In this document: in pieces, positions 1-64,000 of the stretch
Layout: every line of letters begins with the position of its first letter
How positions within the stretch are numbered: position 1 is the stretch's first letter
Assembly: GCA_035084275.1 (NCBI GenBank)
Contig: CM068771.1
Location: 2,232,001-2,296,000 of the forward strand
Source: Hydrolagus colliei
Lineage: Eukaryota
Length of the DNA: 64,000 bases
Direction: 5' to 3'
The notes under the pieces: generated by a model
Database searches by the model: none
Seen by the model: the letters and a program-made list of their open reading frames with translations, nothing else
What the model was told of the DNA's origin: nothing
Position numbers and translations under genes: made by a program

Positions 1-3000
1 AATGTCGAAGGGTGATTCCAGGAACTAACCTGAGACGCAATCGTACGCTGCGTAATCTGACAGAAAAAGCTCGGAATCTGAGCCTGAATCTGACACAAGC
101 TGACAAGAAGCTTCACTGTGAGGAGCATCAGGAGGAACTGAAGCTGTTCTGTGAAACAGACAAGAAACTGATGTGTGTGATTTGCAGAGATGCCCGAGAG
201 CACAGAAACCACAGCTTCATCCCCATTAAGGAGGCCATTCAGGTCTATAAGGTAAAACACACCAGATTGTCAATTGTGCTTTTTTTTTCTTTTAAATGTG
301 ATATCCCTCCACAGCCCTGGAGTCACCTCGAGTCACCTGAACTCCCTCACCCCCTCTGGCCTACCTCCCGCACTATCCTATCCTCCTCCCTCACTCTCCT
401 CCATACAACCCTCTCCACTACTCTCGATTCACTTGCCCCTCTCACCTCCTGAACCGCCTCCTATTCGCAAATCTCACCTCAGTTCTCCAGTCAACTCCGC
501 TGCTTCAAGTGTCAGGTCCGGGCCACCGAAGGCACCTGGATCAAATCTGGCCTAACTGTCAACCAGTAACCGGTGAATATATCTCCAAACCCATACGCAA
601 CCTGGGCTTCAGGTACGACCCCCAATTACCTCTTAGCTGGACTACTCCTCCGTCCTCTTCGCCGGTCTCTCCTTCGCCACCATTCACAAAATCCAGCTCA
701 TACAGAATTCCACCGCCCGACTTTTAACATGTGCCAAACTCCGCTCCCCGATTACCCCAGTCCTTGTCAGACTGCGCTGGCTCCCTGTCCAAGAGAGGAT
801 CGATTTCAAGATCCTCACTCTTGTATTTAAACTCACCAATCCTCTGCATCTCACCACCTCTCTGACCTCCTCTCTCCTCCCAACAGTACCCGCTGCCATC
901 GCTTCACCGGGTCTGGCCTCATCCCTGTCACCTGAATCCTCCGGTCCACTATTGGTTGTCATGCCTTCAGCCACTACGCCCAAGGCTCTGGAACTCCCTT
1001 CCTCACTCCCTTCGCCTCACCACCTCTTTTCCCACTTTCAGGTCTCGGCTACAGACCTTCCTTTTGATTGCGTTTTGGTCACGTTCTTCCCCCTCCCCGT
1101 TGCTCAGCCCCTGATCTGTTATTGGAAAGTGGTCTGAGACGCTGTCCGGCGTGGAGAGCATTATATAAATCCAAGTTGTGGTTGTTGTTGACCCATACCT
1201 CTCCCTCCTTCCACACCTTCGAAACTCCCCCCCACCATCCCACAACTCCTCTGTCATCACAACCATATCATCTATGTAGCCCACTCCCTGCTCTCTTGAA
1301 CCCATGCCCACTACTCTCCTTACCTCCCAGATGCACCTCCTTAACCCCTACTCTCTAACTCCATCAATCTCTCCCTTTCATCCAGTAACATTCCCAACCC
1401 CCACGAAACAGCCAGAATAGAACAAAAAAATTACATTGATAGAGCCCTTTCACGTTGGGATGGTGTCCGAAGGGACTGAACAACCTCATCCTGAAGAAAC
1501 TTTCCCTGGACGCAAACCCTCTCTCCAACAACTGGCCCATCTCCAACATTGCTTTTCTTTCCAAGCTCCTTGAATGAATCGTTGCTTCCTAGCATCGATC
1601 TTTCCGTTCCTACCACTCCCTCTATGAGCTTCTACAATCAGATTTCCATCCTCGGAGTAGCACAGCAGTCAAGGTCACAATTCTGTCCTTCTTTGACCTG
1701 TCTCCTCGTCCTCCTCGATCTCTAAGCCAACATTGATACCATGAGCCACTGATTTCTCCTGCACCACCTCTCACCTCAACCTTCAAGATTCTATCCCTTT
1801 GACTGGTTCAGATCCTACCTGTCACATTTCCCATCTCCACGTTTTCTCCACGTGTCTCATGCTCTGTTCCTCAGGTCTCTGGCATTGGACCCTGCGCTTC
1901 AACCTCTACAATCTGTTGATGATATCATCCGCAGAATTTGGTAAATTCCCAAAAGTATTGGGATCACACTCTACTCTATCTCTCGGTGTCCACCATCGAT
2001 TCCAGGACGACTGGTGTCTTGACAGGCTGCCTGTCAGACATCAAGTCCTGGATGAGAGACAACTTTCTACAGCTGAATGTCAGCAAGACCGAGGCTCTCC
2101 TAATTGGCTCACTCTAGTGTCTGAATCTCAGAGTCTGACAATATCAACATCCACAGCTGCACAATCCACCACACCAAGCCAGTCAGAAACATGGGTGTCT
2201 TGTTTGACACTGACCTGTCTTTTCTCCCCCATATACGTGCCATGACCAGCACTGCCTTCCACCACCTCTGCAACATTGCCCATCTCTGCCACTTCCTCAC
2301 CCCTCAGGCCGCTGAAACCCGTACACATGCGTTTGTCACATCAAGCTGTACTACGGCAACTCTCACTTTGTCAGCCTTCCCAACTCTCCCTCCACAAGCT
2401 GCAGATCTCCCAAACCTATGCAACTTATGTTCGCTCCTAGTCCTGGCTCCACGACCACATCACCACTATGTTTGCCCAGCCCCATTGGCTCCTCGTCCCT
2501 CAGAGGATCAAATTCAAGATGATCGTCCACTCTTTGAAAACCCTCTATATCTGAGGGTTATCCGAATGCACTCCGCAATATTTATTGTCATATAGATTTG
2601 GTGGCAAAAGCAGCAGCCAAATTGCACAAATTACCATCCCACAAATACCAAAGGGCTCAACACCAATTCCATTTGATGTCCAGGTCACCAGAGAAACTCC
2701 CTTTGCTAATAGCTGAAAATATTCTCCTGAATAATCCATGGATTTTAGTTTAACTTCTCATTTGAAGGACGGCACCTCTGATCATCCTACTGTCCACCAG
2801 CACTGCACTGGGCTGTCAGCTACAACAATAATAATATTAATCCTTGCATTTGATATCGCGCTTTTCACATCTTATCGATGTCCCAAAGCACTTCACAGAA
2901 TCGACTGTAAAGTGAATTGACTGAATATATTTGTGGGCGACTCACAGTAGCCAATTGCTCACAGCAGTGTCCCACAAACAGTGGATTTAAATGACCAATT

Positions 3001-6000
3001 TTTTAATTGTGTTTTTTTTTACGGATTATTAGTAGGTGTGTGGAGTAAGGAAACTTACCAAGATTTCGTCCTGACTTGCTTGGATTCGAGCACAGGTCTC
3101 CGGTCTCCCAAGCTTGCAAGACAAGTGCTCTAACCACTAAGCCACAGGAGCTCAGTGGATTCATAGATTCATAGAGTTTTACGGCACAAAAGGAGGCCAT
3201 TCGGCCCATCTAGTCTGTGCCGGCTCTTTGAAAAGAGCGATTCAATCCCACTGCCCTGCCCGCTCCCCATAGCCTAATAGACCTGTTCTCGCTAAATAAA
3301 GATCTAATTCCCTTTTAAAAGTTGTTATCGAATCAGCCTCCACCACCTTTTCAGGCAAAGCATTCCAGATTCGAACAACTCGCTGAGTGAAAAAATTTCT
3401 CCTCAGCTCCCCTCTACTTTGCTTTGAAACTATTTTAAATCTGTGACCACAAGTCACAGATTCGCCCACGAGTGGAAATGGTTTTTCTCTATTTGCCCTG
3501 TCGAAACCCCTCATGATCTTATAAACCTCTATTAGGTCTCCCCTCAATCTTCTCTGCTCCAGAGAGAATAATCCTAGCTTATCTAGCCTCTCCTCATAGC
3601 TGAAGTTGAACAATGGAGTTGAAAGTCCTGATATGGGAGTTGACCCACAATTTTGTGAATCACAGACAAGAGAAACACAAACTGAACCGGATTGTTGATG
3701 GTTTTTTCCTCACAGTTTTTATTTAATTGCAGGATAAAGTGAAATCCTCCTTAGATTCTCTCACACAGAGGAAGGCCGCGGCTCTAGAAGCTGAAGTTAA
3801 ACAGAAACAAAAGATTTCACAAGTGAAGGTATGTTATGTTTGACCGATCGTGTACAGTCTAGTCTCCTAGTGTGTCTCTCTTTACTCTATGTTCACTGTG
3901 TGATGTCTCAGTGTGACTCTTCACTGTGTATTCATGGGGTAGTCTGACGTTTGATTTTTCAGGATCAGGTGAGCAGTCTGCAGATGGATGTCACGGCTGA
4001 GTTTGCTAAAATGTACCAGAACCTGACTGACAGAGAGCAGCGTGTAATCCGAGAGCTCAGACAGCGAGAGGAGGAGATTTTACACAGAATGGAGACAAAT
4101 CTGCGAGAGATTCAGAGCCAATTAGATTCTGTTCAGCGGAAGCTCTCAGGGTTACAGAAACAGATTGAGAAAGACGCACTAATCTTTCTGCAGGTAAAGA
4201 GATGGCATTTTAACAGTTACACACAGTCTGGAGATAAGTCTGACAGTTAAACAGATCAGTAATTTGATTAAATAATTTATTAAAAACCTCAAATGAATCA
4301 ATTAAAAACCTCTCCCTCCAAACAAGCAGCAGTTCTGACGAAGGGCTGTAGACCCGAAACATTGCCTTTTTTTCCGCTCTCCATGGATGCTGCCTGACCT
4401 GCTGAGTTTCCCCAGCCACTTTTGTTGATTCAGATTCACAGCATCTGTAGTATTTTGTGTTTTGTTTCAGTACTTTGGTTGATGTTTTCTTAGATTCTAT
4501 GAATGACTCTGCTGCTGCCAATCAGTACAGAAATAAACCCACATCAGTCACTCTCAGTGCCTGCAGTGTCCCTGCAAACCAACAGCCCAGGACAGATGTG
4601 GTTAAGAATAATAATAAGCCTTGCATTTGACATAGAGCTTTTCACATCTTATCGACGTCTGAAAGCGCTTCACAAGTTACCATGGAATTTACATTGATTG
4701 ATCGGTGTGAGAATGTTGGCATCTAATTACAGTATAATTATGTGTTATATCATGTGAGCTCAGATCTGTTTGTGTTTATTTCACTAGGAGGAAGCTGCTC
4801 GGAAGAGAAGGTATGAAAAGCTTTTTACAAAACATCCCCAGAATTTAATACCTGAAGAAACACAAAGTGTAGGTTCAATTTATAGTATGTTTGACTCTGA
4901 TTTCAGGATCAGTGATGAGGGTTTTACACTCTCAGTGTGTGAGGATGATCTGCCTGTGGGAATATACAACAGACTTGTACAATACACAGCCTGGAGAGAG
5001 ATGTTACCCAACATCAGTCCAGGTAAATGGCTCCCACTGTCACACTGAAGCTTTGTGAATATTGTTACATTCACCTGGATCCTCACAGGTTAAACATTGC
5101 AATGCCCTCCATAGCCTGAGGTCAGGTTGGATGATCCTATGCCTGTAGTACCGCGTTACCCTCAGCAGGTGGTGCTGTGTGAGCCCAACAGCCACTGCAG
5201 TCACACTGTCACCAGCGCCCTCTGCTGGCGGCGGGACAACATCACTGCAGTTGATTCTAACCCTCTGATGGGGATCAGTCACCAGCTCCCGGGTCCTAGT
5301 GCCCATCCCTTGACAATACTTTGTGTTGTTTCTCTCTCACTCCACTCTCTCTCACCACCTCACTACACTTTGTGCTGTTTCTTTTCCACCGTGCCTTTGG
5401 TCATCTTTCTACCCCTGGCTCAGTCCTGGGATCCGCTATTGTTAAGCGCTCTGAGACACCTTCCAACGTGGAGGACATTATATAAATCAAAGTTGTTGTG
5501 GTTGTTGTTGTTTCTCTCTCTCAGCTCCGGCCTCTCTGACTCTGGATCCTGAAACAGCCCATCCATTGCTCATCCTGTCTGAGGACCTGACCAGTGTGAG
5601 ACTCGGAGACACAGAGCAGCGACTCCCTGAAACCCCAAAGAGGTTTAGTTTCTGGCCCATTGTCCTGGGGTCTGAGGGCTTCACATCAGGGAGACATTAC
5701 TGGGAGGTGCAGGTGGGGAACAAGACAATGTGGATTGTGGGATTGGCCAGAGAGTCTGTCAACAGGAAACAACTAATCACATGGTCACCAGAGGAGGGGG
5801 TCTGGGGGGTGTGGTTGGTGGACGGGGACTATGTGGCTCTGACATCAACTCCCACCCCCCTGCCCCTGACAGTGAAGCCCGGGAAGATGGGAGTTTACCT
5901 GGACTATGAGGGGGGACAGGTGTCAGTTTACAACGCAGATAACATGTCTCATCTCCACACCTTCACCCAAACTTTCACTGAGAAACTGTATCCTCTATTT

Positions 6001-6060
6001 TGTCCCTTTCCTAACGAGGACGGAAACAACTCAGAGCCGCTGAAAATCTGCTGGTTATAA
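1..6060 (+). CDS. TRIM-A: RING-Bbox-coiled-coil-PRY/SPRY (B30.2) TRIM E3 ligase (TRIM39/TRIM69/A33-like class), 5'-partial
   Basis: Exons <1-251 (RING end, B-box [16 protein letters not shown]), 3733-3828 (96 bp), 3963-4193 (231 bp), 4788-4810 (23 bp), 4907-5022 (116 bp), 5525-6060 (PRY/SPRY: [30 protein letters not shown], stop TAA). All GT-AG with compatible phases; 96/231/23/116 is the typical TRIM exon series. Confidence 0.93.
300..2550 (+). mobile_element. Stack of decayed L2 fragments in TRIM-A intron 1 (mirrored at 61850-64000, partly shared with TRIM-B intron 1)
   Basis: Broken L2 motifs (RNLG.., [14 protein letters not shown]) and a (GTT)n tail at about 1180. Confidence 0.75.
2830..3159 (-). 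mobile_element. Orthologous copy of the tRNA-SINE in TRIM-A intron 1
   Basis: Reverse complement of 61231-61565. Confidence 0.85.
3160..3604 (-). mobile_element. CR1-clade LINE 3' end nested in a SINE
   Basis: ORF 3242-3613 ([44 protein letters not shown]), (TCTATGAA)-type tail; empty site at about 61230. Confidence 0.9.
5383..5508 (+). mobile_element. Severely truncated L2 tail in the PRY/SPRY acceptor tract (shared with TRIM-D, about 59245-59375)
   Basis: TSD TGTTTCT at 5376-5382 and 5509-5515; empty site in TRIM-C. Confidence 0.8.
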
Positions 6061-7266
6061 CCCGTTATGTTGATTATGTTGTTTATTGTTGTTGTTTGAT
6101 GCCCCCTCCCCATTTGCCCAATGGCCTCCCCCCCCCACCCCCACCCCTTCTTCGCTTACTCGCTTTCCCGGAGGCAGTACAGATATGGTTAATGATCAAA
6201 GAATCTCGATTGTATTCATGTATTGATGTGTCTATTATTAAATAAACTATTCTCACCGAGTTGGGATTGTCAAGTCTTTCGTGCCTCAAGGAATTGTACC
6301 AAAGCTAAGCATATTGGGCATGTTCACAATGGAATAGAGAAGGTTGAGAGGTGACATGATTACTGTCTTTCAGATTCTAAAGGGGAAATACAATATAGGT
6401 CATCACAGCATGGTTCAACTTGTCCAGAAAAGCAAAGACAGAGGAGTTGGCCTGTGATTGAAGGGGGTAAATTCAGAACAAACGTACGCAAACACTATTT
6501 CAGTGAGCGACTGGTGAACCTGTGGAACAGGCTTCCTAGGGGTTCGGTTGATTCTTTTAAACACAGATGAGCTGGTTTTCTTTTAGGGAATAACATTATG
6601 AGGAAAAGTATATAGGTAGTTTGGGACGTATGTGGAAGCAAATATACATATGAAGAATAAGGTAGCTTGACTAAAGAATATAATGCTTTGTGAACTGTAC
6701 AAAGTGTCGTTATATCCCAACTGATTGAGAAAAGAACAGACCGTTTCATCTTGTGTATCTGGCCTGTCTGGCTCCACACACTAGAGCAGCCCTGAGGTAG
6801 CTGTGGGGACAAGGACAGACCAGTTTGTCACTAACAATACACTAACTGACCTGTTAACCACAGAGGGGAAGGGCTTAGCACAAGAACTGGGGCCATAGAT
6901 ATAATAACAACAATAATAATAATCCCTGCCATTGATCTAGTGTCTTATCAAATCTTCAAGATGTCACAAAGCACTTCACTAGTCTGAGTGTGATCACTGT
7001 GTGACACACTCGCTCACATTCACACTCGCTCACACACTACAATCTGTGGAAGAAGGTTAGATCTCAGGGGGCAGTTACAGCTCAGTGGGGGTTATAGTTC
7101 AGTGAGGTAGGTCGCAGCTCAGGAGGGGAGGTTACAGCTCGGGCTCAAATAGAGAATTGTTTCCATCTCTGGAATGCTAATAATAATAATAATCTTTATT
7201 ATTGGAGGAAGACAGTCCTGGTCAGGGACTGAGTGTGAGGAATGAAGGACAACTGTGGGTCGAATG

Positions 7267-7634
7267 TAGGGTCCGGCGATTTATTGATATATCGGTTATA
7301 TCCGATATAATTTTCATATTGATATGCCGATATCGGAATTCAAAATACATCGATATATTCAAAAATTCTATGTATCGGAAAAATTTGATATATTGCAAAT
7401 ATCGATATATCGTTTCCGGCGATATATCGGTATATCGGAAGATGTCGGTATAATGCGGACTTTTTTAACTTACCTTGTCAATATCCAAATCCGAGTGCAC
7501 ACTGGAATGCGCACACATGTGCAGGACAACGAAAACACGCGATATTGATATCGGCAATATCAATATATCGGTATATATCGGTATGGGCAAACGGATATAT
7601 CTATATCGGAAAATTTCCATATTGACGGACCCTA
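7267..7634. mobile_element. Non-autonomous hAT transposon (MITE), 368 bp
   Basis: TIR TAGGGTCCG..CGGACCCTA; perfect 8-bp TSD GTCGAATG (7259-7266 and 7635-7642); many CGATA/TATCG subterminal motifs; empty site in the right arm at about 55875. Confidence 0.92.
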
Positions 7635-8554
7635 GTCGAATGTGACTCCAAATGTTGTGAACTGATTCAGAATGTCTGATGGATAGGCCGGAGAGGCTGA
7701 GGAGGTCAAAGTCACAGGTTAGAAGACATTGACAGGAGTCATGAGAATCACTTCATCTTCCTCCATTGCCAGTCCTCCATCATCCACCTCAATGGGACCG
7801 CACTCTCTTGGTTTAAGTACTACCTGACAAACCAGCAGAACTACATCCTTCCTCTGGGTGATGTCATCTGCAGGCTTTGGGGTTAACTCTACATGTGTGC
7901 GGATGAAGCCCAACTCTACTTTTCCACACCCAGTCTACTCCTCTCTTCCCACAGCAGTACCCACTCTCTCTGTTCTACTGGGACCAGCCATCTCCGTGAA
8001 TCCTCCGCTCCATCATTAGTGGCTTTGCAGGGAGAGGGAGGAGAGGGAGAGTGCAGTAGGAGTGGTTAGGGAGTAGGGGAGTAGAGATGGAGGAGCCAAG
8101 AGGAATTTGTTGGGGCAGGACAGTGGGAGAGGTAGGAGAAGAGGGTGGTGTACACACTATGGTCAAGTACACACTGGCACAAATGTTGTATGAAACAAAT
8201 ATAAATTTATTAATTCAGATTAGTGACAATATTGGTGATTAAAGGAATTCAATAGAATAATTCTTACGTATCCCTGTTTGATTCCCTCGATGGTGATGGT
8301 GACCAAACCAATGTTGCAAAAGAGATGGAGAAGTAAATTCCAATTCCATTCAATATCCTCCAAAAGGTATTCAGCTGCTGCTGCACAGATGCCCGTTCGA
8401 TCAGCCAAACAATGATCATGTACTGTTGCTTGGTTTGAGAGTGTCAATGGAGGTTGAGATTCATTGTAGTCATATTCTTTATCTTTCCTTCTTCTCCCTC
8501 TTGTTTCTCATTGATTGTGGAGTGTCTCTCTCTTGATCGGCAAGACTTTGCTTC

Positions 8555-8560
8555 TTTATT
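8555..8560 (-). terminator. Candidate polyadenylation signal of MHC-1
   Basis: AATAAA on the minus strand, the first I noticed downstream of the stop; conserved in MHC-2 at 53584-53589. Confidence 0.4.
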
Positions 8561-9388
8561 CCCAAAGTTAGAGGTGTTTAGTCCATACCTCCCGTGAGAA
8601 TGTTTGTTTTTACCAACACAGCTGTTTCTCCAGCTACAGATCATCTCTCCATTAGGAAGGCAGAGAAAAGGCCTGAAAAACAGTTTGCCATCCACACACA
8701 GTCCCCAGTCTCCTCTGCAAAGCCAGACAAACCAGCTCCCATCACAACTGACCAACCACATGTCTCAAATATACACATACTATTTATAAAAATGAGATAT
8801 TCATTTGACACATTAATTACAGATGTTACTAAACTAACACATTCTATGGTCACATGGAAATACCTGAGATTACACATTGTTACATACAATCACAAAGCAA
8901 CAAAAGCAACGTACTGACAGCTATACAGTCTCCAAATATACAGTCAATTCACTCTACAGTGTAGTCTGTGAAGTGGTTTGAGACATTGATAAGATGTGAA
9001 AAGTGCTATAACAAATGCAAGATAATAGTAATGTAGATAAATGCAAAGATTCAATAACAACAATAATATTACATTTGTATAGCGCCAATCATGTCGAGAG
9101 GACAACCCCAAGGTGCTGGACAGTGAATGGTTTAAAACAGTTGTGAAAATCAACTGAGGGGTGTCGAGAAAAAATGGTTTCACGCAACAGGTTCTACTGA
9201 CCTGGAAAGCATTGCATGAAATATCGCAAGAAGCCGATTGAAAAGTTTTATGAGAGAAGCAGAAACTTGTTTGGGAAGGACAAGTTTGCAGGGTTACAAG
9301 GAGAGAGTGGGAGAGTGGGAATATTTTGGACATCGCTTCTCAAAGAGCTGACACAGACACGATGGGCTGAATGACCTCCTTCTGTGCT

Positions 9389-9752
9389 CAGGGCCAGCAC
9401 TAGCTTTAGTCAAACTAGGCGGTAGCGTAGGGAGTCAAAATTTGGGGTAGTGCGCCAGTCCTAGTTACAGAGCACGTACAGTTTGCCACATACATCGAAA
9501 ATGACTGCTGTTATCTGCTGGCGTATAGTGGCAGAGGCGCGGGAGTTACCAGTAACCTGACTGGACAATGCTTAATACTTAAATACAACACAAGTGTGTT
9601 TTATATATGAATGTATAACTATCACCATTACTTTCATTGATAACTAATTACTGTATATGAATTTTTAGTATTAACATTAGCTTATCAAATGTTACTAGGG
9701 GCGCACATCTGAAGGCTCGCCTAGGGCACCATGTACTCTTGTGCCTTTCCTG
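9389..9752. mobile_element. Older hAT-like MITE (also at 52392-52755)
   Basis: Degenerate TIRs CAGGGCCAGCACTAG / CAGGAAAGGCACAAG (10 of 15 match); only partial 8-bp flank match. Confidence 0.4.
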
Positions 9753-9972
9753 TCTGCACAGTGTCATTCTGTTATTTTATGATATTTCAAATGTGACTTT
9801 AGTGGCTCTTAATATCTCTGTGAATCACAAGGTGATGGATCAGTTTCCAGCTTACACTTGATGCTGAGTTAAGGAATCTGCTGTTGAACCAGTGACTCTG
9901 AGAGAGAATCAGTGACCGAGAACAAAGGAGACACCAGAACACTCAGGCCTTCCCTCTGCTCCTCTCAGTCCC

Positions 9973-12900
9973 TCAGGCCGGCTCCTCCAGTCTCTGATCC
10001 TCACTCACTCCAGGTTCCTGAGAACAAAAATACAACCAAACTCCTCAGGTTGTTTTCTGCCCATAAATATACAACTAATTCACTTTACAGTGTATTCTGT
10101 AAAGCGCTTTGAGACAACTAGAAGATATGAAAAGCTCTGTATAAAATACAAGGATAATTATTATCATCTGCCAGGCAGTGTGACCCCCGAGCTGTTTCAC
10201 TCCTAGTGTCTGACACACAAGGAAACCCATTACCCTGATCAGCCGGGTGTCTGACGAATGTGGATATCAATAACTGCTTAAAGTGGCAAACGGGGTAAAA
10301 AATAAAAATATTTTTTTTTCATGTCAAAGTGTACTTTGGACTATATACTTTCAGAAATAAACTGTTTTGATTGGTGAAATAAAGTTATTTCCAAAGAAAT
10401 ATGGGGTAAAGAATAAGAATTCAACAATAAAGTGGAAGTGCTTATTTCAAATGTCGCATTCCCTATATTTCTTTGGAAATAAGTTTATTTCACCAATCAA
10501 AACAGTTTATATAGTTCCGAGTACACTTTGACATGACAACATTATTTTTATTTATTTTTATTTTTTACCCCACTTGCCACCTTAAGAGTTTCCAAGGCAG
10601 ATCAGATAGTTGTTCATGTGAATGCTCTGGCCTGCTCCACGTCAGTGACCCACCTTCCCGCTCCATCATTGGTGACTGGACCTTCAGAATTTCTGCCCCT
10701 ATCGTATAAAATTCCATCCATCCTTCTTTCCTCCTCACCCTCTCTCTTGCCTCCTTCCCCCTACCTGTGTCTCAAAAACCTCCTATTCGACCCAGCCTTC
10801 GGACACGTTCCTATCTCCCCCCCCCACTCCACCCCACCCCCCCATCCCCGATACCGATTTCCAGCTCGGTTTCAAACCCTGACATCCACGAGTTGGGACC
10901 ATCTCCTGTTGTTAACGACGCTGTGTAAATATGATTTTGTATTGTGTGTCACCAACACGCAAAATCTCCCTGTTTCTGGGATGGAGTGCATGCTCTCCCT
11001 CACTAGAGGGATGCATCCTGCATATCTAATTCCCAAGAGTGTTAGGTGCAGATTAGCAAAAGTTAAGCCTTAGGGAGCCCAGAGTGTGTGTTGGGGTGGC
11101 TGCTAGACTCTAAACAGCTGAACCCACACAGATTACCCACTGAGTGCTCTGTCTCTCAAGCTTCCCGCTGCTTGTCCAACCTCCAGGGCATTGGCCACAG
11201 GGATAACAGGAGCCAAGAGGGAAGAGAGACCGCCCCAGTGACCATTGGTAACCAGCTCAGGGTCATGGCCATGGCGACTGTGGCCACTGACTGACCAATA
11301 CCCTGTTAGCTTCACTGTGACCACTTCCCCATCTCAGGAAGGACAGGGCGAGGGAGGGGGATGGGCACAGTCACAGCCCAGCCCTGATCCTCACAGAGGG
11401 TTAGTGTTGGTTAGTGGCTGGTGATCACTGGAGGTCCTGTGGCTCTGACCAGCTCTTACCTGTGGCTGATTGTCGGATAGTGTCAACTGGCTACTGTCAG
11501 TACCTGTTACCAGAAACAGATGAAAGATCAAGTCAGAGTCAGACAAACAATATCTACATGTTACAGACACACAATAGCCATATACTAGTCAGCCAGACAA
11601 TATTTGTGAGTTAAAGTCAGTCAGAGAGAAATTGCTTGTGTGTCACAGATCAAAGAGCCAGACAGAAAACACCTGAACAACACTGTAGAGTTGTGTAAGT
11701 GAGGTGAGCATAGAACATGTCACACGTGTTGCACACACGTCCACTTGCAGAGTGTCACCTGACACTGTGTTCAGCCTCACTGTGATTCACTTACCGGATG
11801 GTCCTCTGTACTGGTGATTCCCGGGGCCTGTAAATAAACAAGCGTCAATTACAAACAGACCAGTGACACACAGACACACACAGACAACAGCCAGTTACAC
11901 ACAGAGATACAACACTCAGTCACATAATCACAGACACACCCATGTCACAACCCTTCAGAAACACATATGGATGCATACACACACACATATACACACACAA
12001 ACACATACACACACAAACACATACACACACACATATACACACACATACACAGATGCTGGATGTACCCTCAAAAACACACAGACATCAGGCAGATACACAC
12101 AGATATAAAACACTCAGTCACAGTCACACACAGATCCCAAGCATTCATACTCACACACACCCATAACAGCCAGTTACACACTGAGAGACAACAGCCAGTC
12201 ACACACACTCAGACATACACAGACCACAACCCTTCACAGATAACACACACAGAAAACTACCTGCTTTTACTCTCGCAGACAAAATCCATCACAGAAACAC
12301 AGAGACAAACAACGCTCAGTAATAGAGGGCCAATGATGCGATAGTTAGCACTGATGATACACAGACATGTGAGGTTGAGTTACTGAATGACTCTGAGCTA
12401 AAGCTCAGGGGAATCACAGCCCCCATCACCTTCTCTCTCATTTCCTCACCATTTTTCTCTCTTTTTATTTTCCAGATGAGAATCCCCACAACAATCCCAA
12501 CAGACAACAGGAAGATCCCGATGACCAAGCCAAGGATCCAGGAAACAGAAAGGTCCGGAGTTCTCTCTGTTTTCCCATTTGTATGGAGTGAACAGAAAAC
12601 AAACTTTCATTAAGATCCTGAGAGCAACAAATAGACTGTTACAAACACCTGTTTGGAGAAGACAGAGCGATCATCCATAGACAGGCTGACTCCTCGTGTT
12701 ATTCCCAGTTTCCCGCTGTGCTCTTGTATATGTGGTGGAGACACCTGTGCAGTTGACACCCAACTCTACTTCTCCTCAACTGTGAATACAGGTCCACTGA
12801 TGTCCTGTCAGCCGGTTGGTTAGACATCAAGGCCTGGATTAATTTAAAATTCCTGCAGATGAGGGATTGAGCAATAGTGTTGCAAACAGAAGCCATAATC

Positions 12901-15900
12901 CTTGGCTCCCATCAATATCTTCTCTTCTGCTGCTCTCACCTCCAGCTGTGAACCCAGATCTACTGTGTGCATGTCTCCGTATCAGAGAATGGATTGACTT
13001 CAAGATTCTCACACTAATCTACAAGCTCATGGCCACTCCTTACTTTTCCGACTAATCCCACTCCTCACTCCCCCAACTGCCCTCTCTGCTCAGCTGGCTC
13101 TGGCCTCCTACTTGCACTTGTCCCCTCTGCTCCACCTTCGGTGGCCTTCCTTTCAGCCACTAAGTTCTGAAACTTTCCAAACCTATTGCTCAGTCCCTCG
13201 GCATTGCTCCCTCCTTCCCCATTTTCAGATCACACCTGAAGACTTTACTCTTCCACCATAACTTTGGACACTTCCCGTGGCTTAGTGTGAGTCTCCACTA
13301 CTGTTAAGGGCTCAGAGACTCAGCCAATTTACCATTGTTGATCTTACCCCACGGCACCTCCATCGCTCCCTGGAGGCTGCTGTGCTCCAACAGACAGGAG
13401 AAGCCTTGCCCCTCCATGGAACCCGTCTCCAGCTCCATCTGCTTCATTATCTGAAAGGTGCCATCGTGGTTGGGTAATACACCTCTGGACACCACCTCGT
13501 GGACAGTGTTGACGTCCCTTGTCCAGGTCACCTCGATGGGCCGCGGATAGAAGCCAGTGACAAGACAGGAGAGAAGGGCTCTCCCCGCCAGGTCCCTCCT
13601 GTAACTGACTGAGACGTCAGGGCGGCCTGGGGAGGGGAGCACAGTCACACACAGCTCAGCACTGAGCCCACTCTGACACAGCAACAATAAATCACATAAC
13701 AAAATATTACTGTATTATACATAAAAACAGTCACTCACTCTGTCTCTGGAATGTGGATTTTGAATGCTGATAATATTGCTCCATTCGTGTAAAACAATAA
13801 TTCTCCAGTTGATGTTTCCAATGCTCGTTCATGGCTGTGTCACTGTCCAGTTTCTGTCTCAGGATCTGAGCCTCAGGAACAGCGGAAATCCATCTCAGCT
13901 CATTTTTATCGAAGCTGATAAAATCCTTACCATCAAATGCGACTGAGATGTGTCCATGTGTTCTGCCATCCTCACTCACTGCACAGCTATAAATCACCTG
14001 GGCATAGTGAACACCTGAAATAGCCATTCACAGCCATTCTGATAAGTGTGTCACTCACCAGATTTCTGATAAACACACAACAAGAACAACAACAACAACA
14101 ACGTACATTTATAGAGGACGTCCCAAGGAGCTGTATGGTTAGGTTGGGACCCAAGCAAGGTGTGGGCGGGATAGTTGGGGTAGGCTAGGGTGGTAGGAGA
14201 ATAGGAAAGGTGGGACAGTTACGAGGGCAGCAGAACGGATGGTCAAAGAGTAAGGTCTTCATACCGGCCTTGAAAGAGGAAAGGGAGAGGAAGCGAGGTG
14301 AAGGGATTGCGGGATGGAGTTCCAGAGTGTGGGGGCAGAGAGGCTGAAAGCCCGGCCACCGATGATAGGGCAGTTCGGGCAAGGGACATGGAGCAGGCCA
14401 GAGCCCACGGAATGGAGGGGATGGGAAGGCTGATAGGAGGCTGCAAGTCAGAGAGATATGTGTGCAAGCCCGTGAAAGAGAGGATGAGGATCTTGAACTC
14501 GATCCTCTGAGGAATGGGGAGCCAGTGGAGATGGGCAAGGGTGGGAGTGATATGGTCGTGGAGCCTAGTGCGGGAGAGTTCTGAATAATCTGCAGATTGT
14601 GAAGGGTGGAGCAGGGAAGGCCAACGAGGAGAGTTCCGATAGTTGAGCCTTGATGTGATGAATATGTGTATTAGTAGAATCATAGAATCTTAGAATCTTA
14701 AGGCACAAAAAGAGGCCACTCGGCCATTGGGTCTGTGCCGGCTTCTTGAAAAGTGCAATTAAATCCCACTCCCCAGCTCTCTCCCCAGAACATAAGAACA
14801 TAAGAAGTAGCAGCAGGAGTAGGCCATTCGGCCCATTTGGCCTGCATTCACCAACTCTGAGTGAAGAAGTTTTCTTCTCAACTCAGTGCGAAAGGGCTGA
14901 CCCCTAATTTTAAGACTGGGACCCCTGGTCTCTTCATATAAGATAATGAGTTTGAGGCTGTGGCCACAGTTGTGGGTCCAAGACTTTATGTGGAGGTGAG
15001 ACTAGTGTCCCAGTCCTTGCCAGACGCACTCGCTCTCTGTCTCGTAGAGGATCGATTTCAAGATCCTCACTCTTGTTTTCAAATCCCTCCACTCCTCTGT
15101 AGCCCCCTACCTCGCTGACCTCCTCTCTCCTCACAATAGCATTGGTTGCCTTCGCTCTACCACGTCTGGCCTCCTCTGTGTTCCCTGAATCAATCCGCTC
15201 TACCATCGGTGGCTATGCCTTCAGGCACTAAGCCACGAAGCTCTGGAACTCCCTTCCTCACTCCCTTTGCCTCGCTCCTCTCTTCCTATTTTCAGATCTC
15301 GGCTAAAGACCTTTCATTTCGACCGCACTTTAGGAATATCTTCTACCCCTTCCCCCTAGCTCAGCCCAGTGATCCTTTATTGGGAAGCACTCTGAGATGC
15401 CATCCAGTGTAGAGGGCACTATATAAATCCAAGTTGTTGTTGAGCTCATGGATCATGATGTTTTGATTTTGGGGTGGTATTGGGAGCGGACGTTTTGCGG
15501 TTGAATGTGAATTAATGATCTGTCGGAGGAAGGTTTGAAGGGAGGGTAGCATGGGCTTGAGGCACTGGGGAGAAATTATTTTGCAGGTGAGTGCCTTTCG
15601 GATGTGGGGGTTGGAGGTGTGGTGTTGGGGAGAGTAGGCGATGGGGCAGTCTGGTTGGCTGCTGTGGGACAACCATCAGCGTGATCCTTGGGAGCCTGGT
15701 AGAAGATGCTTAGGCTGGAGCAGAGGGAGGTAATGCTGGGGTCCAGGAGAGAGAGAAAGTGAGGAAGGAATTGGGAGAGGACTATTGGGAATAGTGGAAT
15801 GTGGAGAATTTTCATGGGGTGGCTCACAATAGCACACAGACACTCACTGACTCCCTCCCTCTCACATTGAACCACATTAACACAGAAACACGCAGTGAAA

Positions 15901-18900
15901 AGTGCCGGACGTTTACAATATATATTAAACCAAGCCTCCCTTGGTCTCTCCCCCTTCTTGTCTGGCTGTTTTCCCCTCTTTCGAGCACCTCACGCTCCAC
16001 CATCCCTCCCTTTCCTTAAAAATCCTCCTTCTTTATCGTCCTCCTAAACCCCCTGGATCTTTCATCTCCGATATCTCCACTCTCCTCCCTGTCCCTCAGC
16101 TCCGAACGCCTACTCATCATGGGCGACTTCAACCTCCACCTAAACTCCCCCTGTGCCACCTCTTCTGAATTCACTGCCCTCCTCTCCTCCCTAAACCTCA
16201 ACCTCCACATTGCCTCTCCAACCTACAACCGTGGCCACGCCCTTGACCTCATTATCACCCATGGCCTTAACATTTCCGACCTCAGCATTTCGGACAAGGC
16301 CATCTCGGACCACCTTCTTGTCTCCTTCTCCTCTTCCATTCCTCTACCCTTCCACAAGCCCTCAACCATACTTTTCCACCCATGGGAAAGTCTCCCCGCT
16401 GAGACCCTCACAGATGCCCTCACATCCTCTGACCTCCTACCTCTCTGGTCTTCCACACACAGCGATCCTGAAGCAGCTGTCCAGCTGCTCCATGACCACC
16501 TCTCCTCCACCTTGAACTCCCTCGTCACCCTGAAATCCAGATCCATCTCCAACTCCACCCGCTCCCCCTGGTACAACTCTCATCTCCGCACCCTCAAATG
16601 CCAAACCCGGCTGCTCGAGCGCAGGTGGCAGAAAACTGGCCTCACGGTTCACCACCAACTGTGGCTTGAGCAACTCCACAGCTACCGCCGTTCCTTGTGT
16701 CAAGCAAAAGTGGCCTACTACTCCAACATCATCCTGGAGGCAAACAACAACACCAAAGTCCTCTTTTCCATCACCCACCACCTCCTCCGTGCACCCCCTC
16801 AGGCCTCCTCAATCTTCACTTCAAATGCGAAGTGCGAGGAGGTCACGGACTTCTTTTCTTCCAAGATCCACAACATCCGCCAGGCAGCATCATCCTCCAG
16901 CCTCTCGTCTCCCACTACCACCCCCACCCCATCCCCCTCAACCCCCCCCACCTTCAGCTCCTACCTCAACCCCCTTCCTACACTCCTTCTCCCCCATCTC
17001 TCCTTCCTCCCTCTCACGCACTCTCACCTCTATGAGGCCAACAACCTGCTGCCTCGATCCCATCTCCACTAACCTACTGCTCACCCAACTCCCCCTCCTC
17101 TGCCCACTGCTAGCTGATATCATCAACCAGTCCCTCTCCTCCGGATCAGTCCCTGCCCCCATCAAAACTGCTGTCATCACCCCCCTCCTTAAAAAACCCT
17201 CCCTAGATCCCTCAAACCCCAGCCACTACCGCCCTATCTCAAACCTGCCCTTCCTCTCAGAAGCACAGGAACGCGTTGTCGCAAACCAACTCCGTGCCCA
17301 CCCATCCTCCCACTCCCTCTTTGAACCCCTCCAGTCCGGTTTACACCCTACCCACAGTACAGAGACTGCGCTTGTGAAAGTCACAAACGATGTTCTCTCT
17401 ATCTGTGACCAGGATTCCCTCTGCCTCCTTAACCTCCTGGACCTGTTGGCTGCCTTTGACACAGTCGACCACGCCATCCTCCTCCACCACCTGTCCTCCG
17501 TCATCCACCTCAGTGGGACCGCACTCGCCTGGTTCGAGTCCTACCTCACAAACCGCCAGCAGTACATCTCCACAAACGGTTTTTTCTCCCGCACTCAACC
17601 AGTTACCTGCGGGGTACCCCAGGGATCCATCCTTGACGCCCTCCTTTTCCTCATCTACACGCTTCCTCTTGCGGATGTGATCCACAGACATGGGGCACAC
17701 TTCCACATGTACGCGGATGACACCCAACTCTATCTCTCCACTTCACTTTGTGACCCCCAGTCCCCCGATGTGGTGTCAGACTGCCTTTCAGCCATCAGGG
17801 GCTGGATGAGCACAAAGGTCTTGCAGCTGAATGTTGACAAGACGGAGGCCATACTCCTGGGCTCTCATCAACGTCTCCATTCGCATGGCTCTCACCTCCT
17901 CCACCTTCCCGCTCTGCCCCTAAAACTCACCGAACCTGTGCGCAACCTTGGCATCAGGTTCGACGCCCAACTGTCCTTCCTCCCCCACATCCGGTCCGTC
18001 ACCAGCACTGCCTTCTACCACCTCCGCCGGATCGCCCGTCTCCCGCAATACCTCACCTTAAAAGCCGCTGAAACCTTGGTCTACGCCTTCGTCACCTCTC
18101 GGCTGGACTATTGCAACGCCCTCCTCACCGGTCTCCCCTCCACCACAATCCACAAAATCCACCTTATCCAGAACTCTGCCGCCCGATACTCACCCACTCT
18201 AAGCTTCGCCCCCCATCACCCCAGTCCTTGCCAGACTTCACTGGCTCCCTATCCCAGAGTGGATCAACTTCAAGATCCTCACCCTGGTTTTCAAATCCCT
18301 CCACTCCTCTGCACCCCCCTATCTCTCTGATCTCCTCTCCCCCCAACCCAGCACCCGCCGCCACCGCTCCTCTGGGTCTGGCCTCCTCCATGTCCCCCGA
18401 GTCCTCCACTCCACCTTCGGCGGCCGTGCCTTTAGCCACTACGCCCCGAGGATCTGGAACTCCCTTCCTCACTCCCTTCGCCTCGCCCCCTCTCTTCCCA
18501 GTTTCAGGTCACAGTTGAAGACCTTTCTCTTCGACCGAGCTTTTGGTCACCTGCCTGCCCCTGCCCCTGGCTCGGTCCCGGGATCCGCTACTGTGAAGCG
18601 CTCTGAGACGCCTTCTGGCGTGGAGGGCGCGATATAAATCGAAGCTGTTGTTGTTGTAAACCACTCACCGCTCGTAATATTCCTCCTCTTCATCATGTAA
18701 ACCATATTCTCCTTGAATAATACATGCTCTGCCTTATTCTCCTCTACATTTATGTATATGCGATGTGCTCTAAGAGCCTCCTGTAAACTCGGTATCCGGG
18801 TAACAATTCTCTGACTGTTGCTGTTGTAGCGATACATCTCAACATCATCCACCATCACTGTACGGCTGTACTCTGGGAAATCTCCATCTCCTGACATCAA

Positions 18901-20123
18901 CGTGTGGAACCCTCTCAACGCCCGAGGCTCTGTCAGACACAAACACACAGACTGATTGTACATGTGTAACAGTTCACTCTGAGCACATGCTGAGCACACA
19001 CTTCACACTCATTGTGTGTGTCCTGAACACACACAGATCACAGTGTACACAGAGCTCACTGTGTACAGTGTGCACACTGTACAGTGGGGAGAGCAATCTC
19101 ACAGAACTGTGATAGACTGACAAAAGGAATCCAGGTGCAATCTCTGTTCCCATCAACTCTAACCCCGAGCCATTCCCCCCACCACCGCAGCCACTGACCC
19201 CCTCCCCCAGCCACTGACCCCCTCCCCCAGCCACTGACCCCCTCCCTCAGCCAATGACCCCCTCCCCCAGCCACTGACTCCCTCCCTCAGCCACTGCCCC
19301 CCTCTCCCAGCCACTGACCCCCTCCCTCAGCCACTGACCCCCTCCCTCAGCCAGTGACCCCCTCCCCCAGCCACTGACACTCTCCCCCAGCCACTGACCC
19401 CCTCCCCCAGCCACTGACCCGCTACCTCAGCCAGTGACCTCCTCCCCCAGCCACTTACCCCCTCGCTCAGCCACTGACCCCCTCCCCCAGCCACTGACCC
19501 CTTCCCCCAGCCACTGACCCTCTCCCCCAGCCACTGACCCCCTCCCCCAGCCACTGACTCCCTCCCCCAGCCACTGGCCCCTACTGCTCCCCCACCTCAA
19601 CAAACCCTCTCACAGCTCCACATCTCAGCCCCTAAGCTACCCCTAAACACTCACTCATCACCTCAATACACTCTTAGCCCCTCAACAAAGCCTCAAACTC
19701 CCTTCCCCTCAACACACCCTCTGTACAACCTCATCCACAGCCTCAGTACCTCAATACCTCCGTCAACATACCCTCAGTCACTCAACAAACCCTCATCTCT
19801 TCAAGACACCCGTCAACCCCACAACAAAACTCAACACAGACATCAAAAAATCAACACACCCTCAAAACACATCCAACACCTGCCCTTCCCCAGCCTCTCT
19901 CCCACTCAACCCCAAACCTTCCCCCAGCCACTATCCACCTCAACCCCTTCCCCCCAAAACACTCCCAGTCATTCCCCCCACTCCCCCAGCCTGAGCCCCA
20001 TCCCTGATCTTAGCCTAATAACAAACAGTAACAGTCAGAGTCTGGTGGCCACTTACTGTACAGCCCCCCACACACAGACAGGAGGACAGGGAGAGCCATC
20101 AGAGACCTTATCATCCTGGCCAT
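9973..20123 (-). CDS. MHC-1: non-classical MHC class I-like heavy chain, complete and open
   Basis: Minus-strand exons: leader 20057-20123 (MARMIRSLMALPVLLSVCGGLY), alpha1 18669-18929 (261 bp; VDD, N86-type glycan site RNIT), alpha2 13739-14014 (276 bp; C..C pair, AFDGKDFISFD), alpha3 13348-13626 (279 bp; C1-Ig CLVTGFYPRPIEVTW..LPNHDGTFQ..CLLEHSSL), TM 12450-12566, cytoplasmic 11795-11827 (33 bp, Tyr), 11460-11503 and 9973-10017 (EPGVSEDQRLEEPA*). All GT-AG, phases consistent. Confidence 0.92.
10282..10581. mobile_element. Palindromic MITE, Kolobok-type (TTAA TSD, RR termini), 300 bp
   Basis: About 130-bp imperfect TIRs (AGTGGCAAACGGGGTAAAAAA / GGTGGCAAGTGGGGTAAAAAA; shared CTGTTTTGATTGGTGAAATAAA); TTAA at 10278-10281 and 10582-10585. 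Confidence 0.8.
11870..12310. repeat. Degenerate (CA)n-rich microsatellite (mirror at 51180-51585)
   Basis: CA/TA runs between the TM and first cytoplasmic exon; source of the spurious His/Thr ORFs. Confidence 0.9.
14090..14660 (-). mobile_element. L2 3' fragment in MHC-1 intron 2
   Basis: [26 protein letters not shown] and an (AAC)n tail on the + strand. Confidence 0.8.
15933..18656 (+). mobile_element. L2-clade LINE, 5'-truncated in the endonuclease, with frameshifted EN-RT ORF2
   Basis: APE motifs (LYRPP, GDFNLH, GHALDLIIT), RT motifs ([16 protein letters not shown]), (GTT)n tail; 7-bp TSD TAAACCA at 15926-15932 and 18657-18663; absent from the MHC-2 paralog. Confidence 0.92.
19188..19580. 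repeat. 20-bp minisatellite (CAGCCACTGACCCCCTCCCC)n, about 19 copies
   Basis: Exact 20-bp periodicity in MHC-1 intron 1. Confidence 0.95.
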
Positions 20124-20231
20124 GGCTGGTCACTGACACTGACAGTCTGTCTGTCTGTCCAGCCAGACCCTCTGCTCCCCACCACAGCCTCTCAGCTCTA
20201 ACCCCAACACTGTCTCTGATCAGACTCTCAC

Positions 20232-20250
20232 TGACTCACTCTCAGCCAAT
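20232..20250 (-). promoter_or_regulatory. Inverted CCAAT (Y-box-like) and AP-1 motif, MHC-1 proximal promoter
   Basis: ATTGG (20250-20246) and TGAGTCA (20238-20232), about 110-125 bp before the ATG; identical in MHC-2. Confidence 0.5.
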
Positions 20251-20766
20251 GGGAGGATCTCAGTAGTTTCTTGTAACCTGTCTCTGGGTAAAAGGCTCTG
20301 AGACAGGTTGTGATCTGTGGTTTCTCACTGTGTGAGTGAGAGCGTCTGTCTGTGTGTGTCAGTGTGTGTATATGTGTCTCTGTCTGGGTGTGTGAGTGTG
20401 TATCTGTGTGCCCGTCTCTGTCTGTGTATAAGTTTGTGTCTGAGATGCTCTGAGATGCCGTCCGGCGTGGAGGGCGCTACATAAATCCAAGTTGTTGTGT
20501 GTGTGTATGTGTGTGTGAGAGTGGCTATTTGTGTTTGTGTATTTGTGTATGTGTCTGTCTGTGTATCTGTGTCTGTCTGTGTATCTGTGTCTGTCTGTGT
20601 ATCTGTGTTACTCAGTCAATGTTTAAATTGTCCCAGAAGAAGTCGCTGTTTGGAATGCCATTCTTGTCAGTATTTGTAGTTAGAATTCTGTAACTACAGG
20701 ATTAGTTTGTCACCACACATGACCGGTGGGCGCTGGAGGAGAATCTGTTCAAAGGGACTCTGTTGC

Positions 20767-20823
20767 GTAAAAGTGAAAATAAATGTGTTCAGTGGATGTT
20801 ATTGAAACAGGCCGGGGATTTCC
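20767..20823 (-). promoter_or_regulatory. NF-kB site plus ISRE/IRF element upstream of MHC-1
   Basis: GGGGATTTCC at 20814-20823 (matches GGGRNWYYCC) and GTAAAAGTGAAAA at 20767-20779; the block is conserved in the MHC-2 copy. Confidence 0.65.
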
Positions 20824-22040
20824 TTCCCTCCTCCCCCATTCTTCCCTCCAGCTCTCCAAAACGTACCACCCACTAACTCACCTCACCGCACACCCTCCTC
20901 CTCACTCCACCCCTGACTGATGATCCCTCTTGGCGATGTTCCAATGATCCCAACACCCACAAAATGGGAAGGCAGATAGCGAGTGACAGCCAAAACATGA
21001 AAAGGAGCATCAAAAAACTGAAAAAATGGAGAGGAACTAGGGTTCATTGCAAGGCTGGAAAGACAAAACAGGATAAATTAATTCTACAGGTAAAAGAAGG
21101 GGTGAAGGTAAAAACTCAAATCCAATGTCAAAACCACCAACACCGAAGGATTGTAAAGATACAACTAAGAGGGGACTAAAGTGTCAAATTTGGATGAAAG
21201 GTTGGGAAAAATGAGGATGCCCTAAAGTGGAAGGAAGGGAGGGCAAACGTGGGTCGAACAAAGCGTTTGAGGTGGGATTTGACGGCGGCAAAGAAGAGGG
21301 TGAGGTAGACAGATTGTGGGGTAGAATTCTAACTAGTGACATCTCCTCTAATGTTCCAAACTCTGTGACCCCATTTCCCCCCATTCTCGCCCGACTCCAT
21401 TGGCTCCCCGTCATCCAGAGGATCTAATTCAAGATTCTGGTACTCACATTTAAAGCCCCCCACAACCTGGCCCCACCCTACAGCTGTGACCTCCTATGTC
21501 CTTACCAACCTGCCCGTCCCCTCCATTCGGCTCCATGTCCCCCGATACCCGACCCACCATTGGCGGATGAGCCTTCAGCTGCTTTGCTCCCATCCTCTGG
21601 AACTCCATTCTGCAGTCTCTCCACCCAGCCTCCCTGGCCTCCTTCAAGTCCTTCCTCAAGGTTCTCCTCTTTGATGGACCCATCGGCAACTCCTAATCCC
21701 CCCTTCCCTCCCCACCCACTGTGCTAAACTCTGGTGTGAAGCAGTAACTGTCCAGTCCCTTGGGATGTCCTCCTGACGTGAAAGGCGCTATACAAGTGTA
21801 ATTTTGTTATTGTTGTTGGAACTAACTTATAAGGTTAAATCTCCCTTTTCTTTAAAAAATTTCAGTTAATATGACATGAACATTAATGGCAGAAACGGCT
21901 TCACTTCAAGTGGAAACCAAAGGGTTAACTCTCTCTGAGCAGCCTGTGTTCTTCAGTTTACACAAAGTGCTCACAGTGAGTGAACCTAAACTGCCCACAG
22001 TCAGTGGCTGCAGATCATCTCTCCATCAAGAAGGCAGAGA

Positions 22041-22854
22041 TATTCAGTGTTAGCAAGTGTGAAATTATTCACCTAGGTAGCAAGAATAAAAGAATAGATT
22101 ATTTTCTAGAGGGGGAGAGGTTAGATAGTGTTAGTGTTCAAAGGGATTTGGGTGTCCCTGTACACCAGTCCCAAAAAGTTAGTTTGCAGCTGCAGCAAGC
22201 AACTAAGAAGGCAAACGGCATGCTTGTGTTCATTGCAAAAGGTTTAGAGTACAAGAGTAGGGAAGTCTTGCTGCAACTGTATAGGGCTTTGGTGAGATCG
22301 CACCTAGAGTATTGTGTGTAGGTTTGGTCTCCTTATTTAATAAAGGACATACTTGCCTTAGAGGGGGTGCAGCGTATATTCACTAGGTTAGTTCCTGGGA
22401 TGAGGGGACTGACCTATGAGGATAGGTTGAATAAACTAGGACTGTATTCTCTCGAGTATAGAAGAATTAGGGGGGATCTTATTGAAACATATAAGATTCT
22501 TAAAGGGCTGGATGAACTAGACACTGAGGGACTGTTTCCCTTGTAGGAGAATCTATAACCAGGGGTCACAGTCTTAAAATTAAGGGTCAGCCTTTTAGAA
22601 CAGAGTTGAGGAAACATTTCTTCACTCAGAGGGTAGTGACTGTATGGAATTCACTCCCCCAGAAGGCTGTAGATGCTCAGTCCTTGAACATTTTCAAGGC
22701 TGAGACTGATAGATTTTTGAAAAATAGAGGGATTAGGGGATATGGGGATAGGGCAGATGATCAGAGTTAGGTCAGAAGATCAGGTATGATCTTATTTAAT
22801 GCGGAGCAGGCTCGAGGGGCTGAATGGTCTGGCTCCTAATTCTTATGTTCTTAT
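22041..22854 (+). mobile_element. CR1 LINE 3' fragment
   Basis: KCEIIHLG..QRDLGV..LYRALVRSHLEYC and a CTTATGTT tail; interrupts sequence that is contiguous at 8650-8670. Confidence 0.9.
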
Positions 22855-24599
22855 AAGGCCTGAAAAACAGTTTGCATCCACACACAGTCCCCTGTTTCCT
22901 CTGCAAAGCCAGTCAATACTCGGCTCCCATCACAACTGACCAACCACACGTCTCAAATGCACACATATTGTTAATATCAATTACATATTAATTTGACACA
23001 TTAATTACAGATCTTACTAAAACTAATACATTCTATGGTCACATGACAATACCTGAGATTACACATTGTGACATACAATCACAAATATCAATATGACATG
23101 AACATTAACGGCAGAAACAGCTTCACTTTAAGTGGAAACCAAAGGGTTAACTCTCACTGAGCAGCCTGTGGTGATCAGCATGAACTGTGTGCTTTAGTTA
23201 CACAAACCATGTTGTTTCCAGTCAGTGAATTTAAACCTCCCACAGTCAGTGGCCATGGTCAGTGACTTTTAAAGTTGATGTATAAGTTTCTTTCTTTTGC
23301 TGTGTTTTTTGTTTCACGTAATCCATCCTCCTGTCTCGCTCGACTTCTGTTCATTTGTTTATTTGAGGGAACAGCATTTTGACCTTTTCTAACTCCTCAC
23401 AAGTATGAAGCAGATTTACCTGTTTGACTGCCTTCAGATTAGCCAATAAATCATCTCCCAGTCCTGTCTGGAGGCATATCGGTGGAACACTGGCATCTAT
23501 ACGTTGCTCAATCAGTTGTCTCGATGCTTTTAACCCTTTCCGTAATCTTTAAAATTCAGAAATAATAATTTTTCCCCAAACTTTCCTCCAAAATTTGACA
23601 CTTTAGTCTCCGTCTTGGTTTTATCTTTACAATCCTTCAGTGTTGGTGGTTTTGTCATTGGATTTGAGTTTTTACCTTCTCCCCTTCTCTTACCTGTAGA
23701 ATTAATTTGAGCAGTTTCGTCTTTCCAACCTCACAATGAACCACTTTTCTTCTGCACTTTTTCAGTTTTTTTCTTCTACTGAGGCAGCTACTTGATGCCC
23801 CTTTTAATGTTGTGGCTGCCTCTCGCTGTCTGACTTCCCATTGTGTGGGTGATGTGATGTTTCAAACATTAACAAGAAGGATCATGTAGATGAGGAAGAG
23901 GAGGGGGCCACGGAAGCAGCCCTGGGCTACACCACACATGACCGGTGAGGGCTGGAGGAGAATTTGTTGGAAGAGACTGTGTTGTGTGAAAGTTTTCCCT
24001 CCTGCACTCCAACCCTCCACCCCCACTCCACCCTCCTCCTCGCTCCACCCCTCCCATCGTCCTCTGAGCTCACAGTGCCTCCACTGCAGGGCTCACACTC
24101 CCACACTTGTCTGAGTGTGATCACTGAGCCAAACCTTGGGCAGGTTTCCTTACTCCACAGGCCTGATAATAATCCGTCAAGAAATAAATCAATAACAAAT
24201 TGGTCATTTCAAACCACGACAGTTTCTGGGGAAGCTGCTGTGCACAATTGGCTGCCGTGTTTTGCCCACATACATAGAGTCAATTCTTGAGTCTTTACAG
24301 TATATTCTGTGAAGTGATTTGAGATGTCTAGAATACATGAAAAGCACAATATCAAATGCAAGTATTATTATATTATTAATGCTGATAAACGGACGTCTGC
24401 AGTAAGCCAATATTCCCTAATGATTTACCTCACTGGGAATCCGGCCTGCGTCCTCTCACTCACTGACTTCTATGCTACAGGACACCACCAGTAGCCACTT
24501 GAGGTTTTATTCTGGTCTTTCGATTTAAAAATTGTTTCTGTCACAATAATAATTTGTTGTGGAAACCAAGGAATTGTTATGAGAGGCAGGCAAGTCTAA

Positions 24600-24653
24600 G
24601 CCACGCCCACACTGTCACCGAGTCACCAAACAAGGAAGTTAGACAAGGAAGTG
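24600..24653 (+). promoter_or_regulatory. Sp/KLF and tandem ETS motifs upstream of TRIM-B
   Basis: GCCACGCCC followed by two AAGGAAGT. TRIM-C has GCCACACCC, AAGGAAGT and AAGGAACT at the same positions (41831-41882, minus strand). Confidence 0.4.
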
Positions 24654-24665
24654 TTGGGGCTGAAA

Positions 24666-27600
24666 ATGGCTTTCAGAGATCAGGTTCAGAGTCTGACCGA
24701 GGAGTTAAACTGTCCGATTTGTCTGGAATACTTCAATGATCCAGTGACCCTGGAATGTGACCACAACTTCTGCCGCTCCTGTATCACAAGGTCCTGGGAA
24801 AAGCAGGAGACAAACTCCTGTCCGGAATGTCGAACGGTGATTCCAGGAACTAACCTGAGACCCAATCGTGCGCTGCGTAATCTGACAGAAAAAGCTCGGA
24901 ATCTGAGCCTGAATCTGACACAAGCTGAAAAGAAGCTTCACTGTGAGGAGCATCAGGAGGAACTGAAGCTGTTCTGTGAAACAGACAAGAAACTGATGTG
25001 TGTGATTTGCAGAGATGCCCGAGAGCACAGAAACCACAGCTTCATCCCCATTAAGGAGGCCGTTCAGATCTATAAGGTAAAACACACCAGATTGTCAATT
25101 GTGTTCAGTTTTGTCTTTTAAATGTGATATCCCTCCACAGCACCGGAGTCACCTCGAGTCACCTGAACTCCCTCACCCACTCTGGCCTACCTCCCGCACT
25201 ATCCTATCCTCCTCCCTCACTCTCCTCCATACAACCCTCTCCACTACTCTCGATTCACTTGCCCCTCTCACCTCCTGAACCGCCTCCTATTCACAAATCT
25301 CACCTCAGTTCTCCATCGAAATCTGCTGCGTCAAGGGTCAGGTGCGTGTCACCGAAGGCACCTGAATCATATCTGGCCTCACTGTCAACCAGTAACCGGT
25401 GAATATATTCCTGAATCAGTACACAACCTGGGCATCAGGTGCGACCCCCCAATTATCCTACCTCCCTTACATCCATTCCCTCACCAGCGTCGCCTTATAT
25501 TTCTGCCAGTTACTGGTCTCCGCCACTATCTCACCCCCAAAGCTGCCGAAACTCTGGTTCATTCATTTGTCATCTCTCAGCTGGACTACTGCAGTGCCCT
25601 CTTTGCCGTTCTCCCCTCCGCCACCATTCACAAAATCCAGCTCATACAGAATTCCATCGCCCGCATTCGCACCCAAACCAAATTTTGCTCCCTCATTACC
25701 CCAGTTCTTGACAGTTTTCACGGCTCCCTGTCACAGACCAGATCAACTTGAAGATCCTCACTTTAGAGTTTAAATCCCTCCACTCCTCTGCACCCCCCTA
25801 CCACTCCTCTCTCCTCACAGCAGTACCCTCTGTCTCTGCTGTACTGGGTCTGGCCTCCTCCTTGTCCCCAAATCATCCACCGTGTGTCTGCAGCCACTAC
25901 GACCCAAAGCTCTGGAACTCCTTCCCTCAATCCATTCCCCTTGCCCACTCTTTTTCCATTTTCAGGTGGTGCCTGAAGACATTTCAATTTGACCGCACCT
26001 ACGGTCACTTTCCCCAACGCTGTAGCTAAGCCCCATGCTTCACTATTATGAATCGCTCTTAGGTGCTGTCTATCATGGAGGGTGCTATATAAATGCAAGA
26101 TGTTGTTGTTGCTTGCAAAGCTTACTGTTCCACTCCCGCCTCTACCAGGTAATCTTTAGATGAGAAGAGCAATCCCAGCTCCTATTCTCCACAAACGGCT
26201 CCTCATCCAAACCCGACTCCAAGAGTAGCCTCTTCCATCCTGTAACTTCCATTGTGAGGAGATGCTGGATTTACTCGAGTCCAAAATCGAGGGAATGCAT
26301 TCAGCTGCCTCTGCCTCACAACTGCCACCTTTCCCTTCCTCATCTCCCACATCACCACATTCCGACCCAGGTTTGACCCCTAATTGTCCTTCCTCCCCCA
26401 CATCCGGTCCATCACCAGCATCGCTTTCTTCAATGTGTCCAAAATAGAGAGAATCCGCTCCGCGGTTTCCTCCCCCCACCTCTCCTCCACCTCCGCCCCT
26501 CCATCCGTTATTTCAACCCTCACCCAACCCCCCCTTCATACTTTCATCCCCACCTCCCCGTCTTCAATCACTAAAATAATCACCTCCATTCCTACCTGAC
26601 CCACCGTTTACAATTTGTATCTTCTAACGGTTTCTCCTCAAACCCCCGCACAGTTTCTCATGGCGTCCCTCAGGGCTCTGTCCTCGGCCCCCTCCTTTTC
26701 ACCATTTACACGCTCCATCTGGGCGATGTCATCCGCAAACATGGGGTAAATTTCCACATGTATGCGGACGATACCCAGCTGTACCTTTCTGCCTCATCCC
26801 TCAACCCCCAGACCATCGATGTTCTGATAGCATGTCTGTCCGACATTGAGTCCTGGACGAGGGACAACTTCCTCCAATTGAACGTGAGTAAGACCGAGGC
26901 CCTCCTGATTGGCTCAAGCCAGCGCCTCCGCACATCGGGCGCTGCCAGCCTCAACATCCAAGGCTGTACTCTCCACCTCACACAGCCAGTCAGGAACCTC
27001 GGCATCACGTTCGACCAAAAACTCTCCTTCCTCCCCCACATCCGTGCCTTGACCGGCACCGCTTACTTCCACCTGTGCAACATTGCCAGGCTCCGCAATT
27101 ATCTTACCCCCCACGCTGCCGAAACACTGATGCATGTGTACATCACCTCAAGGCTGGACTACGGAAACTCTCTCCTCGTCGGCCTCTCCAGTTCCTCCAT
27201 TCACAGGCTGCAGGTCATCCAAAACTCTGCAGCCCATGTACTATCCCACACCCACCTCCGCGACCACATAACCCCCACCCTCGCCCATCTCCACTGGCTC
27301 CCCATCCTCCAGAGGATCGAGTTCAAGATCCTCGTCCTCACCTTCAAGGCCTTACATGGCCTTGCCCCGCCCTATTTAACCAATTTACTCTCCCCCTACA
27401 AGCCCACCCGGACCCTCCGTTCAGCAGGACTTGGCCTGCTCCAAGCCCCCCGCCCGAACCGCCCCACCATCGGAGGCCGGGCCTTCAGTTTTTCTGCTCT
27501 GACCCTATGGAATTCCATCCCCCAATCCCTCCGTCTCGTTGCTTCCCTTTCCTCTTTCAAGGCCGGTTTGAAGACTTTCCTCTTCGACCATGCCTTTTGT

Positions 27601-30600
27601 TCCACCCCGAATTCTTCGACCTCCCCTATATGTTTCACCCCTTCCCGTACACTCCCCTCCCAGCTTGGGTCACACGCCTCCTGTGCAGTGCCTTGGGATG
27701 TCCTCCCGACGTGAAAGGCGCTTTATAAGTGTAATTTGTTGTTGTTGTTGTTGTTGTCTGACGTCTCCACCGATATCTCACCCCAAAAGCCGCCGAAACC
27801 CTGATCCATGCCTTTGTCACCTCTGGGTTGAACTATTCAAATGACTTCCTCGCGAGTCTCCCATCCATTACCATTCATAAAATCCAGCTCATACAAAATT
27901 TCGCCACCCGCCTTTTAACCTGTACCAAACTCCGTTCCCCGATTACCCCAATCCTTGCCAGACTGCACTGACTCCCTATCCCGGAGAGGATCAATTTCAA
28001 GTACCTCAATCTTGTATTCAAATCCCTCCACTCCTCTGCACATCATTACCTCTCTGATCTCATCTCTCCTCACAACAGCACCCGTTGCCTTCGCTCCACA
28101 GGGTCTGGCCTCCTACCTGTCCCCGAATCCTCCGCTCTACCATCGGTGGCCATGCCTTCAGACACTACACCCGATGCTCTGGAACTCCCTTCCTTACTCC
28201 CTTTGCCTCGCCCCCTCTCTTCCCACTTTCAGGTCTCAACTAAAGACCTTCCCTTTTGACCGCGCCTCGGTCACCTTCTTCCCCCACCCTCTTGCTCAGC
28301 CCCGGGATCTGTTATTGGGAAGTGGTCTGAGACACTGTCCAGCATGGAGAGCGTTATATAAATCCAAGCTGTTGTTGTTGTTGACCCCTACCCACCACCT
28401 CTGCAACATTGCCCATCTCTGCCACTTCCTCACCCCTCAGGCCACTGAAATCCTTACACATGCGTTTGTCAAATCAAGCTCGACTACGACAACTCTCACT
28501 TTGTCAGCCTCCCCAACTCTTCCCTCCACAAGCTGCAGATCTCCCAAACCTATGCAACGTATGTCCTCTCCAAGACAAGGCTCCATGGCCACATCACCCC
28601 TATGCTCATCCAGCCCCGTTGGCTCCCCAACTATCACGGGATCAAATTCAAGATCATCGTTCAATGTTTGAAGACCCTCCATGGCCTTGCCCCATCCTAA
28701 CTCTGACGTGCTGAATGGCATCAAATTGCCTGCTCTCCCTCTGTTCGGCAGGCTCCAGCCTGCTCCATGTCACTCAGCTCTCACTTATCCCAACCCTGCC
28801 CCATCTCTCCACAAGGTTTGGGTCCTGACCTCTGATTGTTCAGTGCCTTGGGACGTCCTCCCAATGTGAAAGGCACTCTACAAATATAATTTTGTTGTTG
28901 TAAATAATAATACTTACATTTTGTATAGTGCCTTCTGTGTCAGAGGGATATCTGAATGCACTCCACAATATTTATTGATTTGGTGGCAAAGGCAGCAGCC
29001 AAATTGCACAAATCACCATCCCAAAAATACCAATGGGCTCAACACCCAAATCCATTTAATGTTCAGGTCCCCGGAGAAAATCCAAATATCCTCCTGAATA
29101 ATCCGTGGATTTTGGTCTAATGTCTCAGAGAAGAGAAACACAAACTAAGCAAGATTGTTGGGTGCTTTATTCCTCATGGTTTCTATTTAATTACAGGATA
29201 AAGTAAAATCCTCTTTAGATTCTCTCACACAGAAGAAGGCTGCTGCTATGGAAGCTGAACTTAAACAGAAACAAAAGATTTCACAAGTTAAGGTAAGTGT
29301 GTGGACTCTTTACCATGTGTACATGGTGTGATGTATAGGCTCTCAGTGAATGCATGCATCCATCTCATGACACCAGTCAGGAGCCTGGGTATTTTGCTTG
29401 ACCCAGAACTGTCCATTCTTCCCCATATCCATGCCATGACCACCATGCCTTCATCCACCTCTGAAACATTGCCAGACCTCTCAGGCTGCCAGAACCCTCA
29501 CTCATGCGTTTGTCACATGGCTTGATTATCGAAACACTCTCCATGTCAGCTCTCCTAGCTCTTCCCTTCATAAACTACAGATCATCCAAAACTCTGCAGC
29601 TCATGTCCTGTCTGCACCAGGCTCCACGACCCCATCAATCCCACCCTCGCTCGGCTCCATTGGCTCCCCATTGCCTTGAGGATTGATTTCAATATTCTGT
29701 CCTTACTTTTAAGGCCATCCCCGGCTTTTCCCCCTGTCTCTGACCTGATGACTCTCTATCAACCCTAGCAACCTACCTGGTCTCCGTTCAGCGGACTCTG
29801 GATTGCTCCATGTCACCTGCCTGCTTACCCTACCATCGGTAGTCTGACTTTCAGCCTCCATCCTCCCACATTGAAACTCATCCTACAGTCCCTTCACCTT
29901 TCCCTAGGCCTATTGGTCCATATTCTCTATTATATAAAATAATTGGAGGTGATATTACCGAAACATATAACATTCATAAGCGGCTTGACAGAGTAGAGAG
30001 TGTGAGCCTGTTTCCTAGTTGGAGAATCTGAAACTAGTGGGTCATAGTCTCAAGGTTTTCGAACAGAGCTGAGAAAACATTTCTTCAGTCAGAGTTTATG
30101 GAATTCTCTGCCCCAGAAGGCTGTGGAGGCTCAGTTGTTGAACATTTTCAAGGCTGAGATTGAAACATACCTTAGGGATTAGAGGATATGGGGATAGGAC
30201 GGGTAAATGGAATTACGTTAGAAGATATGCCATGATCTTACTATATGGTGGGGCAGGCTTGGGGGGCCAAATAGCCTACTTCTGCTCCTAGTATTTATGT
30301 TCTTATGTATCTTGCCACTCGCACACGCTTGGGTCCCGACCTGTGACTGTTCAGCATCTTGGTACGTCCTCCCGACGTGAAAGGTGTTCTATCAATGTAA
30401 CTTTCTTGTCGTTCTTGATTTCAGTGTATCTCTCTTTACCATGTGTGCACAATGTGATATCCCAGTGTCTCTCTGTACGGTGTGTTCATGATTTAACATC
30501 TGATTTTGCAGGAACAGGTGAGCAGTCTGCAGATGGATGTCACGGCTGAGTTTGCTAAAATGCACCAGAACCTGACTGACAGAGAGCAGCGTGTAATCCG

Positions 30601-33600
30601 AGAGCTCAGACAGCGAGAGAAGGAGATTTTACACAGAATGGAGACAAATCTCAGCGAGATTCAGAGCAAATTAGATTTGATTCAGCAGCAGCTCTCAGAG
30701 TTACCAAAACAGATGGAGAAAGACGCACTAGTCTTTCTGCAGGTAAAGAGATGGCATTTTAACAGTTACACACAGTCTGGAGCAAAGTCCGACAGTTTAA
30801 CAGATCAGTAATTTGATTGATCATTGCTACATTCTGAATGTGACTCCGCTGCTGTCACTCAGTACAGAACTGAACAACAACAACAAAATTACACTTCTAT
30901 ACTGGAACTCCTCGCTATACATCGTCTCAGTATTCGTTGTTTCGATTATACGTTGTTGCCAAATTAATAATAGTTAGAAAAAAAATTAGAAAATTGGATT
31001 AACTGAAGGGATATAAGCTGATTACATTTTATATTAGTTGTTTAGTAAATATATACATAAGAGAATAAATACAATTAAGAAAACACTTACTGGAGATGGT
31101 TGATGTGGTCAGTGAGTGGGAGGGGACGGAGTCATTCAGATGAAGGGGCGGTATTACCTGCCACTTGTACGGATCCCCAGAGAGGCCTGACCACATCAAC
31201 CATCTTCAGTAAGTGTTTGTGTTTTTATCTTATTTATATGTTTGTTAAACTTTTATTTTAATTTTCAATACTACTGGTGTTGTTTTTGGTCTATATTTAA
31301 TGTTAGTGTCAGAAAATTTAGACCAGAAAAGGAACATAATTCATAGCATTAGGGCCTATGATAATTTATTTTTCGCTGTACTGTAACCAGTTTCACTTAA
31401 AATCACACTTGTCAAGAACACATCCTCAATGTTAATTGAGGAGTCCCAGCAGGGCCCTTCACCAGAAGGAAGTTCAAAAGCGCTGGACAGTCAATGTTCA
31501 GAAAGGAGCTGGGATAGGGGACGTGGGGTGACCAATGGGGCCATGGAAGAGGAGGGTCTTGAGGCTGGACTTGAAGGAGGTCAGGGAGGGGACGAGCCGG
31601 AGTGACTGTGGGATAGAATTCCACAGGGTAGGGGCAGAGTGGAGCACGCCGGAGCCTGCTGAGTTCCCTATAACCGTATGAATCACTCCCAGAACCTGCA
31701 AAGCCCTTGCAAATTGAAAATCCCAGATGTGTTTACCCTGGGATTTACATTCATTTATCTGAGTGAGAATGTTTGAGAATGTGGGCATCGAATTACTGTA
31801 TAATCAAGTGTTCTGTTGTGTGATCTCAGAGCTGTTTGTGTTTTATTTCATTAGGAGGAAACTGCTCAGCAGAGAAGGTATGAAATCTTCTTTATAAAAT
31901 ATCCCCAGAATTCAATGCACAAATAAACACAATGTGCAGGTTCAATTTATAATGTGATTGTCTTTTATTTCAGGATCAGTGATGAGGATTTTACGCTCTC
32001 AGTGTGTGAGGATGATCTGCCTGTGGGAATATACAACAGACTTGTACAATACACAGCCTGGAGAGAGATGTTACCCAACATCAGTCCAGGTAAATGGCTC
32101 CCACTCTCACACTGAAGGTGTGTGAATATTGTTACATTCACCTGGATCCTCAGTGGTTAAACATTCCAAGACCTTCCAAGGCCTTGATTCTCCCTAACTC
32201 TGTGACCCACTGACCTCATATCAACTTATCTGCTCCCACAGCTCAGTGGGCTCCGGTTTGATCCACATCCACTGCCCAGCGTACTCCACCTTCAGCAGTC
32301 GGGTCTTGTGACTCCCCGTCACAACCCTTTGGAATTTCATGCTGTATTCCCTTCCCGTCGATCCTTTTCTCCTTGGTTTGCATCCTTCAAGTCACAGCTC
32401 AAGATCCTCCTTTTCGCCTGTGCCTTCAGCCATCTTCCTTCGCCCCACCCCTGAAAGACTCCACCATCTTTGAACACAAGCCCCGACTGCTCATGTACTA
32501 ATCTCTAACTATTTGCAACTCTTTGGAACACCATCTCACATTTCCATCTGCTTGATCCCTTGTTTGCCTCCTTCAAGGCACATCTCAAGATCCTTCTCCA
32601 CAGTGCTTTTGACCACCCTCCTTTTCCCCATCTCCCTCCACCCTCAACCTTTCACCCTCCTTGATCACAAACTGCCACTGCTCCACTGCTCGTGTCCTAA
32701 TCCCTGGGGATGTCCTCCCAATCTGAAAGATGCTTTATAAATGTCATTTTTTATTGTTGGAAACTCCCCTGCATTCCAAGTATAATCATATGGGAGGTGG
32801 CAGGCAGATGCAGGAGGGTTTCAGCTGTATTTGGGATAAGATATGGTTGGAGGTGGGCAATGTGGCTGAGTGGGAAGAAGGTGGTCCTGATCAGTGCCCT
32901 GATGTAGGTGACGAAGGAGTGTGAGGTGAGTGCCCAAGGAGGCTGAACAGTTTATTTCCACAGGATTGAAGAAGTTGACAGGAGTTTATAGTTTCAGATT
33001 TGTCTATATTGGAAGTTTAGACTGATCCAGGCCTCGATGTCTGCCAGACAAGCTGATAGAACATGGGGGAAGGGGTGGTATGGCTAGAGTTGGTACTGGC
33101 AATAGATAGTGGGAGTAAAAGCAGGTGCATTTGGGGCTAATTGCTGTACGAGTCGTAAAGTGGGGTGTGGTTGGGAAAAGAGCTGTTTGGATCAGTCACC
33201 AGGTCCTAGTGCCAACCATCTTATTCCACTTTGTGCCATTTATCTCTCAATCTCTCTCAGCTCCGGCTTCTCTGACTCTGGATCCTGATACAGCCCATCC
33301 CAGGCTCATCGTATCTGAGGACCTGACCAGTGTGAGAGATGGAAACAAACATCAGCAGTTCCCTGACACCCCGACAAGGTTTAATGTCTGGCCGTTTGTC
33401 CTGGGATCTGAGGGCTTCACATCAGGGAGACATTACTGGGAGGTGCAGGTGGGGAACAAGACAAGGTGGATTGTGGGGGTGGCCAGAGAATCTATCAACA
33501 GGAAACAATCAATCGCTTGTTCACCAGAGAATGGGGTCTGGGGTCTGCGGGTCAGGGGCGGGAGCTATTGGGCTCAGACATCACCTCCCATCTGCCTGTC

Positions 33601-33790
33601 CCTGACAGTGAGACCCGGGAAGGTCGGAGTTTACCTGGACTATGAGGGGGGACAAGTGTCATTTTACAATGCTGATAACATGTCTCATCTCCACACTTTC
33701 ACCAGCACTTTCACTGAGAAACTTTATCCGCTCTTCAATCCCTGGTATAATGAGGATGGGAAAAACTCAGAGCCGCTGAGTTTACATTAA
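24666..33790 (+). CDS. TRIM-B: complete RING-Bbox-CC-PRY/SPRY TRIM (468 aa)
   Basis: Exons 24666-25076 (C3HC4 [21 protein letters not shown] plus B-box), 29197-29292, 30512-30742, 31855-31877, 31974-32089, 33261-33790; 1407 bp open frame. AATAAA at 33832-33837. Confidence 0.94.
26590..27757 (+). mobile_element. Young L2 LINE 3' portion (RT C-terminal half open)
   Basis: [13 protein letters not shown] upstream, open ORF 26758-27714 ([18 protein letters not shown]), (GTT)n tail. Confidence 0.9.
29940..30310 (+). mobile_element. Decayed CR1 3' fragment
   Basis: CR1 terminal motifs similar to 22480-22854. Confidence 0.7.
31081..31218. repeat. 32-bp inverted repeat (1 mismatch) with a 74-bp spacer
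   Basis: AAACACTTACTGGAGATGGTTGATGTGGTCAG (31081-31112) and CTGACCACATCAACCATCTTCAGTAAGTGTTT (31187-31218). Confidence 0.9.
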
Positions 33791-36131
33791 CAGTATGTGT
33801 ACACCCACTGGACTTCATCTCTTCATTGATCAATAAATTGGCCGGTGTAATTGAATGTGAAAAACATAATGGGATTAAAAAATTGTTGGGAGGGACTATC
33901 ATTTGAATTGAAGGAAAATAATATATATAGGACCCGGGCATTCTGATTGACAATAAATTGAAGCTCTCCCATCAATGCTCTGTGTCAGTGAGTAAAATAA
34001 ATCATTTATTGGGACGTAACAAAAGATCAAGATTAAGATGAAATAGAGAGGCAATCCTACCACGGTATTTACCATTGTTGAGCTCACATTTAGAGTACGG
34101 GTACATTTCTGATCACCGCAGTACGACAAGGATATTGGAGAATCGATGAGCTAGAGAGGAGAGCAACCAAAATAATTGAGGGAATGGAATCACTAGATCA
34201 TGATGAACAACAGTTCGACAATATAGATCTGACTTTTTTCCTGTATATATAAATTACACGAAAGGGAATTTTAACAATATGTGATTTGAGCTTGGACAAA
34301 TTCAATAAAATTACAATGTGTTTGTCTGCAGCTTTGGGCTATTGATCACAAGGGATAACCTTAACTGGAATTGTTTTTTTAATTTAGAAGAAAGAGGGTG
34401 AGGGTCCAGATGTCAGGGGGGTAGTTGACCAGCCTGTGTCGGCTGTTACCACATGTTTGAAAGATGATAAACAGATGAGGATCTTGCAGAATGTGTCAGA
34501 ACAACTCCAAATAAGAAATGGGTCTATTGAGGGCTGGTGAAGTTTAATTATTAGCAATCTTGAGTAGTTCAAGGGAGTACAGGATATGGTTAATGATGAA
34601 ATATGCTCACAAGACAGCAGCAATGGCAGATTAGGAGAATTTGTACTATAATTAGCAATGCTTTGCCAGCTTCAGTGCAGTAACAGTAGGATACAGGGAG
34701 AGAGAGAGTTAAATAACTGAACTCCTTCCACTGTGTCGTCTACCATCTGGAGTCAAAGAGAGCCGGTAATATTGTGTGTTTGATTCTGTAGTGATTGCTT
34801 TATTGCTCAATTCTATTCATGTGTTAATCTGTCTACAATTAAATAAACTATTCGTTGATTCTTTTAAACACAGATGAGATTGTTTTTTTTTAGGAAATAA
34901 CATTATGGGGTACAGTACATAGGTAGTTTGGGACGTATGTGGAAGCAAATATACATATGAAGAATAAGGTAGCTTGACTAAAGAATATAATGCTTTGTGA
35001 ACTGTACAAAGTGTCGTTATATCCCAACTGATTGAGAAAAGAACAGACTGTTTCATCTTGTGTATCTGGCCTGTCTGGTTCCACACACTAGAGCAGCCCT
35101 GAGGTAGCTGTGGGGACAAGGACAGACCATTTTGTCACTAACAATACACTAACTGACCTGTTAACCACAGAGGTGAAGGGCTTAGCACAAGATCAATAAG
35201 GAATGCTATATTGAAGAGATTATAAGTGTTTACTTATATTTTAAAGGTAGACTAATTAAAACTGTTAGACAGTAAGGATCACTGATATAATCTTAGTCCC
35301 CACCTTGAGAGTGAGAAAATAAGATTTTCAATCTCACATTTCTGATTTATTCAACTAGATAACTACATATTATTATTATTATTATTATTATTAACTGCAA
35401 ATTATCCAATTGCAACCAGATAGCCTTTAATAGGGAGTGCAAATAATACACAGACACAATCATTGTAACTAAAATTGTGGTTTGGACAATCACAAAACAA
35501 CAAGTCATGAGTAATAAAGTTCAGTGCAGTGAATTAATCAGAACCGATATTTTGCGTATATTGGAACAGACAAATTAAATGTTACATAAAATCAATCAGA
35601 ATAATTACATTCATAACACTATCACTTCTCGAATAGTTATGGTGTTTATTCTAGTTATTAACGCCGTCACCTCCTCTTCGATCGATCCATCGGCAACTCC
35701 TTATCAATCCCCCCCTTCCCTCCCACAACCCGTCCCCAGCTCAGGTCTGAAACAGTGACTGTCCAGCGCCTTGCGATGTCCTCCTGACATGAAAGTCGCT
35801 GTATAAGTGTAATGTTGTTGTTGTTGTTTTTGTCACCTTGCGCTCCACAACACCCAACACATACAAAACACATGTAGTTGCCAATGTAGACCCTGTCCTC
35901 TGTGCAGGTATTGGCCGCTGTTGTGGAGGAGATGATCGACTGGGTTGCACTTGTCCACTCGTCTCCCCCCCCCCAGACGGTCGAGTGAAATTCAAAGCAA
36001 AGACCGGTTTTGTGGGTGGGAGGGTTGGAGCGGAAAGTTTAAGTTGGCCCCAAAGCAGCAGTCACTGCATGGAATGCCATTCTTGTCAGTATCTGTAGGA
36101 ACTAAATTACAAGGTGAAATCTCCCGTTTCT

Positions 36132-39100
36132 TTAACCATTTTCAGTGGTGGGGGGTGACGTCAGAGCCACATAGGCCCCGCCCCCCAGAATCACCCCCCA
36201 GACCCCGCCCTCTGGTGACCATGTGATTGGTTGTTTCCTGTTGACAGACTCTCTGGCCAATCCCACAATGCACCTTGTCTTGTTCCCCACCTGCACCTCC
36301 CAGTAATGTCTCCCTGATGTGAAGCCCTCAGACCCCAGGACAATGGGCCAGACACTAAACCTCTTTGGGGTGTCAGGGAGCGGCTGCCATGTGTCTCCGA
36401 GTCTCACACTGGTCAGGTCCTCAGACAGGATGAGCTCGGGATGGGCTGTGACAGGATCCAGAGTCAGAGAGGCCGGAGCTGAGAGAGAGAGAGAAACAGC
36501 ACAAAGTGTAGTGAGACGGTGAGAGAGAGTGGAGTGAGAGAGAAACAACACAAAGTATTGTCAAGGGATGGGCACTAGGACCCGGGAGCTGGTGACTGAT
36601 CCCCATCAGAGGGTTAGAATCAACTGCAGTGATGTTGTCCCGCCGCCAGCAGAGGGCGCTGGTGACAGTGTGACTGCAGTGGCTGTTGGGCTCGCACAGC
36701 GCCTCCTGCTGACGGTAGCGCGGTACTACAGGGATAGGATCATCCAACCTGATCTCAGGCTATGGAGGGCATTGCAATGTTTAACCTGTGAGGATCCAGG
36801 TGAATGTAACAATATTCACAAACCTTCAGTGTGAGAGTGGGAGCCATTTACCTGGACTGATGTTGGGTAACATCTCTCTCCAGGCTGTGTATTGTACAAG
36901 TCTGTTGTATATTCCCACAGGCAGATCATCCTCACACACCGAGAGCAAAATACCCTCATCACTGATCCTGAAATAACAGTCAAACATACTATAAATTAAA
37001 CCTACACTTTGTGTTTGTATGTGTGTTAAATTCTGGGGATGTTTTGTAAAAAGCTTTTCATACCTTCTCTTCCGAGCAGCTTCCTCCTAGTGAAATAAAC
37101 ACAAACAGATCTGAGCTCACATGATATAACACATAATTATACTGTAATTAGATGCCAACATTCTCACACCGATCAATCAATGTAAATTCCATGGCAACCT
37201 GTGAAGCGCTTTCAGACGTCGATAAGATGTGAAAAGCTCTATGTCAAATGCAAGGCTTATTATTATTATTCTTAACCACATCTGTCCTGGGCTGTTGGTT
37301 TGCAAGGACACTGCAGGCACTGAGAGTGACTGATGAGGGTTTATTTCTGTACTGATTGGCAGCAGCAGAGTCATTCATAGAATCTAAGAAAACATAAATC
37401 AAAGTACTGAAACAAAACACAAAATACTACAGATGCTGGGAATCTGAATCAACAAAAGTGGCTGGGGAAACTCAGCAGGTCAGGCAGCATCCATGGAGAG
37501 AGGAAAAAAAGTCAACATTTCGGGTCTACAACCCTTCGTCAGAACTGGGGCTTGTTTCGAGGAAGAGGTTTTTAATTCATTTATTTGAGGTTTTTAATCA
37601 ATTATTTAATCAAATTACTGATCTGTTTAACTGTCAGACTCATCTCCAGACTGTGTGTAACTGTTAAAATGCCATCTCTTTACCTGCAGAAAGATTAGTG
37701 CGTCTTTCTCAATCTGTTTCTGTAACTCTGAGATCTTCTGCTGAATAGAATCTAATTTGCTCTGAATCTCTCGCAGGTTTCTCTCCATTCTGTGTAAAAT
37801 CTCCTCCTCTCGCTGTCTGAGCTCTCGGATTACACGCTGCTCTCTGTCAGTCAGGTTCTGGTGCATTTTAGCAAACTCAGCCGTGACATCCATCTGCAGA
37901 CTGCTCACCTGTTCCTGAAAAATCAAGCGTCAGACTTTACCGCATGATCACACAGTGAAGAGACACACTGAGACATCACACAGTGAACACACAGTAAAGA
38001 GCGACACACTGGGGGCCTAGACATCGCACTTTGTACACACAATAAAGAGACATGAACCCAACACAACTTACCTTAACTTGTGAAATCTTTTGTTTCTGTT
38101 TAACTTCAGCTTTGAGAGCCGCGGCCTTCCTCTGTGTGAGAGAATCTAAGGAGGATTTCACTTTATCCTGCAATTAAATAAAAACTGTGAGGAAAAAAAC
38201 ATCAACAATCTGGCTCAGTTTGTGTTTCTCTTGTCTGTGATTCACAACATTGTGGGTCAACCCCCATATCAGGACTTTGGACTCCATTGTTGTAGCTGAC
38301 AGTCCAGTGCAGTGCTGGTGGACAGTAGGATTAGCAGAGGTGCCGTCCTTCAGATGAGACGTTAAACTGCAATCCAGGGACTGTACACCTGTTTGAAAAG
38401 GTGATTCCCCAGTGATCTGTACAACAAATGAAATTGTGTTTTGAGCCTGTTTGTGTTTGGTGTTTGACACTATGGACACCGCCTCTTCACTCAACTCAAC
38501 CTTCAAGCTTCTGTACTTGACTCCCCTCTCCTCCCTGTCCCTCTGCTCTGAACGCCTGGGTGATTTCAACCTTCACCTAAACTTCTCTTGCACTGCATCC
38601 TTTGATTTCTCTCTGCCCTCCTCTCCTCCCTAAACCTCACCTTCCACATCGACTTTCCGACCCACAACCATGGGCATGCTCTCGTCCTTGTTCACACCTA
38701 TGGCCTTGACATTTCCGACATCAGTATACTGGACAAGGCCATCTCGGAGCACTTCCTCATCTCTTTCTCCTCTCGCATCCTTCTCTCCTCCACCAATCCC
38801 TCAACTGTTCTCTTTCGCCCATGGAGAAGTCTGCCCTCTGAGACCCTCACAGAGACCCTCACATCCTCTGCCTTCCTAACCCTCTGGCCTTCACCCACAG
38901 TGACCCTGAAGCAACGAAACAGCTGCTCCTTGATCACCTCTCCTTCACCTTCAACTCTCTCGTTCTTCTGAAAACCAGGTCCATCTCCAAACCTACCTGT
39001 TCCACTTGATATAATACTCATCTCCGCTCCCTAACATCGCAAACCCGGCTGCTTGAGTGCAGATGGCTGCTAAACGTTCTGATGGTTCACCACCAACTGT

Positions 39101-41817
39101 GGCTCAAACATCTCCACTGTTACTTCCGTTCTTTGTCGCGCATGAAAACAGCCTACTAATTGAACATCATCCTGGAGGCTAAAAACAACCTGCAAGTCGA
39201 TTTTTGGTGAGATCGCCGTCAGACATGGGCTAGATTTCTACAAATAACCAGACGACATCCAACTCCTCTCTGCCATCAATCTCAGTTACTGAAATTGTGA
39301 CATCCTGACATCCTGTCAGATATCAACGCCTGGATGAGAGACAGCTTTCGACATCTGAATGTCAGCAAGACCCTATCTGTGCTGATTGGCTCATGCCAGT
39401 GCCTCCGCACCTCACAAACACTGGCAGGATCAGGATGAACACTCCACCTCACCAAGCCAGTCGGGAAACTGACTCTTGTTTGAACCTAGACTGTCATTTC
39501 CTCCATCCACATATCCATGCCATAAGCAATCACTGCCTTCCATCACTGCCATAATATCATCCATCTCAGTCACTGCCTCACCCTCAGTAAGTGTGCAACA
39601 CTTACACATGCATTTGTCACCTGAAGGGTTGACTATGGCAACACTCTCCTTGTTGGCATTCCTAACAAGTTACAGTTCATCCAAAATTCTGCAGCTGGTG
39701 TCCTCTCCCGCACCAGGCAAGGCAAACTCCTCTTCCTCACACTCACCCGGCCACACTTACTCTCCATCCCTCAGAGGATCAAATTCAAGTTGATCATCCT
39801 CACTTTCAAAACTTTCCACAGACTTGCCCATTCCGACCTCTCTGATCTGCTGACTCCCCATAGAACCATCCACTCCCTCCATTCTGGATACGATGATGTA
39901 GCCAACTCTATGTATCTCGCCTGACCATCCCTACCAACGATGGCTGGGCTTTCAGCCTTTCTGCCTCACATGCTTTCAAACTCATTCCCTTCACATAGCT
40001 CCCTCCCTTGCCTCCTTCACCCTATACACTCTCACCGTTGGCTACATCATCCGCAGACATGGGGTAGATTTTCACATGTATGCGGATGACACCCAACTCT
40101 ACCTCTCCGCATCCACCCTCCACTCCAAGACTACTGGTGTTCTGACTGCGTGTCTGTCCGACATTGAGTCCTGGATGAGGGTAAACTTCCTACAGTTCAA
40201 TGTCAACAAGACGGAGGCCCTCCTGATTGGCTCACATCAGCGCCTCCACACTTCAGGCACTGACAACATCAGCGTTCAATGCTGCTCTCTCAAAGCCAAT
40301 CAGGAATCTGGGCGTCTTGTTCGACCCCGAGCTAGCCTTCCTCACCCACATCCGCTCCATGACTAGCACAGCCTTCTACTACCTCCACAATATTGCAAGT
40401 CTCCGCCAGTACCTCACATCCCTTGCCGACAAAATTCTCATCCATGCCTTTGTGACTTCCAGGTTGGACTATGGGAACTCTCTCCTCATTGTCCTCCCCA
40501 GCTCCACCCTTCACAAGCTGCAAATCATCCAGAAATCTGCAGCTCATGTATTCTACTATACCAGGCTTTGAGACCACATCACTCCCAGCCTCACCCGTCT
40601 TCATTGGCTCCCCATCCCCCAGAGGATCGAATTCAAGATCCTCGTCCTCACTTTCAAAGCCATTCACGGCCTTGCCCCCGCCTATCTTTCTGACCTGCTG
40701 TCTCCCTATCAGCCTGCCCGCCCCCTCTGTTCCCTAACTCTTCTCACTGTACCACTCTCCTTCCCCTTACCCGACCCTCCTCTCCCTGCTCAGGTCCCAA
40801 CCTGACTGTTCAGCGCTTTGAGACATCCTCCCGATGTGAAAGGCTCTATACAAGTGCAATTTTTGTTCTTGTTGTGTCCTTTTGATATGAAAGGCACTCT
40901 CCAAATGAAATGTTGTTTTGATGGTGGTTTGAGTAATTTGGCTGCTGTGTTTGCCTACATATGTGCATTACACTAAATATGTAATACAGTAAAGTGCTTT
41001 CAGATATCCGTCTGACACAAATGCCAGTGTAACTTAATAAAAATAATAATAATCTTTAATCTGATATAGCATTTTACATATCTTTGAGTCATATCAAAGC
41101 GCTTCAAACAATAGATTGTAAAGTGAATTGATTGCAAATTTGTAGGTGAAACACGGCAGATATTTCCATACAAAAGTGTTCCACAAACATGAATTGATTG
41201 ACCAAATTAGTATTGGGTTTTTTTGGAGCTATATTATTAGGCTTGTGGAGTAAGGAATCTTGCCCAAGGTTTCTCACTGCCAGAAATTGAAAAGTTTTTA
41301 GTTTGTAAGACGAGTGCTCTAACCACTGAGCTGCAGGACACCACTTATGTAAGTAATATTATTCATGGACCACACAGCAGACAATTGACAATCTGGGGTC
41401 TTTTACCTTATAGATCTGAATGGCCTCCTTTATGGGGATGAAGCTGTGATTTTTGTGCTCTCGAGCATCTCTGCAAATCACACAAGTCAGTTTCTTGTCT
41501 GTTTCACAGAACAGCTTCAGTTCCTCCTGATGCTCCTCACATTGAAGCTTCTTTTCATCTTGTGGCTGAGTCAGGCTCAGATTCTGAACTTTTTCTGTCA
41601 GATTACGCAACATACGATTGCGTCTCAGGTTAGTACTTGGAATCACCGTCCGACATTCTGGACAGGAGTTTGTCTCCTGCTTTTCCCAGCACTGTGTGAT
41701 ACAGGAGCGGCAGAAGTTGTGGTCACATTCCAGCATCACCGGATCATTAAAGAAATCCAGACAAATCGGACAGTTCAGCTCCTCGGTCAGACGCTGAACC
41801 TGATCTCCAGAAGCCAT
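36132..41817 (-). CDS. TRIM-C: TRIM with intact RING-Bbox-CC but C-terminally truncated PRY/SPRY (407 aa; possible pseudogene)
   Basis: Exons 41407-41817, 38072-38167, 37684-37914, 37064-37086, 36852-36967, 36132-36478. Homology to the paralogs stops at about 36148 (..YVALTSPP), then non-homologous TTENG* follows; roughly 65 C-terminal SPRY residues are missing. Confidence 0.88.
38470..39180 (+). mobile_element. Degenerate L2 endonuclease-region fragment
   Basis: LGDFNLHLN and other similarity to 16100-16750. Confidence 0.75.
40030..40870 (+). mobile_element. L2 RT 3' fragment in TRIM-C intron 1
   Basis: YADDTQLY, frameshifted [22 protein letters not shown]2 tail. Confidence 0.85.
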
Positions 41818-43199
41818 TTTCAGCTCCAAAGTTCCTTATCTAACTTCCTTATTAGGTGTGTCAGTATTTGTGTGGGTGTGGCTCAGACTCACTTTCCTCT
41901 CAATTTCTTCACTTCAACAATATTGTGAGAGAAAGAAATTCTAACTGAAAGAACAGAATAGAAGCTTGGACTTGTAACAACAACAAAATTAAATTGATGG
42001 GGCGCTTCTCCCCAAAGTAGGATGACCCATGGTGCTGAACAGTCAGGTCGGGACCCGAGCAGGGGGGAGAGACAGGGTCGGGGGAGGGGAGGCAGTGACT
42101 GGGGAGGGTAGGGAGAGAGTTGGGAGGCAAGCAGCAGGCATGATCAAAGATGAAGGTCTTGAGATCGGCGTTGAAGGAGGCAAGGAAGAAGCGAGGTGAA
42201 GGGACTGTGGAATGGAGTTCCAGAATGTGGGGGCAGAGAGGCTGAAATCCCATTCACTGATGGTGGGGTGGTTCAGGCGAGGGACATAAAGGATACTGGG
42301 ATCTGCTGAATGGAGGGAGTGAGCATGTTCATAAGGAGACAGCTGTGATAGGAGGGGGAAGGCTGTGAATGGCCTTGAAAGTGAGGACGAGGATCCTAAA
42401 TTCAATCCTCTGGGGGATAGGGAGCCAACAGAGCCCGGCGAGGGTGGGATGATGTGGTCACCTAGCTTGGCACGGGAGAGGACATGAGCTGCAGATTTCT
42501 GGATGATTTGCAGCTTGTGAAGGGAAGAACAGGGCACAAGATTTGCATGTGAGTGAGTGTGACTGTCACACTGTGATCACACTCAGATTAGTGTGTGAGT
42601 GAGTGTGACAATGATACTGTGATCACACTCAGGCTGATGTGTGAGTGAGCCCTGCAGTGGAGTGCAAGCCTGAACTGTGAGCACAGAGTCCACAGAGCAG
42701 GGAGAGGCTGATGCAATTAACAGAGATAAGGAGGCAGCTTGCGGAGGGATTTTGAGGGGGAGGGGAGAGCAGGAGAAGGGATCTGAGTGTGTATGAGTAT
42801 GTGTGTGTATCTGTGTGTTTGGTATTTCTGTGCTATTTCAATCACAAACATTCACTGCTGGTCACTTGTGATGTAGCCCAGAGCTCCATCCTTGGCCACG
42901 TTATTTCCTTCATCTATATCTCAGTGTTTAGCATCATGCTCCACCACCATCAAGTTCTCAAGGACACCGCCAGGGCTGGCGCTATATAAACACAAAAACA
43001 AAAATCAGAAGTCGCTTTGAGCACTCAGCAGGTTAGAGGATGTCCTGTCTACAATATCTACATGGGGTCAACTATCACATGTATGCGCATGACACCAAAC
43101 TCTCTCTTTCTGCCTCTAACCTCGATTCCAGGACTGTCTTGACAGACTGCCTGTCAGAGATCTGGTCCTGGTTGAGAGCTAACTTTCCACAGTAGAATA

Positions 43200-43640
43200 T
43201 CAACATAAGAATGGCGAGAACAAATGGGCAGGAGTGAGCCATTCAGCCCATCAAGCCTGCTCTGCAATTTAATTAGATCGTTGCTGATCTGTAACTCTAC
43301 TCATCTTTTCAATTCCAATTACCTGCTTTCACCCCATATCCCTTAATAGAGTATAAGGGTACGGAAGTGTTGCTGCAACTGTAAAGGGCTTTGCTGAGAC
43401 CGCACCGAGAGTATTGTGTGTAGGTTTGGTCTCCTTATTTAATAAAGGACATACCTGCCTTGGAGGGGGTGCAGCGTAGATTCACTAGGTTAGTTCCTGG
43501 GATGAGGGGACTGACCTATGAGGATAGGTTGAATGAACCAGGGATGTATTCTCTAGAGTACAGAAGAATTAGGGGGATCTTATTGAAACATACAAGATTC
43601 TTAAAGGGCGAGATAAAGTAGACACTGAGGAGTGTAGACA
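43200..43640. mobile_element. CR1 fragments upstream of the MHC-2 enhancer
   Basis: 43330-43630 is similar to 22250-22530; a CR1 tail in opposite orientation lies at 43200-43320. Confidence 0.7.
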
Positions 43641-43973
43641 CTCCTGTTTCGTCTTTTCAGCCTCACAATGAACCCTAGTTCCTCTCCACTTTTTCAGTTA
43701 TTTCTTCTACTGAGCCTCCTACTTGACGCCCCTGTTGATGTTTGGCTGCCTCTCCTGTCTGCCTTCCCATTGTGTGGGTGATGGGATCTTTGGAACAACG
43801 CCAACAGGGAGCCCTGCTGTGGAGAGTCAGTCTGGACTATGAGCTCAGGGAAGGAGAGGTGGAGTGAGGAGGAGGGGTGGAGGGGTGGAGAGGGTGGTGG
43901 GGGGAGGGTTTGGGGTGGGAAGTTTAGGAGAGTTGGAGGGAAGAGTGGGGGAGGAGGGAAGGGCGTTTACACT

Positions 43974-44030
43974 GGAAATCCCCGGCCTGTTTCAATAACA
44001 TCCACTGAACACATTTATTTTCACTTTCAC
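43974..44030 (+). promoter_or_regulatory. NF-kB site plus ISRE/IRF element upstream of MHC-2
   Basis: GGAAATCCCC at 43974-43983 and TTTTCACTTTCAC (=GTGAAAGTGAAAA, tandem IRF half-sites) at 44018-44030, about 430 bp upstream of the ATG; same order as enhancer A then ISRE in mammalian class I promoters. Confidence 0.7.
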
Positions 44031-44331
44031 TCAACAGAGTCCCTTTGAACAGATTCTCCTCCAGCCCCCACCGGTCATGTGTGGTGACAAACTAATCCTG
44101 AATTCTAACTACAAATACTGACAAGAATGGCATTCCAAACAGCGACTTCTGGGATAATTTAAACGTTGACAGACAGACAGATACAGATACACAGACAGAC
44201 ACAGATACACAGACAGACAGAGATATAAACGCACAAATAGGCGCTCGATCTCTCAGGCACTCACACAGACAGACCGTCACTCATGCACAGCCAAACACAC
44301 ACAGGTTATGATCAGCTCCTGAGATCCTCCC

Positions 44332-44350
44332 ATTGGCTGTGAGTGAGTCA
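44332..44350 (+). promoter_or_regulatory. Inverted CCAAT and AP-1 motif, MHC-2 proximal promoter
   Basis: ATTGG at 44332-44336 and TGAGTCA at 44344-44350. Confidence 0.5.
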
Positions 44351-44586
44351 GTGAGAGTCTGATCAGAGACAGTATTGGGGTTAGAGCTGAGAGGCTGTGG
44401 TGGGGAGCAGAGGGTCTGGCTGGACAGACAGACAGACTGTCAGTGTCAGTGACCAGCCATGGCCAGGATGATAAGGTCTCTGATGGCTCTCCCTGTCCTC
44501 CTGTCTGTGTGTGGGGGGCTGGACAGTAAGTGGCCACAGACTCTGTTACTGTTTGTTCTTATTGATTCTCTTGTTATTTGGGGGAG

Positions 44587-44740
44587 TGGAGGGGCTGAGG
44601 GTGTGTTGAGGGGCTGAGGGTGAGTTGAGGGGCTGAGGGTTAGTTGAGGGGCTGAGGGTTAGTTGAGGGGCTGAGGGTGAGTTGAGGGGCTGAGGGTGAG
44701 TTGAGGGGCTGAGGGTGAGTTGAGGGGCTGAGGGAGGTTG
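44587..44740. repeat. 19-bp minisatellite (TTGAGGGGCTGAGGGTGAG)n, about 8 copies
   Basis: TTGAG recurs at 44606, 44625, 44644 and onward, in MHC-2 intron 1. Confidence 0.93.
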
Positions 44741-45963
44741 AGGTATTGAGGGTGTGTTGAGTGGCTGAGGGTGGCTGGTGAGAGGCTGGGTGTGGAGTGT
44801 TCCCGAGTTGATAGTGTGTTGAGGGATGGAAGGATGTTTCCTCTAATGAATTATCTTGTTTTTAGGGGAGAGAGGGAGGGGTTGAGTGTGTGCTAAGGGA
44901 CTGAAGTTATGATGATGGTCTGAGGGAGAGCTGAGAGATTGAAGTTGAGAGGGGAGGGACTGGGGGGTGGTGGGGCTAGAATATGGGGGAGGGGTTGAGT
45001 GTTTGGGGAGTGAGTGATGGGCTGGGGGATGGTTGAGGAGCTATGGGAGGGGCCGGGGAAGGGTTGGATGGGGTGGAAGAGGTGTGGAATGGTTCGGTTG
45101 CGAGGGAGGGATTGAGATAGTGAGTGATGGGCTGAGGGGAGGGACTGGGGAGAGTGATGGGCTGGGGGAGGGGATGAGGGACTGTGGGTGTTTAGGATGG
45201 GGGATGGGGAAGCGGAAGACGGGCTGGGGAAGAGAGTGGCTAAGGTACGGGTTGAGAGACTGGGAGAGTGAGGAGCGGGTGAGGGTCTGGGGAGTGTGAT
45301 GGGCTGGGGGATGGGGTGAAGGACTGGGGGTGTGAGGGGCTTGAGGAGGGTGCCAGGGAAGAGCTGAGTGGCTGGAGTATGATTGGCTGGGGATGAGGTG
45401 CTGGGAGGGTGTGCGAGGGGCTAGAGGAGAGGATGATGAACCAGGGGAGCGGGTGATTGGATCCATTCCCAAATCCCTTTGCCTGCTTCCCCCCTTGCTT
45501 CATTAAAGACTGGTCTCAAGACCTTCCTCTTCGACCTTGCCTTCATCTGCCATCCTACCTCTCTGCCCTCATCCCAACCCTACACCTCCACCCCCCCACC
45601 ATGCTTACATCCTGACCCCCGACTGTCCAGCGCCTTGGGACGTCCTCTAAATGTGAAAGACGATCTACGAATGTAATGTTGTTGTTGTTGATATTGAGGG
45701 GTTGGGGGAGGGTTTGGTGGAGACAGAGATTGCACCTGAGTTACTTTTCTCAGTCTATCACAATTGGATGAGATTGCTCTCACTGTCTCTCTGTGTCTAC
45801 ACAGAGCCCTGTGAGCTGTGTATGGGCAGTCTGAATGAAGTGTAGTCCTGTAATGGTGTTGAATCCAAACACAATGTAGATAGTAACGTGGTTGTTGTTG
45901 ATTCACTGAGTCCTTTAATTCTAACTTTATAAATCAACCTCTTTCAAATCTATCTCTTGAATC

Positions 45964-46400
45964 CTTATTATCTCCTTTGCTGATTCTGATATCAGGTCTC
46001 CTTCTTTCAAAAGCTTTTCTCTTAATCCAGTACCTTTCATGCCAACTATTATCTGGTTATGTATCATTTTGTCTCCTAATGTAGTGTGATTTTTATCAAG
46101 GGATTTTAGTACTGCACAGCACTGATTGAATGATTCTGTGGGTCTTTGGTTTCTTGTTCCAAACTTCAGTCGGTCAATTAATTATACATGATTTTTTTCA
46201 ACAACATCTTTCCCTCATAATATTCATCGTCTCATTCGATGGCATGTCCACCTCTCTTTCAAGGATTGTAAAATATTCCGTTACTTCCTCACTTGCTACA
46301 TTCAAAAATATCACAAACCAGTTTCTGTGGCAGATTCATTATGTTGGCTGCAAGTCCCAAAATTTTAAATCACTTTCAGAACCATTGCCAATTGTGAGTT
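45964..46400 (-). mobile_element. Ty3/Gypsy LTR-retrotransposon gag relic in MHC-2 intron 1
   Basis: Hand translation: IFLNVASEEVTEYF ... DRLKFGTRNQRPTESFNQCCAVLKSL...KMIHNQIIVGMKGTGLREKLLKEGDLISESAKEIIR. Resembles the Gypsy gag pattern RxQxxxES...MIRDxIVxG...LRxKLL. Not in the ORF track. Confidence 0.75.
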
Positions 46401-49400
46401 AAACTTCCAGTCAATTTCAGTGATCTTAGTACAACAACAACTTTGATTTATATAGCGCCCTCCATTCTGGATGGTGTCTCAGAGCGCTTCACAGTAGCGG
46501 ATCCCGGGACCGAGCCAGGGGCAGGGGTAGAAAGGTGACCAAAATAGTTGACCAAAGTAGTATCTGCACATACCTTAAGAAATTAATTCTGCTTCTTCCT
46601 GCATTTTACTTTTCATTCTGTATTCAATCCATAATATATTTATTATTATTATTATATTCAATCTCGTAGTCAGTTTCACTCCAGGTTCGGTTTTCACTTC
46701 TGAAATGTTATTTAATCCAAAACACAATGTAGATCGACTCAGTCCTTTAACTCCAACTTTAGAAGTCAACTTCTTTCAAATCTGCCCAGTCACTTTCCCC
46801 AAATCCTTTGATCCTTGTATATCCTTATTCAATTTTAGTGGACTTTAAAGCAAAATACAACATGTACAGTATGTGCTCAGAGTGAACTGTTACACATGTA
46901 CAATCAGTCTCTGTGTTTGTGTCTGACAGAGCCTCAGACATCGAGAGTGTTCCACATGTTGATGTCAAGGGATGGAGATTTCCCAGAGTACAGCCGTACA
47001 GCGATGGTGGATGATATTGAGGTGCATCACTACGACAGCAACAGTCAGAGAATTGTTACCCAGATACCGAGTTTACAGGAAGCTCTTAGAGAACAACGCT
47101 TCTACATACATGTAGAGAACAAGAAGGCAGATCATATGATCATCAAAGAGAATATGGTTTATATGATGAAGAGGAGGAACATTACTAGCGGTGAGTGGAT
47201 TAATATTCACTGTAAACATCCAGCACTTTTCACTTTGTGTGTCTGTGTTAATGTGTTTGAATGTGAGAAGGAGGGAGTCAGTGAGTGTCTGTTTGCTATT
47301 GTGAGCCACCCCATGAAAATTCTCCACACTCCACTGTTCCCAATAGTCCTCTCTCACTGCGCTGCTCGCTTTCTCTCTCCTTGGGAGGGCAGCAGAAGGC
47401 ATGGTTGAAGAGGAGGGTCTTGAGACCAGCCTTGAAGTAGGCAAGGGAGGGAGCGAGGTGAAGAGACTGTGGGATGGAGTTCCAGAATGTCGGGGCAGAA
47501 AGGCTGAAAGACCATCCACCAATGGTAGGGCGGGTCGGGTGGGGGAGCAGGCCGGAGCCCACTGAATGGAGGGGGCGGGGAGGATCATAGCGGGACAGCA
47601 GGTCAGAGAGATGGGGTGGGCAAGGCCCCGAAGCTTGAAACCCACCCCCTCGAAAGCTTTCCTCCACCACCTCACCCACTTGTGTTCTCCTCCATAATCC
47701 TTCGGCAAGTTTCCTTAATCCAAACACTGGATAATAATTCCTAAAAAAAAATATTAAATAGGTCATTTCAATCCACAACTGTTTATGGGACACTGCTGTG
47801 TGCAATTGAAACCACAAATTATACAGGCAATTCACTTTACAATATATTCTGTGAAGTGCTTTAGGACGTCTGGAAGGTGTGAAAAGCCCTATAACAAATG
47901 TAAGGATTATTATTATAAATGATCCCCAAATAACAATCCTCATGATCGATGACCTCAACCTCGACGAGAACTTTGATATTCTTGGTATAAGAGAACCCTT
48001 GCTGTTGCCCGGTCACTCTGACCCCTCATTGAAGCCACCGTCCTCCCACTCTCTCCCCCCAGATACATATTTCAGCATATCCCCAGCCCAAACCCACTCA
48101 GGGGAGAGATAGCCCTCGTTTCCCATGCTTCCTTTAATCTATCCCACTATTCCTCTGGTTGCTTCCCTTCTATTGAACATTTACGTCTGCACCATTCCTC
48201 CCTTTCCTTCAAAATCCTCCTCATTTATTGTCTTCCCAAACCAGCTGGTCCCTTTATCGCTGGCATCTCCCTCCTTTCATCCTTGTGTCTGTCCACTGAA
48301 CATTCCATCATTTTCTTACCATAGAAGTACTGAGTCTTTCATAAATGCCATACCTTACTCAGATCCCCACCTCCTCCCTGCAAAACTCAATATCCCTGAA
48401 ATGTAGGCCTGTCTCCAAATCTACCCACTCCTCCTGGTCCAACAGTCACCTCCACTCTGTTAAAACAAAAACCCAAATGCCTGAATATAAATGGCATAAA
48501 TCCAGCCTCACAATCCCTCGCAGCTGTGGCTGGCATATCTCCAAGCTATGTCCCTTCTGCATCCTGTGGACCAACACTCCTCGGGTTCTGTTGCTAAACC
48601 CATTAAAATGGCTACCATCAGTCCCCTCCCCAAACTCCTCCATTGACCCTTTCAGCCTCACAAATTACAGACACATTTCCATCCTGCCCTTCCTTACCAA
48701 AGCTTTAGCTACACTTTTTTGCTAACTAACTTTGTTGTCATCTCTCCTTCCATCCCTTCCACAAGCCCCTCCAATCCAGCTGTCTTTACTTCTCCACATC
48801 TGACCACTGACCACGTCTGCATTCCTCCTGACGCGAGTATTCAAATGCCCTTTAACCGGTCCTCCCTGCTCCAGCATACACAGGATCCAGCTGATCTCAA
48901 ACTCCACTGTCGGCATTCTCACAGGTTCTAAACTGTATGCCACAACAGTAACACCAGCGCTCGCCAGGTTCCTATCACTCCCTATTGCCAAATGAATCGA
49001 TTTCAAGACCCTCATGCCCAACATCAAATCCCTTCATGCTCTGCCACCTTCCCACATCTCTGACCAGCTTACCCCACAACTCACTACCGGCTGACACCAC
49101 TAGTCTGGCTCCAGCTTCTGGCAAGTCCCTCATGCCTTTCACTTCACAACCGGCTCCTCCACTGACAAGTGCCCTGGGACGCCACACTGAATGAGGGGCA
49201 TTGTGTTGGATGTTTTTATTTTATGTGTGTGTGAGAGAGGGAGTGGGTTTGTGTAACAGAAATCTGGTGAGGGACAGACACACTGATCAGAATGGCTGTG
49301 AATGACTAGAGTTTCACCCACAAATATACAGTCACTTCACTTTACAGTATATTCTGTGAAGCGCTCTGAGACGTTGATAAGATGTGGAAAGCGCTATGTC

Positions 49401-52400
49401 AAACACAAGGCTCATTATTGTTATTACTATTTTAGGTGTTCACTATCTGCAGGTGATGTATAGCTGTGCAAGGAGTGAGGACAGCAGAACACATGGACAC
49501 ATCACAGTTGCATTCGATGGTAAGGATTTTATCAGCTTTGATAAAAATGAGCTGAGATGGATTTCCGCTGTTCCTGAGGCTCAGATCCTGAGAGAGAAAC
49601 TGGACAGTGACACAGCCATGAACGAGCATTGGAAACTGAACCTGGAGAATGATTGTCTTACATGAATGGAGCAATATTATCAGCATTCAAAATCCACATT
49701 CCAGAGACAGAGTGAGTGTGTTTTTATATATAATACAGCAATATTCTGTTATGTGATTAATTGTTGCTGTGTCAGAGTGGGCTCAGTGCTGAGCTGTGTG
49801 TGACTGTGCTCCCCTCCCCAGGCCGCCCTGACGTCTCAGTCAGTTACAGGAGGGACCTGGCAGGGAGAGCCCTTCTCTCCTGTCTTGTCACTGGCTTCTA
49901 TCCGCGGCCCATCGAGGTGACCTGGACAAGGGACGGCAACACTGTCCACGAGGTGGTGTCCAGTGGTGTATTACCCAACCACGATGGCACCTTTCAGATA
50001 ATGAAGCAGATGGAGCTGGAGACGGGTTCCATGGAGGGGCAAGGCTTCTCCTGTCTGGTGGAGCACAGCAGCCTCCAGGGGACGATGGAGGTGCCGTGGG
50101 GTAAGATCAACATTGATAAATTGGCCGAGTCTCTGAGCCCTTAACAGTAGTGGAGACTCACACTAAGCCGGGGGAAGTGTCCAAAGTTATGGTGGAAGAG
50201 TAAAGTCTTCAGGTGTGATCTGAAAATGGGGAAGGAGGGAGCAAGGCCGAGGGATTGAGCAATAGGTTTGGAAAGTTTCAGAACTTAGTGGCTGAAAGCA
50301 AGGCCACCGAAGGTGGAGCAGAGGGGACAAGTGCAAGTAGGAGGCCACAGCCAGCCAAGCAGAGAGGGCAGTTGGGGGAGTGAGGAGTGGGATTGGTTGG
50401 AAAAGTAAGGAGGGGCCAGGAGCTTGTAGATTCGTGTGAGAATCTTGAAGTCAATCCATTCTCTGATACGGAGACATGCGCACAGTAGATCTGGGTTCAC
50501 AGCTGGAGGTGAGAGCAGCAGAAGAGAAGATATTGATAGGAGCCAAGGATTATGGCTTCTGTTTGCAACACTATTGCTCAATCCCTCATCTGCAGGAAGT
50601 TTAAATTAATCCAGGCCTTGATGTCTAACCAACCAGCTGACAGGACATCAGTGGACCTGTATTCACAGCTGAGGAGAAGTAGATTTGGGTGTCAACTGCA
50701 CAAGTGTCTCCACCACATATACAAGAGCACAGCGGGAAACTGGGAATAACATGAGGAGTCAGCCTGTCTATGGATGATCGCTCTGTCTTCTCCAAACAGG
50801 TGTTAGTAACAGTCTATTTGTTGCTCTCAGGATCTTAATGAAAGTTTGTTTTCTGTTCGCTCCATACAAATGGGAAAACAGAGAGAACTCCGGACCTTTC
50901 TGTTTCCTGGATCCTTGGCTTGGTCATCGGGATCTTCCTGTTGTCTGTTGGGATTGTTGTTGGGATTCTCATCTGGAAAAGAAAAAGAGAGAAAAATGGT
51001 GAGGAAATGAGGGAGAAGGTGATGGGGGCTGTGATTCCCCTGAGCTTTAGCTCAGAGTCATTCAGTAACTCAACCTCACACGTCTGTGTATCATCAGTGC
51101 TAACTATCGCATCATTGGCCCTCTATTACTGAGCGTTGTTTGTCTCTGTGTTTCTGTGATGGATTTTGTCTGCGACAGTAAAAGCAGGTAGTTTTCTGTG
51201 TGTGTTATCTGTGAAGGGTTGTGGTCTGTGTATGTCTGAGTGTGTGTGACTGGGTGTTGTCTCTCAGTGTGTAACTGGCTGTTATGGGTGTGTGTCAGTA
51301 TGAATGCTTGAGATCTGTATGTGACTGTGACTGAGTGTTTTATATCTGTGTGTATCTGCCTGATGTCTGTGTGTTTTTGAGGGTACATCCAGCATCTGTG
51401 TATGTGTGTGTGTGTGTGTGTGTATGTGTTTGTGTGTGTATGTGTTTGTGTGTGTATATGTGTGTGTGTATGCATCCATATGTGTTTCTGAAGGGTTGTG
51501 ACATGGGTGTGTCTGTGATTATGTGACTGAGTGTTGTATCTCTGTGTGTAACTGGCTGTTGTCTGTGTGTGTCTGTGTGTCACTGGTCTGTTTGTAATTG
51601 ACGCTTGTTTATTTACAGGCCCCGGGAATCACCAGTACAGAGGACCATCCGGTAAGTGAATCACAGTGAGGCTGAACACAGTGTCAGGTGACACTCTGCA
51701 AGTGGACGTGTGTGCAACACGTGTGACATGTTCTATGCTCACCTCACTTACATAACTCTACAGTGTTGTACAGGTGTTTTCTGTCTGGCTCCTTGACCTG
51801 TGACACACAAGCAATTTCTCTCTGACTGACTTTAACTCACAAATATTGTCTGTCTGACTGTAGCATATGGCTATTGTGTGTCTGTAACATGTAGATATTG
51901 TTTGTCTGACTCTGACTTGATCTTTCATCTGTTTCTGGTAACAGGTACTGACAGTAGCCAGTTGACAGTATCCGACAATCAGCCACAGGTAAGAGCTGGT
52001 CAGAGCCACAGGACCTCCAGTGATCACCAGCCACTAACCAACACTAACCCTCTGTGAGGATCAGGGCTGGGCTGTGACTGTGCCCATCTCCCTCCCTCGC
52101 CCTGTCCTTCCTGAGATGGGGAAGTGGTCACAGTGAAGCTAACAGGGTATTGGTCAGTCAGTGGCCACAGTCGCCAGGGCCATGACCCTGAGCTGGTTAC
52201 CAATGGTCACTCTCTTCCCTCTTGGCTCCTGTTATCCCTGTGGCCAAAGCCCTGGAGGTTGGACAAGCAGCGGGAAGCTTGAGAGACAGAGCACTCAGTG
52301 GGCAATCTGTGTGGGTTCAGTTGTTTAGAGTCGAGCAGCCATTAAAGTCACATTGGAAATATCATAGAATAACAGAATGACACTGTGCAGACAGGAAAGG

Positions 52401-53629
52401 CACAAGAGTACATGGTGCCCTAGGCGAGCCTTCAGATGTGCGCCCCTAGTAACATTTGATAAGCTAATGTTAATACTAAAAATTCATATACAGTAATTAG
52501 TTATCAATGAAAGTAATGGTGATAGTTATACATTCATTTATAAAACACACTTGTGTTGTATTTAAGTATTAAGCATTGTCCAGTCAGGTTACTGGTAACT
52601 CCCGCGCCTCTGACACTATACGCCAGCAGACAACAGCAGTCATTTTCGATGTATGTGGCAAACTGTACGTGCTCTGTAACTAGGACTGGCGCACTACCCC
52701 AAATTTTGACTCCCTACGCGACCGCCTAGTTTGACTAAAGCTAGTGCTGGCCCTGAGCACAGAAGGAGGTCATTCAGCCCATCGTGTCTGTGTCAACTCT
52801 TCGAGAAGCGATGTCCAAAACAATCCCACTCTCCCACTCTCTCCTTGTAGCCCTGCAAACTTGTCCTTCCCAAACAAGTTTCTACTTCTCTCATAAAACT
52901 TTTCAATCGGCTTCTTCCGATATTTCATGCAATGCTTTCCAGGTCAAAAGAACCTGTTGCATGAAACCATTTTTTCTCAACACCCCTCAGTTTATTTTCA
53001 CAACTATTTTAAACCATTCACTGTCCAGCACCTTGGGGTTGTCCTCTCGACATGAATGGCGCTATACAAATGTAATATTATTGTTGTTACTGAATCTTTG
53101 CATTTATCTATAATACTATTATCTTGCATTTGATATAGCGCTTTTCACATCTTATTAATGTCTCAAACCACTTCACAGACTACACTGTAAAGTGAATTGA
53201 CTGTATATTTGGAGACTGTATAGCTGTCAGTACGTTGCTATTGTTGCTTTGTGATTGTATGTAACAATGTGTAATCTCAGGTATTTCCGTGTGACCATAG
53301 AATGTGTTAGTTTAGTAACATCTGTAATTAATGTGTCAACTTCATATCTCATTTATATTAACAACAATATGTGTATATTTGAGACATGTGATCATTAGTG
53401 ATGGGACTTGGTCATGGCTGGCTTTGCAGAGGAGACTGGGGACTGTGTGTGGATGGCAAACTGTTTTTCAGGCCTTTTCTCTGCCTTCCTAATGGAGAGA
53501 TGATCTGTAGCTGGAGAAACAGCTGTGTTGGTAAAAACAAACATTCTCACGGCAGGTATGGACTAAACACCTCTAACTTTGGGAATAAAGAAGTAAAGTC
53601 TTACCGATCAAGAGAGAGACACTCAAACA

Positions 53630-54965
53630 AACAACAAACAAAACTTACATTTATATAGCGCCTTTCACGTTGAGAGGACATCCCAAGGCGCTGTACAGTC
53701 AGGTAGGACAAGAGCAGGGTGGGAAGGATCCGGGCAGGATGAAGAATAGTAGGAAAAGTAACTATATATTAGTGGGCAAAACGCGGCAGCCAAATTGAGC
53801 ACAGCAGTGTCCCACAATCAGTCATGGAAGTGGGACTAGGGGCAAAAGGGGGTAAAGAAGCAAAAGGGGAGGGGTCGAGGCAGGGGGAAGAAAAGCAGGA
53901 AAGTCGACTGTATATTTGTGGGCGAAACGCGGCAGCCAAATTGCGCACAGCAGTGTCCCCACAAACAATCGCGAAAATGGGGCCAGGGGAGAAAGGGGGA
54001 AAAGAGGGTAAGGGGGAGAGGGAGGGAAAGGTGGGATGGGTTAGGGTTAGGGAGGAAGAGGGGGGAGAAAGGGGGGAAAGGAAGAGAGGGATGGAAAGAT
54101 GGGTGGGGGCAAGATCAGGAAGAGGGAAGAGGGAGGGAAGGGGAAAAGGGAGGAGAGAAAGTGGGGAAAGGGAGTGAGGGAAGAAGAAGATGGGGGCAGG
54201 GGTGGGGGGAATCAAACAACAATAATAAACAACAAAAGCAATAATATTAACAACAAAAACAGCAACAAACAATAACCAACAATCGTCCAGCAACCACTCC
54301 TTGTCCTCGCCGCCCGCCTGGATGATCCCTGAGATGGCGAGAAAAAAGGGCCCAGTGTGGTGTCAGGCCCCAAAACCCACCGGCTCCTCAGTCGGTGAAC
54401 CCGGGGACTCGGTGATGGCCCTGGCACCTCGGACATGGTGTGTCTGGCCGGCTCGCACAGCAGCAGCAGCAGCAGCCCGATCGCCGTCTGGATCTCCCGC
54501 GACGAGATGATCCGTCGCTTGCAGCACCTGCGTGCTCTCCCCCTCGCGGAAGACGTGCGCCACCCGCTGCCTGAGGAAAGTGCCAAGGTCGCGGCCTTCC
54601 TAGGTCCTGTCGAGGGGCCACTCTTCGCACAGCCGGAGGAAGCGCCGACAGCGAATGGCCGCCATTCCCTCCGTGATACTCCCCGTCGTCCCAAAAAGAT
54701 GGCTTCGTTGGCCGGCTGCCCATAGAGGAAGAACCGGCAGCGATGGAAGCCGGCTCCAGCTGGTGGGCTGAGCGGTGCATAGCGTGAAAGCTGTGTCCCC
54801 GCGATCGTTCCAGCCCGAAGATCTCTAGCCTCGGGAGTGGGTGGTCCCGTGTGAAAACAAATATCACTATATATCTAATATTACTATTAGATAGAATAGA
54901 TGATATAAAATATAAATATAAAATTTCTTCTATCGCCAGGGAGGGGGCGAGGTGGAGAGAGTGCA
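53630..54965 (-). mobile_element. Composite CpG-rich insertion ending in an L2 tail
   Basis: Absent from the left arm (contiguous at about 8520); has a CpG-rich block 54300-54850, a purine tract, two SINE-core copies and an L2-type tail at 53630-53700. Confidence 0.6.
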
Positions 54966-57900
54966 GGTGCACAATCAATGAGAAACAAGAGGGAGAAGAA
55001 GGAAAGATAAAGAATATGACTACAATGAATCTCAACCTCTATTGACGCTCTCAAACTAAGCAACAGTACATGATCATTGTTTGGCTGATCGAACGGGCAT
55101 CTGTGCAGCAGCAGCTGAATACCTTTTGGAGGATATTAAATGGAATGGAATTGGAATTTACTTCTCCATCACTTTTGCAACATTGGTTTGGTCACCATCA
55201 CCATCGAGGGAATGAAACAGGGATACGTAAGAATTATTCTATTGAATTCCTTTAATCACCAATATTATTACTAATCTGAATTAATACATTTATATTTGTT
55301 TCATACAAAATTTGTGCCAGTGTGTACTTGACCATAGTGTGTACACCACCCTCTTCTCCTACCTCTCCCACTGTCCTGCCCCAACAAATTCCTCTTGGCT
55401 CCTCCATCTCTACTCCCCTACTCCCTAACCTCTCCTACTGTACTCTCCCTCTCCTCCCTCTCCCTGCAAAGCCACCAATGATGGAGGGGAGGATTCACAG
55501 AACCCAGAGGTGGCTGGTCCTGGTAGAGCAGAGAGTGGGTACTGCTGTGAGTAGAGAGGAGTAGACTGGGTGTGGAAAAGTAGAGTTGGGCGTCATCCGC
55601 ACACGTGTGAAGTTAATCCCAATATCTGTGGATGACATCACCCAGAAGGAGCATGTAGATGAGATGTAGTGCTGACGGTTTGTCAGGTAGGACTCAAGCC
55701 AAGCGAGTGTAGTCCCATTGAGGTGGATGATGGAGGACTGGCAATGGAGGAGAATTAAGTGATACTCATGTCTCCTGTCAATGACTTCTAACTTGTGGCT
55801 CTGACATCCTCAACCTCCCCTCCCCGGCCTATCCTTCAGACTTTCTGAATCAGTTCACAACTTTTTGGAATTAGGTTCGACCCACAGTTGTCCTTCCTTC
55901 CTCACACCCGGTCCCTGATCAGAACTGTCTTCCTTTAATAATAAAGGTTATTATTATTATTAGCATTCCAGAGATGGAAACAATTCCCTATTTGAGCCCG
56001 AGCTGTAACCTCCCCTCCTGAGCTGCGACCTACCTCACTGAACTATAACCCCCACTGAACTATAACCCCCACTGAGATGTAACTGCCCCCTGAGGTCGAA
56101 CCTTCTTCCCCAGATTGTAGTGTGTGAGCGAGTGTGAATGTGAGCGAGTGTGTCACACAGTGAGCACACTCAGACTAGTGAAGTGCTTTGAGACATCTTG
56201 AAGATTTGATGAGGCACTAGATCAATGGAGGGATTATTTATATTGTTGTTATTATATCTATGGCCCCAGTTCTTGTGCTAAGCCCTTCCCCTCTGTGGTT
56301 AACAGGTCAGTTAGTGTATTGTTAGTGACAAACTGGTCTGTCGTTGTCAAACATCCTGTGATGCCCTATATTGTATTTCCCCTTTAGAATCTGAAAGACA
56401 ATAATCATGTCACCTCTCAACCTTCTCTATTCCAGTGTGAACATGCCCAATATGTTTAGTTTTGTTAGAATTCCTTGAGGCACAAATGACTTGACAATCC
56501 CAACTCGTTGCGACTAGTTTAATTAATAGTAGACAGATCAACACATGAATATAATCGAGCAATAAAGCAATCACAATATTACCCGCTCTCTTTGACTCCA
56601 GACAGTAGATGACAGTGGAAGGAGTTCAGTTATTTAACTCTCTCCCTGTATCCTCCTGTTACTGTACTGAAGCTGGCAAAGCATTGCTGATTATAGTACA
56701 AATTCTCCTAATCTGCCATTGCTGCTGTCTTGTGAGCATATTTCATCATTAACCATATCCTGTATTCCCTTGGATTACTCAAGGTTGCTAATAATTAAAC
56801 TTCACCAGCCCTCAATAGGCCCATTTCTTATTTGGAGTTGTTCTGACACATTCTGCAAGATCCTCATCTGTTTATCATCTTTCAAACATGTGGTAACAGC
56901 CGACACAGGCTGGTCAACCGACATCCCCCTGACATCTGGACCCTCACCCTCTTTCTTCTAAACTAAGAAAAACAATTCTAGTTAAGGTTATCCCTTGTGA
57001 TCAATAGACTAAAGGTGCAGCCAAACACATAGTCATTTTACTGAATTTGTCCAAGCTTGAATCACATATTCAACATTCCCTTATATGTAATTTATAGACA
57101 ACAGGAAATAAACAGCCAGATCTATGTTGTCGAACTGTTGCTCTTCACAATTCAGTCGTTCCTTTCCATCAATTATTTTGCTTGATCTCCTCTGTATTTT
57201 CTCGATTCTCCAATAGCCTTGTCACACTGCGGCCAGAAATGTACCCAGTACATAGAGCATTGATGGGAGAGCTTCAGTTCATTGTCAGTCTGCATTCCCA
57301 GGTCCTCTGTGTTGCCGATCAATATTATTTTGCTTCTATTCCAATGATAGTCCCTCCCACAATTTTTTGATCCCATTTTTACTTTATGTTTTTCACATTC
57401 AATTTCATTGGCCAACCTAATGCTCATTGAGGAGATGAAGCCCAGTGGGTGGGTTTGGGGGAGGGGGGTAGGGGGTGGCTCCATTACACTGTGTAATGGT
57501 GTGGGTGGGGCTGGGTCACCATGGGCTGTGGAGGCTGTGGAGCTGCCTGGCTCAGGACTGGAGACGGCCACAGAGGCTACACTCCATTGATGCCGACAAT
57601 CAGTTCTAATCTTAACTGATTAACTGGAGCCAAACATTGTTCACTCCTCGACATCAACGGCCTCAGAGCGACATCAAGGCTTTAGCTCATAGGGAACCTA
57701 GATTGGAATTTATTCCTAAAACACAGACAGTGAATTACATGGAAACTGAGCCAAATTGTGCACAGCAGAGAACCACAAACAGTCACGGAAATGGAGCCAG
57801 GGGAGAAAGGGGGAAAGAGGGCAAGGGGAGAGGGAGGGAAAGGTGGGGTGTGGTACAGTCAGGGAGGAATTTGTGGGAGAAAGGCAGGTAAGGAGGATAG

Positions 57901-58092
57901 AGGGAGGGAAAGTTGGGTGGGGGACAAGATCAGGGAGAAATGGGGAGAAAATGATGCAAGAGGGAAGAGGAAGGGAAGGGGAAAAGGGAGGAGAGAAAGT
58001 GGGGAATGGGAGTGAGGGAAAAAGAAGGGGGGGGAGGCCATTGGGAAAATGGGGAGGGGGGGGGGAATCAAACAGCAACAATAAACAACATA

Positions 58093-58682
58093 CAACAACA
58101 ACAATTTACATTTATATAGCGCCTTTCACGTCGGGAGGACGTCCCAAGGCGCTAAACAAGAGGCATGTGACCCGAGCTGGGAGGGGAGTGTTTGGGAAGG
58201 GGTGAAACACGAAGGGGAGGTAAAAGAGTTCGGGGTGGAACAAAAGGCACGATCGAAGAGGAAAGTCTTCAAATCGGCCTTGAAAGAGGAAAGGGAAGAG
58301 GCGAAACGGAGGGATTGAGGGATGGCATTCCATAGGGTGGGAGCGGAGAAACTGAAGGCCCGGCCTCCGATGGTGGGGCGGTTCGGGCGGGGGGCTTGGA
58401 GCAGGCCAAGTCCTGTAGAACGGAGGGCCCGGGTGGGCTTGTAGGGGGAGAGTAGATCAGCTAGGTAGGATGGGGCAAGGCCATGTAAGGCCTTGTAGGT
58501 GAGGACGAGGATCTTAAATTCGATCCTCTGGAGGATGGGGAGCCAGTGGAGACGGGCGAGGGTGGGGGTTATGTGGTCACGGAGGCGGGTGCGGGATAGT
58601 ACACGGGCTACAGAGTTTTGGATGGCCTGCAGCCTATGAATGGAGGAACTGGGGAGGAACGTTCGTTGTGAGGAGATGCTGG
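58093..58682 (-). mobile_element. L2 3' fragment in the TRIM-D 3' UTR
   Basis: Closely similar to 27170-27757; TSD AACATA at 58087-58092 and 58683-58688; absent downstream of the TRIM-A stop. Confidence 0.85.
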
Positions 58683-58702
58683 AACATAATCAACATAATG
58701 GG

Positions 58703-61102
58703 TTATAACCGGCAGATTGTCAGCGGCTCTGAGTTGTTCCCGTCCTCATTATAGAAAAGACCGAGGAGAGGATACAGTCTCTCAGTGAAAGTGCTGGTGA
58801 AGGTGTAGAGATGAGACATGTGATCAGCGTTGTAAACTGACACCTGTCCCCCCTCATAGTCCAGGTGAACTCCCACCTTCCCGGGTCTCACTGTCAGGGG
58901 CAGGGGGGTGCGGGGTGACGTCAGAGCCACATAGGCCCCGCCCCACAGCCTCACCCCCCAGACCCCCTCCTCTGGTGACCATGTAATCCATTGTTTCCTG
59001 TTGACAGACTCTCTGGCCAATCCCACAATCCACTCAGTCTTGTTCCCCACCTGCACCTCCCAGTAATGTCTCCCTGATGTGAAGCCCTCAGACCCCAGGA
59101 CAAAGGGATAGTCACTAAACCTCTTTGGGGTGTCAGGGAGCGGCTGCTCATTGTCTCCGTGTCTCACACTGGTCAGGTCCTCAGACAGGATGAGCTCGGG
59201 ATGGGCTGTGTCAGGATCCAGAGTCAGAGAGGCCGGAGCTGAGAGAGAGAAACAACAACAACCACAACAACTTTTATTTGTATAATGTCCTCCACGTTGG
59301 AAGGCGTCTCAGAGCGCTTGACAATAGCGGATCCCAGGACTGAGCCAGGGGTAGAAAGATGACCAAAGGCACAGTGGAAGAGAAACAGCACAAAGTGTAG
59401 TGAGACGGTGAGAGAGAGTGGAGTGAGAGAGAAACAACACAAAGTATTGTCAAGGGATGGGCACTAGGACCCGGGAGCTGGTGACTGATCCCCATCAGAG
59501 GGTTAGAATCAACTGCAGTGATGTTGTCCCGCCGCCAGCAGAGGGCGCTGGTGACAGTGTGACTGCAGTGGCTGTTGGGCTCACACAGCGCCACCTGCTG
59601 AGGGTAACGCGGTACTACAGGCATAGGATCATCCAACCTGACCTCAGGCTATGGAGGGCATTGCAATGTTTAACCTGTGAGGATCCAGGTGAATGTAACA
59701 ATATTCACAAACCTTCAGTGTGAGAGTGGGAGCCATTTACCTGGACTGATGTTGGGTAACATCTCTCTCCAGGCTGTGTATTGTACAAGTCTGTTGTATA
59801 TTCCCACAGGCAGATCATCCTCACACACCAAGAGCGTAAAATTCTCATCACTGATCCTGAAATAAGAGTCAAACATACTATAAATTGAACCTACACTATG
59901 TGTTTGTTTGTGTGTTACATTCTGGGGATGTTTTGTAAAAAGCTTTTCATACCTTCTCTTCCGAGCAGCTTCCTCCTAGTGAAATAAACACAAACCGATC
60001 TGAGCTCACATGATATAATACATCATTATAATGTAATTAGATGCCAACATTCTCACACCGATCAATCAATGTAAATTCCATGGTAACCTGTGAAGCGCTT
60101 TCAGACGTCGATAAGATGTGAAAAGCTCTATCTCAAATGCAAGGCTTATTATTATTATTCTTAACCACATCTGTCCTGGGCTGTTGGTTTGCAGGGACAC
60201 TGCAGGCTCTGAGAGTGACTGATGAGGGTTTATTTCTGTACTGATTGGCAGCAGCAGAGTCATTCATGGAATCTTAAGAAAACATCAATCAAAGTACTGA
60301 AACAAAACACAAAACACTACAGATGCTGGGAATCTGAATCAACAAAAGTGGCTGGGGAAACTCAGCAGGTCAGGCAGCATCCATGGAGAGAGTAAAAAAA
60401 GTCAACGTTTCGGATCTACAGCCCTTCGTCAGAACTGGGGCTTGTTTGGAGGGAGAGGTTTTTAATTAATTTATTTGAGGCTTTTAATTATTTATTTAAT
60501 CAAATTACTGATCTGTTTAACTGTCAACAACAACAACAATTTACATTTATAGAGCGCCTTTCACGTCGGGAGGACGTCCCAAGGCTTTGGATTATATCTC
60601 CAGACTGTGTGTAACTGTTAAAATGCCATCTCTTTACCTGAAGAAAGATTAGTGCGTCTTTCTCAATCTGTTTCTGTAACTCTGAGAGCTTCTGCTGAAT
60701 AGCATTTAATTGGCTCTGAATCTCTCGCAGGTTTGTCTCCATTCTGTGTAAAATCTCCTCCTCTCGCTGTCTGAGCTCTCGGATTACACGCTGCTCTCTG
60801 TCAGTCAGGTTCTGGTGCATTTTAGCAAACTCAGCCGTGACATCCATCTGCAGACTGCTCACCTGCTCCTGAAAAATCAAGCGTCAGACTTTACCCGATG
60901 AACACACAGTGAAGAGAGACACACTGAGACATCACACAGTGAACATAGAGTAAGGAGAGACACACTGGGGGCCTAGACTATACACGATCGGTCAAACACA
61001 ACTTACCTTCACTTGTGAAATCTTGTGTTTCTGTTTAACTTCAGCTTCTAGAGCCGCGGCCTTCCTCTGTGTGAGAGAATCTAAGGAGGATTTCACTTTA
61101 TC
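58703..61102 (-). CDS. TRIM-D: coiled-coil and PRY/SPRY exons of a TRIM gene (RING/B-box exon lies beyond the window end)
   Basis: Exons 61007-61102, 60638-60868, 59953-59975, 59741-59856, 58703-59238 (full SPRY, stop TAA); open frame. Sequence 61103-64000 is the inverted copy of TRIM-A intron 1. Confidence 0.92.
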
Positions 61103-61226
61103 CTGCAATTAAATAAAAACCGTGAGGAAAAAAACATCAACAATCTGGCTCAGTTTGTGTTTCTCTTGTCTGTGATTCACAAAATTGTGGGTCAACCCCC
61201 ATATCAGGACTTTCAACTCCATTGTT

Positions 61227-61565
61227 CAACTCCACTGAGCTCCTGTGGCATAGTGGTTAGAGCACTTGTCTTGCAAGCTTGGGAGCCCGGAGACCTGTGT
61301 TCGAATCCAAGCAAGTCAGGGCGAAATCTTGGTAAGTTTCTTTACTCCACACACCTAATAATAATCCGTCCAAAATAAACCCACAATAAAAAATTGGACA
61401 TTTAAATCCCCTGTTTGTGGGACACTGCTGTGTGCAATTGGCTACCGTGAGTCTCCCACAAATATATATAGTCAATTCACTTTACAGTCTATTCTGTGAA
61501 GCGCTTTGGGACATCGATAAGATGTGAAAAGCGCGATATCAAATGCAAGGATTAATATTATTATT
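61227..61565 (+). mobile_element. tRNA-derived SINE with L2-like 3' tail
   Basis: A box TGGCATAGTGG (61246-61256), B box GTTCGAATCC (61299-61308), central CTGCTGTGTGCAATTGGCT core, (ATT)n tail, TSD ATTGTT; empty site in TRIM-C at about 38285. Confidence 0.85.
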
Positions 61566-64000
61566 ATTGTTGTAGCTGACAGCCCAGTGCAGTGCTGGTG
61601 GACAGTAGGATGATCAGAGGTGCCGTCCTTCAAATGAGAAGTTAAACTAAAATCCATGGATTATTCAGGAGAATATTTTGAGCTATTAGCAAAGGGAGTT
61701 TCTCTGGTGACCTGGACATCAAATGGAATTGGTGTTGAGCCCTTTGGTATTTGTGGGATGGTAATTTGTGCAATTTGGCTGCTGCTTTTGCCACCAAATC
61801 TATATGACAATAAATATTGCGGAGTGCATTCGGATAACCCTCAGATATAGAGGGTTTTCAAAGAGTGAACGATCATCTTGAATTTGATCCTCTGAGGGAT
61901 GAGGAGTCAATGGGGTGGGCAAACATAGTGGTGATGTGGTCGTGGAGCCAGGACTAGTAGAGAACATAAGTTGCATAGGTTTGGGAGATCTGCAGATTGT
62001 GGAGGGAGAGTTGGGAAGGCTGACAAAGTGAGAGTTGCCGTAGTACAGCTTGATGTGACAAACGCATGTGTACGGGTTTCAGCGGCCTGAAGGGTGAGGA
62101 AGTGGCAGAGATGGGCAATGTTGCAGAGGTGGTGGAAGGCAGTGCTGGTCATGGCACGTATTTGGGGGAGAAAAGACAGGTCAGTGTCAAACAAGACACC
62201 CATGTTTCTGACTGGCTTGGTGTGGTGGATTGTGCAGCCGTGGATGTTGATATTGTCAGTCTCTGAGATTCAGACACTAGAGTGAGCCAATTAGGAGAGC
62301 CTCGGTCTTGCTGACATTCAGCTGTAGAAAGTTGTCTCTCATCCAGGACTTGATGTCTGACAGGCAGCCTGTCAAGACACCAGTTGTCCTGGAATCGATG
62401 GTGGACACCGAGAGATAGAGTAGAGTGTGATCCCAATACTTTTGGAAATTTACCCAATTCTGCGGATGATATCATCAACAGATTGTAGAGGTTGAAGTGG
62501 AGGGGACCAAGGCCAGAGACCTGAGGAACAGCGCACGAGACATATGGAGAAAACGTGGAGATGGAAAATGTGAGAGGTGGGATCTGAACCAGTCAAAGGG
62601 ATAGAACCTTGAAGGTTGAGATGAGAGGTGGTGGAGGAGAAATCAGTGGTTCATGGTATCAATGTTGGCTTAGAGATCGAGGAGGACGAGGAGACAGAAG
62701 GATCCCAGGTCAAAGATGGACAGAATTGTGACCTTGACTACTGTGCTGCTCCGAGGATGTAAATCTGATTGTAGAAGCTCACAGTGGTAGGAACGGAAAG
62801 ATCGAAGCTGGGAAGCAACGATTCATTCAAGGAGCTTGGAAAGAAAAGCAATGTTGGAGATGGGCCAGTTGTTGGAGAGAGGGTTTGCATCCAAGGAAAG
62901 TTTCTTCAGGATGGGTTTGTTCAGTCCCTTCCCGACTTGAAAGGGCTCTATTGAAGTAATTTTTTTGTTCTATTTTGGCTGTTTCTTGGGGGTTGGGAAT
63001 GTTACCGGATGAAAGGTAGAGATTGATGGAGTTAGAGAGTAGGGGTTAAGGAGGTGCATCTGGGAGGTAAGGAGAGTAGTGGGAATGGGTTCAAGAGAGC
63101 AGGGGGTGGGCTACATAGATGATATGGTTGTGATGACAGAGGAGTTGGGTGGTTGGGGGGCAGTTTTGAAGGTGTGGAAGGAGGGAGAGGTATGGGTCAA
63201 CAACAACCACAACTTGGATTTATATAATGCTCTCCACGCCGGACAGCGTCTCAGACCACTTTCCAATAACAGATCAGGGGCTGAGCCACGGGGAGGGCGA
63301 AGAACGTGACCAAAAGCGCAGTCAAAAGGAAGGTCTGTAGCCGAGACCTGAAAGTGGGAAAAGAGGTGGTGAGGCGAAGGGAGTGAGGAAGGGAGTTCCA
63401 GAGCCTTGGGCGTAGTGGCTGAAGGCATGGCAACCAATAGTGGACCGGAGGATTCAGGCTACAGTGATGAGGCCAGACCCTGTGGAGCGAAGGCAGTGGG
63501 TACTGTTGTGAGGAGAGAGGAGGTCAGAGAGGTGGTGAGGTGCAGAGGAGTGGTGAGTTTAAATAGAAGAGTGAGGATCTTGAAATCGATCCTCTCTTGG
63601 ACAGGGAGCCAGCGCAGTCTGACAAGGACTGGGGTAATCGGGGAGCGGAGTTTGGTACACGTTAAAATTCGGGCGGTGGAATTCTGTATGAGCTGGATTT
63701 TGTGAATGGTGGCAGAGGAGAGACCGGCGAAGAGGACGGTCGGGTAGTTGAGCTAAGAGGTAATTGGGGGTCGTACCTGAAGCCCAGGTTGCGTGCGGGT
63801 TTGGAGATATATTCACCGGTTACTGGTTGACAGTTAAGCCAGATTTGATCCAGGTGCCTTCGGTGGCCCGCACCTGACCCTTGAGGCAGCGGAGTTGACT
63901 GGGGAACTGAGATGAGATTTGCGAATAGTAGGCGGTTCAGGAGGTGAGAGGGGCAAGTGAATTGAGAGTAGTGGAGAGGGTTGTATGGAGGAGAGTGAGG

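Follow-up and report, generated by a model that had tools for sequence, protein, structure and literature searches.

The 64-kb window, by which we mean the whole stretch of chimaera DNA analysed, is one palindrome in which TRIM-A, MHC-1 and TRIM-B mirror TRIM-D, MHC-2 and TRIM-C (Table 1). Our verdict is that the window represents TRIM/class I linkage combined with segmental duplication in an MHC-type region. We consider it likely that a non-classical class I gene inside a TRIM cluster was copied by a single inverted duplication of about 30 kb, with no functional pairing between the two families. An earlier note on this DNA had proposed a co-regulated TRIM/class I module duplicating as one unit. 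The features it listed are all present, and its reading is partly supported overall. Its suggestion of functional coupling is unsupported, as nothing in the sequence shows the two gene types to cooperate.

Table 1. Annotated features of the window, with coordinates, strand and the evidence used.
Feature	Coordinates	Strand	Evidence
TRIM-A, class IV TRIM, 5' end cut by window start	1-6060	+	tblastn (C. milii P0066), splice sites, PRY/SPRY
TRIM-A CDS exons	3-251, 3733-3828, 3963-4193, 4788-4810, 4907-5022, 5525-6060	+	
Palindrome arm 1, outer part	389-14023	.	inverted pairing with 64000-49427; self-BLAST, per-segment divergence
MHC-1, non-classical class I-like, frame intact	12450-20123 (ATG at 20123)	-	Pfam MHC_I, C1-set; PDB matches; exon models
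MHC-1 exons	leader 20123-20057, alpha1 18929-18669, alpha2 14014-13739, alpha3 13626-13348, TM 12566-12450	-	
LINE insertion, MHC-1 alpha1-alpha2 intron	15933-18656	+	Pfam RVT_1; arm alignment breaks at 15932 and 18657; LINE map
MHC-1 upstream region	20124-20860	-	alignment with MHC-2 upstream, motif scans, C. milii core conservation
TRIM-B proximal promoter-like stretch	24490-24665	+	alignment with TRIM-C 41818-41990 (-)
TRIM-B, complete class IV TRIM, 468 aa	24666-33790 (ATG at 24666)	+	RING, B-box, coiled-coil, PRY, SPRY; TRIM72 match
TRIM-B exons	24666-25076, 29197-29292, 30512-30742, 23-nt exon near 31855, 31974-32089, 33261-33790	+	
TRIM-C, truncated, likely pseudogene	36132-41817 (ATG at 41817)	-	frame translations, Pfam, tblastn, gene model
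TRIM-C exons	41817-41407, 38167-38072, 37914-37684, 37086-37064, 36967-36852, 36478-36132	-	
MHC-2 upstream region	43974-44458	+	alignment, motif scans
MHC-2, class I-like with premature stop	44459-50998 (ATG at 44459)	+	sequence read, translation
MHC-2 exons	leader 44459-44525, alpha1 46930-47190, alpha2 49436-49711, alpha3 49822-50100, TM 50882-50998	+	
TRIM-D, exons 2-6, frame intact	58703-61102	-	frame translations, tblastn, splice sites
TRIM-D exons 2-6	61102-61007, 60868-60638, 59975-59953, 59856-59741, 59238-58703	-	

The gene models give the order TRIM-A(+), MHC-1(-), TRIM-B(+), TRIM-C(-), MHC-2(+), TRIM-D(-), with a TRIM on both sides of each class I-like gene as the earlier note had described. 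In self-BLAST, the outer part of arm 1 matches its inverted partner at 94-97% identity, through both genes and the intergenic DNA alike, which bears out the proposal that A/MHC-1 and MHC-2/D were duplicated together. Pairing is less close toward the palindrome centre near 35-36 kb (alpha1 89%, core promoter 94%, TRIM-B with TRIM-C 85-89%), and this gradient, together with the mosaic TRIMs described below, speaks against a simple three-gene palindrome with uniform arms. The arms differ from each other by 2-13% and carry arm-specific transposon insertions of 0.4-2.7 kb. Because the window is a palindrome, the alternation amounts to one TRIM-class I-TRIM unit copied once rather than a recurring pattern, and it counts as a single independent arrangement; likewise, the head-to-head orientation kept in both arms follows from the duplication itself. 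The earlier note had overlooked the palindrome, as well as the MHC-2 stop, the TRIM-C truncation and the imperfect ISRE match. The introns are heavily loaded with LINE sequence.

Both class I-like genes encode alpha1/alpha2 domains, a C1-set alpha3 domain (Pfam MHC_I and C1-set) and a TM segment, with one domain per exon (67/261/276/279/117 nt, all phase 1), and for MHC-1 full-length PDB class I matches cover residues 27-294 (E=8e-43). Aligned with HLA-A2, MHC-1 and MHC-2 each have the disulphides C101-C164 and C203-C259 and the N86 glycosylation site. Classical class I is recognised by eight peptide-termini residues (Y7, Y59, Y/R84, T143, K146, W147, Y159 and Y171). In the window copies K146, Y171 and R84 are retained, while Y7 is G/V, T143 is L, W147 is L, Y159 is Q/N, and Y59 aligns to R at a position that is ambiguous by two residues. 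T143 and W147 are changed to L throughout the lineage, Y7 and Y159 are variable, and nearly all eight residues persist in the classical-type elasmobranch sequences aligned alongside. In the tree this lineage is a clade with 100/100 support, in which the window copies branch as the sister group of all 11 C. milii copies, and by sequence the class I genes are assigned to a holocephalan-specific non-classical lineage. Best matches of the class I-like gene and the TRIMs come from Callorhinchus milii at ~70% identity, in agreement with the earlier identification of class IV TRIM and non-classical class I-like genes from an early-branching jawed vertebrate. MHC-2 is interrupted by an in-frame TGA in alpha2 at 49664-49666, where the MHC-1 codon is CGA. 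The LINE in the MHC-1 intron is antisense to the gene, contains a reverse-transcriptase ORF (16666-18330) and is absent from MHC-2.

All four TRIMs belong to the class IV "A33/NF7-like" family, which has expanded enormously in cartilaginous fish. TRIM-B has the RING, B-box 2, coiled coil, PRY and SPRY in the order that defines class IV and aligns end to end with TRIM72 (E=2e-60). TRIM-A and TRIM-D are complete as far as the window reaches; exon 1 of TRIM-A is cut by the window start, with the frame intact inside the window, and exon 1 of TRIM-D falls past the window's last position. In TRIM-C the B30.2 exon is cut short: its homology stops in mid-SPRY, where ...ALTSPP is followed by TTENG and a stop codon. 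About 60 aa at the end are missing, and with them the last third of the SPRY domain; the Pfam SPRY match spans positions 1-60 of 121 only and tblastn covers 293-403 of 470. Judged by its sequence, TRIM-C is likely a pseudogene, and with MHC-2 this makes two of the six genes disabled. The four TRIMs are monophyletic with the tree (B,(A,C,D)), in which B, the most diverged, is the outlier. Their identities are mosaic, since exon 1 is 93.8% identical between A and B and C is 94-97% identical to A and D over exons 2-6. This topology does not mirror the palindrome arms, and the congruence of paralogue trees expected of copies evolving as one unit is not seen.

The binding-domain exons of both gene types are unusually diverged, as the earlier note had suggested for the ligand-binding surfaces, at 2.5-5 times the level of nearby introns and with dN/dS mostly at or below 1. 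Between A and D, 10.5% of sites differ in the B30.2 exon against 4.2% in introns (p=1e-8); for class I, 10.1% differ in alpha1+alpha2 against 2.2% in alpha3, the alpha2-alpha3 intron and the 3' part (p=9e-15). The residues at which MHC-1 and MHC-2 disagree fall preferentially at groove positions (18/55 vs 16/122, p=0.004). Strict positive selection on the groove was rejected, as class I omega is below 1 (0.46-0.87) and synonymous divergence rises in parallel. Among the TRIMs, omega is 0.13-0.27 in exon 2 and 0.6-1.7 in the N-half of B30.2, where close pairs reach ~1 or above, and the A-D changes cluster in discrete PRY/SPRY patches, with 12 sites showing three or more states. Changes in PRY/SPRY patches and an N-half omega of ~1 or above recall the TRIM5/TRIM22-type antiviral TRIMs, a likeness of sequence; the window TRIMs differ in that their synonymous divergence is also raised, which indicates exchange between paralogues as much as selection. 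The rapid divergence of the binding exons is likely due to paralogue exchange together with relaxed or diversifying selection.

An NF-kB consensus (GGGGATTTCC, at 20814-20823 and 43974-43983) and, 34 bp from it, an ISRE-like motif (20767-20780 and 44017-44030) lie between both head-to-head pairs, as the earlier note had claimed. The NF-kB site is a perfect match; the ISRE is off by one mismatch in MHC-2 and by two in MHC-1, which leaves the intact gene with the poorer match. Of dinucleotide-shuffled versions of the window, 5.7% contain such a pair within 60 bp, and NF-kB sites are not enriched per se (4 observed vs ~13 expected). The block is 350-700 bp from the class I ATG and 2.1-3.9 kb from the TRIM ATG, its ISRE half abuts a LINE-derived fragment, and it was not found in the 1.5 kb upstream of the homologous C. 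milii class I genes. Two further ISRE-core matches (12542 and 50896) fall inside the TM exon and were not accepted as regulatory.

Each gene appears to have its own promoter, as conservation in the spacers is confined to two separate gene-proximal stretches. On the class I side the core promoter is conserved in C. milii. It holds an inverted CCAAT (Y-box; 20243-20253 in MHC-1, 44329-44339 in MHC-2) and an AP-1-like site (20229-20239 and 44343-44353), with an (ACAG/AC)n microsatellite upstream of MHC-1; S and X boxes were not recognised in motif scans upstream of the class I genes. A 58-bp element present in MHC-1 and its C. milii homologues is missing upstream of MHC-2. The TRIM-B proximal stretch contains a putative GC/CACCC box (24600-24612) and two tandem GGAAGT sites, probably ETS-type (24632-24652). 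In gene pairs with a bidirectional promoter, under about 1 kb separates the divergent starts, and a CpG island is usual. Here the distances, measured between ATGs, are 4,543 bp for MHC-1/TRIM-B and 2,642 bp for TRIM-C/MHC-2, matching the spacing given earlier, and the head-to-head spacers are unequal in length (2.6-4.5 kb), consist of at least 28-35% dispersed repeats and hold no CpG island (CpG observed/expected 0.2-0.5). We therefore infer no promoter shared between TRIM and class I genes. The class I promoter would combine the conserved Y-box core with an NF-kB/ISRE-like block peculiar to this locus, and the TRIM promoter would be the GC-box and ETS-type proximal stretch.

Instead of alternating, each family forms clusters of its own in C. 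milii and in the published elasmobranch tables. The C. milii comparison covers recorded loci, which may not be the window's true orthologous region. Scaffold MU250313.1 (P0001, P0003, P0006) carries five to six class I genes in 49 kb and a choline-transporter-like gene; these class I genes belong to the same 100/100 clade (63-71% identity) and share the replaced groove residues, the conserved core promoter and the leader, but differ in having no NF-kB/ISRE-like motif within 1.5 kb upstream and no interspersed TRIM exon on that 49-kb scaffold of a fragmented assembly. No class I exon was found at the three C. milii TRIM loci examined. One skate locus (L007) has one gene only. In the MHC map of Verissimo et al. 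2023 (PMC10751288), TRIMs carry the same labels as the best hits of this window, "zinc-binding protein A33-like / nuclear factor 7-like", but form clusters separate from class I, whereas in the window the two are interleaved. In the tables of that study, megabases of one chromosome separate the A33-like TRIM clusters from the MHC-Ib clusters, and sawfish A33-like TRIM clusters sit among class III genes, including next to slc44a4; its main text does not discuss TRIMs (PMC10751288). Holocephalans have been described as data-deficient.

We propose that a lineage-specific non-classical class I gene would have lain inside a class IV "A33/NF7-like" TRIM cluster of an MHC-type region, and that a block of TRIM, class I and TRIM would have been duplicated once and inverted to give T-M-T / T-M-T. 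Gene conversion or unequal recombination would later have exchanged sequence between the copies and, along with transposon insertions, made them mosaic, and the loss of one class I and one TRIM copy would be ordinary birth-and-death evolution. The families would be neighbours because both reside in this region, and this proximity, not a functional pairing, would be why they were copied together. The human class I region has multi-gene duplication blocks, in which unrelated neighbouring genes were likewise copied as one segment, and arm-to-arm converting palindromes exist; gene conversion and pseudogene formation followed there too. Converting palindromes have uniform arm identity, whereas here it falls from the outer parts to the centre. 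Palindromes are also a known failure mode of long-read assembly, and two haplotypes wrongly joined, or a chimera folded back on itself, could give a mirror image. Fold-back artefacts are near-identical, however, and duplicated haplotypes usually lie in direct, not inverted, orientation, while these arms differ in sequence and insertions and the inner pair B/C reaches only 85-89% identity, with C truncated; an artefact is hardly credible.

The locus might instead be a decaying remnant, its open frames being recent unexpressed duplicates on the way to pseudogenes and its exon divergence reflecting relaxed constraint. The two disabled copies, a class I omega of ~0.6 in every domain, the conserved promoter element also lost in MHC-2 and the heavy intronic LINE loads fit this account. 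We regard it as unlikely, as the reading frames of TRIM-B and MHC-1 are complete, with every splice site, the cysteines and the glycosylation site preserved, TRIM exon 2 is constrained, and exon divergence exceeds intron divergence beyond what relaxation alone can produce. The module of the earlier note would join an intracellular sensor/E3 ligase and a surface ligand, interferon/NF-kB-inducible and selected and duplicated together, with the TRIM possibly acting on the class I-like protein. It draws on the head-to-head pairs with an NF-kB/ISRE-like block in both arms, on the co-duplicated pair, on the hyper-diverged binding domains of both families and on TRIM/class I linkage recurring in vertebrates (PMC4263668, PMC3137616). 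A co-duplicating cassette would be known by repeated independent co-duplication, congruent paralogue trees and conservation in relatives; instead we found one inverted duplication, a TRIM tree at odds with the palindrome, and families that form single-family clusters in C. milii and are unlinked at fine scale there and in the elasmobranch tables. The block lies near class I and far from the TRIMs, which have a conserved proximal stretch of their own, the spacers are repeat-rich, and one member of each gene type is already dead. Two dead copies do fit the birth-and-death part of the proposal, but "one unit" reduces to a single inverted duplication with mosaic copies. We consider such a module quite improbable, and a chimaera version in which co-evolving A33-like TRIM and class I-like genes would share an NF-kB/IRF element partly captured from a LINE very improbable. 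If such a module did exist, it would be an early instance of innate genes in the MHC being wired functionally to class I genes.

To our knowledge, TRIM/B30.2-class I linkage has been found in every major jawed-vertebrate group examined. Such clusters are described in mammals, crocodilians, birds and teleosts (PMC4263668, PMC3137616, PMC8222901), where class IV PRY/SPRY TRIMs likewise lie close to class I and both families duplicate, and cooperation on grounds of linkage has already been proposed in print (PMC4263668). Compared with these, the window has finer interleaving, 2.6-4.5 kb between start codons, and holds a non-classical holocephalan lineage arising from one inverted duplication. Whether the linkage is ancestral, and whether it is functional, are long-standing questions. 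With this window the linkage gains a holocephalan example of very fine scale, in which the joint copying of a class I gene with a TRIM gene can be seen as a clean, datable event; this supports an old linkage and has no bearing on function. For expression, the intact MHC-1/TRIM-B pair and C. milii, with the same class I lineage but no TRIM neighbours and no NF-kB/ISRE block, provide a natural comparison.

The window, 64 kb free of N runs, holds six genes of two families, which were resolved into exon models using the Callorhinchus milii TRIM protein P0066 as a guide and by reading splice sites. In Pfam searches one set of open frames carries RING, B-box, TRIM coiled-coil, PRY and SPRY domains, and the other carries MHC_I and C1-set domains. 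All TRIM genes have an exon plan of 411/96/231/23/116/~530 nt, and both class I-like genes (MHC-1 and MHC-2) have a phase-1 plan of 67/261/276/279/117 nt. As the earlier note had proposed, every class I gene lies between two TRIM genes, one tail-to-tail and the other head-to-head with it, and the ATG-to-ATG spacings of 4,543 bp (20123 to 24666) and 2,642 bp (41817 to 44459) agree with its values of about 4.5 and 2.6 kb.

Genes and insertions mapped in the window
Feature	Position	Strand	Remarks
TRIM-A	1-6060	+	5′ end cut by window start
MHC-1	ATG 20123, down to 12450	-	leader, alpha1, alpha2, alpha3 and TM exons
TRIM-B	24666-33790	+	complete, 468 aa
TRIM-C	41817-36132	-	SPRY incomplete
MHC-2	ATG 44459, mapped to at least 50998	+	class I-like
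TRIM-D	61102-58703	-	exon 1 beyond window end
LINE	15933-18656	+ (antisense to MHC-1)	2.7 kb, in alpha1-alpha2 intron; absent from MHC-2
CR1-like LINE tail	3160-3600		ORF 3242-3613 on minus strand; in TRIM-A intron 1; absent from TRIM-D
Arm-specific transposon insertion blocks	9808-11096; 53635-54969		1.3 kb each

The alternation of TRIM and class I genes is one arrangement copied once, with no repeated pattern, since all three genes of each arm pair with those of the other. Self-BLAST gives an inverted match of 94-97% identity between 389-14023 and 64000-49427, spanning TRIM-A/D, the DNA between genes and, in the class I genes, the 3′ two-thirds, which bears out the proposed joint duplication of A/MHC-1 and MHC-2/D. 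Pairing extends inward at lower identity through the alpha1 exon (89%), the core promoter and leader (94%), the upstream block (~76-85%) and TRIM-B vs TRIM-C (85-89%). The whole window is thus a single palindrome centred near 35-36 kb, in which (A, MHC-1, B) mirrors (D, MHC-2, C).

The copies have since become mosaics. TRIM-A exon 1 (3-251) is 93.8% identical to TRIM-B (24828-25076), intron included, and the 83 shared codons hold six differences, every one non-synonymous (Sd=0, Nd=6), a pattern suggestive of a recent conversion and subsequent amino-acid change. From exon 2 onward TRIM-C is 94-97% identical to A and D, and its exon 1 is the most distant. In the B30.2 (PRY/SPRY) exon no informative site groups A with D, though they are palindrome partners, and 12 sites have three or more states. 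The CR1-like insertion at 3160-3600 is a post-duplication marker. Together, the mosaic identities and arm-specific insertions fit one inverted duplication followed by paralogue exchange, insertion and loss. The intronic LINE carries plus-strand ORFs at 16119-17072 (317 aa) and 16666-18330 (554 aa, RVT_1); related fragments occur across the window (e.g. 26584-27714, 38556-40754, 62283-63143), and the family's activity may be recent.

We consider it likely that the simplest account holds, in which a class I gene situated inside a TRIM cluster would have been copied together with its TRIM neighbours by one inverted segmental duplication, and conversion, insertions and pseudogene formation would then have reshaped the copies. 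One rival is that the locus is mostly decaying. As judged from the reading frames, two of the window's copies, MHC-2 and TRIM-C, are disabled, by defects that the earlier note does not mention: the MHC-2 alpha2 exon has an in-frame TGA at 49664-49666 (CGA in MHC-1; a CpG transition) and the gene lacks a 58-bp promoter element common to MHC-1 and the C. milii genes, while TRIM-C homology ends mid-SPRY, followed by a stop with no remnant of the last ~60 residues downstream. TRIM-B is complete, and we regard general decay as unlikely. The element missing from the MHC-2 pseudogene (GAGAAACCACAGATCACAACCTGTCTCAGAGCCTTTTACC...; ~58 bp) lies at 20284-20345, directly upstream of the MHC-1 Y-box. About 1 kb of 3′ flank, probably 3′ UTR, is kept in TRIM-A, B and D at 87-92% identity (6495-7264, 34095-35119, 55876-57251); its absence from TRIM-C is consistent with a deletion at the centre of the palindrome. 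The inverted symmetry could also be an assembly artefact, which we judge very improbable; each arm has insertions of its own.

A further rival is a co-regulated functional TRIM/class I module, for which the earlier note had cited an NF-kB and ISRE block between the divergent genes. The block is present in both arms: a perfect NF-kB consensus (GGGGATTTCC) lies 34 bp from an ISRE-like motif (ATTTTCACTTTCAC in MHC-2, ATTTTCACTTTTAC in MHC-1) in a conserved stretch 5′ of MHC-1 and MHC-2 alike. NF-kB motifs show no enrichment across the window (4 observed vs ~13 expected), and an NF-kB/IRF pair within 60 bp was seen in only 5.7% of shuffles. Its reading as a shared element is weakened, however, because the block lies 350-700 bp from the class I ATG and 2.1-3.9 kb from the TRIM ATG, because sequence 3′ of the ISRE-like motif (44031-44086, 20711-20766) is homologous to a LINE reverse-transcriptase segment, because no NF-kB-like or ISRE-like motif occurs within 1.5 kb of the C. 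milii homologues, which conserve the core promoter and leader, and because TRIM-B and TRIM-C share a ~170-bp stretch of their own directly upstream of the ATG (GC/CACCC box, two GGAAGT sites). A second partial copy at 23930-24000, ~700 bp upstream of TRIM-B, runs into "GVPQG...LLFLIY" and carries no NF-kB site; a transposon may be the source of the ISRE-like half. Neither spacer contains a CpG island; their lengths are 1.9 kb apart, and dispersed repeats make up at least 28-35% of them. We find such a module quite unlikely. (ACAG/AC)n microsatellites (20350-20700, 44190-44300) separate the block from the class I core promoter, with CA-rich repeats at the same place in C. milii class I promoters, and 3′ of the TM exons there are TG/CA-rich tracts (11900-12350, 51100-51580).

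The excess divergence of the binding exons is real. Between TRIM-A and TRIM-D, 10.5% of B30.2 exon sites differ vs 2.2-8.3% in introns (4.2% pooled; p=1e-8), and MHC-1 vs MHC-2 differences are 13.0% in alpha1, 7.2% in alpha2 and 2.2% in both alpha3 and the 3′ part. At positions that we take to be groove-equivalent, amino-acid differences are enriched (18/55 vs 16/122, p=0.004) and variability among 13 lineage members is higher (0.91 vs 0.54 bits, p=4e-4). TRIM omega is 0.6-1.7 in the B30.2 N-half vs 0.13-0.27 in exon 2. The proposed diversification of binding surfaces stands to that extent, but class I omega is below 1 (0.56-0.66 per domain, 0.87 at groove codons), synonymous divergence climbs in parallel, and divergence reaches 12% in the intron next to alpha1 as well. 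Positive selection accounts for the excess no better than imported tracts and relaxed constraint do.

Over alpha1-alpha3, MHC-1 aligns with class I heavy chains of solved structure (E=8e-43), and its nearest database proteins are all from C. milii (58-76% identity; the rest at most 37%). Aligned to HLA-A2, members of the lineage retain both disulphides, N86, K146, Y171 and the non-mammalian R84, while T143 and W147 are replaced by L throughout and positions 7 and 159 vary; the set is nearly complete in the elasmobranch classical-type sequences aligned alongside. By these residues the lineage is non-classical. In a maximum-likelihood tree the holocephalan class I sequences form a long-branched clade (support 100/100), with MHC-1 and MHC-2 sister to all eleven C. 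milii members, which points to a chimaera species other than C. milii and to a separate expansion in each of the two. TRIM-B aligns end to end with TRIM72, and its B30.2 matches pyrin, BTN3A1, TRIM7 and TRIM21; its relatives carry the annotation "zinc-binding protein A33-like / nuclear factor 7-like", and its 5,106 matches at E<=1e-20 are mostly from cartilaginous fish. The four window TRIMs form one clade, in which B branches outside the other three.

The alternation did not recur in the C. milii loci and the sawfish gene tables consulted. C. milii scaffold MU250313.1 (49 kb, covered in full by loci L001-L003) contains, in both orientations, five to six class I genes that belong to the window lineage, and no TRIM exon, and a choline-transporter-like gene (L003 249-3225) flanks the cluster; the three C. 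milii TRIM loci examined contain only TRIMs. On sawfish chromosome 34, many A33-like/NF7-like TRIMs are interspersed with class III genes, their neighbours being slc44a4 (two A33-like TRIMs directly after), neu1, TNF/LTA and BTN-like genes, and MHC-Ib clusters lie ~9 Mb from the A33-like TRIMs (Verissimo et al. 2023 supplementary tables, PMC10751288; TRIMs are not mentioned in its main text). The C. milii neighbour and the sawfish slc44a4/TRIM order hint that the window class I lineage may reside in a class III-type region. From these loci and tables, the TRIM and class I families both reside in the MHC of cartilaginous fish and normally form clusters apart from each other. Tight linkage of TRIM39 to class I genes, together with a suggestion of cooperation, has been published for crocodilians and mammals (PMC4263668), as has an association of fish TRIMs with the MHC, and the present arrangement is a fine-scale holocephalan instance of this already known TRIM/class I linkage.

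Follow-up and report, generated by a model that had tools for sequence, protein, structure and literature searches.

MHC class I genes are known to be copied as duplicated blocks in which the 3' half of the gene evolves in concert, as in the primate HLA class I region, and class I introns can be homogenised between copies. In the teleost U lineage, exon shuffling preserves ancient alpha1 lineages, which sit on alpha3/TM backbones that have been homogenised. The chicken MHC-B core has the order BF1-TAP1-TAP2-BF2 and chicken MHC-B also has a TRIM region, while the human class I region holds TRIM10, TRIM15, TRIM26, TRIM27, TRIM31, TRIM39 and TRIM40. Large palindromes kept by arm-to-arm gene conversion are found in the ampliconic regions of the human and primate Y and X chromosomes, with arms that are >99.9% identical. 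Among the branches of jawed vertebrates, holocephalans have had their MHC organisation studied least; it has been described as data-deficient in this group (PMC10751288), and a search of the literature found no description of the present locus or of holocephalan TRIM genes interleaved with class I genes.

The locus occupies a 64-kb window (the whole stretch of DNA that was analysed), in which a putative lineage-specific class Ib family is physically interleaved with PRY/SPRY TRIM genes. It probably represents a real and fairly old inverted segmental duplication of a TRIM/nonclassical class I block, partly re-homogenised by non-allelic gene conversion.

Mirror Layout of the Locus

Self-BLAST of the window yields a colinear inverted chain of 22 HSPs, many with E = 0, which pairs left 389-33590 with right 64000-36149 in strict mirror order. 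Together with the Pfam gene content, this chain confirms the palindromic gene order of the original prediction: TRIM-A(+), class I M1(-), TRIM-B(+) / TRIM-C(-), class I M2(+), TRIM-D(-). The mirror-image arms reach at least 20.7 kb and differ by 2-14%; their well-matched parts (389-21073 versus 64000-43642, about 20.5 kb per arm) comprise 12,607 ungapped aligned columns with 95.0% identity. Position 389 on the left pairs with position 64000 on the right, hence the arms extend past the window, in agreement with the predicted palindromic arms of at least 21 kb that run off both ends. The predicted symmetry centre at 35-36 kb lies close to the one found at about 34.9 kb, as given by the innermost aligned pair (33590/36149), which leaves a spacer of about 2.5 kb. 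If only the well-matched arms are counted, 22.6 kb (21073 to 43642) separate them.

389-21073, unstranded: left arm, with TRIM-A and class I M1 including its promoter; extends past the window start.
33591-36146, unstranded: central spacer, with the remainder of the TRIM-B SPRY exon, the TRIM-B 3' flank and some 950 bp that include a SINE fragment.
43642-64000, unstranded: right arm, the reverse complement of the left, with class I M2 and TRIM-D; extends past the window end.

The unaligned remainder of the arms consists of arm-specific insertions of transposable-element size, which have clean empty sites and TSDs or TIRs and occur in both arms (at least six clean insertions). Within the spacer, the TRIM-B 3' flank is homologous to the flanks of A and D as far as 35192. 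The 64-kb window contains no run of N, and Rfam and tRNA scans of it found nothing. The structure and copy number described here are those of one haplotype in one assembly.

Class I Genes

12450-20123, minus strand: class I M1, with leader 20057-20123, alpha1 18669-18929, alpha2 13739-14014, alpha3 13348-13626 and TM 12450-12566; frame intact.
About 15932-18657: LINE with a reverse-transcriptase ORF (RVT_1), inside M1 intron 2.
44459-50998, plus strand: class I M2, with leader 44459-44525, alpha1 46930-47190, alpha2 49436-49711, alpha3 49822-50100 and TM 50882-50998.

M1 and M2 are MHC class I heavy chain genes, with an alpha1-alpha2 fold, a C1-set alpha3 domain, a TM segment and one exon per domain; all exon junctions are in phase 1 with GT/AG sites. 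Pfam detects MHC_I on the alpha2 exon (7.5e-16) and C1-set on alpha3 (2.7e-15). The alpha1 exon alone gave no class I match in the Pfam scan, which is resolved by a phmmer search with the whole spliced M1: it matches class I heavy chains of the PDB with E = 1e-42 over residues 27 to 294, from alpha1 to alpha3. The sequence shows the cysteine pairs of alpha2 and alpha3 and, where alpha1 ends, an N-I-T site. Aligned to the classical chain 5h5z_A, M1 carries H at Y7, R at Y59 and L at both T143 and W147, which belong to the conserved peptide-terminus residues (Y7, Y59, Y/R84, T143, K146, W147, Y159, Y171). Because M1 departs from the classical residues at Y7, Y59, T143 and W147, it is filed as nonclassical (class Ib) rather than classical class Ia. 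A search for an ISRE motif gave no match in a promoter.

M2 differs in its state of preservation: its alpha2 exon contains an in-frame TGA at 49663-49665, where M1 has CGA, and a SINE tail of 118 bp is inserted upstream of the alpha2 acceptor, ending 9 bp short of it. The amino-acid identity between M1 and M2 is 74% in alpha1, 89% in alpha2 and 96% in alpha3, versus 47-88% to the sequences of Callorhinchus milii, and the two genes are mutual closest relatives in every domain. Trans-species alpha1 lineages were considered and rejected, since M1 and M2 are in each domain closer to one another than to any C. milii sequence.

TRIM Genes

1-6060, plus strand: TRIM-A, with partial exon 1 (1-251) and exons 2-6 at 3733-3828, 3963-4193, 4788-4810, 4907-5022 and 5525-6060.
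24666-33790, plus strand: TRIM-B, with exon 1 at 24666-25076 and exons 2-6 at 29197-29292, 30512-30742, 31855-31877, 31974-32089 and 33261-33790.
36132-41817, minus strand: TRIM-C, with exon 1 at 41407-41817, exons 2-5 at 38072-38167, 37684-37914, 37064-37086 and 36852-36967, and a truncated exon 6 at 36132-36478.
58703-64000, minus strand: TRIM-D, with exons 2-6 at 61007-61102, 60638-60868, 59953-59975, 59741-59856 and 58703-59238; exon 1 lies past the window end.

These genes belong to class IV (C-IV) of the TRIM/RBCC family, TRIM-C only in part. For B and C, Pfam places RING and B-box domains in exon 1; for A, B and D, it places PRY and SPRY in the last exon. TRIM-B has a complete, intact spliced ORF of 468 aa (RING-B-box-coiled-coil-PRY/SPRY). 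The visible frames of A and D are intact as well, that of A being delimited by tblastn with a C. milii TRIM, splice sites, translation and the Pfam PRY and SPRY matches. In exon 6 of TRIM-C, homology stops at 36147, which corresponds to position 60 of the 121 positions of Pfam SPRY. The predicted product of 407 aa lacks half of the SPRY domain, which makes TRIM-C a likely pseudogene. The four TRIMs form one clade, separate from the sampled Callorhinchus genes. Neither the in-frame stop in M2 nor the truncation of TRIM-C had been noticed in the first reading of this DNA.

Divergence Mosaic along the Arms

Arm divergence is not uniform (chi-square p = 1e-25). The mean identity is 95.0-95.7%, windows of 300 columns span 86-99.7%, and segmentation divides the arm into seven segments with mismatches of 3.9, 9.1, 3.9, 2.3, 13.8, 3.8 and 13.8%. 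Low blocks (2.3-3.9%) thus alternate with high blocks (9-14%), with at least six switches along one arm, as anticipated by the prediction of non-uniform identity and partial homogenisation. The profile is no simple gradient. In introns 1 and 2, some of the alignments with low identity are short or fall in sequence of low complexity.

5553-8018 (partner 59210-55476), unstranded: high-divergence TRIM block, 9.1% mismatch, with the PRY/SPRY exon and its 3' flank.
9349-13934 (partner 52795-49516), unstranded: most similar arm block, 2.3% mismatch, with the class I 3' flank, TM, alpha3 and the 3' part of alpha2.
13935-19788 (partner 49515-44603), unstranded: high-divergence class I block, 13.8% mismatch, with 5' alpha2, intron 2, alpha1 and intron 1.

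The most similar block includes a 340-bp run, starting at 11694, that is identical between the arms (P ~ 4e-6). Its border falls within an exon: a change point inside alpha2 at left position 13787 (range about 13787-13935) separates 2.7% from 10.6% mismatch (2*dLL = 83). The expectation that the arms are most alike from TRIM intron 1 to alpha2 therefore holds only in part, since the SPRY exon and its 3' flank in between have diverged and the class I switch lies within alpha2, not after it. Similarly, alpha1 is indeed less alike, with nucleotide differences between M1 and M2 of 13.0% as compared to 2.2% in alpha3 and 1.7% in TM (7-13% over alpha1 and alpha2), but the promoter, for which the same had been proposed, is not: the leader/promoter block at 19789-20838 shows only 3.8% mismatch (96.2% identity).

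Synonymous divergence follows the same blocks. Based on small numbers of synonymous sites (S = 28-98 per segment), dS between M1 and M2 is 0.03 in alpha3, 0.11 in alpha2 and 0.20 in alpha1, and dS between A and D is 0.04 in exons 2-5 versus 0.12-0.23 in exon 6. The blocks are therefore of unequal age, and selection is not their sole difference. Positive selection was rejected as the only source of the SPRY and alpha1/alpha2 divergence, as dS is elevated too and omega is 0.5-1.0.

Mosaic Relationships of the Inner TRIM Genes

The mirror pairing of B and C holds for position but not for sequence. Matches between them are confined to exon patches with 83-89% identity; their intron content differs, exons 2-6 differ by 12-17% and the two genes are unequally complete. 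The 3' part of TRIM-C (38291-36147) is A/D-like (92-97%, about 94-95%), although C sits opposite B, and the TRIM tree is ((A,D),C),B with support of 98/91 and 100/97, B being the outgroup to A, C and D. TRIM-B combines an A-like 5' part with a divergent 3' part: its identity to A is 97% over A-coordinates 1-490 (exon 1) and 80% beyond, without an indel at the switch. The clearest candidate conversion tract is this match of A with B over exon 1, which would join direct copies and not opposite arms.

Further switches are seen along the TRIM genes. The share of sites unique to A, C or D shifts along the gene (p = 0.009), and within SPRY the odd one out switches from A to D, with equal distances among A, B and D in the 3' half of the domain. 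When the four-TRIM alignment was permuted in a GENECONV-like test, only one fragment reached significance (A-C, p = 0.001); the test is confounded by B-unique sites and is not relied on here. A single reciprocal inversion between B and C was considered as the source of their complementary mosaics and rejected: the genes switch at points that do not correspond (about A-coordinate 490 in B versus about 2829/3609 in C), and both are of the divergent type between these points. A simple palindrome model predicts pairing of B with C, which is absent from the sequence unless extra conversion events occurred.

Origin of the Mosaic

Mosaic identity, in-register switches and discordant trees occur together at this locus and point to non-allelic gene conversion, which may have run in either direction. 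After the inverted duplication, conversion from arm to arm, and also among TRIM copies on the same strand, would have overwritten the stretches from TRIM intron 1 to intron 5, from the class I 3' flank to alpha3, the leader/promoter, the 3' half of C and exon 1 of B. The blocks that encode recognition surfaces (the PRY/SPRY exon, alpha1 and alpha2) may have kept an older divergence, or may have taken sequence from other paralogs; the high-divergence blocks could have been imported from paralogs beyond the window and would then not be old remnants. The inner right-hand copies appear to be decaying, as suggested by the nonsense codon of M2 and the loss of half of SPRY in TRIM-C. An inversion of the intervening DNA (roughly 35 kb), mediated by the inverted arms, is also conceivable, but the single sequence gives no sign of one.

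A larger role for import is conceivable but unlikely. Here, the duplication would be recent (about 2-4% divergence), and SPRY and alpha1/alpha2 of one arm would have been overwritten from distant family members outside the window. Both families are large in the nearest sequenced relative, C. milii, with 14 class I matches and thousands of TRIM matches, and the equidistance of A, B and D in the 3' half of SPRY, with the change of the odd one out from A to D, fits such imports. However, M1 and M2 are mutual closest relatives in alpha1 and alpha2 against every C. milii sequence, and no donor is visible in the window. As import still requires non-allelic conversion, it is a variant of the inverted duplication with conversion, not an alternative mechanism.

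More doubtful is the proposal that the locus is an autosomal immune-gene palindrome in which conversion homogenises the framework, selection excludes conversion from the recognition modules, and a B30.2 sensor and a class Ib molecule diversify as a unit. The framework would consist of the introns, the coiled coil, alpha3/TM and the promoter, and the recognition modules of the PRY/SPRY exon and the alpha1/alpha2 exons. If true, it would hint that class I and MHC-linked TRIMs were functionally coupled at the base of the jawed vertebrates.

Staged duplication without gene conversion, with an early inner part (alpha2 to promoter, perhaps with B and C) and a later outer part, is very unlikely. It would explain the two clear divergence classes of about 2-4% and 9-14%, but at least six alternations between low and high along one arm would need many separate in-register insertions, one of the boundaries falls within the alpha2 exon, in a gene that is otherwise continuous, and the switch from 97% to 80% between A and B has no indel at its junction. 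Homology-driven replacement is favoured because a staged duplication would have to land in register inside alpha2 and rebuild the whole gene.

Least probable is an assembly artefact in which allelic haplotypes of one TRIM-class I block were mis-joined head-to-head and balancing selection made the divergence peaks: although peaks at alpha1/alpha2 and SPRY over a lower baseline, synonymous sites included, are also typical of divergent MHC haplotypes, the window has no N gap anywhere, the baseline itself diverges by 2.3-3.9% (2-14% overall) with clean insertions in both arms, fold-back chimeras yield near-identical arms and not arms of 86-99.7% identity, and the supposed alleles B and C do not look like alleles, given their introns, exons and completeness and the closer affinity of C to A/D than to B.

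Comparison with Known Systems

The closest proteins are C. milii class I (62-72% amino-acid identity) and the C. milii TRIM "zinc-binding protein A33 / nuclear factor 7-like" (56-68%), and nucleotide identity to C. milii is about 80-87%, introns included. These best identities (72% for protein) rule out C. milii itself as the source of the window and make another holocephalan probable. The C. milii class I cluster MU250313.1 and TRIM array MU249860.1 (GCA_018977255.1) contain the same class I lineage and TRIM family, both multicopy, and one class I pair is in opposite orientation there as well. Unlike the present locus, class I adjoins class I and TRIM adjoins TRIM in the pieces seen, with neither interleaving nor a mirrored block.

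As in chicken MHC-B and the MHC-linked TRIM/B30.2 clusters, two opposed class I genes surround immune genes, and PRY/SPRY TRIMs adjoin class I. In contrast to chicken, the genes between the class I pair are TRIMs instead of TAPs; the class I genes themselves point outward from a head-to-head pair of class I and TRIM promoters. The TRIMs differ from those of MHC-linked clusters in being lineage-specific 'A33/nuclear factor 7-like' paralogs, and nothing places the window inside the MHC proper.

With the Y and X palindromes, the locus shares mirror arms of tens of kb, a short spacer (about 2.5 kb), genes in the arms and signs of arm exchange. Its arms do not reach >99.9% identity along their full length, but range over 86-99.7% (mean about 95%); homogenisation is patchy, and exchange between same-strand paralogs is at least as clear as that between arms.

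The likeness to class I duplicons lies in the copying of class I with its neighbours, the homogenised alpha3/TM/3' part (1.7-2.2%) next to diverged alpha1/alpha2 (7-13%), and the pseudogene state of one copy. Here, however, the duplication is inverted, the neighbours are TRIMs, the host is a holocephalan and the nonclassical lineage is known only from Callorhinchus-like matches. For annotation of these families, the copies best treated as functional are M1, A, B and D, in preference to M2 and C, and the region should be regarded as prone to mis-assembly and structural variation. The locus provides a worked example of block growth by inverted duplication, partial likeness by conversion, differing binding exons and decay; it leaves the known view of multigene immune-region evolution unchanged and adds a new example of a well-known type of immune-gene duplication.

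Mirror organisation of the locus

The window contains no runs of N, has a G+C content of 47%, and gives as its main self-comparison signal a colinear chain of 22 inverted matches, pairing 389-33590 on the left with 64000-36149 on the right. In the outer chain (389-14023 versus 64000-49427), blocks of 0.2-2.9 kb share 90-97% identity and are separated by insertions of transposon size. Inward of 14023/49427, matching is patchy across the class I 5' half as far as 21073/43642, inside which homology is confined to exon-sized patches of 83-89% identity. The left arm, 389-21073, is 95.0% identical to its inverted partner, 64000-43642, over 12,607 ungapped aligned columns; the arms thus have the coordinates and length that the original prediction had assigned to them. 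Since position 389 pairs with 64000, they also extend past the window, as had been proposed.

Gene models, based on stop-to-stop ORFs, Pfam, tblastn with Callorhinchus proteins and inspection of splice sites, agree with the six genes, the order and the orientation that had been read from the sequence:

TRIM-A, forward strand, left arm
class I gene M1, reverse strand, left arm
TRIM-B, forward strand
TRIM-C, reverse strand
class I gene M2, forward strand, right arm
TRIM-D, reverse strand, right arm

At the centre, the 3' flank of TRIM-B is homologous to those of TRIM-A and TRIM-D up to 35192, followed by an AT-rich segment with a SINE fragment (35193-36146), and homology of TRIM-C begins at 36147. 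The arms reach unequally far towards the centre, and the copy breaks off within an exon; a fold-back inverted duplication would leave such a geometry. TRIM-C has a complete 5' part, and homology of its PRY/SPRY exon (36132-36478) stops at 36147, corresponding to Pfam SPRY position 60 of 121; the exon then enters a new stop codon after ...TSPPTTENG. A search nearby for the remainder of this exon or its 3' flank detected no remnant. TRIM-C could have been truncated from birth, on the fold-back reading, or, equally possibly, by a later deletion.

Divergence along the arms

Uniform identity along the arms, which would speak against the uneven similarity of the original prediction, is not what is found: identity is strongly non-uniform (chi-square p = 1e-25, 300-column windows, outer arm). 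Likelihood segmentation divides the left arm into seven blocks:

389-5552, 3.9% mismatch
5553-8018, 9.1% mismatch
8019-9348, 3.9% mismatch
9349-13934, 2.3% mismatch
13935-19788, 13.8% mismatch
19789-20838, 3.8% mismatch
20839-21073, 13.8% mismatch

The two large high-divergence blocks contain recognition-domain exons. Block 5553-8018, which the original prediction overlooked, holds the TRIM PRY/SPRY exon and 3' flank, and block 13935-19788 holds the 5' part of the class I alpha2 exon, intron 2, alpha1 and intron 1. In a two-rate change-point test of the class I half, the switch lies inside the alpha2 exon at left-arm position 13787 (2.7% versus 10.6%, 2 × dLL = 83). A difference-free run of 340 bp starts at 11694 (P ~4e-6).

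Between M1 and M2, nucleotide differences amount to 1.5% in the leader, 13.0% in alpha1, 7.2% in alpha2, 2.2% in alpha3 and 1.7% in the TM exon. The predicted lower similarity around alpha1 is thus confirmed. The leader/promoter block (19789-20838) is among the conserved ones, which contradicts the lower similarity predicted for the promoter. Synonymous divergence climbs in parallel, from 0.03 in alpha3 to 0.11 in alpha2 and 0.20 in alpha1. Likewise, dS between TRIM-A and TRIM-D is 0.12-0.23 in the PRY/SPRY exon versus 0.04 in exons 2-5.

The class I genes

M1 and M2 are both built of leader, alpha1, alpha2, alpha3 and TM exons, joined in phase 1, and the spliced product of M1 can be aligned with class I heavy chains of solved structure over alpha1-alpha3 (E = 1e-42). 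Compared to a classical chain, M1 carries H for Y7, R for Y59 and L for both T143 and W147. As M1 lacks these usual peptide-terminus residues, the lineage is treated as nonclassical. The alpha2 exon of M2 contains an in-frame TGA (49663-49665) where M1 has CGA (13785-13787), a CpG-type change; the other M2 exons seen are all open. The TGA could mark M2 as a pseudogene or a null allele, or stem from a sequencing error.

In intron 2 of M2, a 118-bp SINE-tail insertion (49309-49426) ends 9 bp 5' of the alpha2 acceptor, and in intron 2 of M1 a LINE (~15932-18657) begins ~9 bp past the alpha1 donor. Each gene has its own transposon insertion at most ~10 bp from a splice site of intron 2, with the splice consensus intact in both. 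Just downstream of the leader exon, intron 1 harbours a minisatellite with a G-rich sense strand, of period 20 and ~20 copies in M1 (19188-19581) and of period 19 and ~10 copies in M2 (44580-44773). A second repeat, of 18 bp, lies upstream of the start codon in both genes, at a distance of ~430 bp (20550-20608; 44173-44225). In an upstream block that is 94% conserved between the copies (20124-20281 versus 44301-44458), CCCATTGGCTG, which is an inverted CCAAT or Y-box-like motif, precedes TGAGTCAG. The ISRE-like motif GAAANNGAAAS was looked for in the M1 and M2 promoters and is absent from both.

Mosaic structure of the TRIM genes

The four TRIM genes share a six-exon layout with canonical GT/AG junctions: a RING/B-box exon, exons of 96, 231, 23 and 116 bp, and a PRY/SPRY exon. 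TRIM-B is complete (468 aa), while the beginning of exon 1 of TRIM-A and the whole of exon 1 of TRIM-D lie outside the window. In a protein tree that includes 38 cartilaginous-fish TRIMs, mostly from Callorhinchus milii, the four form one clade (support 100/97), in which TRIM-B branches as sister to the other three (98/91) and the A-D pairing is weak. In nucleotide sequence, TRIM-A, TRIM-C and TRIM-D form a near-star, with 57, 51 and 42 unique sites, respectively, over exons 2-6 and introns; the mix of these sites shifts along the gene (p = 0.009). Pairwise identity of the three is 92-94% over these columns and ~95% on a filtered four-way alignment including B.

TRIM-B differs from A, C and D by 12-17%; thus the 3' half of TRIM-C (38291-36147), although opposite B, is of the A/D type, and its start coincides exactly with transposon insertions that are present in A and D and absent from C and B. 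TRIM-B shares 97% identity with A across exon 1 and the beginning of intron 1 (A 1-490), and past A 490 identity falls to 80% without an indel at the switch. Exon 1 of TRIM-C is only 90-93% identical to that of A or B, and A, B and D are equidistant from one another over the 3' half of the SPRY exon. These mosaic patterns bear the signature of recurrent non-allelic exchange between paralogs, some of it involving same-strand copies.

In the 3' flanks, 339 bp of TRIM-B (34854-35192) are 96.5% identical to 6547-6885 of TRIM-A, while identity to the flank of D is only 87% in the adjoining part of the B flank. The 339-bp stretch is likely a further exchange tract between these same-strand copies. 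In the sequence preceding the start codons of B and C (24560-24665; 41818-41920), a conserved AAGGAAGTTAGA(C/T)AAGGAA motif with tandem GGAA cores may be a regulatory element common to the TRIM genes.

Origin of the mirrored arms

The best-supported explanation is an inverted duplication, followed by conversion of several stretches, with the recognition-domain blocks spared or altered from outside. A TRIM-class I(-TRIM) block would have been copied in inverted orientation at an age of ~10-14% neutral divergence. Later conversion tracts of ~1-5 kb would have re-homogenised several stretches to 2-4%, and the recognition-domain blocks would have been spared by conversion or changed from outside. 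Import from unseen paralogs is a possible source of the divergent blocks, and is itself a kind of conversion. Selection alone leaves the rise in synonymous divergence unexplained. A purely staged duplication without conversion would require many in-register insertions, one of them within an exon.

Each arm has insertions of its own, for which the other arm shows a clean empty site:

3159-3601, left arm, LINE fragment, 441 bp
7264-7635, left arm, element of 370 bp with terminal inverted repeats TAGGGTCCG...CGGACCCTA and an apparent 8-bp target duplication
9807-11097, left arm, insertion of 1.3 kb
M1 intron 2, LINE of ~2.7 kb with a reverse-transcriptase ORF
58100-58683, right arm, SINE, 582 bp
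53634-54970, right arm, element of 1.3 kb

These insertions, the 2-14% divergence between the arms, the absence of gaps and the apparently non-allelic relation of TRIM-B and TRIM-C make a fold-back or haplotig assembly artefact unlikely. By appearance, the 370-bp element is a hAT-type MITE whose activity post-dates the duplication. The length and similarity of the inverted arms would be sufficient to support inversion of the central segment.

Relation to other MHC class I loci

The best protein matches of the window genes are all from C. milii: 14 class I sequences with 54-72% identity, and many TRIMs annotated as 'zinc-binding protein A33 / nuclear factor 7-like' with 56-68% identity. Elasmobranch class I alpha1 domains share only 20-25% identity. 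The C. milii comparison loci are ~80-87% identical to the window at the nucleotide level, introns included. These values make a holocephalan other than C. milii the most likely source of the window. In C. milii, the nearest sequenced relative, the unplaced 49-kb scaffold MU250313.1 contains four or more class I genes of the M1/M2 lineage; three are arranged in tandem and one tail-to-tail, and TRIM genes are absent between them. In the C. milii pieces seen, class I adjoins class I and TRIM adjoins TRIM, and the two families are not interleaved.

TRIM/B30.2 genes adjoining class I genes are a long-known theme. The behaviour of the locus agrees with that of MHC class I duplication blocks and with the known concerted evolution of the class I 3' half. 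It loosely resembles large palindromes with arm-to-arm conversion, but its arms are not near-identical. The literature searched contained no description of a holocephalan block in which TRIM and class Ib genes are interleaved and mirrored; according to PMC10751288, coverage of MHC organisation in this group is still thin.

Follow-up and report, generated by a model that had tools for sequence, protein, structure and literature searches.

The minus-strand interval 20123..9973 in a 64-kb window from Hydrolagus colliei (the whole stretch of DNA that was analysed, 64,000 nucleotides) covers exactly, from start to stop codon, an intact MHC class I heavy-chain gene, here called gene A, which belongs to a multigene family that has so far been seen, among the sequences searched, only in holocephalans (chimaeras). 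Judged from its sequence, gene A keeps the residues needed for folding and for sitting on beta2-microglobulin (beta2m). Because its groove has lost most of its anchors and diversifies between copies, its product probably displays something different from standard peptides. With a probability of roughly 0.55, gene A would be a functional class Ib heavy chain of this holocephalan family, associated with beta2m and presenting non-canonical ligands specific to each paralogue.

A preliminary description had placed a class I-like gene at 9973-20123, and these coordinates match a complete minus-strand gene of eight exons encoding 373 amino acids with no internal stops. Exon 1 (20057..20123; all exons on the minus strand) comprises the start ATG at 20123 and the leader (MARMIRSLMALPVLLSVCGGLY), and ends in phase 1 at a GTAAGT donor. 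By eye, an ATTGG Y-box-like motif and a GAAACT half-site lie ~130-160 bp upstream of the ATG, and intron 1 contains a 20-bp minisatellite of ~20 copies (19188..19581). The alpha1 domain is encoded by exon 2 (18669..18929, with G7, S51, R59, I60, R84 and N86-I-T), the alpha2 domain by exon 3 (13739..14014, with C101, F123, W133, L143, K146, L147, Q159, C164, R167 and Y171) and the alpha3 immunoglobulin C1-set domain by exon 4 (13348..13626). These three exons measure 261, 276 and 279 nt and are phase 1 at both ends; in the translation, Pfam MHC_I (PF00129) matched residues 26-197 at 6.4e-22 and C1-set (PF07654) matched residues 214-286 at 5e-15. Exon 5 (12450..12566) encodes the connecting peptide, the transmembrane helix (WILGLVIGIFLLSVGIVVGILIW) and a basic stop-transfer stretch. 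The cytoplasmic tail is divided among exon 6 (11795..11827; GPGNHQYRGPS), which corresponds to the tail of Callorhinchus milii (elephant fish) V9KN34 (P0011), exon 7 (11460..11503; GTDSSQLTLSDNQPQ) and exon 8 (9973..10017; EPGVSEDQRLEEPA), which is homologous to the P0011 end EPGASEERRMEERS and closes with a TGA stop whose final base is 9973. The V9KN34 tail has the same three-part organisation. A read-through of exon 7 to a downstream stop was dropped, exon 8 being recognised by homology to the C. milii tail. The gene devotes one exon to each domain, with junctions in phase 1, and has a transmembrane exon followed by short cytoplasmic ones.

Residue calls were made from MAFFT alignments of HLA-A2 with 12 to 62 other class I sequences, and they bore out the earlier by-eye alignment. 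Relative to HLA-A2, the residues lost are Y7>G, Y59>R, T143>L, W147>L, Y159>Q and W167>R, as well as W51>S and W60>I, while R84, F123, K146, Y171, the N86 glycan site (NIT sequon), both disulfides (C101/C164 and the alpha3 cysteines) and Q96/D119/G120/D122 are kept. In classical class I molecules, nine residues bind the peptide termini: Y7, Y59, Y/R84, T143, K146, W147, Y159, W167 and Y171. By this classical (UAA type) standard, gene A retains three of the nine (R84, K146 and Y171). The alignment runs gap-free to positions 159-171 from the invariant C164, to 143-147 from W133 and to 84 from the N86 sequon, and these fixed points, together with the helix boundaries of the model described below, make the register hard to shift. 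Nor is the residue pattern due to chance, since L143, L147, R/H59, S/G51, K146 and Y/F171 are found in all seven family members compared; R84 is present in most copies. As read from the aligned residues, the hydrogen-bond network that clamps a peptide N-terminus is gone, with Y7, Y59, Y159 and W167 lost and Y171 remaining, and the F-pocket, or C-terminal, end of the groove is remodelled yet family-invariant (Y80, M81, F123, L143, K146 and L147). The loss of six of the nine termini-binding residues favours the earlier proposal that the ligand is not a canonical 8-10mer peptide, but peptides anchored in an atypical way could still be accommodated.

For the closest paralogue, P0001 of C. milii, AlphaFold2 predicted the canonical fold confidently (pLDDT 86.4, pTM 0.77), with helix boundaries that coincide with those of HLA-A2 and both helices of normal length. 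Superposition of this model on chicken BF2, MR1, carp and shark class I gave TM-scores of 0.81-0.91 (normalised to target length). The earlier claim of a folded molecule is thus supported by prediction for this paralogue rather than for gene A itself. The best solved-structure matches of gene A were peptide-presenting class I molecules of carp, chicken and anole along with shark 9CH4 (E 1e-42 to 1e-37). Class I heavy chains associate non-covalently with beta2m; we infer that the gene A product pairs with it, and the product would also reach the cell surface.

Relatives of gene A comprise ~14 C. milii database entries, several apparently isoforms of one gene, with identities of 58-72% overall and 84-88% in alpha3; an identical protein was not found in the databases searched. 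The family profile used exon-wise translations of gene A, and among 1.84 billion representatives the family makes up three 50%-identity clusters, all from C. milii, with the next-nearest class I at ~35% identity. Thus the protein is highly divergent, as the preliminary description had it, but it is not alone: the C. milii copies carry the core substitutions of gene A, sharing R/H59, S/G51, L143, K146, L147, Y/F171, Y80 and M81. C. milii scaffold MU250313.1 holds at least five intact family paralogues along with a choline-transporter-like gene, and the models there (P0001, P0002, P0003, P0005; V9KN34) have the same exon structure and length as gene A and align with it gap-free across alpha1, alpha2 and alpha3. 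The pocket residues G7, N63, E66, N67, Q159 and Y163 of gene A differ from those of the C. milii copies, and its connecting peptide is four residues shorter. DNA identity between the window and C. milii, introns included, is 71-85%; synonymous divergence is 0.43-0.50 in alpha1/alpha2 and just 0.08-0.10 in alpha3. Such distances point either to a chimaera other than C. milii or to an old cluster of paralogues. Among the C. milii copies themselves, the alpha3 exons are identical at synonymous sites, whereas alpha1 and alpha2 have diverged. UniProt V9KN34, which we take to derive from a transcriptome, suggests by its database source that at least one family member is transcribed.

The trees represented chondrichthyan UAA/UBA-type sequences, Squalus UCA, putative UEA, teleost and tetrapod class I and a CD1d-like sequence; UDA, UEA, UFA and UGA were absent as named references. 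A protein search seeded with Squalus UCA returned few useful shark sequences. The C. milii copies and the window genes formed one clade with 100% support, in which the window copies are a subclade of their own, and this clade fell outside the anchor-keeping chondrichthyan UAA/UBA-type clade. A constraint that placed the family inside the latter cost 22.8 log-likelihood units (AU p = 0.042); one that placed it beside the C. milii anchor-keeping genes cost 25.8 (p = 0.033). In the alpha1/alpha2 tree, the family was sister to an elasmobranch lineage typified by PDB 9CH4 (ultrafast bootstrap 99, SH-aLRT 44), and SH-aLRT rose to 90 when other long branches were removed. The alpha3 and full-length trees left this relation without resolution, and the family and the 9CH4-type group each joined another long branch once the other was removed. 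A sister relation is therefore suggested, but it may reflect long-branch attraction. The preliminary description could not place the protein in a named lineage. It does lie outside every lineage represented, but it nests in a C. milii multigene family, with the same substitutions, that is already in the databases; our literature search on chimaera class I found nothing specific and no paper naming this family.

Pocket positions are more variable among the paralogues than the rest of alpha1/alpha2 (entropy 1.05 vs 0.48, Mann-Whitney p = 2e-5). With the pocket set defined as 37 codons from the HLA-A2 pockets, dN/dS for pocket vs non-pocket codons was 2.21 vs 0.69 in five C. milii copies and 1.48 vs 0.45 in all seven copies. 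Random 37-codon sets reached the observed ratio in 216 of 5000 draws for the five C. milii copies, so that the excess within C. milii is marginally significant (p about 0.04), and in 16 of 5000 for all seven; the observed dN was reached in 0 and 1 of 5000, respectively. On these codon comparisons, the copies differ mainly at positions lining the A, B, C and D pockets, where dN is higher than dS. The F-pocket positions 80, 81, 123, 133, 143, 146, 147 and 160 are invariant among the seven copies.

These patterns bear on the alternative that gene A encodes a class I-like molecule without a ligand, its groove empty or closed, that serves only as a surface ligand or partner of a receptor, like MIC/ULBP, HFE, FcRn or vomeronasal M10. 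The loss of six termini-binding residues along with W51 and W60 would fit such a molecule, as would the raised entropy of helix-top positions (0.74 vs 0.48 for the rest of the domain, p = 0.04), which is expected with receptor-driven diversification; moreover, a high pocket dN would equally arise in an unused, unconstrained groove. However, pocket dN exceeds dS, which is more than mere relaxation, and because one half of the groove is invariant while the other half varies across the seven copies, the groove appears to be in use. The normal length of both helices in the P0001 model and the Pfam profile also argue against it: MHC_I matched strongly, MHC_I_3 reached only 0.0029, under its cut-off, and an NKG2D-ligand-type model was not among the matches to gene A. 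We consider the ligand-free alternative unlikely.

The window also contains an inverted paralogue of gene A, gene B (44459..51988, plus strand; exons 44459-44525, 46930-47190, 49436-49711, 49822-50100, 50882-50998, 51619-51651 and 51945-51988), which is a pseudogene with an in-frame TGA at 49663-49665 (codon 167) and no exon 8. The left arm of the large inverted duplication spans 389..14023, with its partner at 64000-49427 and 94-97% identity between them. A TRIM-type gene lies between the two class I copies (24651..33790, plus strand; RING and B-box exon 24651-25121, PRY/SPRY exon 33125-33790), and further TRIM-like exons occur at 12-452 and 5566-6060 on the plus strand and at 41829-41359, 36551-36132 and 59167-58703 on the minus strand, so that both copies are flanked by TRIM genes. 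Classical class I genes are highly polymorphic, ubiquitously expressed and closely linked to TAP and immunoproteasome (PSMB8/9) genes; the content of this window, a single haplotype, is two class I copies, TRIM genes and retroelements.

Given such a twin, gene A could be a recent duplicate that is non-functional or decaying, its disabling mutation still to come. Several features of gene A are in keeping with decay. G7 is unique within the family. Intron 2 (14015..18668; 4.65 kb, against just 2.2 kb for its counterpart in copy B) has received an antisense LINE-type retroelement with plus-strand ORFs at 16119-17072 and 16666-18330, the latter encoding a reverse-transcriptase domain (Pfam RVT_1 7e-25). 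At the exon 5 acceptor position of C. milii, AG has become AA, so gene A needs an acceptor 12 nt downstream of the site expected from the C. milii proteins. Finally, dN/dS between genes A and B is 0.55-0.66 across domains, which fits relaxed constraint on one copy but could instead mean that gene A itself is decaying. Against this, all eight exons are open and all introns GT-AG over 10 kb, and every family-invariant structural residue is present. The replacement acceptor is in frame and, being common to gene A and copy B, is older than the duplication, and non-pocket codons show an A/B dN/dS of 0.49 despite one copy being dead. Decay is, in our judgement, less likely again than an empty groove.

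Presentation of a lipid or other non-peptide, as by CD1, MR1, chicken YF1 or shark UFA/UGA, draws on the sister grouping with a possibly lipid-binding lineage, on the change of both T143 and W147 to leucine, and on a sheet floor of small aliphatics (A95, V97, I114 and V116) with nine groove aromatics vs 12-16 in classical molecules, which would make for a larger cavity, but it is the least likely of these alternatives: the 37 pocket residues have a mean hydropathy of -0.39 and a net charge of +3, so that the groove does not exceed classical molecules in hydrophobicity and lies far below CD1d-like (1.07) and 9CH4-like (0.24-0.88) values, the window genes have Q and the C. milii copies E, H or R at position 43, never lysine, a YxxPhi endosomal motif was not found in the gene A tail, which reads YRGP, and the sister grouping behaves like long-branch attraction.

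If gene A is a functional, beta2m-associated class Ib molecule, its ligand would be held chiefly at the conserved F-pocket end, and the other end of the groove would set the preference of each paralogue. The likeliest ligand would be a peptide that does without the usual free-N-terminus clamp, that is, one N-terminally blocked, extended or acidic, which would suit the positive charge that R59, R167 and R24 give to the A-pocket region of gene A; a polar non-peptide ligand seems less likely. As in other class Ib families, the readers may be T-cell or NK-type receptors. The family would evolve by birth and death with exon-level homogenisation, and the window shows a recent inverted duplication in which gene A would be the live copy and gene B is the dead one. 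In a broader proposal, the family would be the holocephalan branch, and the 9CH4 type the possibly lipid-binding elasmobranch branch, of a class Ib lineage that already existed before chimaeras and elasmobranchs separated, over 400 million years ago. In chimaeras it would have expanded, its hydrophobic groove giving way to a polar, cationic one, and would have become subject to diversifying selection, giving a panel through which innate-like lymphocytes are shown an unrecognised ligand class (e.g., N-blocked or anionic peptides, or metabolites). We hold this proposal to be doubtful.

Within the most ancient group of jawed vertebrates to have an MHC, no branch has been studied less than the chimaeras. 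They possess an expanded class Ib family of their own that differs from the elasmobranch lineages compared here, with one half of the groove frozen and the other under diversifying selection. The general picture of MHC evolution is unchanged by this family, which is already present in public databases as C. milii gene models and transcripts, but it supplies actual genes with which ligands can be eluted, structures solved and receptors sought. Published MHC surveys have called chimaeras data-deficient (PMC10751288).

Among known systems, the cartilaginous-fish UAA/UBA-type molecules (nurse shark UAA, PDB 6LUP; Triakis UAA; C. milii V9L0X9 and V9KZ04) have the same fold and domain order as gene A and share R84, N86, both disulfides, the beta2m-contact residues and an LPNHDGTFQ-type alpha3 motif, with alpha1/alpha2 identity of ~30-35%. 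The UAA type and C. milii V9L0X9 and V9KZ04 have all nine termini-binding residues, in contrast to three in gene A, and UBA-type molecules (Heterodontus O19480 and Mustelus P0097) retain fewer than nine. PDB 9CH4, with orthologues in Pristiophorus (P0090) and skate (P0251/P0253), is the second-best solved-structure match of gene A (1.3e-41), and the alpha2 alignment is gap-free. Both share residues that are rare in UAA (Y22-S23, Y94 and Y172) and a hydrophobic residue in place of T143. Unlike gene A, the 9CH4 type retains Y7, Y59, W51, W60 and W147, its groove is more hydrophobic and aromatic-rich, and sharks and rays have just one or a few copies of it, in contrast to the chimaera multigene family. 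Our naming of this lineage as UFA or UGA is a guess, because the PDB label reads only 'Ig-like domain-containing protein'; a literature search on PDB 9CH4 and shark CD1-like structures found nothing specific. The shark UFA/UGA lineages are said to bind lipids (PMC12562908).

Like gene A, shark UEA and dogfish UCA are nonclassical and without the invariant termini-binding residues. Squalus UCA (Q8HWI9, P0030) has L143 as gene A does, but it lacks the C101-C164 disulfide and N86 and is ~31% identical, and the family does not group with it or with its shark neighbour P0211. Almeida et al. are said to have described UEA in 2021 as a large multigene family with a markedly hydrophobic groove, UEA and UCA being the most hydrophobic among chondrichthyan class I; both reportedly have not been found in chimaeras. 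Membership in UEA/UCA was rejected on the lack of clustering with UCA and on the pocket hydropathy of gene A, which is not hydrophobic. UDA, which Almeida et al. reportedly found in 2020 to keep eight of nine termini-binding residues and a highly conserved groove, was set aside on a comparison by description only, since gene A keeps three and the groove positions are the most variable of its family.

In CD1 molecules the groove is deep and hydrophobic, and the tail carries a tyrosine-based endosomal sorting motif; the hydropathy, charge, YRGP tail and sub-threshold MHC_I_3 score of gene A all speak against a CD1 identity. MR1 uses K43 to form a Schiff base with its ligand and is strongly conserved across species; K43 is absent here, and MR1 structures match gene A worse than classical ones do (1e-34 vs 1e-42), so this identity was rejected as well. 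Pfam MHC_II_alpha gave a faint match (E 0.009, 16 bits vs a cut-off of 23). The W-category has class II-type architecture, with separate alpha and beta chains that each carry one membrane-distal and one Ig-like domain (PMC8713811), whereas gene A has alpha1, alpha2 and alpha3 on one chain in one gene; a place in this category was rejected on that ground.

Parallels in mode of evolution and probable logic are offered by Xenopus XNC (mhc1-uba) and the teleost L-lineage, which, like the chimaera family, are lineage-restricted, multicopy class Ib genes with divergent grooves that lack the classical anchors; they have no specific sequence relationship to it, and the likeness is one of analogy only. 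In Xenopus, each XNC gene restricts one innate-like T-cell subset (PMC12562908). The chimaera family adds one more independent case to the rule that nonclassical class I repertoires are built separately in each vertebrate group.

Close relatives of the intact class I gene of the window (gene A) were found only in the chimaera Callorhinchus milii. When 5.8 billion proteins were queried by word-seeded search, about 14 C. milii entries matched gene A at 58-72% identity, with all others at 37% or less. Among 1.84 billion cluster representatives, scanned exhaustively with an HMMER profile, close relatives made up three clusters only, all from C. milii. The next HMMER matches were generic class I proteins of cyprinids, gadiforms, lungfish, coelacanth, sturgeon, caecilians and sharks, at ~30-37% identity in alpha1/alpha2. 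Five intact paralogues lie on one unplaced 49-kb C. milii scaffold, MU250313.1, and its DNA is 71-85% identical to the window, introns included. All copies share a signature in HLA numbering (R/H59, S/G51, F/I60, L143, K146, L147, Y/F171, Y80 and M81), and the class I copies of the window form a subclade of their own. Together with the DNA divergence, this places the origin of the window in a different chimaera species or in a separate, old cluster. A solitary status of gene A was not borne out: it belongs, as the live copy next to a dead one, to a multigene class Ib family of chimaeras that is visible in C. milii data and for which literature searches found no published name.

The coding span of gene A coincides exactly with that in the preliminary description, running on the minus strand from an ATG at 20123 to a TGA that ends at 9973. 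An uninterrupted frame of 373 codons is distributed over eight exons (20123-20057, 18929-18669, 14014-13739, 13626-13348, 12566-12450, 11827-11795, 11503-11460 and 10017-9973) separated by canonical GT-AG introns. Their order is that of a textbook class I gene: leader, alpha1, alpha2, alpha3 (the last three of 261, 276 and 279 nt, all phase 1), a connecting-peptide/transmembrane exon and three short cytoplasmic exons. The cytoplasmic tail of C. milii UniProt entry V9KN34 has the same three-part organization as exons 6-8, which supports the 3' gene model; given the transcriptome origin of this entry, it also supports transcription of the family. The protein matches Pfam MHC_I (6e-22) and C1-set (5e-15), and its top solved-structure matches (1e-42 to 1e-37) are peptide-presenting class I of carp, anole and chicken together with the unnamed PDB entry 9CH4. 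A faint match to the Pfam class II alpha-chain domain in alpha1 (protein residues 42-107; E 0.009, below cut-off), which precomputed annotation also gives for several C. milii members, probably reflects just the shared ancestry of the membrane-distal domains.

Repeats occupy parts of the locus. Intron 2 (4.65 kb) harbors an antisense LINE-type retroelement with a reverse-transcriptase ORF (16119-18330, plus strand), and related fragments, some with RT-like ORFs (e.g., 26758-27714), are dispersed across the window. Intron 1 contains a 20-bp minisatellite, CAGCCACTGACCCCCTCCCC (19188-19581; ~20 copies, 88% matches), whose translation yields GGGQWLGEGVSGWG repeat ORFs. By eye, an ATTGG (Y-box/CCAAT-like) motif, a TGAGTCA site and a GAAACT half-site were seen ~130-160 bp upstream of the ATG (20240-20300, minus strand), with long (CA/GA)-rich simple repeats further upstream.

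We aligned the gene A protein with HLA-A2 and, successively, with 12 and 62 further class I proteins. Every residue loss noted previously was reproduced (Y7G, Y59R, T143L, W147L, Y159Q, W167R, W51S and W60I), as was every retention (R84, the N86 sequon, K146, Y171, F123, C101/C164, the alpha3 cysteines and Q96/D119/G120/D122). Of the nine residues that bind peptide termini, only three are kept. With the fold-critical and beta2m-contact residues in place, the evidence supports the proposal of a class I molecule that folds but lacks canonical peptide anchors. The register is fixed by invariant landmarks (R6, the N86 sequon, W133 and C164, gap-free through 171), and in an AlphaFold2 model of the closest C. 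milii paralogue, P0001 (pLDDT 86.4, pTM 0.77), helix starts and ends match those predicted from the alignment. Given these landmarks and the modeled helix ends of the paralogue, a structural realignment that brings back the anchors would be very unlikely.

Using tblastn, we found a second class I copy (copy B) at 44459-51988 on the plus strand. Its reading frame is interrupted by a TGA at 49663-49665; gene A has CGA (R167) there, and the change is a CpG transition in the codon for residue 167. Copy B also lacks exon 8, as the ~1.3-kb segment carrying this exon in gene A (9808-11096) has no counterpart. Because of the nonsense codon and the missing exon, copy B is a pseudogene. In both copies the exon 5 acceptor expected from the C. 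milii proteins (DGKT...) reads AA rather than AG (12567-12578, 50870-50881), and use of an in-frame AG 12 nt further downstream shortens the connecting peptide by four residues. The window is essentially palindromic, with 389-14023 matching 64000-49427 at 94-97%. The alpha1 exons of the two copies are only 89% identical (dS 0.20 vs 0.03 in alpha3), which suggests that other paralogues acted as conversion donors or that alpha1 changes faster.

Four TRIM-type genes flank and separate the copies in the order TRIM, class I, TRIM, then TRIM, class I, TRIM. Their exons (RING + B-box; PRY/SPRY = B30.2) lie at 12-452, 5566-6060, 24651-25121 and 33125-33790 on the plus strand and at 41829-41359, 36551-36132 and 59167-58703 on the minus strand. 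The SPRY ORF at 36551-36132 is truncated, so that TRIM gene may be damaged. In vertebrate MHC regions, TRIM genes often lie beside class I genes; within the 64-kb window, no TAP, PSMB or beta2m gene was found. In C. milii, a choline-transporter-like (SLC44-type) gene (L003 249-3225, scaffold MU250313.1) adjoins the class I cluster. In human, SLC44A4 belongs to the MHC class III genes and has paralogues in MHC-paralogous regions, and the SLC44-type neighbor hints at MHC or paralogon linkage of the C. milii cluster.

Variation within the family is concentrated in the groove. Among seven sequences, mean entropy was 1.05 at positions corresponding to the HLA-A2 pockets and 0.48 in the rest of alpha1/alpha2 (p = 2e-5). 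The most variable sites (7, 63, 66, 67, 70, 73, 74, 99, 155 and 159) line the A, B, C and D pockets, and the F-pocket end (80, 81, 123, 133, 143, 146, 147 and 160) is invariant. By the Nei-Gojobori method on exon sequences, dN/dS was 2.21 at pocket and 0.69 at non-pocket codons for the five C. milii copies, and 1.48 and 0.45 for all seven. Random 37-codon sets reached the observed dN/dS in 216/5000 (five copies) and 16/5000 (seven copies) draws, and the observed dN in 0/5000 and 1/5000, respectively. The alpha3 exons of the five C. milii paralogues (MU250313.1: 7125-7400, 15953-16228, 27307-27582, 39307-39582 and 46167-46442) have zero synonymous differences and alpha1/alpha2 dS is ~0.12, indicating that the 3' half has been homogenized while the ligand-binding exons were kept diverse. 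In comparisons of the window with C. milii, dN and dS are about equal in alpha3 (0.08).

Gene A is thus an intact gene in which the N-terminal clamp is lost and the F-pocket end is conserved yet remodeled (K146 kept, R84 and N77 usually, and a family-specific Y80), within a family that shows diversifying change at the other pockets and birth-and-death evolution. From its sequence, we infer that its product would be a membrane-bound, beta2m-associated class Ib molecule. A ligand would be held chiefly at the conserved F-pocket end, with a specificity that would differ from paralogue to paralogue. The gene A pocket residues have a net charge of +3 (R24, R59, R84, K146 and R167 vs E66 and E70) and include fewer aromatics than those of classical molecules (9 vs 12-16). 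The most probable ligand is a peptide held with no free-N-terminus clamp; R59 and R167 would disfavor a free alpha-amino group. A non-peptide ligand of polar character is less probable. A product acting as a ligand-free receptor partner is improbable. Decay of gene A itself, the fate of copy B, is slightly less probable still, given the open frame and canonical introns. Least probable is a lipid presenter: pocket hydrophobicity is no greater than in classical molecules (mean Kyte-Doolittle -0.39).

Among known lineages, UDA, which keeps 8/9 anchors, does not fit, nor do UEA/UCA, whose grooves are hydrophobic and which are not known from chimaeras. CD1 is excluded by pocket hydropathy and a tail without a YxxPhi motif, MR1 because the family lacks K43, and W-category identity by architecture (PMC8713811).

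Maximum-likelihood trees (63 sequences, LG+C20+F+G4) included UAA/UBA-type chondrichthyan class I (with nurse shark 6LUP and two C. milii genes keeping all nine anchors), Squalus UCA, likely UEA-type shark sequences, the 9CH4-type lineage, class I of teleosts, gar, sturgeon, coelacanth, lungfish, amphibians, reptiles and human, and one CD1d-like sequence. The family formed a clade with 100% support and a long stem (~1.2 substitutions per site), outside the clade uniting all anchor-keeping chondrichthyan class I. Constraining it into that clade cost 22.8 log-likelihood units (AU p = 0.042), and placing it beside the C. milii anchor-keeping genes cost 25.8 (p = 0.033); this separation is suggestive, not decisive. 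In the alpha1/alpha2 tree, the family was sister to the elasmobranch 9CH4-type lineage (bootstrap 99, SH-aLRT 44), which has orthologues in a sawshark and skates. When the 9CH4-type rows were removed, the family joined a long coelacanth branch instead; conversely, removal of the family sent the 9CH4-type lineage to another long branch. The grouping therefore behaves like long-branch attraction. PDB 9CH4, whose entry carries no such name, may be one of the lipid-binding shark UFA and UGA crystal structures mentioned in a review (PMC12562908).
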